A stretch of DNA of 64,000 nt. Source: Takakia lepidozioides (taxonomy: Eukaryota; Plantae; Bryophyta). The stretch spans positions 28,768,001-28,832,000 of the forward strand of contig CM060734.1 of assembly GCA_030704615.1 (NCBI GenBank), in the 5' to 3' direction. Positions 1-64,000 of this stretch are shown piece by piece. The position numbers were made by a program, and so were the translations under genes. How positions within the stretch are numbered: position 1 is the first letter of the stretch; each line of letters starts with the position of its first letter. The notes under the pieces were generated by a model. It was not told the DNA's origin. It saw nothing but the letters and a program-made list of their open reading frames with translations, and did not search any database.

Positions 1-3000
1 GTATGACGGAGGGTGGTGTTGCGAGTGTTTAGAGACGGAGGGAAAATGGCAGTAGCGGCCGTGTGGGCAGTGGGTAACAAGGTAGGTTTTGGGGGTGCAG
101 TATGGGGGTGTGTGTGTGGGGTGGGCGTTGGGGAAGTGTGCTCGGAGGGTGTGGGGAGGCAGAAGAATATTGGCGTGGGTTTGGGTAGAACTGGTTTGTG
201 TGGAGTGGGTGGGGGAGTCTGTTTTCGGGTAGGGGTTGAGTATGAGGTGGATGACATAGGGGGGAGTATTCTGGAGTAGGAGTGAGTGGACAAAGGGATG
301 GAGTTTGCAGGGATTGTGGCGGTAGGGGCGGGATAGAAGGGTAGGGATCTTGGATGGATGTCTGCAAGCCACTGGATGTAAGGCATATTTCGTGGATGAG
401 AGGCATGTAGGGAATTCCAAAAAGGCCTTGATGTGCAATGCATCGCAATTCACTTGATCACCCCCTAAAAGTGCGCAATTCAATTGAATTGCAAGAGCAA
501 TTCAATTGAACTAACCCTAATTTGCAATTCAATTGAATTGTCGGCACACACTATTCAATTGAATCGCTAGTTGGCAATTCAATTGAATTGTTGACTACAA
601 TTCAATTGAATTGTAATCTATAATTTTTAACTTATTTCTGTATATAATATATATATATGTATATATTTAAATTATACATATATATATACACAGGTATAAG
701 CTATAAATACATGTTGCCCGTCTATTCTTGCTGTCCGTCTGTCAATCCTTTGCCCGTGGTAAGGCTTGAGCCCAAGATAAGCCTAAGGGAGAGCGAGAGA
801 GGGAGAGAGAGAGAGAGAGGAAGTCACGAAGCGCTTGTAAAAGCGGGATTGTCTCTTTTTGTGGATGTTGGTGCCAATATATGGCTATGTACTTATACCA
901 AACATGATACCAATGTAAGAGTATCAACGTGTAAGAGTTTGATATATTAAACTTATATAGAACACACATCCCAACTTCAACATGATACCTTTGTAAGGGT
1001 ATCGAAATTTTTGATAATTCTCAAGATGAACATATTTTTTGTTTTCTTTGTCCTGGGCCAGATACTAGTGTTAGGGGACTACATGGTGATGCAGGGGAAG
1101 CCTTTCATCAATTGTCAGGTTTGATTTTGTCTGTTTTTTTCGGAGCCAGCCATGTTTCTTTTGCCAGTGAATCACATGAAGCTGCTGATCCGTCTCCGTC
1201 TCTGGCTCTCCCTTTCTCGCTGAGGCTGAGGGTGGCTTCACAACTCCACAATTTCCTCAAGGGCACAAGAAAGAGGGCCAGCAAGAATAGACGGGCAACA
1301 TGTATTTTTAGCTTATACTCTTATATGTGTATAAATATAATTTGAATATATACATGTACATATATATTATATATTATATACAAAAATAAGTTAAAAATTA
1401 TAGATTACAATTCAATTGAATCGCTAGTTGGCAATTCAATTGAATTGCGCACTTTTAGGGGGTGATCAAGTGAATTGCGATGCATTTCACATCAAGGCCT
1501 TTTTGGAATTCCCTGGGCATGACATGGGCAGGGGAGGTGGGGGAGGGTGGAGGGGTTGGTACTGGCTGAGTGTGAGCACATGGCGGCAGTGGTAGGTGGG
1601 GGTGTGGGAAGGACGGATGTAGCAGCACGAGGGGGCGGCAGGCTGTGGTTGGCGCTCTGGCGTTGTCGGGAGGCCCACGTTTGGTGAGTGCCAGGGTAGG
1701 TAGGTTTTGGATTTGATTTTGGGGGGTAATAGCCACGGTCGATATTCCGTGTAAATGGCGGAGGCCAATGAGTGGCGGTGAACAGGCTGCGGGCGAGCCA
1801 ATCGGCGACGGGGTGCTGGACGTCCACGTGGGCAGGGGTTGGTAAGGGTTGAGGCAATGGTGGTGAGGGGGGAGGTTGAGGACTGACGGGGGGGGGGGTG
1901 GGGTTAGCAGTAGCCGGGTGGGGGCATGGGGCGTGGTTACGCCGCGTGGGCAGGGAGGTGGCAGGGTAGAAGTGGCTGTTAGGCGAGCCGTTGGGGAGTG
2001 GGGCAACAGTGAAGGGCGGGAGAGAGGAGAGTTCAGAGATGCAGGGAGTTGGGAGTCTAGGCTTGATTAACACGTTGTCAATTCGGACGCCCATCTCGAT
2101 GAGTCTGGTTTTGGTGTCCGCCGTAGCAAGCTAGAGAAAACAGCAATTGGTGTCTGGGATCGGCTTGGCAACGTGTAGTATCTCAAAGTTGTCGCCATGG
2201 TCGAAGGTCTCCGTTATGAAGTGCATGGCGAGTTGGGTGCCTAGTGTTCCTCGCAGCACGTCGTCAGTGCAGTAGAGAGACAGCCATTCCGAGGGGGCAA
2301 GTACATCATATGCTTTCTCTATTTTCCCTTGAATTTTGATGCCCGGCTCGACCTCCAATACGAAGGGTCTGTCACTGCGGAGAAGGGCCAGGCCATCTCT
2401 GGCCGGGTGCAACAGCTCAACTTTGATGAGACCAGACCACACCTGTGTAGTAGGTCTAGAGTATACAGCGAGAGGGGAGAGGAGGGTCGTACCTGGCGGT
2501 ATGTTCATGTTCGAGAAGCGTTGCATAGCCCAAGTGAAGACCAGGTCCTTGGGTAGATCATAGATGGATTCATACCGGATTATAATATGGTGTGGGTTGG
2601 CCGGGAGACCGGTGTCACTGTTGATTGCCGTGCCCTTAGGAAGCTGGGTGAGGTGTAGAAACTGTCCTTCAATGCCGTCTGGGCGGAGCACAGGGTAGAG
2701 GCGTTGGGGCACTCTAGGGAACGCCTTTTTGCAATTAATCAGTTCATCGCACTCTGAGGGCGGGGTGCCCAGCCGAAGCAGCTGGTCCATTGATTGAGTC
2801 TCCTTCAGTACGGGCTGTTGTTCTCATAAGCGTAATTCTCCATGCTTTGGAATCCATACCAGAGCATAAGTGGAGTCGGGGAGCTGGTGATTTCCATGTC
2901 TGGCTGCTCCGTCGTTGCAGCCTCCTGGTTTCTTGATTTTTTGGTCTCGGACAGTTCGGGAGCAGCCTCACTGTTCGCCTCGCTAGAGGTCCTTTTGATA

Positions 3001-4930
3001 CGGGCAGTCCCTTGGGCAGAACTGGTGGTGGGGGGTGCCCCTGTGATGTAGCCTGTACCTCCTCTGGTGTGGTGTGCATGACCAGGTCTTCATTGTGTTG
3101 GTGGGACGTACGAAGCATTTTGCGGGGGTGCTTGGTGATGGGTGGTGTTGGGGCAGGCTGGGCATCCGTGAGCGGGGAATCGTGATATTCGGGTTCCATG
3201 CTGGCGGTGATAACAGTGGGGGCAAGAGGTCGACGAGCCGCATGGATTCTGGGCCTAATCTGGGGAGGGAATACGCTGGTTGGGAGGGGAAACATGCAGA
3301 TATGCGCAGAGGAGAGTGTGTTGGCAAAAATAGCGTACGGGTGGCTGCTAGCTATAGAGGTGAGAGACAAAAGAGGGGTGGGAGAGGAGGCTCTATGGTA
3401 GAGTGGGCAGTGTGGTGAGATAGACAGGAGAAGGAGTGGGGAGAGTTGAGCGTAGTGAGGCCAGCAAGCAGGTGAGCGTGGAGGAGAGTGATGTTGGGAT
3501 TTATATGCGGTGCTTTGTTGGGGCAGGGAGGATGAATCTGGGGTGTTGATTTTAATATGAGGAGTGTTTTGTGGGCTAGCGTTATGGTGCTTATGATGGC
3601 TGGTTTGGGCGTGAGGCAGGCAGCGAGGGGCAAGTAATTGGAATGCGGCGGGAGATGGCAGATCGAGTGTGCTGGCCATTACACTGTCACTGCAATGGGG
3701 GTTGGTGTCATCGGGGGGTTTAAGAGCTGCATCGCCAACGTAGTGTCGTGGCGGTGGTAGGATAGGTGGGGGAATTATGGAGGTGATGCGTTCTATGACA
3801 GTTTCGGGGCAGCACCAATATGGGCCTGCTATGTGGTGTGGGTTCATCGTAGGCATTATTTGGAGCACCAGGGAGAGCAATGGAGGGGCTGACAGTTAGC
3901 TTTCCAAGCTGGTAGTATTCGTCAACCGTTAAGACGGAGTTGATGAGGGGTTGGGTAGTGTAGGGCCTTGTTAGTGGCATAGGCTTGCAATTGGCTGCTG
4001 CAGTGGGACCGAAGTACGAGGGGGAGAGAGACAGTTTGGCTACACAGGTAGCATATAGTTTGCGTGTGAGTCCATGGATTGTAGCTGGGACTATTTGGTG
4101 GGTTGTGATGGCGGTTGCGTTTGGTTACAACCAAGTTGCAGCAATAAATGTATAAATGGTTATGTGGAAATGTAATGTTGGAAGATTTGGAAGGCCAGCC
4201 CATGGTGGCTTGATGATATGCAGCTGTGAGAAGTAGGGTGTGGTGTATCGGGGGCAAAGGGTGGCGTGTTATTTTGGGTGTGTTGATTAGAGGGGAGGGT
4301 GTCAAGTATGTGTGGGAGGTTATTGGTAAGGTGGCCAAGCTGAGGCAGGGGGGGGGGGAATAGATTGTTGTAGGTGTGTCTGTATTAATGAGGGGGGGTG
4401 GAGGGATGGCTGGCAGCCTTATACTTGGAGGTGTGGTGCTAGGGGTGTTTGTGGGGGATTCCGGGTGCAGGAGAGTGGGACGGGGTGGTTTGTGGGGTGT
4501 ATGTGGGTAGTACTTGGGATTTTGTGGTACAAAAGAACGAGTAATAATTTTGTGGAAGTGCCAATGTGTGTGGGGTTGAGGGGCCCAGTGATCGGGAGTG
4601 ATAGTGGTAGGTACCCAGACAGTGTAGGGGGAGGATAGTGGGGTAGTGTAGTGTTCTTGGTGGTGCTGTGGGTTTGGGGACAGTGGGTGATTATGGCTAG
4701 TGAGTGTATTTTGCATGAGGCTGTGTGGTAGTGTCAAAGAGGGAGAGTGAGAGTGTCTTAGTAGAGAGCTCTGGGGTGTGTATGCAGGTAGGTCAGGGTG
4801 GGGGTATAGGAGCATGAGGGTGGATTGCGGAGGGATGATGTGATGAGGTAGTGTGTGGTAGTGTTGTGAGGAGGTGTTGTGAGGGAATCGCTTGATAGTA
4901 GAATGTTTGGTGGGAGCCGGCTGTAGGTAA
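1..4930 (-). mobile_element. Degenerate C-rich non-LTR retrotransposon (LINE) sequence, ORF1-like region at 2131-3197; interrupted by TIR element 408-1515
   Basis: Strong G/C strand skew; broken Pro/Thr/His-rich frames. ORF 2131-2790 (WSGLIKVELLHPARDGLALLRSDRPFVLE) looks globular and like ORF1 of bryophyte LINEs. Composition matches the RLE-LINE end at 9990-10646. Reading frame HVMP|LIHEI continues across the 408-1515 insertion. Confidence 0.5.
408..1515. mobile_element. Non-autonomous long-TIR (hAT-like/foldback) element with 6-bp TSD
   Basis: Ends TAGGGAATTCCAAAAAGGCC / GGCCTTTTTGGAATTCCCTG; inverted arms ~408-733 and ~1279-1515; GGCATG at 402-407 and 1516-1521; many CAATTCAATTGAATTG palindromes in the arms. 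Confidence 0.9.
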
Positions 4931-4974
4931 ACCCTAGGTGGGTATATAATATAATAATAATCAAAGATTATGAA

Positions 4975-5622
4975 TTGGGGGTGCCAGCCGAGCCTCCGAA
5001 CACTGAGAAGACAAACCGGCTGTGCAATGATAAGAAGAGAGTAGCTAAAGTGTTTTGTGTAACAGACGCCCGGGGCAAGAATGAGAGAGAGGAAGTTCCG
5101 GGGAAGGGGAAGGAGATAGTTGTCGAGAAGGGGCACGAGAAGAAGAAGAAGAAGAAGAAGAAGTCCCGTGGAGATGAAGGTGCTCATGGGCATGCGGGGG
5201 AGGGAAGTGGGGTAACAAAGGAGCAGGGGAAGGAGGATGCAAAGAAGGGAGAGGGCGGGAAAAAGAAGAAGAAACCCCGGGGGGCAAGAGACCTGGACTT
5301 GGCAAAGGTTGTGGTGCCACCGGTGGAGGTCAATATGCATGGTTACCCCTACGGTGAGTACTGGGAGGTTATGAAGAAGCAGGCCTCCGACCTCGCATCG
5401 CGATGATTCCCTTGGCACATTGAGTGGCTAGAACAGGACTTTGGCAAGAGGCGGAAGTTTATGAAGGAGATAGACCGCCGGTTTCCAGGCAAGTGGAGTG
5501 ATACAAGGCTGATGGAGATGGTGAGGCGGAACTTGAAGGACAAGAGGTACCGTGCCAGAGAGACCATTCGGAGGGCAATGGCGAATGGGGTCCCACCCAA
5601 ACCACCTTTTGGAATTACACAG
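4975..5622 (+). pseudogene. CACTA/EnSpm TnpA-like (Ptta/En/Spm-type) fragment
   Basis: ORFs 4975-5406 and 5461-5673 are in one frame across a TGA: GYPYGEYWEVMKKQASDL..W..EWLEQ..RRKFMKEIDRRFPGKWS..RRNLKDKRYR..PPKPPFGITQ, then a GT donor. Confidence 0.5.
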
Positions 5623-5980
5623 GTTGGCAAATTCTTGAATCATTTCACCTTCCATTTCTTGCATGTACATTAATGAGGTGGATTCGATGCAACGTATGTG
5701 TGTGATTCACTAATTGTGGGGGGGGGGGGGTTGGGGGGGGCATAGGTATCGTGGGATGCGCTCATTGCGGGAGAGAATGATGCAACAAAGAAGGCCAGTT
5801 TTGAGAAGGCACGCTCCGCAACAACAGTCCGCCTTGAGAAGCACGACTATGTCCACAAGTGGGGCCCCGACGGATCCAAGGGTTTTATCACTCGATTTGT
5901 AAGTCATATTCCCTATGTATTTTGTTACGTCTTCTTTCTCGTTCCATCGTCGTGAGGAACTAACTTTAATTTTTGGCATG

Positions 5981-7590
5981 TGTAGCAATGCGTGTTTATG
6001 TCGCGCACCTCACTTCGGTAATCTCCCCTTCAAGTCATAGTTACTCGCTTTGATGCGCGCGCCTAACTCCCAAACTGGCCGCCGGGCCAACTCGGAGCTT
6101 CGGCTGCTCACCGGGACATAACGGTCCCCCTTTGCTCCTCCACAAGACCCTATCTCAATTTGGGCCTAATGAAAATTCCCTTTGGTTGTTGGCAGTCCGG
6201 AACAGCTCCCCACACCTTGGTCGCTTTCCGGCTCGCACGCTTACTCACTAGTTTTTGGTCATCAACGGGCTTGCACCGTTCTCGGGGTTACTACTCTATA
6301 CTTCTGTGACTGTCCGCGGGGGTTTCACAAACAACACCGTCCTTTTATGGCGAACCACCACGAAGACCCTCCATTCCCGGTGGTGAGTCGCGGTGAGTCT
6401 TGGCCCACCCACCACGGCCCCATTGGACCGTGATGAATCCCAAGACTCCCCACGACTCCTACCACAAGGTCTCCACCCCATGGTGAGTCCTATTCCACCC
6501 CCACTAAGTCCCACTAAGCTACCACCACCCCTCGTGGAACCACCCCTACCGCAACCCGGTGTGCGGGGTTCTACCTAGTGAGCGCCTCCGCCTCCTTGAG
6601 TGCCTTGGGCACTCAAGGGTGCTTCAACCCCCGTATCTATTGTAGCCACTGCCCCCACCACAGGGGCAGCCCCTTTTTGTGTCCCGACCCCCTGCCCTCA
6701 AGGCGAAGGGCCGTGACACACACCCCTACCAACAGGGAGTCGATGTCTTCATCGACTTGTCCATTTTGTAGAAACGAACATCCAAGTTGTGGCGTCCCAC
6801 ATCAATGAATTTGTTTCCGTACCATGGCGTCCCATGGCAAAGAACCAAAACCCCACTTGACTCTATTCTCCACTAGCAAGTTTGGCCGAGTTCCTCCAAG
6901 TCCCGGCCAAGGGTGGAGCCTCTCAAGCTCCACCCAGTGCACTCTTCTTGGCCCACTTCAAGGCCAAGGAACGATCCTCCCCGAGGATTGAATCGCCTTA
7001 CTGTAACAACATTGCTTGCGACCGCTCATGATGCTGCTTTTGGCATCACCTTGAGCAAGGGTTCACCTTGAACCCCCCTTTTTACTAGGAAGATAATCTT
7101 GAACCAACCGTGCACCCCAATCACTACAATTGGGTCTGCCTTGGAATGTTGGCCTGAGGTACGGGAACACGCCGAAGCCGCACTACGACTTCGTCCCGAG
7201 GTTACACGATTATAGTACGTGAACGGAAGCACGTAACTTCCGCGTTAGCCCGCAGCACAAGGCAACCCCCTCGGTAGCGCAGTTATAGTACGCGCACGCG
7301 CCAGGTGCGCACTAGCACGTGAACTCCCAAAGAAGGCGCAAGTTTCCTTGCCCCGTGGATGGGAGTCACCCGATTTCGGCACTACGCAAACACACGATTA
7401 ATCCAATTTACCTCTCCCACTTTTGTAAGCTAGCATGCATTTTACACACTAGCCAACCATACCATGCATTACTATTCCAAGCAAAATATGAATCATAACA
7501 TTTGGAAACCATTTCATTTATAACAAAATTTGTACAACACAAGTTTTTGCAATCGGATTCCTGAGCTAGCTAAGCCAGGCTAAGTATGCA
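5981..7590 (-). mobile_element. Probable 3' LTR of chromovirus
   Basis: Starts TG on the minus strand immediately after a polypurine tract (GGGGGAGGAAA, 7591-7601). The distal end at 5981 is inferred from a TG/CA terminus and the junction with the CACTA fragment. Confidence 0.5.
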
Positions 7591-7925
7591 TTTCCTCCCC
7601 CACGCTTCAAGGTTAATGTCCCCATCAACGCTTCTTCCGCTTTTGAGGTCGCCCTTCGAAAGTTGCAACCGCCTCGGATACGTTTCCCATTTCTGAGGCA
7701 CGCACTTAAGTTGCCTCCACTTGATGATAGCCCTTCCATTTCACGAGATACTCCGTTTCTCGATTCTTGAACCTCCTCGACTTAAGCACTACCTCCACTT
7801 TGTATTCAGGTTAATTTTCATGATCCAACAGCACAGGTGACGGACGCAACACTTGAGCCAATTCAGACGCGCTTCATCTTTGAAGTAAGGCTTCAAAAGG
7901 GAAACATGGAATACCGGATGCACAA
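7591..7925 (-). mobile_element. Ty3/gypsy chromovirus integrase C-terminus with chromodomain and PPT
   Basis: Minus strand reads VHPVFHVSLLKPY then EYKVEVVLKSRRFKNRETEYLVKWKGYHQVEAT* (chromodomain; W to stop), followed by the PPT. Confidence 0.85.
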
Positions 7926-8171
7926 TTACAAGTTTTTTCTTATTATGATTTATTAATTTTAGTTAGATTTGATACATTATAAATAATATCGCATAAAAAA
8001 TATATGGCAAAAATATATAATAATAATAATAATAATATATCAAAATACAGCTCATCATGAGTCAGAATTATAAATTATATAATATAAAGGTATATGATAA
8101 ATAACTTAAGAGTATATGAATTTTAGAAAGATTATGATTTTATAATGTAAATATTAGTGGATGTGAAATGA

Positions 8172-8640
8172 TATATAAAATTGATGGATCTAAAGGGATC
8201 TGAAGGGATCTAAGATCTAAAAAAAATTACATATAGTTTTTGAAAAAAAATAGTTTTTCATTTGCAACTTCGTTGTTTTAAAAAAGTTAGTTCTTGATTT
8301 GTATATAAAATGATGGATCTAAAGGGACCTGAAGGGATCTGAGATCTGGAAAAAACTAAAGCCTTTGAAAAGTTGGGAAAAATGTGGTCATTATCACACA
8401 GGGGAACTTATTTAATAATTAAATATCTAAAATAAAAAATCATCTATATTTATTTAAAAATATGTATATATATATAACAAATTTAAGAAGAATTGACGAT
8501 TGATAAATATGTGTAATTTACTTATGGCATAAATTTATTGATTAATTAAAGTGTTTTTCCAATTATATTTAAGAACTCCAAGAAGATAATATATAAATTG
8601 ATGGATCTAAAGGGACACTAAGGGATCTAAGATCTGAAAC
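8172..8640. repeat. Three dispersed ~45-bp repeats in AT-rich DNA
   Basis: ATATAAA(A)TTGATGGATCTAAAGGGA..(G/A)AGGGATCT(A/G)AGATCT at ~8172, ~8303 and ~8590. Confidence 0.8.
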
Positions 8641-9103
8641 TAAAGATTTTGAAAAGCTGAAAAAATGTGGATATTACCCAGACATTGTTTTTTCAATGAT
8701 ATTTAACAACTTCAAGAAGATAACGGCAATTCAACAACAAAATTGAGATATATATATATTCATTAATAGTTCTTCATTTGCAACCGGCATTGAAACCGAG
8801 AATACAACAATTGAAATATTTTGAAATGGAATAGTGAACCACCAACATTGTCAAAGTTAGTTTTGTGGTCAATGTTTTGCGTTCAATGGCGGCGACTAAA
8901 ATAGACGTGAACTAACTTGAATCAAACTATCTAAGCTGCATCGTAACCTACAATTTCAGAGATAGGGCTAAGTGCATATATGTCTTTCAATCGAATTTTG
9001 GACAACCGACCAACGACACTCACACGATTCTTTCGATGTGTTGTCAAGAGATCAGCTTCATCGAGTCCTACGATCGTGTGCAACCACTCTCCCTTAATTT
9101 AAC

Positions 9104-10646
9104 AGAGAGAGAGAAGACTCCGGCCAAAGCCGGCGTAACTAAGAGAAACTTCACCTTGCGGCTACTGCCCCCTGTCGGGGGTGGGCCCTATGGTAAAACG
9201 GGTGCCCGGTTGGGCACATAGTAACCAGAGGTGTGGATGCACGGGCTTGACTATGAGTCCCAGGGGGGGAGGGCACTAGTATTGGTCTGGTATGTACAAA
9301 AATACGGGTATCAACCTGGTTATGCATAGAGTAACCTACCTGTAGGATATGATTAGGATTTCGGGGAGGCCGATACCCTAGCCGACTGGTCTCGGCTCAC
9401 CATTGTTGATGTTGTTACTTGTTTTTTTCACTGGAACTCTGTCGTTGGTATCGCCGTTTAGGTATCAATGCGCGTAGCCTAGAGATGGTGGAAGATGGTT
9501 TTGTTTCTATTTGTATTCGTGCTCTGTCGCATTCAGCATTAGTCTTTGTGGCTGGAAAGAAAAACAGTGGCACTGAAAATGGTTATAAATGCAAGGCCAA
9601 AAGTTTCCATATGCATGTTATAATATTCAGTGCACTCAGCGGCTGAGGTGGTGCACTTCAGCCGCTGAAGTGCGCACTTCAACTTTAAGAAAAAATTATT
9701 AAAAAAAAAAGTGTGCTCCTCTCTGAAATGTAAATTTTTGATACTTTACCTGAAGTTGATATCAGCAGGTATCAAGGTTTTCATACACTTGTTGATACCA
9801 AGTCTGCAAAAGTGAAATGATGGCATTATCGATACCCTACAAGTAACAAAATCTGGGTTTTTTTAATTATTGCATACCCGTGTTTGGGACATCTCTAAAT
9901 TTTTATACTACCAAGACCCTCCTGGTATCTCCAAAACACAATACCAGACCAACACTGGAGGGCACCCCCAGGGGGGTGCCCCTGGGGGTCTAGGGTGGTG
10001 CGGCTAGGTTGGATTCAAGTTTCCGTTTGTTGGTGATAATGGCAGTGAGGGAGTGGAGAGCTGTGAGGTGAATTGCTTGGAAGCATTTGTGGATCGGGAA
10101 GATATGAATATGAAAATTATTGTGCAAGTCGTTAATACTGGCATTGTGGATGCCGCCTCTGGTGCCTGCCGTGATGACGGTTAGTGGACCAGTGCGCCAT
10201 CCTTGGCGGCGGACGACTAGGATGAGTGAGGCATATTTTTGTCTTTTCTCTAGTATGGAGTCTTGTGGATAGCGGTCATGACAGAATGTGAATTCGATGA
10301 AGTGGATGATAAGTGACATAGAGGGTGTGGTAGGGGGTGAGGCCGTTGTGGGTAAGCCTTGCACCAATAGGATATCTGGGCAAAGTCGAGCAGGGCAGGT
10401 ACATGTACATGGAAGTAGCCAGGGTGGGATAGTGTGATCCGGTGGACGGCCTCGGTATGTGCCTGCATTGAGGAGTGAATACCATCTTGTTTCGGCGCGG
10501 CTGAGGAGTAATTTGTGGATATGCCAAACTGCTTGGTTGTGGCGGGTGATATGTAGGCCGAGTATGATGGGGTGTGTGCATTGGCTAAGAAGGTGTGGCC
10601 AGCTGTCTCGTTCTTGGTGCGTGTTGGAGCACAATGGGCAGTATGG
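9104..10646 (-). mobile_element. 5'-truncated non-LTR retrotransposon with C-terminal CCHC knuckle and restriction-like endonuclease (possibly Dualen/RandI-type), (TC)n tail
   Basis: ORF 9990-10634: C..C..DSWPHLLSQC, RHNQAV, PDILL..IEFTFCHD..K..KY..L..GW..TAGTRG. GC-rich 3' UTR ends in TCTCTCTCTCT at ~9104. Split by hAT 9277-9957. Confidence 0.85.
9277..9957. mobile_element. Non-autonomous hAT element, 8-bp TSD
   Basis: Ends TAGTATTGGTCTGGTAT / ATACCAGACCAACACTG; GAGGGCAC at 9269-9276 and 9958-9965; GATACC subterminal motifs. Confidence 0.92.
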
Positions 10647-10649
10647 GGA

Positions 10650-12470
10650 GATCTCTTTTGATTGTAGATGATCTTGATTACAGTGTGAGAGATGTAGTTT
10701 TTGAGTGTATTGTTTTGAGTAGGTATGGTAATTTTGAGAAGACTAACCCAAAATCTTCTTCATTTTCTTACTTTCATGCTGATGTGACGGACAGATTTGG
10801 CATCCAGACTGTCACAATCACCATCAATGGCAACCTCGTGAAGAACCATGAGGGCTGTTTTGTCAAAGGGACAACATTAAGGATTGAGAACTTTGCCTTG
10901 CGCCCTAAACAAAAATGGGAGAAAGGGGATAGTGACATGGCAATAAGGATAAGCTCTGCCACAACAATTGAGGTGCTTCCTCCATTCGTTCCCGTTGTGG
11001 AACTCTATTTCTTTCCAACAGAATCAATCTCTGAGTTTGTATCATGCATGGGAGAGAAGTTTGTCACATCCACTCTCGCGGTAGTTGTGATATTTGTCCG
11101 GGGGCAGATTGACAGCAAATATCAGCTGAAAGTCGCCGACGGCATCAGTCCTAAAGATATCCAGATCGTAAGTTCAAAACCTATGTTTTTGACTTCACAA
11201 AATGACAGATTTGGAAAGGCATATGTGACATTGTGGTTTTAAGGTTTCATTTTAGTTCTCAGCTTTCTTGTGATTCCAAATGATACAAATCCAGTTTCAT
11301 AAACATGATAGAGTTTGAATTTCATTCAGATGTGTTTCAGATCTGTTGGTTTTCACTCATGATAGTTGTACAATATGCATACATATTCAGAATGTTGTAG
11401 TTAATAGTATGGTGTTTTGTACATAGTGTAGCCATCACTTTCATCTATTTCCTTTCATTTTACAGCATGATAACAAATCTGATATCTATTATGTAGTGGC
11501 GGTATTTCTACACAATGATTGATTAGGACGTTCATACATGCTTAGTTTTAGAAGTCTACACAATCGATAGTTCAGGACTTGTTTGAGGTGGATTGTTAGT
11601 TACATTTAATCCATTTTCTGTAATTTTACAGCCTGAAATCTACTGTGTTGTTATCAGCTTTCTTCTGATTGACAATGACACAAAGTTGAATTTATGATCT
11701 TAAAGTTTGATTTTTCAGTTAGAGTGTTCTAGATTTGTTCGTTTTCACTCATGACAATTATAGAGCATGCTCATGTCTTCATAATGTTGTAGTTTTCCTT
11801 GAATGGTACCAATCGGATATCTATCATGAATATGGGTTTTTTCTTGAACAGACGAAACTGATACACATTGTGTTTGATGACATGTAGGTGAGTTTTCTTC
11901 CTTCCTTTCATTCTGAGTATGAAAGCTTGACAACAACTTTCCAGTCTGGAGGAGTAGCATGTGCTGTTCTGAAGCACATCACAATTACTCATAGTGGTGA
12001 TATACGACTACTAACATCTTCATCAACTATTATCACACATGTTCTTGATTCGATTGCACAGCATCGCCTTCAAGCAGTTTTCAACACTCTTACGTCACAA
12101 GAAGAAGCATAAGCCGTTGCGGCACGACAAGTAAGCTTTGAACTACTTTTTGTGACATCATATTTTTTTAATTCGAACTATTTCAACATTGTAAGTATAT
12201 TATCTCATTTGGACTTAATTCTGTGCATACAGGTGATTGGGGTTTTTACTGTCTCGTATCCAGCGCAACCTCCTTTCAAGCGTGTATGCTCGAACTGCCA
12301 TTTCATTGACATTGTTTTGCAACAAAGGGGGGCATTCTGTTTGCAATACATGTCAGACCATACATCCATGTACTTTAGAAGGTTGTATTACTGGGCGCAT
12401 ATCACTCACAACCATCACACTACCTGAAAAAACAAGTTTACCTGAAAACAATGAAGACAAGGGAAATGAA
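10650..12470 (+). pseudogene. Spliced RPA70-like OB-fold ssDNA-binding protein (transposon-cargo type), degenerate
   Basis: Exons ~10650-11167, ~11888-12130, ~12232-12470 with GT-AG ends. OB-like pattern (FHADVTD..TITIN..KGTTLRIENF..GD..IRISSATTIE) and C-terminal CSNC..C..C. In-frame TAA at 12110 and a frameshift in the last exon. Confidence 0.6.
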
Positions 12471-13712
12471 TAATAGCTAGACAATATGTGTTTCAGATCT
12501 TCTATACTCACACAATCAACAATGCGTCCTAAACACAATCAGCTTTTATGGAGGGTGGAAGCAATAGAAAGTGGAAGCTGAAGAGACAAAACTGATTATT
12601 AAAAAAATTGAAAGATGCAGAGGAAGATGGAAAAACACAATAATTATGACTGAAACCAAGAAAACAACAAAAGACACAATAACCATGACCAAAATCTACA
12701 CAAACAACAAACAAGAAGATGAAAAGCCACACAACAAGCATCAGTGGGAGCTGGAAACAGAAAGGTGGAAGCTCAAAAGTCACTAAGATGTATGCAAATT
12801 ATTGACTACAAACTATTAATTTTGGCTAAAGATTAACTATTAACATACATTAATTATTGAAATTTCAATAACATGTTCAGGAAATTAGAAACTTAACTGC
12901 TGACATTCTTCAAACTCATTCATTACCTGCGCCAAAATCGAAAAAAACAGAACCACATATCATCCCCATGGCTATAAATTTGCCCCAAACTATATAGAAT
13001 CATGCAGAATGCACTTCTGTTGTATGTGTTGTAGACAACTACATACAAACCATTTCTACATACAAACCAGGAACACAGATTATCCGGGCATACCATTGGG
13101 GAGTCAGCTCTGGAAGATGAATCCTAAAATGCTGAAGTTGCAGTGGCATTGTGACTATTATTCTCCTCCTGCACCATCTGAATGCAACTACAGGCATGTT
13201 TTAGATATCTGAGACATAGCACAAAGAGAGCCTATGTGCGTCGGAGGGTGGTTCTCGGATTCGCAGAAAATATCGCTAGGTAGCGAGAGTGTTGCGTCCG
13301 GGGAAAGCCACACTATCGTTCCTATAACTCGGTTGCCCTAGAAACCGAACCCGCTTGCATTTCGCACCATTTTTGGTCGAGCAAAATTGGTGCTGATGGT
13401 GAGTGTGTGTAGACAAGCCTCGCGCGTCATCGGTCACTATTGGATATGGACAGGAGGGTGAGAGAGCTTCCATCTGCGGAACATATCCTCCTCACAAGCT
13501 GAGAGTTGGGGGGCGAAACTATGGCGGTGGAGATGCTTGACGCTGGGGAGATAGTCTTGGTAAAGATAGCCGGTCTGACAAATAAGGAGGAGAGAGAACA
13601 CATAAAGACTAAATAAATAGCGGAACCCTAGCGGATAGTTCATGCCTGCTAAATCTGGCTACGGAAATGGTAGGAGGGCGGAGCTCCACCCAGCGTCGCT
13701 CATCAACACCTA

Positions 13713-16700
13713 CTATGCCTGATGATCAACAATAAACCTAAAGCGATTGCCAAGTAAATAATGCCGAAACTTTTGAACAACATAAATCATTGCCAATGCT
13801 TCCTTTTTCGTGGTGCTATAGTTCTTTTCAGCAGGTGTCAACAGTCTGCTTGCATAATAGATTGGTGAATCTATTGTGTCTGTCACATTCCGAGCCAGAA
13901 TTGCTCCCAGGGCGATGCCTGATGCATCACTGGGTACATGGAATGGTAAATCCCATCTTGGATTGACCAGGATTGGTGTCGTTATGAGTGCCTCTTTCAA
14001 TGAATCAAATGATTCCTGACAATCTAGAGACCGTTGATATTTGGCATCCTTCTTTAGCAGTCTATAGACTGGTGCTGCTCTGTGAGCATACTTGGCCATA
14101 TACCTTCTGTAATAGCTTGTCTGTCCCAAAAATCTTTTGAGTTTCTTTGGATTCTCTGGTGGTGGTATTTTCTGGATATTGTCCGCCTTCTTTGGGTCAA
14201 CCAAAATTCCCTGTTGGCACACAATGTGTCCCAACAATAATCCTGAGTTCACACAAAATGTGCATTTCTCGGGGTTGAGACTTACTCCATTGTCTCTGCA
14301 GGCTTGTAGGCAGAGTTCTAACTATGCCAAGTGTTTGGATTTCTATCCGAAGACGCTAAAATTGTCTAAGAACACCTGTATGAAGTCGTTGAGGTAGCTC
14401 TTGAATATCTCAGATACCACTATTTGAAAAGTGGCAGGTGCGTTGCAAAGTCCAAATGGCATGACTTTGTAAGCGTAGGCTCCCCATTCAGTGATGAATG
14501 TGGTTTTCTCTTGGTCTTCTTCTGCCATCTGCACCTGATTGTACCCACTGAATCCATCCATGAACGAGTACATCTCATGCCCTGTCACTGTGTCCAACAC
14601 TATCTCTGTAAAAGGTAGTGGAAATGGATCTTTCTTGGTTCCTGCATTCAATTTGCGGTAGTCCACACATACACGCAATTTGCCATTCTTCTTGGGCACT
14701 ATTACAATGGGTGATAACCATTGTGGTGTCTCTACTGGGTATATGAATCCCGCATCCAGTAATTTCTTGATTTCTTCCCAAACCTTAGTTGCATAGTTGG
14801 GATTCATTCTGTATCAGTTCTGTCGAACGGTTTGGTGTCAACTTCCAGCTCAATCCGGTGCTGACAGATGTTAGGAGGTATTCCTTTTAGATCCTTCTAG
14901 TTCCAAGCGAATACATCCTTGTATTCGATGAATAGTGCAGTGGATTCTTGTAGAAATGATTCTTCAAGGCCTGCACTTACTCGTACTATCTGTGGTTCTT
15001 CCACTGTTCCCAGATTCACTTGAATCAATTGAGTTTCTTCCGTCACTGTCCATCCTGCAATTTCCTGTCCAATGGTAGCAATTGTGGCAGGTACTTCACT
15101 GATACCAATGTCCTCTTCTCTTTCTTGATAGAAACAAGCGGGGTGTTGCGGTGTGTCCATCGCCTCTTCTTCAGGATCTTCTGTTACTGGAATGCTTGTT
15201 TCTCCTTGAGTATTCACCATGTGGCATCCTACTGTCATGGTATGCTTGACCACTAGTTGACCAGTAGGTTCTAGTTGTGGATGCGCTGCATACACTGTAG
15301 CTTCTTCTTCATCCAACAGTCCACTGGACCAGTCATACTTTTCCACTATGCAAGGTTGTTTCTCTCGTGGAATTGTACCTCGTTGCTTCATGGTAAGAGT
15401 GACTTGTTCTCATCCTTTCTTGATCGTGAGAATCTGACTTCCCCAATCGTGGTGAGATTGGGCTTGTGTTAACCATGGTCTTCCAAGTAGTAACGAATAT
15501 CTTCTGCCACGTCTTCCATTCTGAGAATGGTCACCAATACTTCGTATGCCAGTCCTGCTACTTCCATTGCAAGGCGTCTGATGATACCTAATGGCTGTAC
15601 TTTCCGTTGATCTGCCATTTGTACCGTGAATGGAGCAGGCTCCATATGCCCCAACTCCAGTGACTTCTTCATTCTTTTTGTCATTATATTCACTCCCGAT
15701 CCTCCGTCGATGAGTACATCTGTCACCAGCTTCCGTCCGATACGTACTTGTCTCACCGGTATTGCTTCATCGTAGTGTGGAGCTCGTGGTATAATCGTGG
15801 GTTTAATCGTGTAAACCTCTGGTGCTGGCTTTTGTTTCGGTGTAGGGGTCAAAACCTCAATTGCTCAAAATACAATTTTCAGTAATTGTCCAATGGTGAT
15901 TTGGGTCTTGGTCTGGCATATCACTTCAGCCAATGTTGTCTCCGTGGTTTCATTCGTGGTCTTAGTGGTTGGTCTGATCTGATTATCTGGAGTTGGATCT
16001 CCAGAAGGTATATGGGTTCCTTCTTGCATTTGAGCTATGGGCTTGCTTACCTCTTGGTGTAAGCTCTTTTCTTCCTGCCATGCTGCACTTTCTGGATATT
16101 GTTTCCGGTCTTCTTCGGATTCAGACTCCTTATCTAGAGGTTTCTGTTTCTTGGCCTGAGTTCGGGTTACCGCGAGGGTATCCACTACAGGAGTTACCAC
16201 ACTCGCGGCTATACTCGGTCCGGCTTCCATATTTCCCAATTCTGCCGAGCATACTTGAGTCGCAACCGGCATTCGTGTTTCCAGTGTCCCTCTTTCTTGC
16301 AATAGTGGCATCTCGTGGTTTCTTTGTTTCTGGGTTGATGTTCTCTATCCCCTGGTGGATAGTCTTCTCGTGGCCTCTGGTAACGATTACCTGTATTGTA
16401 TCGTCGTGATCCATCTGATCCTCCCCGTCGAACTTGGACTTGGTGTACCCCCACCTCTCGTGTGTACCCACTCTTCTTGGCCCGTTGATTGTAAATACAA
16501 TGGCTGGTAAATTATTATTAAAAAAAAGAAAAAGAAAAAAAGGCTGGTATTATGGTTGTTCATATGACAAATATCACAGTATTTGTCTTTCATATGGCAT
16601 TCCGTTGCCAGATGTCCTGCAGTTCTGCACTTGTTACACCATGTTGCCTTTCTTGGTCCTTCGTGTTTAAAATTCTTGATAGCCTCTGCTATCTTTTGGT

Positions 16701-17590
16701 CCAAGGTGGTTTTATCAATCACCTTCTTCTTCTTCTGCTTGGGTTTTTCTTCATCATCAGAGTCCTTTTCTTCCAAGGTGTCCTTGGAATCCTTGCTTCT
16801 GCTCTGGTGGATCCCAAGTTCCAATTTTTTTGCAGTCCCTACTGCTTTAGCCAAAGTGTTGTTAGGCATGACTGTAACCATGGTTACATATTCAGGACGA
16901 AGTCCATTGATGAACCATGACTTCTGCAAGTCATCCCCTGGTGCTTGAGTTAACTTCCTGATCAAAGTTTTCATCCTCTCCAGGTAGTCAACTATCAGTT
17001 CATTCTTTTTCTGTCTCAGATTCTGTAATCCTGTGAAGATTTCAGATGTGGATTTGTTGGATCAATACCTTTCTTGAAAGGTTGTTTTCATATCAGCCCA
17101 GGTTGCAAAAATATTGGCTGGGAATGTCGCCAACCATTCAATGCCCTTCTTGGCCAGTGAGCAAGGAAACAACCGGATCTTCTCCTGATCTAATGCTTCA
17201 TTGTAGATGGTGCACATGTTCTCAAATTGATTGAGATGGATATCTGGATCAGATTTCCCATCATACAGGGAAAATGGTGGTCGGGGTTTTGCTTGCTGCC
17301 AGAGCCATTGGTGCTCCTGGTGCAACCGGTGCTGCTGGTTGTCCAAACTGAAATGGTCCAGCTGTTGTTGACGATGTTGGTGTTGGGATTGTCAATACTA
17401 GTGGTCTTGCTGGTGTCTGCCTTCCAAAGAGAGATTCGAAGCTAGGAGGTCATTGTCCCAAGGATAGCCCTCTGCTAGCTGCTGTCCCAACTTAGCTTTG
17501 AGTGTTGTTCTGGTTACTTTTTCTAGAGAAGCGGTTTTGATTCTTTCGCCTTCTTCACTTAAAAGATCCTCAAATTTCTCCTCCAATAAT
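13713..17590 (-). mobile_element. Ty3/gypsy (non-chromovirus, Athila/Tat-like) gag-PR-RT-RH, degenerate, integrase missing
   Basis: gag (YDGKSDPDIHLNQF; three CCHC knuckles), protease VLIDGGSGVN, RT (KKNGKLRVCVDYRKLN, SFMDGFSGYNQ, FLDN), RNase H (SDASGIALGA..DHQA). Many stops and frameshifts. Confidence 0.95.
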
Positions 17591-18459
17591 TCAGCAAAAC
17601 CTCGATTTGGGCTTGTTACAGTGGAAGGTGCTTCTGATCTTTCTTGTGGTAACCATTCGTTGAGGTATTACTCGCAACTCCTTCTGGTGTGGTATTCTCA
17701 GTTTCTGGAGATCTGGTATCCCGATCTTCTGGATTATTAGTGTCAGCTTGTCTCGATGTCTCTCCTTGAAGAATATTAAGATTCAGTAGTTCTGGGATTC
17801 TACTCTCAATCGAGCTTCCCTTTCTGCTGCATATATTTCTAATCTCTCAGTCCTGTCTTGCTTAGCTTTTTCCCGATTTTCTTCATTCATTCCCACATCA
17901 TATATGGAATTCTTTTTAGTACCCTTTCATAAGCCTTTGGTATGTCAGTAAAGAAAATTACAGTGGTCTCTAACCTTTCTTCAAGATTATACCATCCTGC
18001 CAATCCATAGTAATCTTTCCTTACTGATTGATCACCAATCCTTTTAATGGGTACAATAATACCATTTTTCCTTCTCAGTGTATCTGACTTGTAACAAGTC
18101 TTTGGGTATCCAGTACTCTACTTCTTCTATGATCGTATGGCCATATTCATAATTTGAACAGCCTTCTTTGAGGACATAACTAGTGTAGCATACTTTTCTG
18201 ATTGGTAACAGAGTAATCAATAAAGCTAAACGAGAAAGCCAAATCTCACTTACACTCCTACTTTCCCATGGTGCTCGATCAATATTGATTACTCCTCCCT
18301 TCAATCCCCATTTACCATCTTCTTTCGCAATTGAAAGAAAAATCGCGCGTGCTTCTACTAGATGATTATATCAGATGCATCGACGACTTGTTTCTAAGAT
18401 ATGCATAGCATGATAAGCAAGCACGCACGATCGCGCGTGCTCCTTTATAGTTCAATTCC

Positions 18460-18650
18460 ATGCTGAATTTCAGAATTAGACTCAGGGGTGGGATTCAGTC
18501 CTGTGGAGGGGGATATGCCATTACGGATGTCACCATATCAAGGATTAAGCCAACGAGTTAGAGACATTGTTGATGGTCAGGCTTCTAGGGCATTGGTCGG
18601 CGATCAAAATTCTGTTGAAGTGAGTATTGCAGATTATGAGCTGTCCTGAC
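18460..18650 (+). pseudogene. Last exon of upstream cassette gene (homolog of 53774-53930)
   Basis: GVGFSPVEGDMPLRMSP aligns with AQGFTLVEGEEPLIMSP in ORF 53774-54424. Confidence 0.6.
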
Positions 18651-18789
18651 ACTTGTAAAACCCAATTTATAACAAACTTGATAAAACATCATAATCTTTT
18701 ACCAATGGAAATATTAACCTATTGCACAGTGATAGTCTCGTAAATGAATCAAAATTTATACGGAAGTCTAATCAACCGCATTTTCTGTA

Positions 18790-21700
18790 GATCCGTGAGT
18801 CCGATACGGAGGAAGTAACATATACCAGAACAAACGACACACAACAGTGTACAATGAAGAAACAATACGACTTGAGAGTGAGGATATCGTTGCCCAAGGT
18901 GGCAGCTTCAGAAACCGCAGGCGATCGCGCGAGGTTACTTATCGGAGGGGTCGACAAAAACATACCGGACGGCGAAAGACCCATCGCCGGTGGAATTGAC
19001 GGCGAAACCTCACCTGGCTTGGAGCAAGTGCCGCCAAAGCTGGTATTTCATTCTCCGCCTTCTGCTTTCCTTTCTGCATTCCATTGCGAAACAATTCCAA
19101 TGAATTAATAATTATTTCCTAATGGGCAGGATGATATGATCTATCCACCACACGACTGTTCCCAAGCTGTCCAACCCGCGGATTTCTTTGCTCTTCCAAT
19201 GGTTCCAAATGGATGTCAGCCCGGATATTATGTCCTGGTTCTGGATGTCGGGTTCCTATGTGAGGTCTACCTCCAGAATGGGCCAAAAACCCCTCCCGCA
19301 ACTCAGCCTTATATCTCCGTTGGAAGATTTAAGTTAGCAATGCGACATGAGATGGGAGACTTCCTCAAATGGTCGTCAAGAAGTTTTGGGTCATCTTATG
19401 GAACACTGGCAAAGAAGAGACTGTCGTGGATTTCAAATCAGCCTTGTTCGGGAGGAACGCCCACAAGGTCATGCATTACAGTTCCGACCAATGTGTGGAA
19501 CATAGACTTACTTTCAACACATATTGGCCTACGCTACCTAAAGCCCCAATCTACTTCAAACGACTTTACGACTTGTTCGTAGACCCCAACTCTAAAGCCT
19601 ACAGGTCTAACACCCTGCTTATCGACGTCGTTGGGAACATGTACAAGTCTTTCCTCAATCCTCTGAGCCTGGTCATCTTCCTACCTAAATACGAAGCACT
19701 TGTAGATTCATACAAGGATGATTTTTGATGGGTCATCTGAAGCCCCACCTGGAGAAGTTGAAGCATTAAAAAATGGACACTTGGGCCTTCAATGAGCAGA
19801 ACCCTTTTGGAATACCTAAGGATATTTACTTTCAGGATGCTAGAGTGAAATTCATTAATTGCTGGGACTTTCCATGGCCTAAGAACAAGGAGGAATGGGA
19901 TGCACATCTAAAGTACCTAGAGGCCTTGGAAGTGGAACATGAGATATTAAAGTGACTAGTTTTGAGAATGTATTGGGATTCTGAGGTCATTGAGTTCCTT
20001 ATCTGTTCATGGGATTCTTCTTTTCTTGATTTACTTAATTGTCTTTATGACTCCTTCACAGATCCGACAGCCTAGATCTCCACCTTTGAGGGGACCTCGC
20101 TTGATAATTTTTGACGTTAATGGAGTGCTATGCAAAATAACGAAGCGCCAGAGCCCAGGACCTACTCCACGTTTTTCGGAATTTGATTACAGCATTCATG
20201 CTATTGTTGGGTATCGCCAAATCTTTAGACGGAAGATGTACCGGGAAATTTGGCAAGAGTTACACAAGCACTTCGTTTTAGGTATCTGGAGCTGCATGGT
20301 GCTTAAAAACTTAAATGCTATTCTGGATTTTCTCCTACGTGGTCTTCCACGGCCAGCGTTCATCATGTCGCAGGAAGATTGTATCATTTGCCCAAGCAAT
20401 CTGCACCCAAATTACCGAACGGGACAAGATCAACCTCCTGTGTTCTTGAAACCACTCCTTAACGTATGACATAATTCTGAAGGTTTTTACAATCAGAGTA
20501 ACACTCTGCTGATTGATGATACGGCTTTGAAGTGTTTGCTGAACCTTCTTGAATCTTGTCTTGAGAACATTGACGCCGACGATTTCTTCCTTCTCAAACT
20601 TAGAGATTTCTTGCTTAGCTTCTTGAAATTTGAAAACGTCTCAAGCTTCTTAAAAGCAAGGAGAATAGGATTTCCACCTTTGAAAGTTAACGATCCACAG
20701 TTCAAGCCTCTTCTTGACTATATTGACAATTCACAATATCGTGATTTCCGAGTAAATGATAAGTAAATATTCGCGTCCTATTGTGGACGCAGTTTACTAT
20801 TTAAAATTGATTGTGAAGACCATGGAATTTCAGTCTTCTTCTGATATTCTTTTGCTTTGCATGCAAATTGTTATATTGCCAAACCATATGTAACGGTCAA
20901 TGGATTCGTTGTTGCTTTATGTCCGTCGATTTCTTTTCAGACCCACGCGTTCTTCCAACTCAACTTTGTTGACATATATTTCATTTGCAGGTATGCCCAT
21001 ATCAAAATGTTCTCCATGCCACAAATGCATCTCAAATTGGCGAAACAAATATCGTCTGGTATTGTTGATGATGTAGAAATGATCAAGCCAGAAGCTTTCC
21101 AAGGACCTGACAACTTGTTGTCTACTCAGGCATCCATTGCTGTTATGGAAAGTGTTTCGAGGCCCAAAATGTCAAAAGGTGAATCCACAGTTAGCAGGGT
21201 CGATGATTTAACTGGGGTTGGCTGCGTAGTGGAGAGCGACTCTCAATATTTTGGGGAATCCTCCTTGGAGCCGTCCTTCTCCCAACACTTTCCACCAGAC
21301 GTCGTCACGGGGGATCTACATGAGTCTACCGAACAATTGGTTGCAACTATCGCTCAACTGCCTCCTCATCATGTCGTAATTCCAAGCGAGTCACCGGATC
21401 ACGAGGGCTGGACACCTTAGCTGCTGATAAGTCAGGTGATTTATTTCTATTTCATCCATGCGTTTTATTGTTACCGTGTTTCTGTTCATCCTCTGATTTT
21501 CTCTCTTTACTCCAGGCCAGAAAAGCTGCAACGTATGACCTTCCTGTGAAGCGGCAACTTCTGTGGGGTTGTATTCCAAGGTAATCTTTTTTTTTCCGTT
21601 TGAATTCGGTTCAGGATGTGCAGAAAGAAAGAAACCGAATTCCATTGCCAACCGTCAGCGAGAAGGTTATTGAACTCACTCATTTGCCGATTGAGGTCAG

Positions 21701-22930
21701 CACACTGACAAGACCGGCAAATATTTCTGCACATCCCCAACCCCCCAGAATTCTGGATGGTCATGTGTCAAGGAAACGTCGCAGATCACAGCAGTCAGCG
21801 GCGGTCGTGTCCGACGATGAAAAAACAGCATCTGGCGTTCTGTTATCTCTTCAACATTCATCTGCCTCCAGTGGTAACCCGCCTCGAAATCAGAGGGTAA
21901 ATCTAGCAAAGGTAATAAGTATCTCCTTCACTTGGTCCTCTGTCTTATTGGTTATGGCTTCTTAGTAATCATTACATATATCATTTACATTGTCGACACA
22001 ACTTTCACAAAGTATCCTCGCGCGATCGCACGTGGTTGCAGGAAACACAGAGGCTACCGATTGTGATTTTTTGTCTCAAGTCTCAATTGGATGTTGTAAT
22101 GCTGAAAATATTACCTTAGCAAAATATTCCATTTGAAAATCAGGGTATAGAAACGAGGTAAACCACAAAACGCAAGTATGTCGTGGCATTTTTTGAGTTA
22201 CAAAATGTATTGGAAATACCTCATTTTTGGGTCAGATAACAGAAACTAATGGGCTCTTTTGGATGGTTCAGAACGTTGTTACTTAAGAAATGTGTGGTGT
22301 CCGGAAACACAAACGCATGTTGCTGGTACTGAGTGTCAATGGACTTCTTTGCTACATGCCACCTTCTACCGGAGGTGAGTTGTTTAAACAGAGGTTCCAC
22401 TTGAGGAAAGTAACAATTTGGGTACCCCGCAAGACCATTTGTAGTTCCAAGACCTGGAGTGCTGGAGTTTCTTCGACTTTCATTGATTCATTTTCATGTA
22501 GCGATTTGGTCTGGCTCTGAGAGGGATACTGTATTCAAGATGTTGGAGTGTTTCGTTCCTCCGGAAATTATGAAACAATTTCGTTTTATATGGTCTGCCG
22601 AGCATTGCACAGATACAGCTGGACATATTAAGCCTGGAATGAAATATCTTATTAAAGATATTAAGAGTATTCTCGTAAAATTTAGTGCGAAAGAATTTGC
22701 TTGGCAGGGGCAAATTCTACTGGTCGACGATGACCCTTCCAAGGCACTCCGAAACCCAGTGAATACTGGAGTCTTCCCCATCACATTCAAGGAATCAAGC
22801 AATTTGGAGGATTTGGTTGACCTCATCAAAGCTTTGTGGCCTTTTCACTCTGGCTTGACTGGAGCCCAGTCTGTTGTTGATTACGTCGGCAAGAACTCCT
22901 GCAAATCTTCCTGCCCTCCGATAGGTTGAA
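18790..22930 (+). pseudogene. Multi-exon gene with three FCP1/NIF-like HAD domains (cassette copy 1)
   Basis: Domain 1 ~19130-19950 (YVLVLDVGFL..ILWNT..NTLLIDV). Domain 2 ~20062-20760 (RLIIFDVNGVL..GIWS..SQEDC..FLKPL..TLLIDD..K..LN). Domain 3 ~22290-22929 (MLLVLSVNGLL..PRPGVLEFL..VAIWS..LLVDDDPSKALRNP). Frameshifts and stops; GT-AG introns. Confidence 0.8.
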
Positions 22931-24559
22931 ATCTTGTCTACTGGTCTTGGTTTGGAAGATTTATTGATGCTTCTGTTTGGCATCCCCCTCAAAAAAATCC
23001 CGATTATCTGGGTACGTAGTTTATCATTGCTCTATTTTGTGTGTAGTCCATCAGCTTTACTTCAACCTGCATTTGTACTTTTTCGTTTGTTGATTTCACA
23101 TGACTTTTGTGAGATCAATGATATTTCAATGATCTTTGTATTTTCTTTAACAATTCCCTTCTGTGCTGCCTCCACTATTCCAGTGACCAAATTCGACAGG
23201 AAAAGAAAGAGGAACGGCAGCGTAAGGCTGAGCGGAGGGACCGCGAGGCTTTACGTTTGTCAAGGTCATCAAGTACAGCTACCAGTGAGGTGTCTGGTCA
23301 TATCTTACATCAATCTCCTACTGTATCCATTTCCTCGGGTGCACATAATTCCGCCATCAGTGGTAACCGACGGCAATCTCGAACATATGCATTGAGTGTG
23401 AGCCGTTTGGGAAGCAACTCTGTGTTATTGATGAATTAAACTATGGCCGGCCTGTTCATTACACACATACGTTATTGAACTCTGCCAATGTTATGCCAGA
23501 TCCTTTCTGCTGTAATGTTAGTCATCGAAGTTTGAGAGAAATCACGCGTGATCGCGCGTGGTTTCTTCATATATTCTCTTGTGGAGCTATCATGGATTAG
23601 CAGTGCTATCAGATGTTATCAAAACAAGTTGACTTCATTGTCAGTTTAAGCAATAACAGATCAGGCTGGAGGCTGGAGGAGGTTGGAGGAGAAGAAATTT
23701 TCCAATGTTTTCATATTACGATGGGGAACAAGTGACACGATCATCGTCTATGACTGAATTCGGGTTCCTATCTCGTAATTCAAGCTCCCACGATGGTCGT
23801 CTCATTTGTTCCTGAGCGGATTGTGAAGCTCTGTTAAAATCTCTCTTCAAATGGATTGAAGTAATTTTGGCGGCTTCGAAATTCCTTCCCTGTCCAACTG
23901 ATGGCCACCCTGTGGTTGATTGAAATCTGGATGCATTCGGCTCGTTGTGGTTCTCAATGGCGGTAGAGGCAGAGATCTGTTGCGTGATCACTCGTGGTTC
24001 GAAAAGCGGACTTCAGCATCGTCCTGGTTCTCCAGCCGACTGCCAAAGTGTTATATTACCTCAACAGTGCAACATGTGATTGGTCAGAGTGATGTTTTTT
24101 CTATGCTCACGAATTCAACAACGAAAATGCTGTCATTTGAAGATGTGATGATTCTGCAGGCGTAGGGAGTTACTTCATGTCAGTTACAGCGAGGGAACTC
24201 AAGGTATTCGGATAATCCGTCCCGGAATATTTCACACCATCATCCTGGATGATTCATTGATGTGTTTTAGAACACGCACTCAAATCATCGAGGCTGATGG
24301 TGTCACTTGTTCCCTGGCGGATTGTTCAAGTATCTTATAATCCTAGTCTTTAAGTTGTTTGAAGTCATTCTCCCTGCTTGCATAATCCGATCTCCAACAA
24401 TTGACAGCATCCTCGTGGTGTTTTATTTGGTTCCTATATCCTTCGTTTGGAGATCCATTATTCTTTTGAGGAACACCAACGATTAACATCGCGCGATCAC
24501 GCGTGCTTTTCTAAGAGCTGACATGTTCTGATGTCCATCATTGCACACCAAAATGGTGT

Positions 24560-25400
24560 TACAAGGAGGCAGAATGTCAGCAATTGAACGTCAATCTCCA
24601 GCGACATTCTCGCCATTTTCATGTGGACTGGACGCCAAAGGAGGAACACCGTCGCTAACAATCTGTGCAAACAATCTCAACAATCATATATACTTCAAGG
24701 TGTTTGATACTGCGTATGTTCATGTAGCTGATTTCTATATGAGTCTTTTTGCTATTCTCATTCCAACAACATTAGGTCCACTGAGACTGCCATATTCCGA
24801 AATCGGAATCAGGCACCACCTACATGAAACCATCAGCTAAGAATGAAATCTCCAGTTCATTCAATCACAGCCCGGAGAAATATCTCAAGCTGCTAGCCAA
24901 CTACTTGTGGGCTAGGGTGTTTATCTGGAGTCGCATACAATGAATCAAAGATCTAGTTGTCAGCTGACATGCAGCTGATGGTTTTATATTGATCAATGAT
25001 GGTGGGCCGTGGCTGATACGGGAGTCTGAATATGACAGTATCTGGGGACCTGATACAGTTCGCATGAGAATAGCAAAACGACTACTATACAATTCAGCTA
25101 CAGGAACAACAATAGCATCAAACACCTAGCAGTAAATATAATTTTTGACATTGCTTGTGACAGCTCCAATCAATAGTTAGTTGAAGATTATTTAGTTGGT
25201 GATCAATTTATGAGTGCTTTACAGTAAATCGTCAGAAGTACCACAGCCCGTCACAGATGAACCTCGACTGGTTACCCGACACTATTTCCTTGAAGATTTT
25301 GCAGAAAACGTCACTCTCTCCATCAACGTACTCGCCACCGAGCCACTCTCCAGAAGCATACGAGCAACATACTTACTCCCCAATTGGATACTTTCAGCAT
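24560..25400 (-). pseudogene. Possible Ulp1/C48 protease-like remnant
   Basis: Ordered motifs WLGGEYVDGE..FCKIF..FICDGLWYF, DAIVVPV..SRFAIL..ILSYSDS, and VPPLASSPHENG mimic the Ulp1 motif order. Catalytic His/Cys positions are not conserved. Confidence 0.35.
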
Positions 25401-26096
25401 CTTACTCCAGGGTCAGTTACTTGGACATTATGTTTTGAAGAGCATACGAGTAATTCATCATCTTCGCGATTCATTGAAAGTCTGCAAGACCACCAATTCT
25501 TCGAGAAGTACAGCTGAACTTCGGTTGCACAAGACATTGTTGGTTAGCGTAATATTGGAGGATATTTTTTGTGAGGTCATCACCATATCAACGATTCTCG
25601 AGATCAGCATTTCATGTACTTCTTCCATTAACCTTCGGAACAACGGAAGAATACAGATTTGAAAATGGTCCCTCTAACCTTGTCAAAATATCGTGATTTT
25701 GGGAAATGACTTTCCTCAAAATATTCTCATCATAAGTACGTCGGCCGACATCGTCTTGTGCTAACGGAGTTCAGCCCTCCTTCTAGAAGTTGATACTCTC
25801 ATTGACATGGTTTACGTTACTTATATTGGTCCATGCCGCATGGGGCGAGACTTACTCAAATTGACATGGTTCTGAAATAAAACCTGGTTGTTTATCATCA
25901 ATGTCTCCCCGTTGTCTTTCATTTCATTTCATGGTATTGTGCCATTGTGCCATGTTTTGCTTACATATTTGATTGATTTGTCTTGTACGTTACATAGTAA
26001 CGGCCTTCATAATCTCAGTCGCGGTTACAAATATGACTGGTGCTCCAATCATCCATCAGGCCGTGGATCATGAGACGAGTTATCACCCGACACCCG

Positions 26097-26320
26097 TTTT
26101 TTTAATTTATTTTTTAATGTAATGGAAACACCTGGGAGCGACAGCTCACAAATCAGGCCCCCTTAATAGTATAACCTCTTTCACAGTAACCCCGCCATGT
26201 GGCGTTGGAATGGGACACCACCCAGGAACATACCACACTCGTCAGTAGCAAGATTTGACCCCATCATCATCTTGGTGGCACTCAGTGCACTTCACCGACT
26301 GAGCTACTGACTGTTGGTAT
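26097..26320 (-). mobile_element. tRNA-derived SINE
   Basis: Minus strand GTAGCTCAGTCGGT (A box) ... GGGGTCAAATC (B-box-like), short body, A-rich tail AAAAAATAAATTAAAAAAA. Confidence 0.7.
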
Positions 26321-26699
26321 CTCATTCAACTCTTACTAAACGTCAAGTGAACAGTGGAACTTGCTTTATGAGCCAAATAAAAACTGTTTTTTCTCCTGAA
26401 GTTTACATATAATGTTTCTTTATTGCTCATATTATATATTAATAGACAAACAATTATTTATATCTTTATATTTATATTTAAAATGATCCATTTAAATTCA
26501 TTTAAATGATTTAAAAAATACATATTCAGATATTTCTCCTTATTTCTGGACCAAGCTTTAGTCCAGATTTACTTAAAATTGTGTTATCTGTTTTCAAAAC
26601 CATTCTGTTTTTTTTTTAAAAGAAAATTACCTCAACAATAGTTTTTGAGGGAGGTGAACAGTTGAAATCTTAATATGATTTAAAGGGCCTCCGTCCTTA

Positions 26700-26939
26700 T
26701 TTTATTTTATTTTATTTTTAAACCAGACCCTAGCACATACCAGGCTGGTATGACTTTTAAAATTTTGCTTAATACCATACCAGTCAGATTTTCACTTTGA
26801 TACCCTACCATATACCATATCAGGCTATTAAATTTATACATCATTTGATACCAGTACCATACTGGTTTCAATAATTCAAGTGTACCCCAATACCTTTACC
26901 CTAGTGGTATCAAAAAACCATGATACCAGTCCAACACTG
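26700..26939. mobile_element. Right end of hAT family related to 9277-9957
   Basis: Ends GATACCAGTCCAACACTG with repeated ATACC motifs; left end not found. Confidence 0.65.
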
Positions 26940-27070
26940 GTATGTACCACCCTTAAACTATATGCAGTTCTTATTCAAGTCCGGGAAGTTTGCATGGTAC
27001 CACAGTGCCTTCCATATGGCATTCTCTCTCCCTCTCCCTCCATGCCATTTAAACAAATAGGAGAACATAT

Positions 27071-27750
27071 GCCTCTCATTGTTTGATAATTGCGATTTCA
27101 ATGCGGGCACGTGTGGTTGCGGCGGGGCCCGCATGTGGGAGAGGGGGTCGCGACGGTTGGGGCGCCCCGTACCCGGCGGCAGTCAATTTGCTCGGGTGAG
27201 CCGCCCCGGGGCGCCCAGGGGAAGCGAGAGGGGGGAGCGAGTCTGTTGGGCCCACAAAACACTTGAAATATGTAGATAAATAATTAATTATTTCAAGGGT
27301 TTGTAGAAAGTAGTGGGAAGTGTGGTGGTAAAGAGCAACTTGTGATGAACATGAGGTTTGGTGTTCAAGTCTTGGTAGGTGATATTGTGGTGGTAATGTG
27401 TGTTAATTATAAATATATATTTTGTTTGAAGAGGGTCTGAAGGTTGGAGTTAGGCACTTGCCAGTTGGTCAGTCCGCTCGTCAATCGCCAGTCTGGTGAG
27501 TCGGCTCGCCAATAGCGAGTCTGCTGGTTAGTCCGCTCGCCAGTTGGAGTCAGTATGCTGGAGGAATCAGTCTCTTGGAGGTCTGGCCAGTCCGCTAGAA
27601 GAAGGTCCGCCGCCATTAAAGAACTAGGACTTAGAAAAAATTGAGAATCTAGACCCGGTGAAAGGCTGTTGGGTTCATGAGCTCACCCCATGGGCCGTAC
27701 TGGCGGGGCCCATAGGCGCATTAAATCGCTATTATCCTATAATGAGAGGC
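27071..27750. mobile_element. Mutator-like MITE, 9-bp TSD
   Basis: TIRs GCCTCTCATT..GATAAT.GCGATTT / AAATCGC.ATTATC..AATGAGAGGC; AGAACATAT at 27062-27070 and 27751-27759. Confidence 0.92.
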
Positions 27751-28452
27751 AGAACATATACTGACTAACTGAAGAAACTAGCAAACAATAGAGGAAGTGT
27801 TTGTAGATGAAGGGAATGTGCATACCCAATGCAGTTTCGCAGATATGTCAGTGTCAGGAAATAAATTGCCAACATATGCTTGAATCTCCACTGTGTGATG
27901 TGTGGCTAATTTGCTGACTAGCACCTCCACCTGTTACTTCCAATTATTAGAGAAAACTTCAAAACTCTTAAACCTAACTGATGCTCTCCACAGGCCTAGC
28001 CATCTTAAGCTTAGCAAGAAGTCCCGATGAGAGGGCATATCCGTAAATTCACCTGGATACTACCGATGATCTGTTTTGAGTGGCTATTGCAATCCCAGCT
28101 TGATGCACCCACCTCCAAAATGTCAAAATCAGGAATTGATTGTTCGCATTGACTGGTTAACCTTGAAAGGAGAATTTAAGACTGCACGTTTTAGCAGATG
28201 AGTGCAGTGTAGTGTTGGAGCTGGATGCAAAGCATACAGGGCTTACGGGCTTGCTCATGCTACAAAGCCCATGAGAGCTTTGCATACAGGGGCTCTCATG
28301 CTGCAAAGCTCTCATGTTACGGGCTTTGTGTGGGCTAAAAATCTCCTTTTACTTCAAGAGGCCCAAATTGGAGAGCTGTTGTTTCCCTCAATTTAAATAA
28401 ACGGATACTAGAACGACAACCGCCAAACAAAAAATGAAAAAGAGACTATTGG

Positions 28453-28700
28453 CCCCAAGAGAAAGGGCTGTGGATCAATAAATGTAGTACTTCTTTCAAG
28501 GATGTGGGCAATACTTGGGAGTATGAACCTGATTCGCAGACGATAAGGAATTCACATGTAACCAATATATCACAGACCCCCAAAGACAAAGGGCAGTGGA
28601 TCAAAAAATGTTGGACTTCTTTCAAGGACAATGGCAATAGTCGGGAATACTCGGGAGCAAGAACCTGATTGGCAGCCATGCGAAGGTTTTCACATGTATC
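28453..28700. repeat. Diverged tandem duplication (~125 bp)
   Basis: AAAGGGC.GTGGATCAA.AAATGT.G.ACTTCTTTCAAGGA at ~28461 and ~28588. Confidence 0.75.
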
Positions 28701-29956
28701 CAACATGTCACAGGGACTCTCCCGGGAAGGCACAGCCAATAAATTGTCACCACACCATTCAAAAAACTCAGCTAGACACTCTTTGGTAGGTGCCGACGTA
28801 GGAGCCTCTGAAACTGTGACACACTCCAGCCATAAACAGTCACACTGTATTGAGCTTAGTCCACCCCCCAGAACCAGGATCGATGTTTCTACATACTGAT
28901 ATAAAGGTCGTTTGTAGGCTATGTTTACAGTTAAGACTAAGGTGGTTCTGTTTTACAAAGCTGTTCAGTGGCTGAGAAACTGCACTGCTTTCTATCCCTA
29001 CGGGAACACACCTGGATTAGACCTTCGAGATGGTGCAATTTACAGAGTCTCAAAACCAACAACCCGGAAGACTCTCGGGGGGGTCACTCTTCATTAGGCT
29101 ACAACACCATGTGAGATCAATATTTTTCCGCACAGGGGGTTTTGAAAAAAAAATCTTGTACGAAATATATGTACGGGCAGGGGTATGATTGGTCAAAATG
29201 TTTAAGTATACGGAGGGGTAATGCATTTATATAAACTTTACAAAATTTTATATATACATATAAGGGTGCAAGTTTTTTTTTTGCATTTGTAGATGGGATT
29301 TGACCCTAAGACCACTTGAGTTTTGCTAAGATGTACTGTGCGGTTGAGATCTCTTCTTTGCTTTTCCCTCCTTTTTCACGCTTAGCAACCCTAGTTTCCC
29401 CGCGTCTTTCTCGTGGCGGCGCCAACAGCTCGATCTGTCTAAGTGGTTTCCAAAATCTCCAGACTCTATGTAGTGATTGCGCTCCTTCTTCGAGTCCCCG
29501 ATGGCTGTAGATTTCCTGGCTAAGATATTGTGGAAGATGATTCCCTGAATTGTCAAGTGCATCATCAATAGTAGAGTTCCAGTGCGGACTTTGTTCAACT
29601 TTCTTCATTGTGCAGGCTCTGGCATTTTTGTTCATGTGATCTGCCAACTCGTCAGCCGCAGCAGCAATGCATTAGGTATAAACGCAGGTGCCACAGTGCG
29701 GCAACTTACTTGAATCTGAATGCGGCTTGGGGAGGGATTTTTGCATTTGCGGTACTGCTTCAGATTATTCTAGGAGATCTCCACGTGAAGGATTATGACA
29801 TGAAGTGTTGTGGCCATATGTATTAAGATATTGTGGTGGCCTCTACATCTCGAACTTTTAGGTGCAAACATGATTAGCTATTTGTCAGCTTTTTTCATTA
29901 CAGCTATATGCTTGATAGGTCCACTGAGATATGGAAGTTTTGCCTCATTGTTACAG

Positions 29957-31137
29957 AACACCAGAGAAGCAGCATAGGCAATCAAGCACTTTGAGCTTGC
30001 GAAGGCCAAGCGGTACTTGGAAGATGTGCTAGCCTACAAACAAGATATTCCTTTCCGCCGTTTCTACACAGCTCAAGCGAAGTCGCGACATTCTAATGGA
30101 CAGGGACGATGGCCTGTGAAGTCTGCTACTTTCTTGCTTGGATTGTTGAAGAAAACAGAGAGCAATGTTGAAGTGTTGACTTCATCACCCTTCACTTCTC
30201 TCTCCAATTTTTGAGTGCTCTTGGAAGCAATCATGCTTCAAGTTATACCCGCTCCTTCTATCAAGTATTTGCAAAAGTTTAGCCTGCCATTAACATCTGT
30301 GGCATTTTTCTTGTGTGCTTGTCATGTGTTTTGGTGACTCGGTCTTGCTGTCGACACGCTCGTCATTTCACACATACAGGTCAACAAGGCCCAGAAGCAG
30401 CGCCACCGAACCTACTGAGCACATGATCGCAGCACTAGTCGTGCGCATCATACCTTTTCCCTTTAATCTAGCTGGTTCTCAGCCCAAGCAGAGGTTATTT
30501 TTGCCTAGGATGTGAAAATGTTAGCATATCTTGAAGTGTTTGGTAGACTCGCTATGCCGAGATATATTCCAGTGGTTCTGTTAGCTGGTTAATCTCGCTT
30601 GCAGAACATAATATCCACGTCGTACAGCAGACAGTCGTCTTAGGTCTTCAGAATAACCACTGGTGACTTCTAGTTCAACTTGCAGCCTACATGTCATCGC
30701 CTTGCCCTCTTGAGCTGACTCTCTCAAAGAAGGAGGTTGCTGTGAAGAAAGAGGTGGGTTTTATTACCATGAATCTGTTTCCGTATGCTCTTTTGTTTGT
30801 CTGGACTATAGAATAAAGCATTACTTGTGGGGAAAAGTACTCAATTTCCTTCCAGGAGTGGTAGTAAACTTAGGTGCAGAGCCGAAATCTGACAAGGAGT
30901 GTACTTGGCTGATTGTTGATCTACTCATGCAACAATTGGAAATGTTACTAGCCACCAAACGTTCAGACAGTTTAGAATCACATGGACTTCAGAGTTTAGG
31001 GTTCTTCCTCTTGTTGTGTCATCTGCTTATTCTATGGATGGCGGTGTTTGACGTGGCAGGTGGACACAGAGATTATTCCTAGGAGGTCCCGTAAACAACA
31101 AGCGCACTTGCGAAGTGGTGCCTCCTCCTCCTCATAG
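29957..31137 (+). pseudogene. RPL17: 60S ribosomal protein L17 (uL22) copy with introns, inside the transposon
   Basis: Exons 29957-30172 ([36 protein letters not shown]), ~30340-30440 (GL.VD.L.ISHIQVNKAQKQR.RTY*AH), 30686-30753 (YMSSPC.LELTLS.KE..VKKE), 31083-31137 (..LRSGASSSS*). Stops present and GVGR deleted. Confidence 0.93.
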
Positions 31138-32569
31138 ACAAGCATCGACCATAGCTCTTATGTCAGGTTTTAGCCCTGTCTTGTTTCCTGTGTAGTGTAC
31201 TCTAGCTGAAGATCGAGTCATTGCTCTAGTAACAGCGCGTCCATTTATTTTCTCTCATTGTCCAAATCTATGTGCAATTATCAGGTGGAAAATAATCGAG
31301 GGTTGGGACGTGGTTGGATGGCATGGCAGGGACATATGATTCAAGAGGGTGAAGTGGTATGCTACTTAATGGAGCAGCTAGGAACCTAGCAACCTGTGGA
31401 GGTAGGTAGAGTCTTCCTATATGGAAAGATGATTGACTTAAGATGCCTGAAATTTTTTAGGCTAAGAATGTGTTCTTGAGATTATATGTTTCTCTCTTGA
31501 CGCAGGTCTCCAAATCGGGTGTACAGATAAAGCTATTATTTAAGAGCCCTTTCAGGTTAAGCACAGTATGTGTTTAAGATTATGTGCATTTACCAAACTT
31601 CAATGGGCTTCAAAACCCAGCCCTTTTGAAAATTCTGAGTTTCCTAGAGTGAGTGAACAAGCCTAAAAACCTTGAGCACTCCCTCATTGAAGGCAAAGGA
31701 CTAGTTATGCAAACTTGAGATGGCCAAATGATTGTCTTAGTGTGAAGACTAAGTTCTGAAACTGATCACTGCAGGCTGAAACTAAGATGAGGTTGTGAAG
31801 GTCTTGTGGAAAGATGGAGGTCAGTCTCTTTTTCATTGCACACATGTTTTTATTGCCCTTTGTATTTATGGTAGCTAAAGAGAGGTTTGCAACAGTTGAT
31901 GTTAACGTGCCTTTTGTATCTAGGAGCTGCTGAGTGACACGTATTTAATCGTCAAATTGGCAGGCATTGCTCCTTATGCTTCTTGCACCTTGTATAACTT
32001 CTTCATATGCAACATGTTGCTATGGTGGTGACATAGTAGGTCTATTTCCTAAGGCCTTTGTTTTTGACATGCAAAACCGGTAGGATATGGAGACCCACTG
32101 ATTGTCATCCGCCCACCTTTCCCTTGTATCGAGAAGCTGACTTAGGGAGTGTGGTCCCATGTGCCTTGCAGGATGTCACGACATCGGAACTGGCGGTTCT
32201 AAGCGGTATCGTCCTGGTCAGTCTAGTCGGTATGGTCTTGGTCAGTCTGGTCTATAATGTCAATCGAGTCTAATCCAGTCGAGTCAAATAGGGTAGTTAG
32301 GATACTCCCGGGGGTGGTCTTTAAGTCTAATGTCTAAGTCCTAAGAATTTTATCTAATAATCACATGTCATCTAAGAGGGTATGCAACTGAATGGAGGGC
32401 CTGCCATTCAGTTGTTTGCTTCAACACACATAATGAACACATAAATCCTTCAATCATTTATGCGGCCTCCAACATCGAGTATATCGACATGGAAGAACGT
32501 CTGGAGCTTTTGAATGAGGTATATCCATGTGGCCGTGAGTTGAGCAAGACCACTGGGATGCCGGTGGGA

Positions 32570-33055
32570 GGACTGCATGTGGTAAGTGTTCTCAATTCTT
32601 TTCAGTGATGTTGATTTTTCATTGATGTACTCTTTTGATTTAGAGGTTACCATGAGGTTTCTTCAAATGATTCAGATGTGTTAATGTGTACTTGCAAACA
32701 GACTGCACAGTGCCCATGCAATGCGGAGTTGTGGTAAGTCAAAAATACTTTGGTGCAAGATTGATAGAATATGAGGTATGTTAACTTCTAACTAATGTCT
32801 ATTTGTAGAAGAATTATAGTTAGAACTTCAGTTTTGGACTGCCTGTGGTAACTGTTCTTAGTTCTTTTCAGCAATGTTGATTTTATTGATGTACTCGTTT
32901 GACTTAGAGGTTGTCATAAGCAAATGATTCAGATGTGTTAATCTATCATTGCAAACAGATTGCACGGTGTGTCCCTGCAGCGAGTTGTGGTAAGTCAAAA
33001 ATACTTTGGTGCAAAATATGAGGTATGCTAATTTCTATCTAATGCCTATTTGTTA
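32570..33055. repeat. Tandem duplication of ~265 bp
   Basis: GGACTGC.TGTGGTAA..CAAATGATTCAGATGTGTTAAT..GTTGTGGTAAGTCAAAAATACTTTGGTGCAA repeated at ~32570 and ~32836. Confidence 0.85.
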
Positions 33056-33888
33056 CTTCAGTTTTGGTTAGTGTGGCTACAAAATAGAGAGGGGAAAAGG
33101 AAGAATAGAGGAACGGGGTCATAGAAATGGTAATCGCCATGCTAAAAAGCTCATGGAATGTTATATAGTCTACGTTAAACTGATTTTTCATATGAAGATA
33201 GGTCTAAATGCTTATAGAATGATATGTAGAATGTTTCTCATTTTAGAGAGGATATGCTTCTGGATTTGAGATTTTGTTCATGTCATATTACCTTTTGCTT
33301 GTATGTGCAGGTTAACAGTTGTGACTAGATGGATACTTCTACACTAAGTTCACTATTAAATTGGGTTTAGTGTCAAACCATAGACCATAGAACCTTTCAA
33401 TTCACAGCCTTTGTCCATAAGAGATTGAAAATTCAGATAACAAAACTTGCGCGGAAGCGCTGTCAAAATTCTAGCAAGAATGAAATAATAATGAGGGACG
33501 CGGAAGCGCTGCCCAAATTATTTCACGTTGCTCTGAATTGGGAATGAATGTATAATTGAACATATAATGAACAATATATTATATATTACATAGCAGATTT
33601 ATTGTCATAAATAACTACTATGATGATAATGGGATGCATATATTCAATGTATGCATCTCAAAACCTGAGTAGTTATCAACCTTAATGAATATGGATTATC
33701 CATTTGTTAGTTTTATGGTCTGATGGGATGATCTAGTCTTGGAGTTGGTGGTTACAATTTGCATTTTTAGTTAGAATATATATATAATTAGTATCTGATT
33801 TTCTTCTATCTGGTTAGCAATTATGATTCCATAGTATAGACATATTATGTGAATGTTGTATAAATTAGAAAGTGGAAGTTTATGAAAG

Positions 33889-33955
33889 GGGGGAGGAAGA
33901 AGAAGAAAGTCCACCGTTCAGCCTGAACGGTGGACTTTCTTCTTCTTCCTCCCCC
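33889..33955. repeat. Perfect 33-bp-arm palindrome
   Basis: GGGGGAGGAAGAAGAAGAAAGTCCACCGTTCAG-C-CTGAACGGTGGACTTTCTTCTTCTTCCTCCCCC. Confidence 0.95.
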
Positions 33956-34045
33956 TTTTTTTTTTGGTTGTATCATGGTTCAAAACCCTAATTATCTCTT
34001 AGGTATTGACTTTTTGATATTCTGTGTAGGGTAAGATCTAAGACA

Positions 34046-37000
34046 ATGGAAGAGGTGTGGGAGATAAAGGTGTATGAAGAAGGAGTGCAACAAGGAGTTG
34101 TGGATGTACCAGCAGTAGCCACTTTGGAAATCGTACGAAGAGAAATAGAATTGGATGCTCTTGTGGAATTTGAGTACAATTTCTTGACAAAGGAGGGGTC
34201 CATTTTGAAGGAGAGTCAAGAAGCAAGAAGAGCTGTTGCAATTGACAAGACTGTTAATATCAAAAGACGACAAGTGAAGCATGTCAACCAAGAAAAACAG
34301 ATTGAGGGGAGTCAATCTATCCCTTCACATTCCAGAGAGGATGCAAACATTGGTCATGAGGAATTTCCAGGGGATGTGTTATCACAGGGGGCTCTTTCTC
34401 AGGGACGTTGTTCCGATAATCGTGACTATCTCATAGCTCAACATACACAAGAGAGAGATCTCAACTCTACGCCTCCGTCGGTTTCTTGGAAGGAAAGCAT
34501 CTTAATGAGTGAAACCATGGTGGCCAAATGGGAGAGTGGTATTTTCAATACTATGAAGAAACTACGTGGTTTGGATCCACCACGAGATGATGAATTCGAG
34601 CTCGAGACATTTGATTCATTTGGCATTCCATATGCACGGTTATGGTGTCATGAATGTCAAAAAGAATATGGGTCCAGGTGCACACTTGATAAAGATCCAA
34701 ACATGGTGTTGGACAATTTTTTCAGGAAGCACGTCCGAGGTTGCACCAAACACGAAAAGAATTATGTTGCACGTCGGAAAAGAAAATTGAAAGATGGTGT
34801 CCAACTAGTCACTTCCTTGGTTGCTGAAAATGGGCATCCTCCACTTACTTTCCCTCCAATCACAAACAACTTCAAAGTTGTGATTGATGAAGCAATTTCT
34901 GAACTTGAAGCTTTCAACAATGAGAGGGCAGATGCACGTTTTTTGGTAATTGACCATACAATTGATTATAGTGACCATCGGCGTGTGAAATTCAGATGTG
35001 AGATATGTCGTGATCGTTTCTTTCAGCTTTGTCCTCAAACTGGAAATTTGAGGACAAGCATGATAGAACATCTAAAGGCCAATCGTCACATTGTGAATTA
35101 TGGTAAAGAACAGACTGGAGAGGAGGAGGGAGGTGTGGCTCGTACTGGGCTCAGAGGTCGACCCAAGAAACGAACTATTCTTCCAAATCAGACCTCATTG
35201 TCCACTTTTTTCCGACGTGTGGTTTCTAAGCCTAATGATGGGGCGATTGAGTCAAGTTCTTCAGAGGACTTGCGCCCAACTATGGAGATGAGATCAGAAA
35301 AGGTTGATGGAGGCGTTTGTGATGAAAGGACCGCGAAGGGTTTTTCACCGCTACCATCGTCTTCCGCTGGTTTTTATGTGGAGCTTCCCCTGGAAGAGAG
35401 CCGAGAACATCTTCCTAGTCATTCTCGTTCAACTACTACAACTGCCCCAAGTAAGAGCATAACAACACATCTCAATTGTTTATGTTGGGGACTATGGGAG
35501 GACACAATAAAGGTGAATGGAAAAAATCTGTTTATCAAACCATTGCTTGATGATCAAAACCGTGGGAGATGTTGGTGGGCTGAACCACATGCACAAGAGG
35601 TGCTCTTCGATGGCAATAGAGAGTGGAAGATCAATGGTTTGTTTAGGCATGAGAAATGCAAAAAGATCTCAAAAGATGATGATCCATTCGAGGGATTTAG
35701 CTGCTCATACTGCCAAAGCATTCCTCAAATTACTAATTTCCGTCATCGAGTATATAGAGAGTCAAAGGCAAAAGAGAAAAGAGGTGAAAGGAAAATAGTC
35801 CAAGGACGAAGAATTGATTATTTGACTCAAACTGAATTGAAGCAAGAAGCTGGTTTGTATGGAAGGAAAGTGAGAGATTTGAAGCGGTCATTGTTTTGGG
35901 AGAAACAAAAGACTGTGATGTTGTCAGTGCGGATCCGAACCATGAAGGAGGCAAATAAAGAGGCTTGGAAGAGAAAATATATCAGGAAATTTTGCAACAA
36001 TATTGTGGATGCTCATAGATCTGGGAAGTTTGGGGGAAAGAAAGCTTTGTGGAGTTGGTTACAGGATATTGGAACAAATCTGATGAGGAAGAAACAGGGC
36101 CACAGATACTGTAAGACATCCACCGCTATAGCTGAAACAGTTAAATTGTGGGGTGGCCCACGATTGCACAATTTTTTGTGCGATAATTTGATGGGACCAT
36201 CCATCTCTTCTACAAAACGTGTGGCTCACAAAGCTATAGATTTTGTGCCAGGACAGCACGAGTTTATATTCAAAGCTATCGGTCAAATATATAGTGATGC
36301 GATGAAAAAGCATGCGATTACTTCACGAGTCCCAGTGATGTTGGTGGAAGATGAAACATCAATCAAAAGATATATTAGGTAAACTAAATTTCAGAGACCT
36401 GATATTATGTTTAGATGTCATTTCCATTGGTGCTATACTATTCTGATCAATTATCGTGATATGCATAGCATGCCTAACCATCTTCATTTGATTGTGGCAA
36501 TGTAGATGAAATGCAAAGTCGGATGTGCTAGTGGGCTTCTGTGGGACAAAATGAGATGAGCATGAGTGTGTATCAGATTTCATGGTTCAGGTTGGTGCTG
36601 GAAAAGAGGGCTATGAAAACATCGTTGGAGCTTTTACAAATGGGGTTAGATGTAATTATGCCACTGCATGCTCTTCTTCCACGCATTGTACTAGTGGTTC
36701 AAGGGACTTGCAATAAGTTTACTTCAGATTTTGTTCGTGATCAATGGCAGAAAATTGAACACATGTGGAGGACAAGTGTTGAAAGATTCATAGGGCCTAT
36801 TGTGGGTCATGCGTCTGATGGTGATGCTCGAAGGAGAAGCCTTATGTTGAGTGATTACTTGAGCATGGATGGGGTACGGTTTGACATAGATTGGTGTGGC
36901 TGGAAAATGTCTGGAAAAATGGTAGAAGGGCAGGTGGGTGGCCTACATGATCAAGACTTTATACATAATGGGAAAAAGCTTATTAATCCATTGGATAGCC

Positions 37001-37708
37001 CAGTTAGGGTTCTGGAGTTGGGAGGCCATATTGTTGGTTTGGGGCATGTTGCTATGGTGTACTTCAATTTTGCAGTTGATGAGCATGGATTGAAAGAGGG
37101 AGACTATTTGAGAGAAGATAGACAAAATTGGGCAGCAACACAACGGATTGCAAGCAGACATGTGCAAATATGTCTTCAAGCTCTACATGATGGGAATTAC
37201 AAAGGCGATCAAACAAGAAGATACAATTGGTACCAAAGCATATTTGGAGGTGGTGGGAGACTACATTGATATTTTTCTATCTACCACTTTGGGTCTTCAC
37301 GAGAAGGTTCGATTGGCATCCAAAGTTTCATATTTTTTCAGGTTGTGGCGTCTTTGGCTTCATCATAGCGATGCCCATGAGGTGAAGAAGAATTTCATAA
37401 GCATGCAGGCATTTCTTGACATTCAGATGTCATGTCACTTTGTTGTGCTCTTGATTAAGTTGTTTCGAGACTACTATCCAACCTTGGAGTGTCCGTTACA
37501 TCTCACTGGATCTGATGCAGCAGAAATTTTCTTTAGCAAGGTGGGAGGGATGATTAGTCAAGAATGAGTTTTTGACTTGGGTGATTTACTTCATAGCTCT
37601 GGAGCTTTGAATAGGATTGCAGAGCATGAGTATAGTTCAGATGGGCCAGAATACAAACGTGCACACTCCAAACAAGAGCATGTGTGGACATCATTGCACA
37701 AAAAACAT
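34046..37708 (+). pseudogene. P-element/THAP9-like DDE transposase, N-terminal and catalytic part
   Basis: Exon 34046-36378, intron 36379-36505 (GT..AG), exon 36506-~37708. Motifs VEDET, GHASDGD, QDFIHNGKKLINPL, DRQN, GSDAAEIFFS occur in P-transposase order. Two C2H2-like fingers N-terminally. Stops and frameshifts in exon 2. Confidence 0.8.
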
Positions 37709-38581
37709 GCTGAGGTGACCACTTGGCTATCTGATGGGCGTTCACTATTGTGTATACTCAAAATGAGGTAAGAATCAATCTCATGTGCTTAATGTGCATG
37801 ATTGCAGGAGTCTTCCCTGGGGGGTTCACTCTTGGTATAAACATCATAACATGTGCGATCAAGACATGTTTTTTAATACCTCTGTACTTAGCATTGGACA
37901 GTGATTATGACCCCCTTTATGTATTTTAATTATCAATTTATCCATCCCTTGTGTATAAAATCTTGTACAAATTTTTCTTTTTAAAAAAACCCCTCCTCGG
38001 CATTTTGTATATATTTTAAAGCATTTAAAAAAATCCTTTGTTCATACATTTACATACTTTGTATTTGGGCTCAAATTGAAAATCTTGTTTTCATCTTTCT
38101 CGTAAGCATATAGTTCTACGTACCAAACCTTGATCATAAGCATTATACATTATTCTTTGAGTCTTGAGGCGTGTGATTAAGAGCAATATACAAGGCTGGC
38201 TATAAACTTCAGTAAAATTGCCCAATCGAATTGATTCCTCAAGCAACGTATGAATTCATCTAAGTGATAATTATATATACAAAAAGACTATTGTAAAAAT
38301 AATGGTCATACATTTTCAGTGTGAATGAGAGAGTAGTGGTCATAGCATTTCAATGTGTAAGAGAGAAGAGAAAATTCACATTGTCTATAATACATTGATG
38401 ACCATCCAAATTATCAACCAATGTCTTGGAAGTTGTTCTATGTGTATATTGTAGTTTGATAGCATATCAGTGTCTGTCACTTTGTACCTAACATTTTAGA
38501 ACTCAAGGTTGTTTCTTCTTTTGTAATGACTAAGATAGCCTAGTGTTTAACGTAAACATTATCAAGGCACCTTAGGTGGTA

Positions 38582-40540
38582 AGATGGTATTTTGTAAGGT
38601 CACCCGCGTAATGACTTTTGTTGTTCATGACATTTTTGCAGGACATACGAATATAGGTGTTAGTTGCTCATGTAAAGTTTCACATCGAATTGAAATCACA
38701 CGGATGGTATTTTGTAAGTTCACCCCGTGATGACTTTTGTTGTTTATGACATTTTTGCAGGACATACGGATGTAGGTGTTAGTTACTCATGTAAAGTTTC
38801 ACATCGAATTGAAATCACACGGATGGTATTTTGTAAGTTCACCCGCGTAATGACTTTTGTTGTTCATGAAGTTTTTACAAAACATATGAATGTAAGTGTT
38901 AGTTGTTCATGTAAAGTTTCAAATCCAACTAAAATCATACGGATGTTGTTTTGTAAGTTCAGAGGTGTGACGATTTTTGTTGTTCATGAAATTTTGGGAG
39001 GATCTATGAAGTTTTGTAAGTTCACTGGTGTAATGATTTTCATTGTTCATAAAAGTTTTGTAGGACCTATGAATGTAGGTGTTAGTTGCTCATGTAAAGT
39101 TTCAAATTCAACTAAAATCATACAGATGGTGTTTTATAAGTTCACTGGTGTAATGATTTTTGTTGTTCATGAAATCTTTGCATGACCTATGAATATAGGT
39201 GTTAGTTGCTCATGTAAAGTTTCAAATCCAACTAAAATCATACATATGGTGTTTTATAAGTTCACTGGTGTAATGATTTTTGTTGTTCATGAAATCTTTG
39301 CATGACCTATGAATGTAGGTGTTAGTTGCTCAGGTAAAGTTTCAAAACCACCTAAAATCATACGGATGTTGTTTTATAAGTTCACTGGTGTAATGATTTT
39401 TATTGTTCATGAAAGTTTTGTAGGACCTATGAATGTAGATGTTAGTTGTTCATGTAAAGTTTTAAATCCAACTAAAATCATACAGATGATGTTTTATAAG
39501 TTCACTGGTGTAATGATTTTTATTGTTCATGAAAGTTTTGTAGGACCTATGAATGTAGATGTTAGTTGTTCATGTAAAGTTTTAAATCCAACTAAAATCA
39601 TACAGATGATGTTTTATAAGTTCACTGGTGTAATGATTTTTTTTGTTCATGAAATATTTGCATGACCTATGAATGTATGTGTTATTTGCTCATGTAAAGT
39701 TTCAAAACCACCTAAAAGCATACGGATGTTGTTTTGTAAGTTCACTAGTGTGATGATTTTTATTGTTCATGAAAGTTTTGTAGGACCTATGAATATAGGT
39801 GTTAGTTGCTCATGTAAAGTCTTAAATCCAACTAAAATCATACAGATGATGTTTTATAAGTTCACTGGTGTAATGATTTTTTTTGTTCATGAAATATTTG
39901 TATGACCTATGAATGTAGGTGTTAGTTGCTCATGTAAAGTTTCAAAACCACCTAAAATCATACGGATGTTGTTTTGTAAGTTCACTGGTGTGATGATTTT
40001 TATTGTTCATGAAAGTTTTGTAGGACCTATGAATATAGGTGTTAGTTGCTCATGTAAAGTTTCAAATCCAACTAAAATCATACAAATGGTGTTTTATAAG
40101 TTCACTGGTATAATGATTTTTGTTGTTCATGAAATCTTTGCATGATCTATGAATGTACGTGTTAGTTGCTCATGTAAAGTTTTAAATCCACCTAAAATCA
40201 TACGGATGTTGTTTTGTAAGTTCACTGGTGTGACGATTTTTGTTGTCATGAAATTTTGGGAGGATCTATGAATGTAGGTGTTAGTTGCTCATATAAAGTT
40301 TCAAATCCAACTAAAATAATACGGATGGTGTTTTATAAGTTCACTAGTGTAATGATTTTTGTTGTTCATGGTATTTTTGTAGGACCTATGACTGTAGGTG
40401 TTAATTGCTGATGTAAAGTTTCAACTCCAACCAAAATCATACGAATGGTGTTTTGTAAGTTTAGGAGTACAATGACTCTTGACGCTTATGATATTTTTGT
40501 AGGACGTATATATGTAGGGGTGTTAGTTGCTCGTGCAAAG
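38582..40540. repeat. Satellite array, ~16 copies of a 120-bp unit
   Basis: Unit ~GATGGTGTTTTATAAGTTCACTGGTGTAATGATTTTTGTTGTTCATGAAA..GACCTATGAATGTAGGTGTTAGTTGCTCATGTAAAGTTTCAAATCCAACTAAAATCATAC with 120-bp spacing. Confidence 0.97.
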
Positions 40541-40629
40541 TGCAAAATGTATGTTGTATCTGTAAGAGATCTGTAAGGGTGTGCTCTTATTCTTACCAAG
40601 TCAATGCAAGGGATTATCATATTATCATA

Positions 40630-41400
40630 CCAAGTCAATATACATGTTGGGTTTAAACTTAGAACTATATGACATCCATTTTGTAATATATACATGAAAA
40701 TGGAAAACAAAATTTGTACCGTTTTGGACAATCATTAAGTTTAGTTTCATTTGTTGACAATGTGATAGATTTGAAATGACACTATTAACAATGTGATAGA
40801 TTTGATTTGACATTATTAACAATGTGAGATATGAAAGGTTACAAAGAAACATCATATTTCAAAGATATTCATACATTTGTTGCTCAATAGCATTTTAGGG
40901 AAGTCATATTGGGTCATACATGTTGGGTTTGAACTCAAAACAATGCACGACATTTGGTTTATCAAATGTGACCGTAATTGGTAGCGTGGATAGATAACCA
41001 ATTTTTGCAGCCCATGTCTTCATGCACATACACTACAATGAAAAAAGATGTTTCTTTCATTTTTGATCTTAAGTTTAGTCTAATATGTTGGCAATGATAT
41101 ATTCAAAATGATACTTATATTAACAATGGGAGATATGAAAGGTTACAAAGAAATACAATAGTTTTAAGATCTTCGTACATTTGTTGTTCAATAGCATTTC
41201 AATATGAGTGCGAGAGGAGAGGAAATTGACATGGTATATAATGATATCTTTGATTACCATCCAATAATGTCTTGAAATGTGTATATTAGTGTGTGTGAAA
41301 GAGTAAGATATTATAATGACAAGGGAACTCATACAAATCATGCATGTTGGATTTGAACTTGGAACTTTGTAACAATCAATTTTGTGTTCTAACCACAAAG
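40630..41400. repeat. Degenerate longer-period repeats
   Basis: CATGTTGG.TTT.AACT at ~40643, ~40919, ~41343; TTAACAATG.GAGATATGAAAGGTTACAAAGAAA at ~40816 and ~41120. Confidence 0.75.
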
Positions 41401-41595
41401 ACACTCATCATATGTTTGAAACATTTTCAGTTTGAAATATATAATTGAGTTCATGTACATCAATGTTGCATGATCAATTTATGAAATTCAATCAAATCAT
41501 TATGCACACGGAAGACAAAAATAAAGATTATACAAGTAAAACCTGATAGCGAAAAAATTATCGAAGAAACTAGTCATGAGTTTCTATATCATGAT

Positions 41596-42553
41596 CTACA
41601 TATTTTTATTTACAAAGTCATTGAATATTTTGTCATCCCCTTCATCTAATATATAGAAACCGTTTTTGGGCTTATAACTCAAGTGTGCTAATGAAATGAC
41701 ACTTTCAATATCTACTCGGTTGGAATCATTCAAGTCATATCTATATGTACGCACCTTAGTCTCAAGAGGTTTGTACCACCTCAACACTAAGTGTAAACCA
41801 CTAGGTCTTTTCGTCAAATCAAAACCTAATTTGTATTCCACCCATTTGGGCTTCTCTTTGGATGGATTGACATTTCTTGTCATCTTCTGAACTCGACCCA
41901 ACCAAAATTTTCCACCATCTTCACCATACTATACTGCACAATCAGATCTAATGCCAAAAAGTTCACCATTATTTTGTGGAATAATCTTTTTGCTAAAGTA
42001 CACTCCTTGTTTGACTCGAGTGAGCCTATCCTTTGATAACGTCGGATTGCCATTCAATTGACTCACCAATGTCGATTTGAAAATAAATCGATCATCAAAT
42101 TCAACGATAGGTGAAATACCCACAACTCGGCTTCCACCCTGTTGCTCATCAACCACAACATCTAGCTCATGCCGAATTTCACTCTCAGCAACTCGAATAT
42201 CAACTTCTGCGCCATCCACTATAGTCTCATCCATGGAACCTTCCCCACAAATCTCCAAATTAGTATCATCATCTGAAATCTCCAAATCAGCATCATCACA
42301 TACTTCCAAATCAGTTTCAGATCTGTCCAAGTCGGTCCTTTTGACATTTTGGCTTGCTCTCTTCAATTTTTGTGTATCATGCAACCAAGGTTTTGACCAC
42401 CACCCTCTCAACTCCTTTTCTTTTTTCGGTTGCATTCCCAAATGCTTACACAGATTTTGGGCGTCTTCTAGTCCTTGTTGCAAAAAACCAATGAGTGCTG
42501 CATCAGTAGAGATGGCTCCATAATCTCGAAAATCTACAGCCTTCTCCAATGTT
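41596..42553 (-). pseudogene. C-terminal part of the P-like transposase (inverted)
   Basis: LEKAVDFRDYG..GLEDAQNLC..LGM..P, KSTLVSQLNGNPTLSKDRLTRV, WLGRVQKM. Begins where the + strand frame breaks after EHVWTSLH; one in-frame stop at 41929. Confidence 0.7.
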
Positions 42554-42566
42554 ACTCTAGACCCAC

Positions 42567-45500
42567 TTAAGCTGCAGTCTGGGATTCAAATCTTAGTACT
42601 ATGTAGGAGGTCACCCTGATATTGAGGGAATGGGAACGGGATTACATCCAAGTTGAAGCTCTTCACAAGGATGTGCCCTAGGCTAGGGCCAAGTTATACA
42701 GGGTAGTGCAAAAAACAAAACTGTTGGAGTTCACTTTCTTGAAAATACTGTCATACCATGTGAGCATGCACTAAATTTTTGTCAAGCCTTCAGCGGACAA
42801 ATCTGCAAAATAAAGCAAAGGGGGAGAGAGCTGGTCACACACCTTCATCAGCTTGGTACTTATTTTTATCATCAGCTGCAAATGCCAGTAAGTTATACTT
42901 AGGATTCCATTCCACACTGTTCATGGCTGCATGGCATGGTATTTGGTGAACTGAATGGCCGCTTTCCACCTCCGACTGCATGGAGTAAACAATCAGTTCA
43001 AATTCAGTAGAAGACAAGAATTGTGTATCATAGCTAACCACCAACAACGTAAAAACAAATAGAAAATTTTGATTATTTGAGGCCCTTAGCCAGAACATGG
43101 CAGTTGCTTCCAGGAGGACCTTACAGAAATCATGGGCACATCCGGGGCGAACCTTATGGATTCATAAGGTTCCTCTTAACAAAACTTTAATCTAACTGTT
43201 CTTCATGCAGTGAAAGGCTTTGACCGACAGTCCTGTCTTGAGACACCTGAGCCCTTGCACTACTGGTCCAGTGAAGGACCTTGGGTTGAAGGTTAGCTAA
43301 CCACATATTCAGATGGAAAGTGTCAAGTTTGTCTATACACCACCGAGTAAATGGTTACAATCTGAGTGAGGAGCCGTTCAATACAGTTACATGTTGGATG
43401 ACATCCAACACCCAACTGTGATCAGGTGTCACGAATTGCAAAGAATATGTAACTTCATGAAAATTGGCTTCCAGCAACAATTCATGACAAAGATAGACCT
43501 CATAACAGGCCCTGGAGTATAGTGGGACTACTACAGGTTCCCAGAATCATGAGCTTCACAATAACACCAAGCAAGCAAACTGACAGTGAATTCACATGAC
43601 TCGCATTGATTTCAGGTGTCATAAGACTGCCTGACAAGAACAGGCTCCCAATATTTCTTGATCCCTTGCAAGATTCAATATGACATAGGTTTGCAGACTG
43701 CTACCTCTATGTATCAAGCACACCTACCTACATCTGATTGACTTTAAGGTTCAGACATATCACTCACAATATCAATAAACAAATCTTCACTGGCAGAAGC
43801 AATATACCCGCCATCGTGGTTGAAGCTGACAGTTCGAACACGCCATCTACAATAACCCCAATCCCCAATGAGGTCACTTTAGACCAAGGTTACCACGTAC
43901 ACTGTCAATGGAAGGCTATCATACGCATCAGATAAACCCCCCGTTCTCAATTCATCATGTACAATAGAAGATGGTTGACCTAACCTTTCGATCAATTTTC
44001 CAAGCTGGCAGGTCTTGAGATAAGACCAAGTGATGACATTATGGTTTTTCAATTTTCATTTGGCTAACACTGAGAACATTATACCAAGCTGCCTTTTTCT
44101 TCTTTTGGTCTGAGCTTCGAAGATGTATGATAGTTTGCATTCATGAGAGTCTTCAATGGATGAGACTGACATTCACCACCTGAGCTCACAGAGATCAACG
44201 AAAAAGTACAACTGAGCCATGAGAGCACATGGTAAAGCCATACTCAAGCTTGGTGAACGTGCGTACACACAGCATCTCTGAAACATCCCACAAACTCACT
44301 AGTATTGATCTTCTAGAATTACTCACCACACAGGTTCCGTTCACCTCCATTAAACTGGGTTAAATACATTCTAAGTCCCGTTGCAGGGACAAGCGTTAGG
44401 CTACTACTAGTAATCATATTACGTTAAGCTCTGTACATTCTAACAAGACTAACTGGCTAAGTGTAACTGCCTTGACTCCTACGAACCTACTCAGGAGTGA
44501 TACGTAGATTACACCATATCTGGTGTCAACACCCCCCTTGCACTCCTGAAGTGGGTTCCAAAAACTTTGTCTCCCTGAGGGAGACATACGCTGCAGAGAT
44601 ATCTCACCTCAACTTAGTTCTTAATGAGCCGCTTAGTCCAATCTTCAACCTAATCTGGTGTGTGGGGAATTCTAATCACCGCAAGTGCAGAGTGTGAGGA
44701 ACTATAGATCCTAGCCTGGAATATTATGCTACTATAGCTCTAGAATTCTGGGACCGCTAATCTACTTGTATTTGTCTCATTTATAAACGTGTTTTTTCTA
44801 TTGCATCAAACCTACTCCTTTGTGATCATCCCAATCATCTTTCGCAATTCCTCAAACAAGTGGCTTTGTAAGTATGTCGGCTTGCTGCATCTGTGTAGGT
44901 AGAGAGAGAGAGAGAGAGAGAGAGAAAAGACTCCGGCCAAAGCCGGCGTAACTAAGAGCCACTTCGCCACTAGTGGGGATCAGTGGTAATCCCGTGGCCA
45001 GTTTGTTAACAGCTAGGAACCGGAGAGTGTGATTATTCAGATGCCCAAGGCGTCTATGCCACAAGATTGTGGTGGCCGGTGACTCGATCGTGTACAGTGG
45101 AAATGTGCATTTATCCATAATGAAACGGTATAGCCCACTAGCATCTAAGACTCCTCTTCCTACAATCTTGTTCTGATCCTTGACAATCAGACATTGTTTG
45201 TCATCAAAGACTAAAATATAACCCTGCTTGGTGAAGGAGCGGACAGACACAGGATTTCGAGTGACTCCAGGTACGTAGAGAACTTCGTGAATCTTTATTT
45301 CTCCATTGTTAGAAAGATCCACAATGCCTGTTTAATGACAGGGAGACTTTCTCCACTAGCGGTAGAAACTTGACCTTGAGCATGGCCTATGTTATCAAAC
45401 ATCCTAGCATCTCTAGTTCATCTTTCTCCATCTCCATCAAGTTCAGCTGCACGTCAAAGAGGTCGACTGCTGCATCCACGTTGCCCAGGTAAGAGTTCTC

Positions 45501-46241
45501 CCCCTTCTACTTCAAGCAGGTTTGCCTGAAACGCGGGCTGGCGATTTCCTCCATTTGCCCGGTTGCGACGTTCCCGCGCACGTTTCACCAATTCTTGTGC
45601 GAGGTCGTAGCAGTTCCGCATCAAGTGACCATTCTTGCCGCACCAGTTGCACGGTCCCACGGTTCTCCCTCCTTGTCCTCCAGATGTGCACCATGTGTCA
45701 TAGCTATTGTTGAACTGTGGAGTGCGATTGCTCAGTGATGCATTACTGAACGACAAAGCTAACGCCTTTTCCTTGACTACAGAGCTCTGACCCTGTCGAA
45801 ACTTCATGCGAGCCTCAGCCTGGTCTTTACTTCACGAAATTAACAACAGTGATGGAACAAAGCTCACATCCTCTCACATCAATACTCTCAACTACTCTCG
45901 GAGCAAGGCTCACGGAGTGATCTTAACTACGACGTACTCTCACATAACTCCAAGAGCAAAGCTCACTGTGAACAACCTCGCTACTCTGATACCATACTGA
46001 TCTTCTACAATTACTCACCACACAGGTTCCGTTCACCTCCATTAAACTGGGTTAAATACATTCCAAGTCCCGTTGCAGGGACAAGCGTTAGGCTACTACT
46101 AGTAATCATATTATGTTAAGCTCTGTACATTCTAACAAGACTAACTGGCTAAGTGTAACTGCCTTGACTCCTTCGAACCTGCTCAGGAGTGATACGTAGA
46201 TTACACCATATCTGGTGTCAACAACTAGCGTATCCGCCCCT
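42567..46241 (-). pseudogene. THO3: THO complex subunit 3 (TEX1/THOC3, WD40) 3' exons, disrupted by a copia insertion
   Basis: Exon pieces 46229-46241 + 44244-44302 (GADTLVSLWDVSEMLCVRTFTKLE), 43768-43846 (WRVRTVSFNHDGGYIASASEDLFIDI), 42843-42975 (SEVESGHSVHQIPCHAAMNSVEWNPKYNLLAFAADDKNKYQADE), and a tentative last exon ..FESQTAA* (stop 42567-42569). 5' exons not seen. Confidence 0.9.
44303..46223 (-). mobile_element. Internally deleted Ty1/copia LTR retrotransposon
   Basis: 229-bp LTRs 44303-44531 and 45995-46223 (6 mismatches by eye); TSD ACTAG (44298-44302, 46224-46228); tRNA-Met PBS TGGTATCAGAG; PPT; gag knuckle CNWCGKNGHLMRNC; VLYVPG; WHRRLGH; QQADILTKPL. Confidence 0.96.
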
Positions 46242-46789
46242 GTATGCAAAGAGGTACATTCTTGTGAGAGATTCATAACCCAGTAGAGAAAAATCCTTCC
46301 CATGGTTCTCACACATCAAACTCATCTGAGGACTAGAATGGAGAGTTGTCTGTATCGTATATTATGATAGGCACTAACACAATACCCAAATTTCACGTGA
46401 TAGACAATGGGTCTGAAGAGGCATGTACCAAGAATTTTGTTCACCCGGAGATCAGTTTGATTCCCAGTCACAGATTTCACACTCCATTTTATAGCACAGC
46501 AATAACACCTCAGCACCTCAATCTATGAGCAAAGTCATGTGTTCTCTCATAGGTACATGAGAGATTCATGACTCAGTAGAGAAATATCTTTTACATGGTT
46601 CTCACAGAGCACACCCAACCCAAATCCCTTATTTGAGTGGTGGCAAACACTAAAGAGAGAAGAAGATGGTGAGAATCATGAATGGTGTCCATGAGATCTT
46701 GTGTTTAATCCCTATTAGATGCCACATGTGTTAATTATGAAATATTTTGTGAACTCGTTCTTCTACAGTGAAATTTTTTCCAAGTCCTT

Positions 46790-47020
46790 ATTTCTTCTAT
46801 GCCGCGCGAGCGTGGCGGACCTCCAGAGTGCACCCGGCGGATGGGCGCCCCAGCCTCCACGGACTATCTAAAATGGATTGTCCACCCACCAATGGACCGG
46901 GTGGGTGGAACGGACTGTCCACAGCGGACCGTCGAGTGGCCTGTTCAGAGGACCTGATGGGCATGCTTGGGTTATGACGTAACTCCATTGGCCCGTACTG
47001 GCGGGCCCACGGTCGCATCG
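46790..47020. mobile_element. Fragment related to the Mutator-like MITE at 27071-27750
   Basis: TTGGGTTATGACGTAACTCCATTGGCCCGTACTGGCGGGCCCACGGTCGCAT resembles 27669-27721. Confidence 0.55.
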
Positions 47021-48830
47021 ACCAGATGTTAGGATCATTACGTGCATTGGAAAGGGGTGACACTCTAGTCAATCTTCATTTGCAAATGGCTTGTACATTA
47101 TATGTGTCTAGTTTATTGATGTTAATCAGACACCAAAAAAGAACTTGGATGGGATGATTCGAAAGTTGCAACTCTAGGACATGTAGTTGAATTGCAAAGC
47201 CCTTTGAGGAAATGTTTGCATTTTATTGACATGGCTATTGTTTGAAAATCATCGACAAACCTGGTTTCAAATTTGTGCTCTGCAATGTCAGTTCTGAACA
47301 GATGCAGCACAGACTTGATGAATACATCAAGTATGGCGTTTCATCGATAAAAAATCGAATATGTCTCATAATTCAAAATTTATTTGAGCGCGCACAGATG
47401 TGGTCAAAACACAAAATACGAAGACAATTTGATGGTTTATATGTTATAAAAAATACTTGAATAGGGTATTATTAATTGTAATGGTACTAATTTATATAGT
47501 TATTTTAGGGATTTTTATAATTTCAAAATATATATATATATATATATATATGGGTATTTTTTATTGGATGATGAACGCACGTTATATGTTAATTTATGAG
47601 CACTGCACCCCCAAGTCCTAGGATCTAACACTAGTTGCATATCATCATGGTGAATAGAGGAATCTATTTTTATCCACAATGAACATGAAAAAATTCATCT
47701 TTTTTATTTCATAAATTGTTCAATTAAAAAAAAGATGTTCCTTGAGGTAAGTTGGAGAAGACACATCAATGGAAGTAGTTTTCAGCAAAGGAGAGGAGGT
47801 GACACTTGAGGAAAGCACAACATATGCTTAGTGATTTTGACACATGCCCATAGTCTCTTCTTTAGAATGAAGATCAGGAGCCAACAAATTTAGCATGTGT
47901 ACATACTAGGGTAAATGATCATATCACTACCAAGTTAACACTTTCAATGTGTAATTATACAGGTAAATGATGATTTTTGTTTTTTTTTTCATATATGGCT
48001 AGATTAGGCAATGTAGGATAGAAGACCCTGTCATGGCCAAAGACCCTATAATTGCCATGCCAAAGTACCCTATCTAGGCCATTTTTGGGCCTATATGAAT
48101 TAACTTATAGACCCCATTACAGCCACAAGTACACCCATAAAAGCCACCCTCATCAAGGTCACCATGATGCTGCAACTTGTGTCTACCAAGTTAATGTCAA
48201 TTAAGCACTACATATATTAGCAGACCAGTTCTGACCAAGACATATGCAAATATTGGCTTAACCAATGATTTACAATTTATCTCTAATAAAAATAAGATCT
48301 TCTAGGACTATGACAACCACCATACATTAATTACACCTGAAAGATAAGAACGAATCAATTTGAGATGGCCACCATGCATAAATGCAACCTAAAATTTGAA
48401 ATTTTAATAGTTGCCTCCTCCACGAGCTTGAAGCGTTGCCGCTCAATTTGTGGTCCCTTCATCTGGGTAGGCTGAGTAGTTCTCACATCTTCTTCATTCC
48501 CTCCCTTATCTCTCTCTTCCTTGCAACACCAACCTAACTTGTCTTTTGTTTCTAGAGCAGTTCAGTCTTGGCAGAGTTTTCTGGCATTGATAAGCTGTTC
48601 TTTCTTGCTTATGGTAATTTCTATTTGGAAGAGTTTCATGTTTGTAAAATATGAATGCTTCACATTTTAGCAATGATTTAGATCTCATTATCAAGATTGT
48701 AGTAGCAATCTAGTATTTAAGTTCAATGAAAAATGGGAGAGTGGAATGCCACATGGTAATTCTAGTGAGGGTATAAGCAAACCACTCCATGCAGATTTGT
48801 TTTTTACATTCTACAAGTTGAGTATTTATC

Positions 48831-49112
48831 ATTTCGCCATGAAAACCTGTATGTGCCTGCTTATACCCAGAATGAACACACTGAGGGCATTATTGTCTGA
48901 GATTCATTTCGCCATGAAAACCTGTATGCGACTGCTTATAATACCCGAAATGAACACACTGAGGACACTGTTGTCTGAGATTCATTTCGCCATGAAAACC
49001 TATATGCACCTGTTTATACCCAAAATGAACACATTGAGGGCACTGTTGTCTGAGATTCATTTCGCCATGAAAACCTATATGCGTCTGTTTATACCCAAAA
49101 TGAACACACTGA
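48831..49112. repeat. Minisatellite, ~3.7 x 75 bp
   Basis: ATTTCGCCATGAAAACCT at 48831, 48906, 48984 and 49059. Confidence 0.93.
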
Positions 49113-49290
49113 TGTCTGATACTAGAGCTTCCCGAAAACTGTATATGCCTGCACACACCCTAGATGAAAGCATTTCGAACTGTATGCACATGTGCATATA
49201 CTAAATGGTCAACCCCAGTTTTCTTTGACATATTCATTCCAAACCCTATGCGCCATGTTCCACAACCTGCAGTGGCTGCACTTGATAGTT

Positions 49291-52200
49291 CTACTGAGGC
49301 TTCGGGACAGATTGTGGGATCCAAACACGAGGATCAAGATATCTTCCATACCAAGCCCAATAGGCGTGGTCGCGACCAATAGGCTTATGAGAACACTTGG
49401 CAGGGTTCTCGCTGATGTAATCTACGACTGTTGAAGCTGCAGTCATCTTCAATATATATGGCCACACTATTTTTGTCATATCATCCTGGTCAACCAAGCC
49501 CTTTGGTGATGGCTTGAATGAAATAGAGAAGAATCCAGTATTTGGTGGGTTTCGGAGGCCCTTTGAGGGCTCATCATCGACAATGAGTATTTGTCCTTGC
49601 GTTGCAAAGGGTGTACCAGGGTACTTCAAGGCAAGAACAGTGTAAATATCCTTCACAAGATATTTCATCCCAGGCATGATGTAACCGGTAGTGTCTTTGC
49701 AATCCTCAGCTGACCAGATGAAGCAAAACTTCTTTGCAATTTTCATGGGAACTAAGCACTCCAGCATCCTACAAAGAACAGCTCTTTCAGCACATGACCA
49801 AATTGCCACGTGAAAATGCGTCAACGCAAGGTTGAGAAACTCCAAGACTCTGGGCCGGGGAACCACAAAAGGTCTGTCGGGAACATGAACTATAACTTTC
49901 CTGAAACGAAATCTCTCCTTAAACAATTCACCGCCGGTTGGAGGTGGCTGGTAGCAGAGGAGTCCGTTGAAACTCAATATTAACAACATCCGTTTCCTCT
50001 TCCCCGGTGTGGCAGATGAAGGTTGATGGACGAAGCCATCGTGCGCAATTTAAGGAAATTCATTTCAGTGTTTACGCCGTCAGAAACAACACGATGTAGT
50101 CTTTATTAGTTTCACAGTGACATCTACGTTTGCCGAGACATAAATGTCCCGGGAACGGACTATTTTAAAGGATCTAGAGTAGACAATATATCGAAGAGGA
50201 GAAATCATGAAAAGAGGAACGTCGGCTATCAAGTAGAGGTCGGGAGGCGTATTCAAGAAGTTATGCGGCTCCATCCCCGCCTGTGTAAAAATGACGGAGT
50301 TAGTTTGGGACCGCAAAACAAACTGCAACCGAAAGTGGAGAAATGGTTTTGAAATTTACCATTGAATGTCTCGCAGAAGAACAGTGGATTCCTGCGGGCT
50401 TGGATTGACGAGGCGCCACAACATCTGAGGAAGTCCTCATGTGTTTGGAGTCCGTTTTTTTTTTCTTGTCAACTTTTTGTCCGTTGGAAAGATTTCCTGC
50501 AGAGGAAGGAAATGGCTCGGGGGTTCTTTTTCGCCTCTTTGGTGCAAAACATTGTGCCACCAGTTCAGGGTCAGGCTGTGTCGATGTAGGAGATGTTTTG
50601 CCATTGAACGACATGGGGAGTAGAGGGGCAACAACAGGCAGGCACAGGAAATTGTTGCTTGAGCACTCGACATCCTGGATGGAATGAAAATGCAACGAAG
50701 GAATAATTTACCTCGGAACTGCATTCCAATGCAGACGTCGTTTGACAGGAAGGTCATAATCTGCAGATTTTCTGACCTGGAGTGACAGATGAACATCAGA
50801 CCCCAAACTAAGTAAAACTAGGAGAATGAGCAAGGAGCGAGAAATGAGTTTAAGTCACCTGACTCCTGCAGATTTGGGCTGTCCAACCCTCGTGCTGGGA
50901 AGATATGCGAGGAAGAGACGGAACAAGGTGCAGCGGAGCCGTAGCCAAGTCGTCGATGGTTTCCCTTCGGATTGGAGAGACCAGACCTTGCGTATTGAAC
51001 GGAGAGGGTGAGGAATGTTGGGTAAGGTCGATTAAGTTTCCGGCATATTTTTGTTCTTCAACTGCACCTTGGGCTTTAGACCCAGGAGGACCCAAGTGGA
51101 GAAGAGTGTCGGCCGCTTCTTGAGAGGCAAATAGTATGACCAAGGATCCACCCTCAATTTGAGAACCATCCTGAACCATCGGAAATCCTTCAATACTCCG
51201 ACGCACTGCTGATCCGGAGGTTTCCCTTAGGGGACCTGAGGAATGGTTGACATCGTCAACATCTCCTTGAACCTGCTAAAGAGACATAATCATCAATCCG
51301 GGAGTGCAGGAATGTGAACCTCCACTGAACAGTGGAGGTTACTAGATATAGTCATGTCCCCATATAAAGTCATGTATGCTCTGGGATTGGGATGGCCCCG
51401 AATGTGCGTCGAAAAATTCAACATCAAATGAGTGAAAATGAGAGTACCATATCTAATCCGTGTGTGATTACAAGGCAATGAAAATCAGACACCATGAAGA
51501 TATTCAATAGCTCGAGAGAGAGGGGATTGCTCAATAATATCTTTATTTTGAAGCATCATATCTGAGACTCTTAAAACCGTTGTCAACTTGTCCTCAATAT
51601 AATCCAAGAGTGGCCTAAACTTGGGATCACTTAAAACATTTGAAAAAAGACTCAACCCTATCCATCAGTCTCTACGGTCTGGAACGGTTTGAGAACAAGA
51701 CATGAATCGGGCGGGTTCAATACACACTTCATGGCGGTGTCGTCAATGAGCAGAATGTTACTCTTGGTGTACTGTCCACCAAATCTCTGCCAGACCTTCA
51801 TCAGTGGCTTCAAAAACAAATGAGGAGGGTCCAATCTGGATTTAACTTGAGGGTGAACCGAAGTAGGACAGAAAATACAATCCTCTTGAGACATAACGAA
51901 GGCCAGTTGAGGGAGACCACGAAGTAAAAAATCCAGGATGGGCTGCAAGTTCTTATACATCATAGAGCTCCAAATCCCTAACCGGAAGTGTTTCTGCACC
52001 TCTGTCCACACTTCGCGATATTTCTCCCGTCTAAAGACAAGTCGGAATCTGACAAGAGCTGGTATTCTGTAGTCTGTTTCTGAAAACCGGGGGACATTGT
52101 AGCTCTTTTGGTGCTTCAAGATTTTGCACAAGACTCCATTCATGTCAAAAATTATCAAACGCAACCCTTGCGCAGGTGGAGAAACAGGTGCTCCAATTTG

Positions 52201-53560
52201 CCAGAGAGTCATTCATACTTAAGATGATAAAAAGGGAACAATACAATGCATTGGAAAAACCGACCCAAGGCAAGTGAACAAGAACGTTCACTGGACAGCC
52301 GAGGTTCACCAAACTCTATTAAAATATCTTATGTCCCACTGCAGCGGCACGCAACTCATGATTGCTAAGGAACTTCTGATTTGTAAGCTGTCGGGTCTTC
52401 CTCAGCGAAAATGTCGTAAAGCCGTTTAAGTAGATGAGATTTTTGGGAGCTTTAGGCTATTTTGAGTTGAATGTCGATCTATGCATGACGGAATTGTCAC
52501 TGTTGTAAGTTCTGGCCTTGTAATAGTACTTCCCGAACATGGCTTTGGCAATAGTCTCGACATTCATTTCAGGTCCCATGTTCCAAAAACAAACGGCAAA
52601 CTTTTTGACGGCCCATTTAATGAATTTGTGAAGACCGTTTCACGTAGCTAACTTGAATTTCCCTGCGGAGATACAAGGCTGGGTGGTAGGAGGGGCTTTC
52701 TTTCCATCCTTTAGGTAAACCTCACGAAGGTAACCGATGTCCAGAACCAGGACGTAATATCCTGACCGACATCCATTCGGTCCCCAAGGAAGGTCATGTA
52801 GATCGTTTGGATTGATAGAAATGGAATAGTCGACTGGAGGGTAATGCATGTTGTCCTGTGGAATAACAAAAGAATTCATTATGAATTTCAACTTCAGTAA
52901 GCCCAATGTAGAGAAACGGGAAAAAGGAGTTGAAAGGATTACCGTTTTCGGGGGAGGCTGCTGGGTTCTGCTCCTCCTCTTTCCCCTCTCTCCAAGAAAT
53001 GCTATCCTCCGATTCTATGGCTCCAGATGGCAACGTCGACTGTCCAGTGGAGGTTACTTGTAGGACCGGCTCAGGTGGGCGACACTGATTGTCCGATCCA
53101 CCTGTCTCTTCACCGTCTCAGTCTCGATGGAGTCGGTTCGTGTGTGTGTGATCTCCTCAGATGTCGTCTCACGAATCTACAGGAAATTAGGAATCCGATG
53201 GATGAGAAGTATGGTGGGCATAGTGATCCGACAAAATTATCGAATTGAACAATACCGAAGATGAGACTAAAAGACTAAAAGACCAAAAGACTAATAAGAA
53301 TAAAGCCAATGGAGTACCCGCTTCGGGGTCTGTTGTTGGATTCCGTGCTTGTGCTGCTCAATATCTTCTCCTTCCCCTCGAGTATGAGGGTTCTCTAACT
53401 CATTCCCTGCAGATGGCAACGTCGACTGGACAGTGGAGGTTAGTTCCAAAACTGGCTCAGGTGACCTGACCCTCATTGTAAGATCCACCTGTCTCTTCAC
53501 TGTTTGAGTCTCGATCGAGTCAGTTCGTGTGTGTGTGATTTCCTCCGATTGGGATTCTTG
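49291..53560 (-). pseudogene. Multi-exon gene with three FCP1/NIF-like HAD domains (cassette copy 2)
   Basis: Same order as copy 1: domain 1 ~52860-52330 (YYVLVLDIGYL), domain 2 ~52203-51560 (RLIIFDMNGVL..ILLIDD..KCVLNP), domain 3 49989-49291 as an open 232-aa ORF (MLLILSFNGLL..ILIVDDEPSKGLRNP). First exon duplicated (53020-53160, 53410-53550). Confidence 0.82.
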
Positions 53561-53773
53561 GATCTACAAGAAAAGTTTCGAAACAGTTAGTGGTTGTCCT
53601 GATGGATGTACGATCGGACGAAATTCCTGGTGGAAATGTGAATTTTTTTTTTTCAAAAGTCCAGAATAAAGGAAATGGAAAAAACATTTGGATTATTCCA
53701 TTCACAAGTTTGAATAATTACAATATTGTCATATTCTATTCAGAAGTATGTATGAATAAACATTCTCTATATG

Positions 53774-54792
53774 TCATTCGTTATCTACATCCAGAACCAC
53801 TTGCTGGGTGACATTCTGGGAGTCATCCTGGGTCACCACCTCGCGAGGATTGTTAACGGGAGCCGGGGACATAATCAATGGCTCCTCACCTTCCACAAGT
53901 GTGAACCCTTGAGCTAAGTTTTCAACTAACTCTGTCGACGTTGCTTCATGGCCCCTTGGAGAAGCCGGATTTTGATTCGTGGTGTTATCGAAAGAGGAAG
54001 AGCTGTCCAGATTGTGTACACTTTCTGGCGCAACGCGTTCTTGGGTATGTGGAGTACTCCCAAGTGTCTCCAACCCGAAAATTTCCTGGCCCTCTCTTCC
54101 CCTTTCCCACATCAGTCGCATCTGCCCCTCGTCCTCGGTGACGATATCCATGTTCTCATCTTCGTCTTGATTTTTGTCTTTCTCCTCTTCCTCGTCTTGT
54201 TCTTGTTTTTCCTCCTGTTCCTCGTCCAACTCTTTGTCGTGTCCTTCCTCATCCTCTTCTTCGTCCACTTCGTCATCCTGCAGGGAGTCTCCGTCATCTC
54301 CGTCTCTGGCGATAGTTTGATTATCAATCTGAAGCGTCTTGAAATAAGCCTCCACCTTGCTTCTACAAAATTTCTTTTTCGTTATGTGGTTTATATCAAG
54401 CACCCGAATATTTCTTGCCTGCAAAGAAACCCAACAATGAAATCAAAATAAATCTGACGAACTGTAACGACCGAAAATTTTAAAAGGTAACTGGTTTCTA
54501 TTGAGACAACTGGCATCGATAACAAATACCCCAAACTCCCAAAACATGAACCTCCACCGTCCAGTGGAGGTTCACTATACCAGACTCCAGACAACGGTTA
54601 AACATCGTAGAAAAAAACGGAGAGACAAATCCGACTACAGAAAAAGTGAAAAAGTAATGCGAATCCACTTACAAGCAGAACGTATGTCATTGCCACTCCG
54701 CCGAAAACGTTGTTACATGACATCCCGTCTCTGCAAAAAAAGGAGACCAGGTAATCGTAGGTGTCCCCCCTCAGCTCATGAGTGTAAGTCAT
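53774..54792 (-). pseudogene. 3' part of a putative beta-class DNA amino-methyltransferase-like gene with acidic tail
   Basis: Spliced reading YTHELRGDTYDYLVSFFCRDGMSCNNVFGGVAMTYVLL|ARNIRVLDINH (GTAAGT..TTGCAG intron) resembles the N6/N4-MTase C-terminal pattern (P..KP..L..L..S..GD.VLD.F.GSG..AA..GR..IG.E). Followed by a D/E-rich tract. Confidence 0.4.
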
Positions 54793-54837
54793 GCACTCCT
54801 TCTCCTGCGAGGTCGGGTCATCATCCAGTACTGCAAA

Positions 54838-55224
54838 TAGGGGGGGTTAGCAACGCCAGCCGCAATTCCACGCCCTGTGCGGCGCTGAGTATGCGACGCC
54901 CGCCCCACGACGCATTTTTGCGACGCCACAACGTCGCTTAACAGTGCTGGGGCAGCCCTTGCAACGCCATAGCGTCGCCCCCCTGCGCTGGGGCCAGCCG
55001 GCGACGCCGGGACGTCGCAAGGTGGCATGAAGGGCAAGAGGCAGCCCTTCTGTGCGACGCCCGGCCGTCGCAAGGTGAGGAACCCCCCGGCCGTCGCATG
55101 ATGGCTTGAAGGGCGAAAAGGCCTCGGCGACGGCCGGACTCGCAATGGGGGGTGTTGCGACGGGGTTTTTTGGCTTGCGACGGTGGGGGGTCGCCAAAGG
55201 GGGGGGGGGGGGGGGGCACCTCTA
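54838..55224. mobile_element. GC-rich transposon end with repeated TGCGACG/CGTCGCA motifs
   Basis: Numerous (T)GCGACG motifs in both orientations; TAGGGG.. / ..CACCTCTA ends; no TSD seen. Confidence 0.45.
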
Positions 55225-55299
55225 TGTTTTTCTTTCTTTGCCCCCCCTCTCTCTCTCCCTCTCTCCCTCTCTCCCTCTCTCTCTTGGTTGTTAATAGAT

Positions 55300-56900
55300 T
55301 TGTTTGCAAGATGGCTGTCCCATGCAACATTTTCAAGGACTTCCACTAATGGGAAGATGCGGACTAGTATTGTGAAGTCAATGTTCAAGGTCAGCTCAAA
55401 AACACAAACATCTCCTTCCTCAAGGCACTGGTGGAGTGCAAATTGTGCCCAATCTTGAGAGTCCAGCTCCCGACAGTAAGGGTGCTCCCTTGCACATTGA
55501 GGATTCCACACTTAGCTAGTGGATGACAATCACACCACCGATGGAGTTCTCATACTCCACATCTTGTGTGGGGAAGTATCTCTCTCTCCCTTCTTAAACC
55601 TAGCAAGTGTGCTTGTATGCTTCACTTCTCCTTTGCTTTACTGGAGGTGGCTTGCTGGTGGTGATGGCGCACAGTTCTCTTCCCCAATCGCGCAAGGTGC
55701 TTTTGATGATTAGGGTTCCTTTTGTTTTATGTCTTTCTCTCTTGCTTTTGAGGTTCTTAGTTGACATCGATGACAAGTGTAGGGGTCCGTGATTCACTTG
55801 GGGTTCCACAATCCTCACTAACCTGTTGGTTTTTGTGGGGGCTTGTGATGGGACCATGTGAGGATCCCTACTTGCTTTGAATTCTCTTGAGCTTGAAGAT
55901 ATGGATGTGGGCAAAGGGAGCCTCTTGTGTACTTCATTCCTTCCCTAACTTCCTGATGATTAATTGTCAAAGAGCAGCACAATTTGTGCCATTGCAGAAA
56001 TGCCATATAAGGGAACTTACTTTTTTGATGTCAGAGCAGAGAGATTTCACACTCTGTGAAGCTTTATAAAAGACTAAAATGAGGTGACTGTACAAGACTC
56101 ACTAGCCTTGGATGTGTTGTGTGTCTGTTATTGTGCTCTCTCTCTCTCTCACTCAAAAGCTGTGGGGCCTTTCTTGCAACTCATAAAACTCCCAGATTGG
56201 CTCCACTAGACAAAGTACTCATATTTCAAAAACTGCTGCCCTGATGCAATTGAAGTCAGAAGAGCAGCAAAATTTGTACTTCCTATTTGGACATTCCATG
56301 CCTTATTGGCCTTACATGTCCTTATCTCTGTGTCGATTTTTGTAACTTCACTTCCTATGGGTTCAAGCCAACCCCGACTGAACATATAATCATTTCTTTT
56401 TCCCCTGTTGCAGCCTTTAGAGGTGTTTGATACACTTTTGTTCTGGTTGCAAAAGCTGCAAGAGAAGACCGAGGCTTGAGGCTTTGTATGCCATCGACAT
56501 ACAGTTTTCATTGTTATCACACAATATCCTTGCCACTTTCTGCAGTTCTTTACAACTGCATGTACTTGACATTCTGTCAATGTTCTTTAGCAGAGCCACT
56601 TCCTCACTTTCAAGTCACTAGCATTTCCAATTTTCGCAGTGAACCCTGCCTTTCACATCCTGAGGTAATGTGATGAAATGAGAAACTCTAAGACGGTATG
56701 CTACTCAAAAGGTGCCTCTTCCCTGGGTCAGGTGACGTGTCACATGGAGGCCTCTATCTAACAACTGGTTCGGAGCAACACTCACTGCGGAAGTGGCATA
56801 GTGCATTCAATCCGGATGATGCTACCAATGAAATTCTCCTTGCCCTTAATTATCTCAAACTGATTTGTGAGGAGCACCAATCTCCCAATCTACACTACCC
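55300..56900 (-). pseudogene. B3-domain (REM/VRN1-like) transcription factor remnant
   Basis: QDWAQFALHQCLEEGDVCVFEL..TILVRIF at ~55340-55460 is a typical B3 C-terminus; upstream frames are broken. Confidence 0.55.
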
Positions 56901-58311
56901 TCTAGCCCACCATTCATGCTAGCAACTCAAGATCTACTTCTCAGTTTCAGGTTTTTCCTCATGCTGTCTTATTGGTCCAGAGCAACACGCTGTACATAGT
57001 TGCTTCATGTATGCAGGCATTCCTTTAGTCCCATCTCTCTAGTTGCTGACTACATGTGTTATTGACCCCAATGATCAGAAAGCCTTGGCAAGCAAACTAT
57101 AGTGAGTCCCTTAGTCCGAACTGTGGGGTGGATAATTGCATGCATTGATGTTATCTAAGGGAGTGTTTTGGGGAAAAGCTGGAAAGCCAGATTCAAAGTA
57201 CACACCTACTATGTTTTTTTTTGTGCAGGGTTCCCATCTGCCAGGCTTGTTTCTCTCTCAGACACACAGGGGGGGGATTTGGAAAGTGTGCCGCACCCAG
57301 TGGGGAGACACACAAAAGTTAACTTCACCAAATGACTATTTGATCTGCAATGTGATCTCTAAAATACTCCAAGATGGAGACGATAATTGCAGCACTTGTG
57401 TAGCAGGTTAAATCATTCCTCTTTGCAGCCACTTTGACAACATTCAGAGACATCACATGAATTATTTCATTTATTTCAGGCTAACTCATTGGGAACCTGA
57501 CTCAGCCAGATTCAGTTGGGACAAACACCACATATGTTGCAAGGGTTGGAGCACACACCATGAACACATGCATCCACCAGCCCAATCCTTACATAATATT
57601 TATCCATTAAAGCTATGGTGGTGTTAATGTACCTATCCTGGAACTGCCTACCTAACTCCACTGGATTCTGTTTCAGAGCTAGCCTCCGATTTAAGAGGAA
57701 AAACCCACATACAACAAGTGCTACAATGGAGCTGACGATGTTGAAACCCAAGACAGCTGAAACCATGCGAGTGTCCCGGATACTAAGCACAATATGTCTG
57801 CTTTCCAGTTTTCTTTGATGCATGTACATATCCCGTCAGCAGCTCTCAGCATTCCTTTAATTAGGACACGAAACAGACTGCACCTTCATGAGTTAGTGTA
57901 AATTTAGGGTTTACTAGGGCATCAGAAGTGTATGATGCTCTCATGGCATGTTCATCCCAGCGGATTTTCCCTGCTATGATGGCAAACGACCTCAGCCCCA
58001 GCGTGGGGCGTATATACAAACTGGAAAGGTAGATCTAGAATTGCGAGATTACTGCTAGAAAATTCAAAGATGAGTGTGCATGTGCCTTGTTAAAGATATT
58101 CTAGTGCTTATGTGAGTATTCACCCTAACAAAAGCCACCCGTCCCAACGGGCACTACGATGAGATGGTGGAAACAAAGAAAATGGTCAATTGATCATCAT
58201 AACACGAAGTGTTTGAGGTCCGAATCTGCCTAGCGTTGCTGTTTCACGATCCAAAAACTTCATGGGAAAGTTGCAAGCTAATCACCCATCAAATTGCTTG
58301 CGAGGAGGATG

Positions 58312-58797
58312 TCACTCGAATGCCCACTGGTTTTCTTTGCGGACCGCGTCCTCTTCCTCGGGTGTGAAATCGTTCTCAATCTTAAAGGTCTTGCGAATCT
58401 CGTCTGGCGTCTTGTCTTTGATCATGTCAGCTACAGTCTGACATGTCAAGTCCAGCAAACCCTTGATGTTAAGGTAGTTCGCAGCCAAAATCAGGTCGAA
58501 GAGAATGGCTTGGTCCACCTTGATGTACTCAACGTCCCAGTTCTTCATCTCATCGTCAGGTTTTGCCTTCTTCTCCTCCTGCTCGTTACCAGATGGCTTG
58601 CGCGCATCAACATGCGCCCGGCAGTACTCAATAACTTTGGCGAGGACTGAACCTTTCACATTCGGTACGGGGATTAAGTGTTCCATCCCTGTTTCTTCTA
58701 TCAAATTCTTGATGGTCTCCGACTCAAACGCAACCTCGGGATCGACCTCGAACATCTGTTCGTCAGAGCTTCGCAGCTTCACCGTATCACCAGACAT
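58312..58797 (-). CDS. SKP1: SKP1-like SCF E3 ligase subunit, intronless, 161 aa
   Basis: [96 protein letters not shown]; open frame. Confidence 0.97.
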
Positions 58798-59295
58798 GGT
58801 GGCAGTTATTCTCACTCCCGCAATCCTCCTGCAATCCTCACTCTACACAGACACAGCAAACAGCCCAAAAGCCTGATCTCTCCTCCAAATCTCTTGATCC
58901 TTGAGATTGCACAAGGGTAGATGGACGGACAGCCTACACTTATATGCCCACCCTCTGATTGTTTAATCATCTAAGTTATACCCGCTGAAAACAACTTTTC
59001 CGCATTTAGTGAAAGCCTTTTTAGGCCCTCAAAATCTTTAAAAGAGGCATTTTGATATTCTTTTCGTTTTAGGGCACCTGGGCTAGGTTACTTTTTCCTT
59101 ACTCTCTCAATGCGGGAGTTTTGCTGGCGATCTGTCGGAGAGGAGCTCTTCGTGGATCGAGAGAGTGCACACAGCAAACGCTGGCCTTATAGCCCTCATT
59201 AATATGATCTTTGCTGTGAACTGCGAAATCCGGTTGAGTGTCCAGTCTTTCCAGGTAACACTCATGAGCTCCTTTCCTTTGCTGTCTCATTTGAA

Positions 59296-59607
59296 CATTT
59301 GAGCTCATACTATGCTGGTGGATAATGTAGGCAAGTAGATCTCCTTGCTCTGTTGAAGGCTAGAGTATGATCTTGCCAAGGCTAAGAGTTGAACTCAACT
59401 TTGTGCAGTTGAATTGATATGCTATTCACAAGAAATCATTTTAGTCATTAATTTGAACATGAACAGCTACGAATGCCGAGCATGGAGGGAACTTAGTGAA
59501 CATTTGAGGCTCATACTATGCTGGTGGATAATGTAGGCAAGTAGATCTGCGTGCTCTGTTGAAGTCTAGAGTATTACCTTGCCCAAGGCTGAGAGTTGAA
59601 CTCAACA
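59296..59607. repeat. ~105-bp direct repeat
   Basis: GAACATTTGAG(G)CTCATACTATGCTGGTGGATAATGTAGGCAAGTAGATCT..GAGTTGAACTCAAC at ~59293 and ~59498. Confidence 0.85.
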
Positions 59608-60899
59608 TCAATGTCTCACTTTCGCTAATTGCTACTTACATTCCCTTGTCTCAAACACCATCTAGTTCACTTGTTCCCTCTTCTCTCCAAAATGTCTGAT
59701 CTGAAAGTTAGAGTCCGCTAATGCATTGTTTAGCAATCTACTGGTCTAGTTTCACTTCATATGGGAGTTCAAGGGTGATGAAGTCTGAATGTGGGTCTGT
59801 TGTGTTGCAGAATGTGGGAGGTGCAGGTTCCACCAAGAGGCCGACCAGTTTCCTACTGGTACTATCAGTGCCATCCAAAATGGGAGTAAGTGAGGAAGAC
59901 AGTGCCAAATCCAAAGCCAGTTACAATGAAGTCATAAGGAAGTAAAGGCAGACCTTAAGGCAGACCTTTTGTCATGAAGGCATTAAGCCATTAAGGCAGA
60001 CCTTTTGTGTTGTTGGTAACGGCAGTGTGAAAGAAGACAAGCCAAGGGCTCCCACGCGACTTACCATATCCGCCGCTTTGCTTCCATGTCTTAGTGGTAA
60101 CTAAGCGCCTGGCAACAGGAGGTCCTTCTGAGTACAATGGGGCGGAGAAGCTGAGCAAAGGTCCAGGCCATCAGGAGGATAAGCCACTTATTACACCAAC
60201 TGGTTCCAGCTCTTTTGAGCCTGACCAGTCAAGAGCTGTGGGACAAGCACTTCAGGTTTTCCACTCAAGAGTGCAAGTTTGAAAAAAAAAAAATTGGTCT
60301 TAATTTTGAACAGTTTCAACATACGGATGCTGCATGCATTGATAGCCATGAAGGATGTCTGTGATCATTGTTTTAACCTTGATAGCGACATGTTAGGATT
60401 AAACTGTTTGCACTCGTCTTAGAAAGTTCTGTAACTTCTGTTGACTTAAACAGGTAGTCAGCCACAGGTTGGACATGAAAGGGTACTTTTGGGATAACCT
60501 GGACCATGTCATTCTACTTGTTGCGGAGCTTTGTGAAGTGAGTATATATATCTGTGTATAGACTAATTCAGGTAAGTGGAATTTGGATCTTCCTTGACAG
60601 ACTTGTGTGTGTCAGTTTATACTCAGTAAAAAGAACCAGTTGTTTTCTTCCTGTCCATAAACTGGCTCTGGGGACATAGATGAGAACTTGTATGAATAAG
60701 CAATGTGTTCTATTGATATATGTTGTATGCAGTGGATTGAGAAAGGACAGCCCTTTCATGCACGAGGGCTGCAGCAAGCTCTGAAGCGCTTGTGATAACT
60801 GACAACAAATTGTGACTCTTTGCAGGCTCAGTTTCTGCAATCTCGATTTTGGCGTCTGTCAACACAACCGCATTCAGTCTGCCTTGAGCTTGTACACAC

Positions 60900-61200
60900 A
60901 AAGGCAGCTCTCTGACTTTTCATAGGGCTTAAAATTGTGGCTGCTTGAGAGTCTCAAGTTCATCATTTGTAAATGAGTTCAGTAAGTGGTGGCCCATGCC
61001 TCTTTTTAATCTGCAATTTTTCAGGATTCCACCCAGTTATGCTCTCACTCTTACCCAGAGAGAGAATTTCCTCCTAAGACGTTGTTTGCTGTAGCCTTGT
61101 GGCCATAGACCCCGCGCCGAGTTTTGGCGGAACAAAAGGGAACAGATACTACCTTTGTGAGGGGCTCACTCTGGTTGTGTGACTTAGCTTGATAAAGCCA
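60900..61200 (+). repeat. Diverged copy of PRCC intron 1 (63415-63700)
   Basis: AAATTGTGGCTGCTTGAGAGT..TTCAGTAAGTG..ATCTGCAATT.TTCAGGA.TCCACCCAGTT..ACCCAGAGAGA..TAAGACGTTGTTTGC present in both. Confidence 0.85.
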
Positions 61201-61584
61201 CTTAGTTCTCTATAGTCACGGCTACTTCAAAGGGATGGTTTAATTGTCGTGTATTCTATGAGAGGCAGCTCCAGTCATTTTTGTTCGTTTCTTAGATGTT
61301 TTTGTTTGGGATTGTCTCAGTAATATTCTTTGAAGGTCTTTTCGTCTGTCTGCTTTGTTGTCAGAAAGGTTCATAAATGCTTCTTGGATGAGTTTCTTTT
61401 TGCCTTCAATATGGTCTGACCGTTCTCTTTTATTTGGCTACTGTGCACTTCACATGGATGTGTGCTCATGTTTGATATTGGATGATATGACATAGGGAAC
61501 CTTTTGTGACTAGGTCTTTAATCTTCGTCTGTGGCAGAGCTCTGTGCATCTTTCTTTATTTCTTTATTGGTTACTGTCTTTACG

Positions 61585-61940
61585 GGATTGACCTCGAACA
61601 TCTGTTCGTCAGAGCTTCGCAGCTTCACCGTATCACCAGACATGGTGGCAGTTATTCTCACTCCCGCAATCCTCCCGCAATCCTCACTCTACACAGACAA
61701 AGCAAACTGCCCAAAAGCGAGCCTTCTCTCTCCTCCAAATCTCTTGAGCCCTTGAAATGAGATTGCACGAAGGTAGTGGACAGACAGGCCAGGCTTCGCT
61801 GACTTATACACACACCCTCTGCCTTTTTACTCATCTATACCTGGTAAAAACAACTATTCCCCCCTCTAGACAGCCCCTTTTTAGGCCCCCAAATTTTCTA
61901 AACAGGCAGTATGTCTTCTTCTTATTTTGGGCACCTCACT
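61585..61940 (-). pseudogene. SKP1: Truncated SKP1 duplicate (first ~19 codons plus upstream region)
   Basis: Near-identical to 58740-59080; ATG at 61643-61641; homology ends after MFEV. Confidence 0.92.
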
Positions 61941-62344
61941 CCCAAGGCTGGGATGCCACAAGGTTATTTTTCCCTTGCTTCTTCTTTTGTTATTTTTCGA
62001 AAACCAATTTTTACCGAAGGGGAAAAAGAAAACCGAATTGTCCTTGCTTTCCTAATCTGATTTTAGGGCGTCATCTGCTTAACTAAAAAGAAAAAGATTA
62101 AGAAAAGAAAGAAAAAGGAAAAAAGATGAAAAGATAAAAAAAACCGTATGCAATGCTGTCTTTCGTATCTAAGTGTATTTGATGCAGCGTATAGTACGTG
62201 GCCGTGGGTTTTCTCGGAAGGCGAAGAGGAAGTGCGTTGGAGTGATGGGGGAGATCGGGGTGGTGGAAGATTGACAAGCAGTTGGAGGATTTTGAGGGTT
62301 TCGGTTTTTGAGCAAGTCATCAGTGAGGGCGACAGAGAGGGGAT

Positions 62345-63349
62345 ATGGATTCACTGCTGGCTAGCTATGGAAGCGACGATGAAGAAGACGAGGGGAAACA
62401 GGAGACGTCCCAGGCTTTTTCTCAATGTTCGGACAAGTTGGACGCGCCTTCAGAGCCAGTCATCAAACGCTCCATCCTGGGCGCTCTTCCTCCTCCAAGA
62501 AACCCTCAGAAGTCGATGCCTCCGAGGCATAAGTCATTAGATGCTCTAACAAGTCACAGAAGAGTCGGTGCAGCTCCCGCAGATGCTGTAGATGTGACGG
62601 GCATGGATTCTGCGGGAGGAATGAAGAGATTGGGTTCACTATTCGCCTCCCTTCCCCAACCTCAAAATTCATGTCCCACTGTCCTAAGCCCGATCCTCTC
62701 CGGAGAGTCTTGCCGGCATTTGAACAATGTACCAAAGACAGATGGCGAGTCGGATACATTGAAGGGAAGCTCCTTTGATGACAGTTCATCAGTGGTTTCA
62801 AGTGGGGGAGTTACTAACTCATTGGCCTTCGGTCAATCGCTGCCAGAGAGATCGGGCAAGGTAGGTGCCTCGCTATTCAGATCACTGCCGCCCCCAAAGA
62901 CTCAATCAGGAGGCGGAATCCAGCCATCTCAGAAACAGAAGGTTACATTCAGGCCACCCATCAACATGGCCCTTCTGGAATCCAAGGATGACGATGACTG
63001 GGAGCCTTCCAAAAAGCTGGCAAAGCCTGAATCTAGTACAACCAAGGGAAAAGGCGAGATTGGACTCGCAGCTCTCCTACCCGCCCCGAAGAATAGCTTG
63101 GGCGTAGGGGTCTCTCTGGGTAGCGGGGCAAGCCAGGGAGGGCGCCGAACCACAATGGAAACATCTTCGGAATTGGTAGTAGACCGGGATCCAGAACCTA
63201 TAGGAGAGGGTGAGGTTTCCAATGTAAGGGCTCCACAATCGTTTAGCACATTCATCGAGAGCGAGAGTGGGGCATCTCTAGCTACTGATGCAAGAAATCG
63301 GGAGAGCTTGTATCCACCACCTTATCAAGGATCTCCAGCTACCTTTCAG
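62345..63349 (+). CDS. Proline-rich protein PRCC-like, first coding exon (continues beyond window)
   Basis: MDSLLASYGSDDEEDE start, repeated (S)LF.SLP.P motifs, LLPAPKNSLG..SLGSG..RR..ME as in plant PRCC-family proteins; CAG|GTAAAA donor at 63349/63350. Confidence 0.75.
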
Positions 63350-64000
63350 GTAAAATTGTGTTCAGTAGATTTTTTTGACATGATTTGACGTTTGATTGGA
63401 TGCAGTTTAAGGGAGACAGCTCTCTTAGTTTCTTGTTCACAGGTCTTTAAATTGTGGCTGCTTGAGAGTTTAAGTTCGACATTGTAATTGACTTCAGTAA
63501 GTGATGCCCTATGCCTTTTTTTGATCTGCAATTGTTCAGGAGTCCACCCAGTTGTGTTGGTCATTCGTACCCAGAGAGATAATGTACTCATAAGACGTTG
63601 TTTGCCGTAGCATTGTGGCAATAGACCCTGCGCCCAGTTTGGGCAGAACAGATACTACCTTTGTGGGTGGGCTCACTCCGGTAGGTGACTTACCCTTTTA
63701 AGACAATTAGTTTGGGTTTTCCAGATATCCTCTAGAAAGCCCTTCACATAAGCATCACCTTACTGTGTGTGCTGTCCAGCAATTAGATCCCAACAGGGCC
63801 AGGGCTTTGGCTCAGCCTGAAGATTTTCAAAGTTGGTGAAAGCAGAGGTGCAGGGACAATGTTTACCTGACAGAGACAGAGAGGGACAGAGAGAGATTTG
63901 TGTGTTGTCCTCCATAAACCATCGTTCCCCTCCCTACATGTGTCCCACATTCACTGCACATGGATTGCTTTGTTTTCTTAGATGGGAGGATGCTATTTGA

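Follow-up and report, generated by a model that had tools for sequence, protein, structure and literature searches.

Two decayed copies of a multi-exon gene with three phosphatase-like NIF domains, on a high-copy repeat in the moss Takakia lepidozioides

The window analyzed here, a stretch of 64,000 nucleotides from contig CM060734.1 of Takakia lepidozioides, harbors two inverted copies of one unit, copy A on the plus strand (18.3-24.5 kb) and copy B on the minus strand (54.8-49.3 kb), with exon-like blocks in identical order and three NIF-like domains each (D1 to D3; Table 1). In agreement with the preliminary description of this DNA, which had reported two diverged inverted copies of shared order, blastn aligns them in four blocks of 67-81% identity, every one inside exon-like blocks, and tblastx blocks are colinear with 55-73% amino acid identity. 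The exons alone are still alignable (~68% at the nucleotide and ~60% at the amino acid level), whereas introns no longer align; the best-conserved stretch is the region of a 65-nt mini-exon (81% nucleotide identity, blastn 21492-21553 against 50800-50739). Arranged tail to tail, the copies are separated by only 26 kb, into which transposons inserted later.

Table 1 Features of copy A and copy B, with positions counted from the first letter of the window
Feature	Position	Strand	Remarks
GF.VEG..PL.MSP block	A 18491-18535 / B 53908-53864	A +, B -	colinear blocks
EE.T.TRT block	starts A 18791 / B 53563, duplicate from 53176	A +, B -	colinear blocks
D1 block	A 19127-19608 / B 52858-52377	A +, B -	colinear blocks
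D2 block	A 20047-20562 / B 52212-51697	A +, B -	colinear blocks
Linker block	A 21379-21584 / B 50915-50708	A +, B -	colinear blocks
D3 block	A 22305-22986 / B 50001-49315	A +, B -	colinear blocks
Copy A unit	18342..24505	+	exon 1 and the greater part of the acidic exon missing; extent set by its own palindrome sites
Copy A acidic/"tail" exon remnant	18488..18619	+	GFSPVEGDMPLRMSP...; phase 0 end at GTGAGT donor; tblastx to B 53908-53864
Copy A exon 0b	18791..19042	+	IRESDTEEVTYTRT...PPKL; AG acceptor, GTATTT donor, 84 codons, phase 0 to 0
Copy A NIF-like domain 1 (VLVLDVGFL)	19130..19725	+	frameshift near 19375-19387 (tblastx frame change)
Copy A NIF-like domain 2 (LIIFDVNGVL)	20062..20760	+	begins behind CAG acceptor; in-frame TGA 20467-20469
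Copy A 65-nt mini-exon	21516..21580	+	ARKAATYDLPVKRQLLW...; splice signals read from sequence
Copy A basic exon	21615..21911	+	NLS-like SRKRRRS, 99 codons, phase 0 to 0
Copy A NIF-like domain 3 (LLVLSVNGLL)	22305..22986	+	frameshift near 22426; in-frame stop 22927-22929
Copy B unit	49312..54826	-	high-copy subfamily member; truncated at domain 3 3' end
Copy B putative exon 1	54673..54792	-	ATG, 40 codons, GTAAGT donor
Copy B exon 2	53801..54418	-	206 codons, phase 0 to 0; acidic D/E tract and GFTLVEGEEPLIMSP block
Copy B exon 0b, first copy	53318..53563	-	holds palindrome site 53418-53441
Copy B exon 0b, duplicated copy	52943..53176	-	1-nt deletion and stop; holds palindrome site 53032-53055
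Copy B NIF-like domain 1 (VLVLDIGYL)	52377..52855	-	TGA 52642-52640 and TAG 52459-52457 in frame, frameshift, C-terminal part degenerate
Copy B NIF-like domain 2 (LIIFDMNGVL)	51661..52197	-	intact 184-aa ORF; Pfam NIF E 9e-8
Copy B 65-nt mini-exon	50712..50776	-	counterpart of copy A 21516..21580
Copy B basic exon	50360..50674	-	PKRRKRT and KKKK, 105 codons, phase 0 to 0
Copy B NIF-like domain 3 (LLILSFNGLL)	49315..50001	-	intact 232-aa ORF 49291-49989; Pfam NIF E 7e-8
Palindrome A, about AACC-ACGCGCGA/TCGCGCGT-GGTT	18424..24503	.	cores 18424-18437, 18918-18931, 22019-22032, 23545-23558, 24490-24503
Palindrome B, AACCTCCACTGnnCAGTGGAGGTT	51317..54572	.	sites 51317-51340, 53032-53055, 53418-53441, 54549-54572

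The GF.VEG..PL.MSP block had been taken for the tail of an upstream gene, with EE.T.TRT as the first exon of a separate NIF gene. A splice donor lies immediately behind ...SVE in copy A (18619, followed by GTGAGT) and behind ...TQQ in copy B (53801, followed by GT), the next block opens at a phase-0 AG acceptor (A 18791; B 53563 and 53176), and this block, exon 0b, ends with ...PPK(L/R) before GTA in both copies. As canonical in-phase GT/AG sites join the two blocks, the "tail" is better read as an internal exon, and judged by these splice signals the blocks appear to be successive exons of a single gene, in phase with each other. Between D2 and D3 the exon model does not add up: the 65-nt exon leaves phase 2, and the following conserved exon stands in phase 0. 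All searches and folding were performed exon by exon. The acidic exon of copy B matched no Pfam or PDB sequence, its Atlas resemblance to an LRR-cap/acidic-tail (score 0.81) is weak, sub-threshold and a lead only, and the NIF gene revealed no DNA-binding domain.

Assignment of the three domains to the NIF/HAD fold is borne out. Pfam NIF (PF03031, gathering cut-off 21.8 bits) recognizes D3 and D2 of copy B (32.7 and 32.4 bits) and D3 of copy A (28.1 bits), D1 being recognized only in its C-terminal half via phmmer to NIF proteins (copy A E 1e-8, local phmmer). A family profile matches UBLCP1 (3shq, E 1e-11) and SCP1. With an AlphaFold model of copy B D3 (pLDDT 84.9), Foldseek retrieved SCP2, SCP1, SCP3, CTDNEP1, TIM50, and UBLCP1 at E-values of 1e-8 to 1e-5 and TM scores (target) of at most 0.74, and FCP1 was likewise matched; as modeled, D3 has a HAD Rossmann-like core with the FCP/SCP insertion. 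All three domains in both copies lack DxDx(T/V) with its nucleophile and general-acid Asp: motif I reads (A/B) DVG/DIG in D1, DVN/DMN in D2, and SVN/SFN in D3, replacing DxDxT. These substitutions are common to both copies in tblastx, just as originally described, and SVN, the state of copy A, is also the family consensus at D3 (DNA-run contigs, place 49971), which places the motif losses before the decay of the copies. The acidic pair of motif IV is present in D2 (LLIDDT) and D3 (ILIVDDE or ILLVDDD), D1 of copy A reads IDVV and has therefore lost motif IV, and the Lys column of motif III is invariant in our alignment (A4). The domains thus share with the FCP1/SCP (NIF, PF03031) HAD phosphatases (SCP1-3, CTDNEP1, UBLCP1, FCP1) the fold, the motif I strand, WSS, the Lys, and an NTLLxDD motif IV, but DxDxT is absent from three domains that lie in one polypeptide with an acidic tract, and unlike those single host genes the gene described here is high-copy and probably element-borne. 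TIM50 has the NIF fold but in most lineages no phosphatase motifs, and serves as a binding module, not an enzyme (PMC8346121). Being a structural match to the D3 model, it provides a precedent for a non-enzymatic NIF fold, yet it is a single-domain mitochondrial membrane receptor and no specific relative.

The closest relatives among 1.8 billion representatives searched are plant proteins with 27-29% identity from Helianthus, Sphagnum, Selaginella, and Impatiens, and no protein in a 15-billion-protein collection exceeded ~39%. A Skp1-like ORF reached at most 72% identity to any known Skp1, too low to point to a close relative. These relatives carry LDxNGLL and include Sphagnum fallax KAH8970694.1 (two NIF domains), Helianthus KAM0004709.1 (two NIF domains and DUF724), and Selaginella XP_024520960.1. 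They share with the unit an Asn at D+2, a C-terminal NP.GQ..I....W.FY extension, and tandem NIF domains, but are low-copy, 25-34% identical to it, composed of two domains rather than three and devoid of acidic exon and palindromes; a Ser at the nucleophile position is absent from them, except in a few members. Second domains of the tandem-NIF plant proteins vary, with DIGG in two and also MDG, LNS, and VSG. Asn at D+2 is nearly invariant in the alignment, in which D3 has this Asn, WSS, NTLLxDDSPYKAxxNP, and the C-terminal NPxGQ...W.FY extension, without the nucleophile Asp. With just 25-30% identity to the LDxNGLL subfamily, D3 counts as either a distant member or a derivative. To judge from the alignment, the Asp-to-Asn loss predates the element and has become fixed in a host subfamily spread across land plants, tandem-NIF members included. 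The motif losses are common to the copies and older than their decay, as proposed, and the Asp-to-Asn change is no feature specific to this unit.

In a DNA run (X1), 2,063 contigs match copy B with at least 80% identity across exons and introns (264 at 99% or more, 537 at 95-99%, 825 at 90-95%, and 437 below 90%), and a single contig is listed without differences from the window (depth ~51). Summed contig depth, a rough proxy for copy number taken with the copy B sequence from this one run, is 1,600-18,000 over 49200-54825 and falls to 341 past 54826, so that family depth ends ~35 bp upstream of the copy B ATG; left of 49312, family contigs diverge from copy B. Introns included, copy B belongs to a family of roughly 10^2 or more copies with 80-99% identity. 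Many copies of graded identity (80 to >99%), non-coding parts included, are among the features expected of a DNA transposon. The preliminary description had stated beforehand that only two copies should exist if the arrangement were an ordinary local duplication; ~10^2 copies with their introns rule out a purely local duplication and support the mobile-element reading. A Pfam survey of window ORFs and a TIR search between the unit edges linked neither copy to a transposase, TIR, or TSD, and the earlier observation that no linked transposase lies in the window holds; both copies are truncated, so the element ends may simply be missing. A search for a Helitron-like CTRR at fixed distance from the palindromes found none, and a metagenome scan with D3 and a scan with palindrome B yielded no match. 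Two further runs (X6 and X7), RNA by guess, contain 90-95% identical contigs that cover exon parts only. One such match ends at 52197, where copy A has a CAG acceptor, and another ends 4 nt inside the predicted start of exon 2; going by these contig ends, transcription of paralogs is possible. Loose ends of the RNA-labeled contigs gave no significant alignment to upstream exons.

Nei-Gojobori comparison of copies A and B over 568 codons yielded a pS of 0.69, a dN of 0.31, and a dN/dS of at most 0.17, with a pN of 0.35 against a pS of 0.71 in exon 0b. Saturated synonymous sites together with this low ratio indicate that A and B split long ago under purifying selection, and hence that the protein was useful to its carrier. 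After the split, each copy acquired a few recent stops and frameshifts, several stops being changes of the CGA-to-TGA or TGG-to-TAG/TGA type; in D2, copy B has CAA for the CAG acceptor of copy A and an 84-bp deletion relative to the family at ~51662. Copy B further reads T or A at places with C or G in the family more often than the reverse (T>C at 100 and A>G at 84 places; C>T at 46 and G>A at 52), a lean towards C-to-T and G-to-A changes that deamination in a methylated, silenced repeat may have produced. Both copies in the window are dead, and no intact copy was seen.

A methyltransferase-like gene and a Ulp1-like protease had been proposed as partners of the NIF gene, and neither was recovered. 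Among 253 stop-to-stop ORFs of at least 70 aa from the whole window and 87 ORFs of 45-69 aa from the inter-copy flanks (23-29.1 kb and 42.5-49.3 kb), 340 in all, Pfam matches to methyltransferase, ParB, or Peptidase_C48 (PF02902) were zero. Lenient-threshold scans of the copy A 3' flank, the acidic exon, and plus-strand ORFs at 6-13 kb revealed no methyltransferase, ParB, or C48, and a scan for the catalytic Cys motif of C48 (Q..DCG) returned nothing credible. The sole NPPY beside the unit, at 54848 on the minus strand, overlaps an apparent polypyrimidine tract and AG acceptor and is therefore probably not a methyltransferase motif. Of the mobile-element family as first proposed, the high-copy repeat with a three-domain NIF protein thus stands, without the methyltransferase-like and SUMO-protease-like partners.

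A 24-bp palindrome of its own is present in each copy, at 4-6 sites, each type being restricted to its own copy in the window with a chance expectation of at most 0.01. The core of palindrome A, CGCGCGATCGCGCG, occurs at five sites in the window, in copy A only, against 0.01 expected, and a half-site is located at 18342-18356; palindrome B has an additional weak site at 52283-52306. Exon 0b of copy A contains a degenerate site (18913-18936), and the exon 0b sites of A and B are homologous in position, with the edges AACC...GTT in common and a different core. A palindrome site within a putative coding exon fits awkwardly with a pure binding-site reading. A resemblance between the copy B palindrome and one in the neighboring P-like element (33907-33937) was at chance level and was dropped.

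We consider it probable that the two loci represent dead copies of a single multi-exon gene that a high-copy DNA-level repeat carries together with its introns, most likely an accessory (non-transposase) gene of a DNA transposon. Fold, motif states, copy number, selection, and decay are directly supported here; carriage of the NIF gene by a transposon is what the copy number suggests. Host NIF genes or fragments might instead have been captured once or twice in the manner of Pack-MULEs, Helitrons, or CACTA elements and amplified without a function for the element, purifying selection then having acted in the host before capture. Plant hosts do possess tandem-NIF genes of the same subfamily, and dead copies lacking a linked transposase suit such passive cargo. 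We nevertheless think it unlikely, given that the host proteins of moss, lycophyte, and angiosperm are 40-56% identical to each other but only 25-34% to the unit, that A and B have the whole multi-exon architecture in common, and that a palindrome site at a homologous position is hardly expected from two independent captures.

A very improbable reading regards A and B as host paralogs, an old and local inverted pair now reduced to pseudogenes, and the similar contigs as derived from a large dispersed host family. Low dN/dS and tail-to-tail neighbors separated by later insertions would agree with it, but the number and intron-wide similarity of the copies are unlike host gene families, identities in the protein collection stay low, and the substitution lean of copy B would rather befit a silenced repeat. 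The unit might also represent the 3' half of a longer gene or module that combines ParB-like and methyltransferase-like parts with three NIF domains and is carried by a Sola1-like, Mutator-like, or CACTA element, with the palindromes as parS-like sites. Lineage-specific palindromes dispersed through the unit speak in favor of this; we give it little credence, as neither ParB nor methyltransferase has support in the window, family depth ends just upstream of the ATG, and NPPY has a likelier explanation as part of an acceptor.

Under the preferred reading, an accessory gene of a DNA transposon, the predicted protein would be nuclear and would combine a short N-terminus and a long acidic tract with three FCP1/SCP-fold (NIF) domains and the product of a basic, NLS-like exon. 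Its NIF domains would descend from the LDxNGLL host subfamily, the general-acid Asp having been lost beforehand. As D1 (DxG) and D2 (DxN) retain the nucleophile Asp only and D3 (SxN) neither residue, the three domains may be non-catalytic or substrate-trapping binders of phospho-ligands rather than enzymes, although slow or unusual catalysis by D-x-N HAD domains is still conceivable. Lineages A and B would have parted long ago while the protein was under purifying selection, each copy decaying after insertion, and the palindromes, one kind per lineage at several sites in the unit, might be binding sites for a lineage-specific factor. That the nuclear acidic triple-NIF pseudophosphatase and the lineage-specific palindromes together form a self-recognizing module of the element family is a speculative idea that we rate as quite improbable. 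Such a protein could, for example, dock onto or shield the phosphorylated Pol II CTD or another phospho-protein at its own element copies, and could thereby promote their transcription or counter their silencing; protein and palindromes would then co-evolve between subfamilies, by a VANC-like logic on a different fold. The anti-silencing or transcription-hijacking role raised in the preliminary description is likewise speculative.

No part of transposon biology is less well understood than accessory genes, and the small number studied so far, VANC among them, manipulate host silencing. Kaonashi/MULE elements carry Ulp1-like proteases and CACTA elements carry TnpA, comparable to the preferred reading of the present case in that a host-type domain is kept under selection in the second gene of a DNA transposon; the domain is a different one, and no Ulp1 or TnpA domain is found in the window. 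VANC of the Arabidopsis VANDAL (Mutator-like) elements acts in anti-silencing, and its short targets, which vary from one related element to another, accumulate in non-coding parts of the elements themselves (PMC5735166, PMC10398659). An accessory gene with element-specific short targets resembles the lineage-specific palindromes by analogy only: there is no relation in sequence or fold, and VANC targets are often tandem repeats of short motifs, whereas the 24-bp palindromes are dispersed. A full-text literature search found no report of a transposon-borne FCP1/NIF-type domain, and phosphatases go unmentioned in an Arabidopsis atlas of transposon products. Being dead, the copies in the window alone add description, not function. 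If lost catalysis, purifying selection with ~10^2-fold amplification, and subfamily palindromes were shown together, they would make a testable candidate for a new interaction between element and host in transcription or silencing. The comparison also draws attention to a conserved, plant-wide, uncharacterized host subfamily of DxN "pseudo-NIF" proteins. In two species, the annotation places members of its Sphagnum cluster on chromosome 2.

The exon-like blocks of copies A (+ strand, about 18.3–24.5 kb) and B (− strand, about 54.8–49.3 kb) correspond to one another and are colinear. Nucleotide comparison of the two by blastn yields four blocks only, at 67–81% identity and every one inside exon-like blocks, and tblastx aligns the coding blocks at 55–73% amino-acid identity; none of the sequence between blocks aligns. 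An alignment of 568 codons gives a saturated pS of 0.69 and a dN of 0.31, for a dN/dS of at most 0.17. Therefore, the A and B lineages split long ago, and the protein was under purifying selection.

The acidic block carrying the GF.VEG motif had been described as the tail of an upstream gene. This assignment is not supported: in A as in B, the block stops at a GT that immediately follows a complete codon, upstream of an in-frame stop (donors A 18619/GTGAGT and B 53801/GTGGTT). Exon 0b, the EE.T.TRT block, starts precisely at a phase-0 AG acceptor (A 18791, B 53563 and, for the duplicated copy in B, 53176) and ends in A and B with ...PPK(L/R)/GTA, and the first NIF/FCP1-fold domain (D1) begins in both at a CAG acceptor, likewise in phase 0. 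An ATG exon and a 206-codon exon precede the 0b and D1 blocks of copy B, and a basic exon lies between the second and third domains (D2 and D3; SRKRRRS in A, PKRRKRT in B). On these sequence features, the simplest reading is one predicted gene of ~5.5 kb, whose product would comprise an N-terminus, an acidic tract, the three domains and, between D2 and D3, a basic linker. For the D2–D3 interval the exon model is provisional: a 65-nt exon, 81% identical at the nucleotide level between A and B (67–69% for the other three blastn blocks), leaves phase 2, and the next conserved exon is in phase 0.

Coordinates of exons, lesions and neighboring transposon fragments
Feature	Position	Strand	Remark
Copy B ATG exon	54792–54673	−	GTAAGT donor
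Copy B 206-codon exon	54418–53801	−	long D/E tract and GF.VEG block
65-nt exon, copy A	21516–21580	+	ARKAATYDLPVKRQLLW...; best-conserved A–B stretch
65-nt exon, copy B	50712–50776	−	counterpart in B
Copy A lesion, D1			frameshift
Copy A lesion, D2	20467–69		TGA
Copy A lesion, before linker donor	21418–20		TAG
Copy A lesions, D3			frameshift and stop
Copy B lesions, D1			TGA and TAG
Copy B lesion			frameshift
Copy B lesion, D2 acceptor lost			CAA for CAG
Copy B lesion	~51662		84-bp deletion
Copy B lesion, exon 0b duplicate			frameshifted
Copy B lesion	49312		truncation
Gypsy RT/RNase H fragment	13.7–14.8 kb	−	
Copia gag-pre-integrase fragment	44.9–45.3 kb	−	
Large element labelled P-like	29–42.5 kb		

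All searches were run exon by exon. D2 and D3 score above the curated cut-off of the Pfam NIF profile (PF03031); for D1, a local phmmer search matched its C-terminal half to NIF proteins. Among solved structures, a profile built from an alignment of D3 and its relatives (A4) finds UBLCP1 (3shq, E 1e-11) and SCP1, and the structure predicted by AlphaFold for the intact 232-aa ORF of copy B D3 (mean pLDDT 84.9) matches SCP1-3, CTDNEP1, TIM50, UBLCP1 and FCP1. Because of these concordant Pfam, phmmer, profile and model matches, the NIF fold assignment is sound. The motif I states noted in the preliminary description were recovered unchanged (A/B: DVG/DIG in D1, DVN/DMN in D2, SVN/SFN in D3), and D2 and D3 retain both the Lys of motif III and the DD of motif IV.

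A HMMER search of 1.84 billion representatives returned plant proteins as top matches, with a closest identity of 27–29% over the domain, except for one 120-aa fragment at 39%. These relatives include two-NIF Helianthus proteins described as “FCP1 domain, HAD superfamily” that also contain DUF724, a Sphagnum protein of 588 aa with two NIF domains, annotated on chromosome 2 in both S. fallax and S. magellanicum, and proteins of Selaginella, Impatiens and Trifolium. Host genes, too, give rise to tandem NIF domains; the second domains of these tandem relatives are variable, with DIGG in two. LDxNGLL is present in all best plant relatives and Asn at D+2 is nearly invariant across A4; loss of the general-acid Asp is therefore ancestral to a plant-wide host subfamily. 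The loss is not peculiar to the cassette and predates it. Despite their kinship with the host subfamily, the cassette domains are very divergent: they share 25–34% identity with host domains and 24% with one another, against 40–56% among the host proteins of moss, lycophyte and angiosperms.

An ordinary local duplication, confined to two copies, would be an alternative to the large family that had been proposed. Contigs of public runs were aligned to 49200–55000 of copy B at an identity of at least 80%. One DNA run (X1) gave 2,063 matching contigs, 264 of them at ≥99%, 537 at 95–99%, 825 at 90–95% and 437 below 90%; the single listed contig identical to the window has a depth of 51. Summed depth, a crude copy-number measure to be read as an order of magnitude only, reaches 12,000–18,000 over D3, ~8,000 over D2 and D1, 3,000–5,500 over the acidic exon and 2,800–3,900 over introns, and is 341 beyond 54826. 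A two-copy duplication is excluded because the copy number is of the order of 10^2, introns included, and the proposed high-copy family is borne out. Left of 49312, family contigs part from copy B, and one of their loose ends resembles copy A just after D3. At places where the family contigs read C or G, T and A are over-represented in copy B, an outcome that deamination in a methylated repeat would produce. In two runs guessed to be RNA, contigs of 90–95% identity cover exon parts only; the match of one ends exactly at the predicted D2 acceptor and that of another 4 nt inside the predicted acidic-exon start, which weakly suggests that paralogues are transcribed and spliced.

A and B, both dead, represent two old subfamilies of a triple NIF-fold pseudophosphatase gene that is present in high copy number and was amplified as DNA. 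The methyltransferase-like and Ulp1-like partners attributed to the unit were not recovered, as ORF Pfam and motif scans gave no methyltransferase-like and no C48 signal anywhere in the window; ParB likewise gave no signal in the window. An NPPY at 54837–54848 (−) resembles amino-methyltransferase motif IV but is probably not one, since it overlaps an apparent polypyrimidine tract and AG acceptor just upstream of the copy B ATG; it may be a source of the “MTase-like” impression. No linked transposase and no TIRs were found at the copies. Most probably the triple-NIF gene derives from the host and served a transposon as an accessory gene, and we infer, as the best reading, that its protein would have had a non-catalytic, nuclear, phospho-ligand-binding role.

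Both copies also carry palindromes of 24 bp with AACC...GGTT edges. Copy A has five sites with the core CGCGCGATCGCGCG and a half-site, all within 18.34–24.51 kb (0.01 expected by chance), and copy B has four sites of AACCTCCACTGnnCAGTGGAGGTT and one weak site, all within 51.3–54.6 kb (0 expected). A site precedes the acidic exon in both copies, and the exon 0b palindrome occupies the same alignment columns in A and both B copies with its core exchanged; this last site appears to be translated, with pN (0.35) below pS (0.71). Positions are partly conserved, and each lineage has one uniform sequence that differs from that of the other, as would be expected of putative binding sites co-evolving with a lineage-specific factor. 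No DNA-binding domain was found in the triple-NIF gene.

The 64-kb window is plant nuclear DNA with abundant transposon debris. A ~2-kb tandem array (38582–40541; period near 120 bp) lies within the element labelled P-like, and a short array of 75–78-bp units (48829–49112) abuts 49312, where family homology of copy B ends, and may be part of the sequence that truncated it. An ORF at 54792–55511 (−), immediately upstream of copy B and in its orientation, matches a B3 DNA-binding domain over the C-terminal half at a sub-threshold Pfam E of 2.5e-4. After it comes a GC-rich stretch in which a GCGACG...CGTCGC palindrome occurs four times (54892–55200 region); read depth here is ~6x single copy. An intronless 167-aa Skp1 ORF (58315–58815, −) has both Skp1 domains and at most 72% identity to any Skp1 of the protein collection, which makes it a retrocopy or else a divergent paralogue. 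Two very long Pro/His/Thr/Ser-rich ORFs of 378 and 498 aa (2744–5427, −; strong GC skew, 0.33–0.47) have no Pfam match and resemble low-complexity sequence more than they do genes. A 214-aa ORF at 9990–10634 (−), also lacking a Pfam match, was taken from its translation for the putative C-terminus of a protein from a non-LTR retrotransposon. Two short ORFs, located within 17–29 kb or 42.5–58.5 kb, match the THOC3 beta-propeller (WD40) of Pfam weakly (E 1e-7 and 4e-5) and may mark a host-gene fragment.

Follow-up and report, generated by a model that had tools for sequence, protein, structure and literature searches.

A probable P-superfamily transposon, internally inverted and decayed, in the genome of a land plant

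Introduction

The closest described systems to the element analysed here are the Drosophila P transposase and vertebrate THAP9. Animal members of the P superfamily typically carry an N-terminal THAP (C2CH) domain, which lies outside the catalytic definition of the superfamily. THAP has been reported as restricted to animals, and P transposase requires GTP as a cofactor (PMC7776569). The zebrafish element Pdre2 (PMC7776569) has short terminal inverted repeats (TIRs) of 13 bp, subterminal repeats and 8-bp target duplications, as in the family described below. P is not listed in two recent reviews of plant transposons, which name hAT, Mutator, CACTA, PIF/Harbinger, Tc1/Mariner, Sola and Ginger, with Helitron and Replitron added by one of the two (PMC10741241, PMC9033089), and P was sought without success in a Pfam-based screen covering 1,007 plant genomes (PMC12973397).

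Here we analyse a 64-kb stretch of land plant DNA (the window) in which a preliminary description had placed a P-like transposon. In our assessment the locus is very probably a P-type cut-and-paste transposon that generated an 8-bp duplication and was later internally inverted and decayed.

Results

The transposon spans about 29,066 to 42,615 of the window and is not a simple TIR-to-TIR unit (Table 1). Its left end lies at 29,074/5 and the matching right end, in the same orientation, at 37,816/7. The two ends read TCGGGGGGGTCACTCT and CCTGGGGGGTTCACTCT; 16 of their 18 terminal positions are identical, and each carries, at the same offset, a 14-nt subterminal motif that is present at these two ends only. 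They are flanked by GAAGACTC (29,067-29,074) and GAGTCTTC, an 8-bp duplication, and the chance of an exact 8-nt reverse-complement match beside both termini is about 1.5e-5 for fixed positions. Nine nucleotides, GGAAGACTC, are common to both flanks, so that an 8-bp duplication is possible in either register, which bears out the earlier proposal of an 8-bp, possibly 9-bp, duplication. The termini had also been described as atypical: a G run followed by TCACTCTT does begin at 29,075, directly after GAAGACTC, but the terminus string quoted was inexact. G-run sites at 5,276 and 55,083 were examined as termini and rejected.

The far end of the element had been set at 42,553, which had to be abandoned. 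A search for an inverted TIR that would pair 29.07 kb with 42.55 kb was negative, and no inverted copy of the terminus lies at 42,553 or nearby. Because transposase homology on the minus strand stops at this position, 42,553 is an inversion junction and not a terminus.

Table 1. Coordinates of the element, its coding parts and other features in the window.
Feature	Position	Strand	Description
Left target-site duplication copy	29,066-29,074		9 nt, GGAAGACTC; reverse complement at 37,808-37,816
Left (5') terminus	29,074-29,120	+	~18-nt TIR (CTCGGGGGGGTCACTCTT) and subterminal motif at 29,107-29,120
RPL17 (uL22)-derived fragment, 5' region of element	29,978-30,211	+	Protein match; matched part of an outline first drawn at 29,300-31,200
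Tandem duplication of ~260 bp, 5' region of element	32,570-33,053		Families D10, D11, D16, D17, D19
37-nt palindrome	33,885-33,959		97% complementary, 1-nt spacer; 87 nt upstream of transposase ATG
Transposase exon 1	34,046-36,378	+	N-terminal finger(s), AT-hook, conserved CxxC region, coiled coil, HTH, first catalytic D (EDET)
Putative intron (GT..AG)	36,379-36,505	+	Absent from the intronless relative P0202
Transposase catalytic region	36,506-37,732	+	SDG, DQDxxHxxKKxxN, GSDxxExFFS
Junction zone 1	37,714-37,807		Transposase homology ends; placed within about 60-90 nt
Right target-site duplication copy	37,808-37,816		Reverse-complemented (GAGTCTTCC); exact match to left copy
Right (3') terminus	37,816-37,862	-	Now reads inward on + strand; TIR (CTGGGGGGTTCACTCTT) and subterminal motif at 37,849-37,862
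120-bp tandem array, 3' non-coding region of element	38,583-40,624		~17 units
Transposase C-terminal ~320 aa	41,599-42,552	-	Homology to P0202 aa 682-992
Putative BAH-like domain, last ~110 aa of transposase	41,599-41,928	-	C-terminal part
Junction zone 2	42,553-42,615		Inverted interior meets remaining right flank; placed within about 60-90 nt

The coding pieces of the transposase sum to about 1,500 aa, in agreement with the length previously estimated for the restored protein, and would represent a single large gene with one intron. The motif order given in the preliminary description (DE, SDG, DxxH..KK..N, DxxExFFS) was confirmed on the plus strand at 36.3-37.6 kb, and none of the candidate D/D/E motifs is disrupted in the window copy. 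The reading frame is interrupted by four in-frame stops (TGA at 36,507-9, where W is expected; TGA at 36,549-51; TGA at 37,565-7; and TAG at 41,929-31, in the minus-strand part) and by two frameshifts in the catalytic region, near 36,650-62 and near 37,186-37,200. Because of these lesions, together with the inversion, the window copy is dead, immobile as an autonomous unit. The preliminary description was silent on this dead state and on the inverted 3' third.

Mapping of the relative P0202 located the inversion. Its residues 1-690 map collinearly on the plus strand (35,546 to 37,732), and residues 682-992 match the minus strand from 42,552 to 41,599 (E 1e-45), a coding part that is also matched by 15 further relatives. 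One inversion of ~4.8-4.9 kb, comprising the 3' third of the element, explains the orientation of the ends, the flipped duplication and the minus-strand coding. It would have been a simple event that followed insertion, with one breakpoint within the transposase gene, near codon 1,230, and the other 0-90 bp beyond the right duplication; the rest of junction zone 1 would then be the reverse complement of the original right flank. A candidate for breakpoint microhomology is the 7-nt inverted pair GGTGACC (37,714-20) and GGTCACC (42,609-15), about 0.3 such pairs being expected by chance, and the TIR 6-mer GGTCAC recurs at both candidate breakpoints. As to the cause, a speculative possibility is that internal inversions of this kind are traces left by transposase acting aberrantly at pseudo-ends.

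Two other accounts of this arrangement were weighed. The first is that the inversion is an assembly error and that the element is uninverted in the real genome, which we consider unlikely, given that the two junctions lack long inverted repeats by which an assembler might be misled and that the stops and frameshifts show the copy to be old enough for rearrangement. The second, that two unrelated partial elements lie side by side in opposite orientation with no internal inversion, would account for termini in direct orientation and for coding parts on opposite strands. It is very unlikely on three grounds. First, the 8/9-nt flanks of both termini are exact reverse complements, and therefore both termini come from one insertion event. 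Second, the left and right ends diverge past about 47 nt, as the 5' and 3' ends of one element do. Third, the coding parts abut at the same P0202 residue (690 vs 682), with nothing missing or duplicated.

The superfamily of the element was examined by fold and by sequence profiles. The fold comparison was run on the relative P0202 and not on the window copy's own broken protein. The AlphaFold model of P0202 had a pLDDT of 79.5, exceeding 90 across the core, and its best Foldseek matches were 6pe2 and 6p5a (E 8e-10). Against Drosophila P transposase (6p5a_A), structural alignment by VIA gave Z 26.1 and rmsd 4.3, with 407/442 residues aligned; model residues 166-656 aligned to P transposase 135-566, covering the HTH, the split RNase H domain and the insertion domain. 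The offset of this alignment puts model E621 on P transposase E531 (catalytic residues from PMC7776569). Model residues 400-610, inside the aligned span, are helical and correspond, at fold level only, to a large alpha-helical insertion domain between the second D and the E. The next structural matches were Transib (Z 11.3), RAG1 (Z about 10) and Hermes (Z 8.5). Neighbours in the ESM Atlas by features and shape included clusters of PF21787, PF21788, PF21789 and PF12017, and the shape neighbours comprised THAP9/TNP-like clusters alongside unnamed fungal clusters.

Sequence searches were silent in this respect. Pfam returned nothing relevant for eight window ORFs, nor for six frame-corrected pieces at E up to 10, and no P or THAP9 match for 11 relatives (ten long ones and P0202) at E 0.01-1; PF21787, PF21788, PF21789, PF12017 and PF12596 matched no window piece and none of the 11 relatives. 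A word-based protein search with ORF1 (whole, and residues 540-778) gave no matches, as did a PDB sequence search with the window pieces; a 58-sequence family profile searched against PDB sequences gave coiled-coil noise only and did not find P transposase. The coding pieces were searched singly. The earlier assignment to the P superfamily is supported: the modelled fold (Z 26.1) and the 8-bp duplication speak for it, but sequence profiles do not, Pfam being silent for the window pieces even at E 10. Membership of the P superfamily is supported at the level of the predicted fold, not at that of sequence profiles.

The N-terminal region differs from that of animal P members. A pattern conserved across the family, C-x2-C-x22-25-H-x5-6-H plus GRPKK, occupies the position of THAP, for which there was no Pfam match in the window ORFs or frame-corrected pieces. 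The suggestion that C2H2-like fingers replace THAP proved sound, as a C2H2/BED-like finger and an AT-hook are found in that place. The nearest Atlas clusters of the finger are zf-BED, with a score of only 0.80-0.81. This likeness, and the 8-bp length of the duplication, could point to the hAT superfamily, whose members make 8-bp duplications, frequently have BED fingers and carry an insertion domain in the RNase H fold. We regard a hAT identity as highly improbable: Hermes matched with Z 8.5 over 285 residues (rmsd 7.4) and P transposase with Z 26.1, the pieces and relatives searched showed no hAT C-terminal dimerisation domain and no match to a hAT Pfam family, and the termini differ from the usual hAT ends.

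At the other end of the protein, a domain of ~120 aa was modelled with a pLDDT of 74.7. Among its top 24 structural matches, 15 chains were BAH domains (DNMT1, DIM2, EBS, ORC1b, ZMET2 and others) with Z 5-6.7, none reaching 8; BAH chains tied with the chromo-barrel of MRG15 (Z 6.7), and Z values of 6-7 are below the level that excludes chance. No Pfam BAH match was obtained among the relatives searched. The model weakly suggests a BAH-like beta-barrel, which might function as a chromatin reader.

An exhaustive search yielded 386 relatives, including sequences from a fern (Adiantum), a lycophyte (Diphasiastrum) and animals. Among 58 relatives the motifs EDET, SDGD..RR, DQD..H..KK..N and G.D..E..S show almost no variation, and the window contains each of them. 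P0202, the closest long relative, is 43-58% identical over the N-terminal and catalytic parts (35-58% across the comparison; 57% for the core piece of the window). The independent element L002 (positions 7,176-15,351) is uninverted, and its 11-nt TIR and its 8-bp duplication, GAATAGTC, are both perfect; the left terminus of the window element begins with the same CTCGGGGGG. A domesticated host gene derived from a transposase, like vertebrate THAP9, might be read from the large conserved ORF with its added chromatin-reader-like domain, but we give this almost no credence, with termini and target duplication present, the ORF broken by four stops, two frameshifts and the inversion, and a relative, L002, that has a perfect TIR and duplication.

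Further parts of the element bear on its setting. The RPL17 fragment matched residues 35-106 of wheat uL22 (E 6.5e-24), and its top seven matches were wheat and other plant ribosomes with one yeast chain. The attribution to a land plant host is upheld by these mostly plant best matches and by the nearest named relatives, a fern and a lycophyte. Ribosomal-protein capture was considered as a trait of the family and rejected; the uL22 gene beside a relative in L003 is of organellar-type L22, unlike the RPL17 fragment of the window. A host gene near the insertion is a homologue of THOC3.

Discussion

We propose that an autonomous cut-and-paste DNA transposon of ~13.4 kb inserted ~200-300 bp downstream of the THOC3-like host gene and in doing so would have generated the 8-bp target duplication. 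Its protein would have read, from N to C terminus, as a C2H2/BED-like zinc finger, an AT-hook, the conserved CxxC region, a coiled coil, an HTH and an RNase H-like DDE core interrupted by a large helical insertion domain, followed by a C-terminal beta-barrel that may resemble a BAH chromatin reader. The predicted combination of HTH, RNase H core and insertion domain is the architecture of P-element/THAP9 transposases, and active relatives would presumably transpose as P does, by pairing of the ends, cutting of the donor and integration with an 8-bp stagger. In the window copy, four stop codons and two frameshifts accumulated besides the inversion.

A broader reading is tentative and, in our judgement, doubtful as a whole. 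The family may represent an old lineage within the P superfamily, widespread and unnamed, in which a BED-like finger and AT-hook replace THAP and an own BAH-type reader steers integration to a chromatin state; such a branch might have persisted in non-seed land plants (lycophytes, ferns, liverworts), in animals and perhaps in fungi, unseen by Pfam surveys, with inversions as possible footprints of its transposase. Because the family has the P fold and the 8-bp duplication and no Pfam match, P could have been missed in Pfam-based plant screens. With the family annotated, hypothetical proteins and 'unknown' repeats of lycophyte and fern genomes would be reclassified, and the P superfamily would gain in known host range and in domain repertoire. 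The family would also provide a naturally occurring example in which a cut-and-paste transposase is joined to a possible histone reader, a matter of relevance to target choice by mobile elements. The main value of the dead copy in the window is as a well-bounded example.

Compared with known systems, the family resembles Drosophila P transposase and vertebrate THAP9 (6p5a, 6pe2) in its HTH, its split RNase H DDE core and its large helical insertion domain. With the P element it also shares the 8-bp duplication and the motif order D..D(2)H..E, and in both the TIRs are short and accompanied by a separate subterminal motif just inside each end. The family differs from these systems in having a C2H2/BED-like finger and AT-hook and no THAP, an extra putative BAH-like C-terminal domain, no match to any Pfam P family and a land plant host. 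Its protein, at about 1,500 aa, is about twice as long as P transposase, and its TIR, a G-run (CTCGGGGGG), is unrelated in sequence to the 31-bp TIR of the P element. Pdre2 and other non-Drosophila P-like elements retain THAP and are recognised by the Pfam families; neither holds for this family. With hAT elements such as Hermes it has in common 8-bp duplications, BED-type N-terminal fingers and an insertion domain in the RNase H fold, but the fold match is much weaker and the hAT dimerisation domain is missing. Transib and RAG1, the second-best structural matches (Z 10-11), have an RNase H core and insertion domain in common with it; the match is far weaker than that of P, Transib makes a 5-bp duplication, and RAG-like zinc-binding modules were not seen in the family. 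By analogy only, the chromodomain integrases of chromoviruses are likewise mobile-element recombinases with a C-terminal beta-barrel of chromatin-reader type; they belong to another enzyme class (retroviral-type integrase) and have another reader fold, and the domain described here may play a part in targeting.

Transposase gene and surroundings of the window copy

The transposase of the window copy is encoded in pieces on both strands (see the table). The + strand carries EDET, SDGD..RR, DQD..H..KK..N and GSD..E.FFS in the order typical of the P superfamily, as the preliminary description had it, and the coding pieces sum to about 1,500 aa, in agreement with the roughly 1500 aa proposed there for the restored protein. 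Homology searches were performed with the coding pieces one at a time. The nearest long relative, P0202, a 1,016-aa intronless ORF from a metagenome contig, maps collinearly, with residues 1-690 on the window + strand (43-58% identity) and residues 682-992 on the minus strand (35% identity, E 1e-45). The minus-strand coding part was matched by 15 further relatives.

Features of the window copy and its flanks
Feature	Position	Strand	Remarks
RPL17 (uL22) gene fragment, cytosolic	29,978-30,211 (wider: 29.3-31.2 kb)	+	5' region of element
Tandem duplication	32,570-33,053		about 260 bp; 5' region of element
Near-perfect 37-nt palindrome	33,885-33,959		1-nt spacer, purine-rich arm; 87 nt upstream of transposase start codon
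ORF1	34,046-36,382	+	778 aa, ATG start
Inferred intron	directly after ORF1	+	127 nt, GT..AG
TGA replacing conserved W	36,507-9	+	by comparison with relatives
TGA	36,549-51	+	by comparison with relatives
Frameshift	near 36,650-62	+	by comparison with relatives
Frameshift	near 37,186-37,200	+	by comparison with relatives
TGA	37,565-7	+	by comparison with relatives
Coding continuation	to about 37,732	+	three reading frames
Tandem array	38,583-40,624		120-bp unit repeated about 17 times, units 82-93% alike; half of 3' non-coding region
C-terminal ~320 aa	42,552 to 41,599	minus	
TAG stop	41,929-31	minus	in C-terminal part
THOC3 homologue (THO complex subunit 3, WD40), last exons	42,838-43,900	minus	right flank
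Direct repeat, 229 nt	44,303-44,531 / 45,995-46,223		97% identical, 1,692 nt apart; flanks Copia fragment
Copia-type gag/pre-integrase fragment	44,852-45,322	minus	
NLI-interacting-factor-like phosphatase domain, two ORFs	49,291-49,989; 51,658-52,212	minus	E about 1e-7 each
Skp1 gene, intronless	58,312-58,815	minus	both Skp1 domains, E 6e-30 and 1e-21

The RPL17 fragment aligned to residues 35-106 of wheat uL22 (E 6.5e-24) with a few conserved residues missing, and looks like the capture of a host gene by the transposon. The last exons of the THOC3 homologue lie on the minus strand of the right flank, and some 200-300 bp separate the stop codon of the homologue from the transposon downstream, indicating that the element landed just downstream of this gene. 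Farther right, the paired phosphatase-domain ORFs suggest a local duplication. The public collection has no exact match to the Skp1 protein encoded beyond them.

Element ends and probable inversion

The left end is as previously described: the duplication GAAGACTC at 29,067-29,074, followed by a run of seven Gs and TCACTCTT. The right end is not at 42,553, where it had been placed: an inverted copy of the terminus is missing from that region, and 29.07 kb and 42.55 kb are not linked by any inverted repeat. The sole further copy of the terminus was found, with one mismatch, at 37,816/7, and its strand is that of the first copy. Of 18 terminal positions, 16 are identical between the two ends, which also have in common, at equal offset, a 14-nt motif (consensus ACATGTG-M-GATCAA) that is absent from the rest of the element, the 120-bp tandem array included. 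Their likeness stops past about 47 nt, in the manner of the 5' and 3' ends of a single element. Ahead of the second terminus, the 8-mer GAGTCTTC at 37,808-37,815 reproduces the left duplication exactly as its reverse complement, for which the chance at fixed positions is about 1.5e-5, and the match reaches 9 nt. The proposed target-site duplication of 8 bp, possibly 9 bp, is thus present, with its right copy reverse-complemented. Because both ends of the window copy open with a G-run of one kind (CTGGGGGG at the right and, at the left, CTCGGGGGG, as in the relative at locus L002) and have the 9-nt string in common, an 8-bp duplication is possible in either register.

The L002 relative is complete and uninverted, its element spanning 7,176-15,351 (8,176 bp; 7,168-15,359 with the duplications), with a perfect 11-nt terminal inverted repeat (TIR), CTCGGGGGGTG; its 8-bp duplication, GAATAGTC, is likewise perfect. 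It resides on an ENA contig, where HEAT, DUF525 and FKBP genes are its neighbours.

A single simple inversion accounts for the ends of the window copy being in direct orientation, for the flipped duplication and for the change of strand partway through the ORF. Its first breakpoint is within the transposase gene, at 37,714-37,807, and the other just beyond the right duplication; since the latter is outside the duplication, the inverted interior now joins the flank at 42,553-42,615. The breakpoint positions are ranges, and the candidate inverted microhomology of 7 nt does not reach significance. Before the inversion, the order was probably left TIR, 5-kb 5' region, transposase gene, 3.8-kb 3' region including the 2-kb array of 120-bp repeats, and right TIR, with a length of about 13.4 kb. 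Unable to encode transposase and with its ends in direct orientation, the window copy is immobile: real and well-bounded, but dead and rearranged.

Relatives and superfamily assignment

The window coding pieces matched nothing in Pfam, even at E 10, or in PDB sequence searches, and a word search with ORF1 gave no match. An exhaustive search returned 386 relatives at E <= 1e-3, among them proteins of the fern Adiantum nelumboides, the lycophyte Diphasiastrum complanatum, the brittle star Amphiura filiformis and the anemone Actinostola. The core piece of the window shares 57% identity with P0202 and 52% with the protein from Adiantum; for the animal group the figure is 36-44%. Pfam domains were detected in 0/11 long relatives tested, and a profile of 58 relatives did not retrieve P transposase from the PDB sequences.

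Fold comparisons were made with an AlphaFold2 model of P0202 (pLDDT 79.5; core > 90). Foldseek placed Drosophila P element transposase structures at the top (E 8e-10), with RAG1 next (1e-3). By VIA-align, the model superposed on P transposase with Z 26.1 and rmsd 4.3 A over 407/442 residues (model 166-656 on P 135-566), compared to Z of 11.3 for Transib, about 10 for RAG1 and 8.5 for Hermes. By offset at the end of this alignment, the conserved E621 would fall on E531 of P, a catalytic residue (PMC7776569). In the ESM Atlas, the neighbours in language-model features and in shape included clusters with PF21787, PF21788, PF21789 and PF12017, vertebrate THAP9 among them; unnamed fungal clusters were also among the closest. 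The initial assignment to the P superfamily therefore stands by fold (Z 26.1 vs <= 11.3 for the others), though not by sequence profiles.

Accessory domains

No THAP domain was found; as noted from the sequence earlier, C2H2-like fingers take its place, with the N-terminal pattern C-x2-C-x22-25-H-x5-6-H, followed by a GRPKK AT-hook, conserved over the plant relatives. The ESM Atlas lead for this finger was zf-BED, with a score of just 0.8. The C-terminal ~120 aa are predicted to form a beta-barrel, whose best matches were mostly BAH domains (DNMT1, DIM2, EBS, ORC1b, ZMET2, AIPP3 and others; Z 5-6.7) in a tie with chromo-barrel domains, all below Z 8. From the model, a BAH-like identity for this domain is suggested with moderate-to-weak confidence.

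Discussion

Judged by predicted fold, the element belongs to a THAP-less, Pfam-invisible branch of the P superfamily, here with a land plant as host. This Pfam-invisible family also has brittle-star and sea-anemone members (P0155, P0203), and Basidiomycota supply its nearest unnamed ESM Atlas clusters; it follows that the branch is not plant-specific. In the table of Wicker et al. 2007, P is reportedly marked as occurring in 'plants', and repeat libraries may hold similar consensus sequences; for these reasons we do not claim a first sighting. P is not on the lists of two plant transposon reviews (PMC10741241, PMC9033089), and a survey of 1,007 plant genomes, which worked with Pfam and screened for P, reported only seven other superfamilies (PMC12973397). 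THAP is reportedly restricted to animals (PMC7776569).

The C-terminal BAH-like domain may serve in chromatin targeting. By analogy with P, the N-terminal finger(s) and HTH of active members would bind the subterminal site, followed by pairing of the ends, excision of the element and integration with an 8-bp stagger, and active members might, like P, use GTP.
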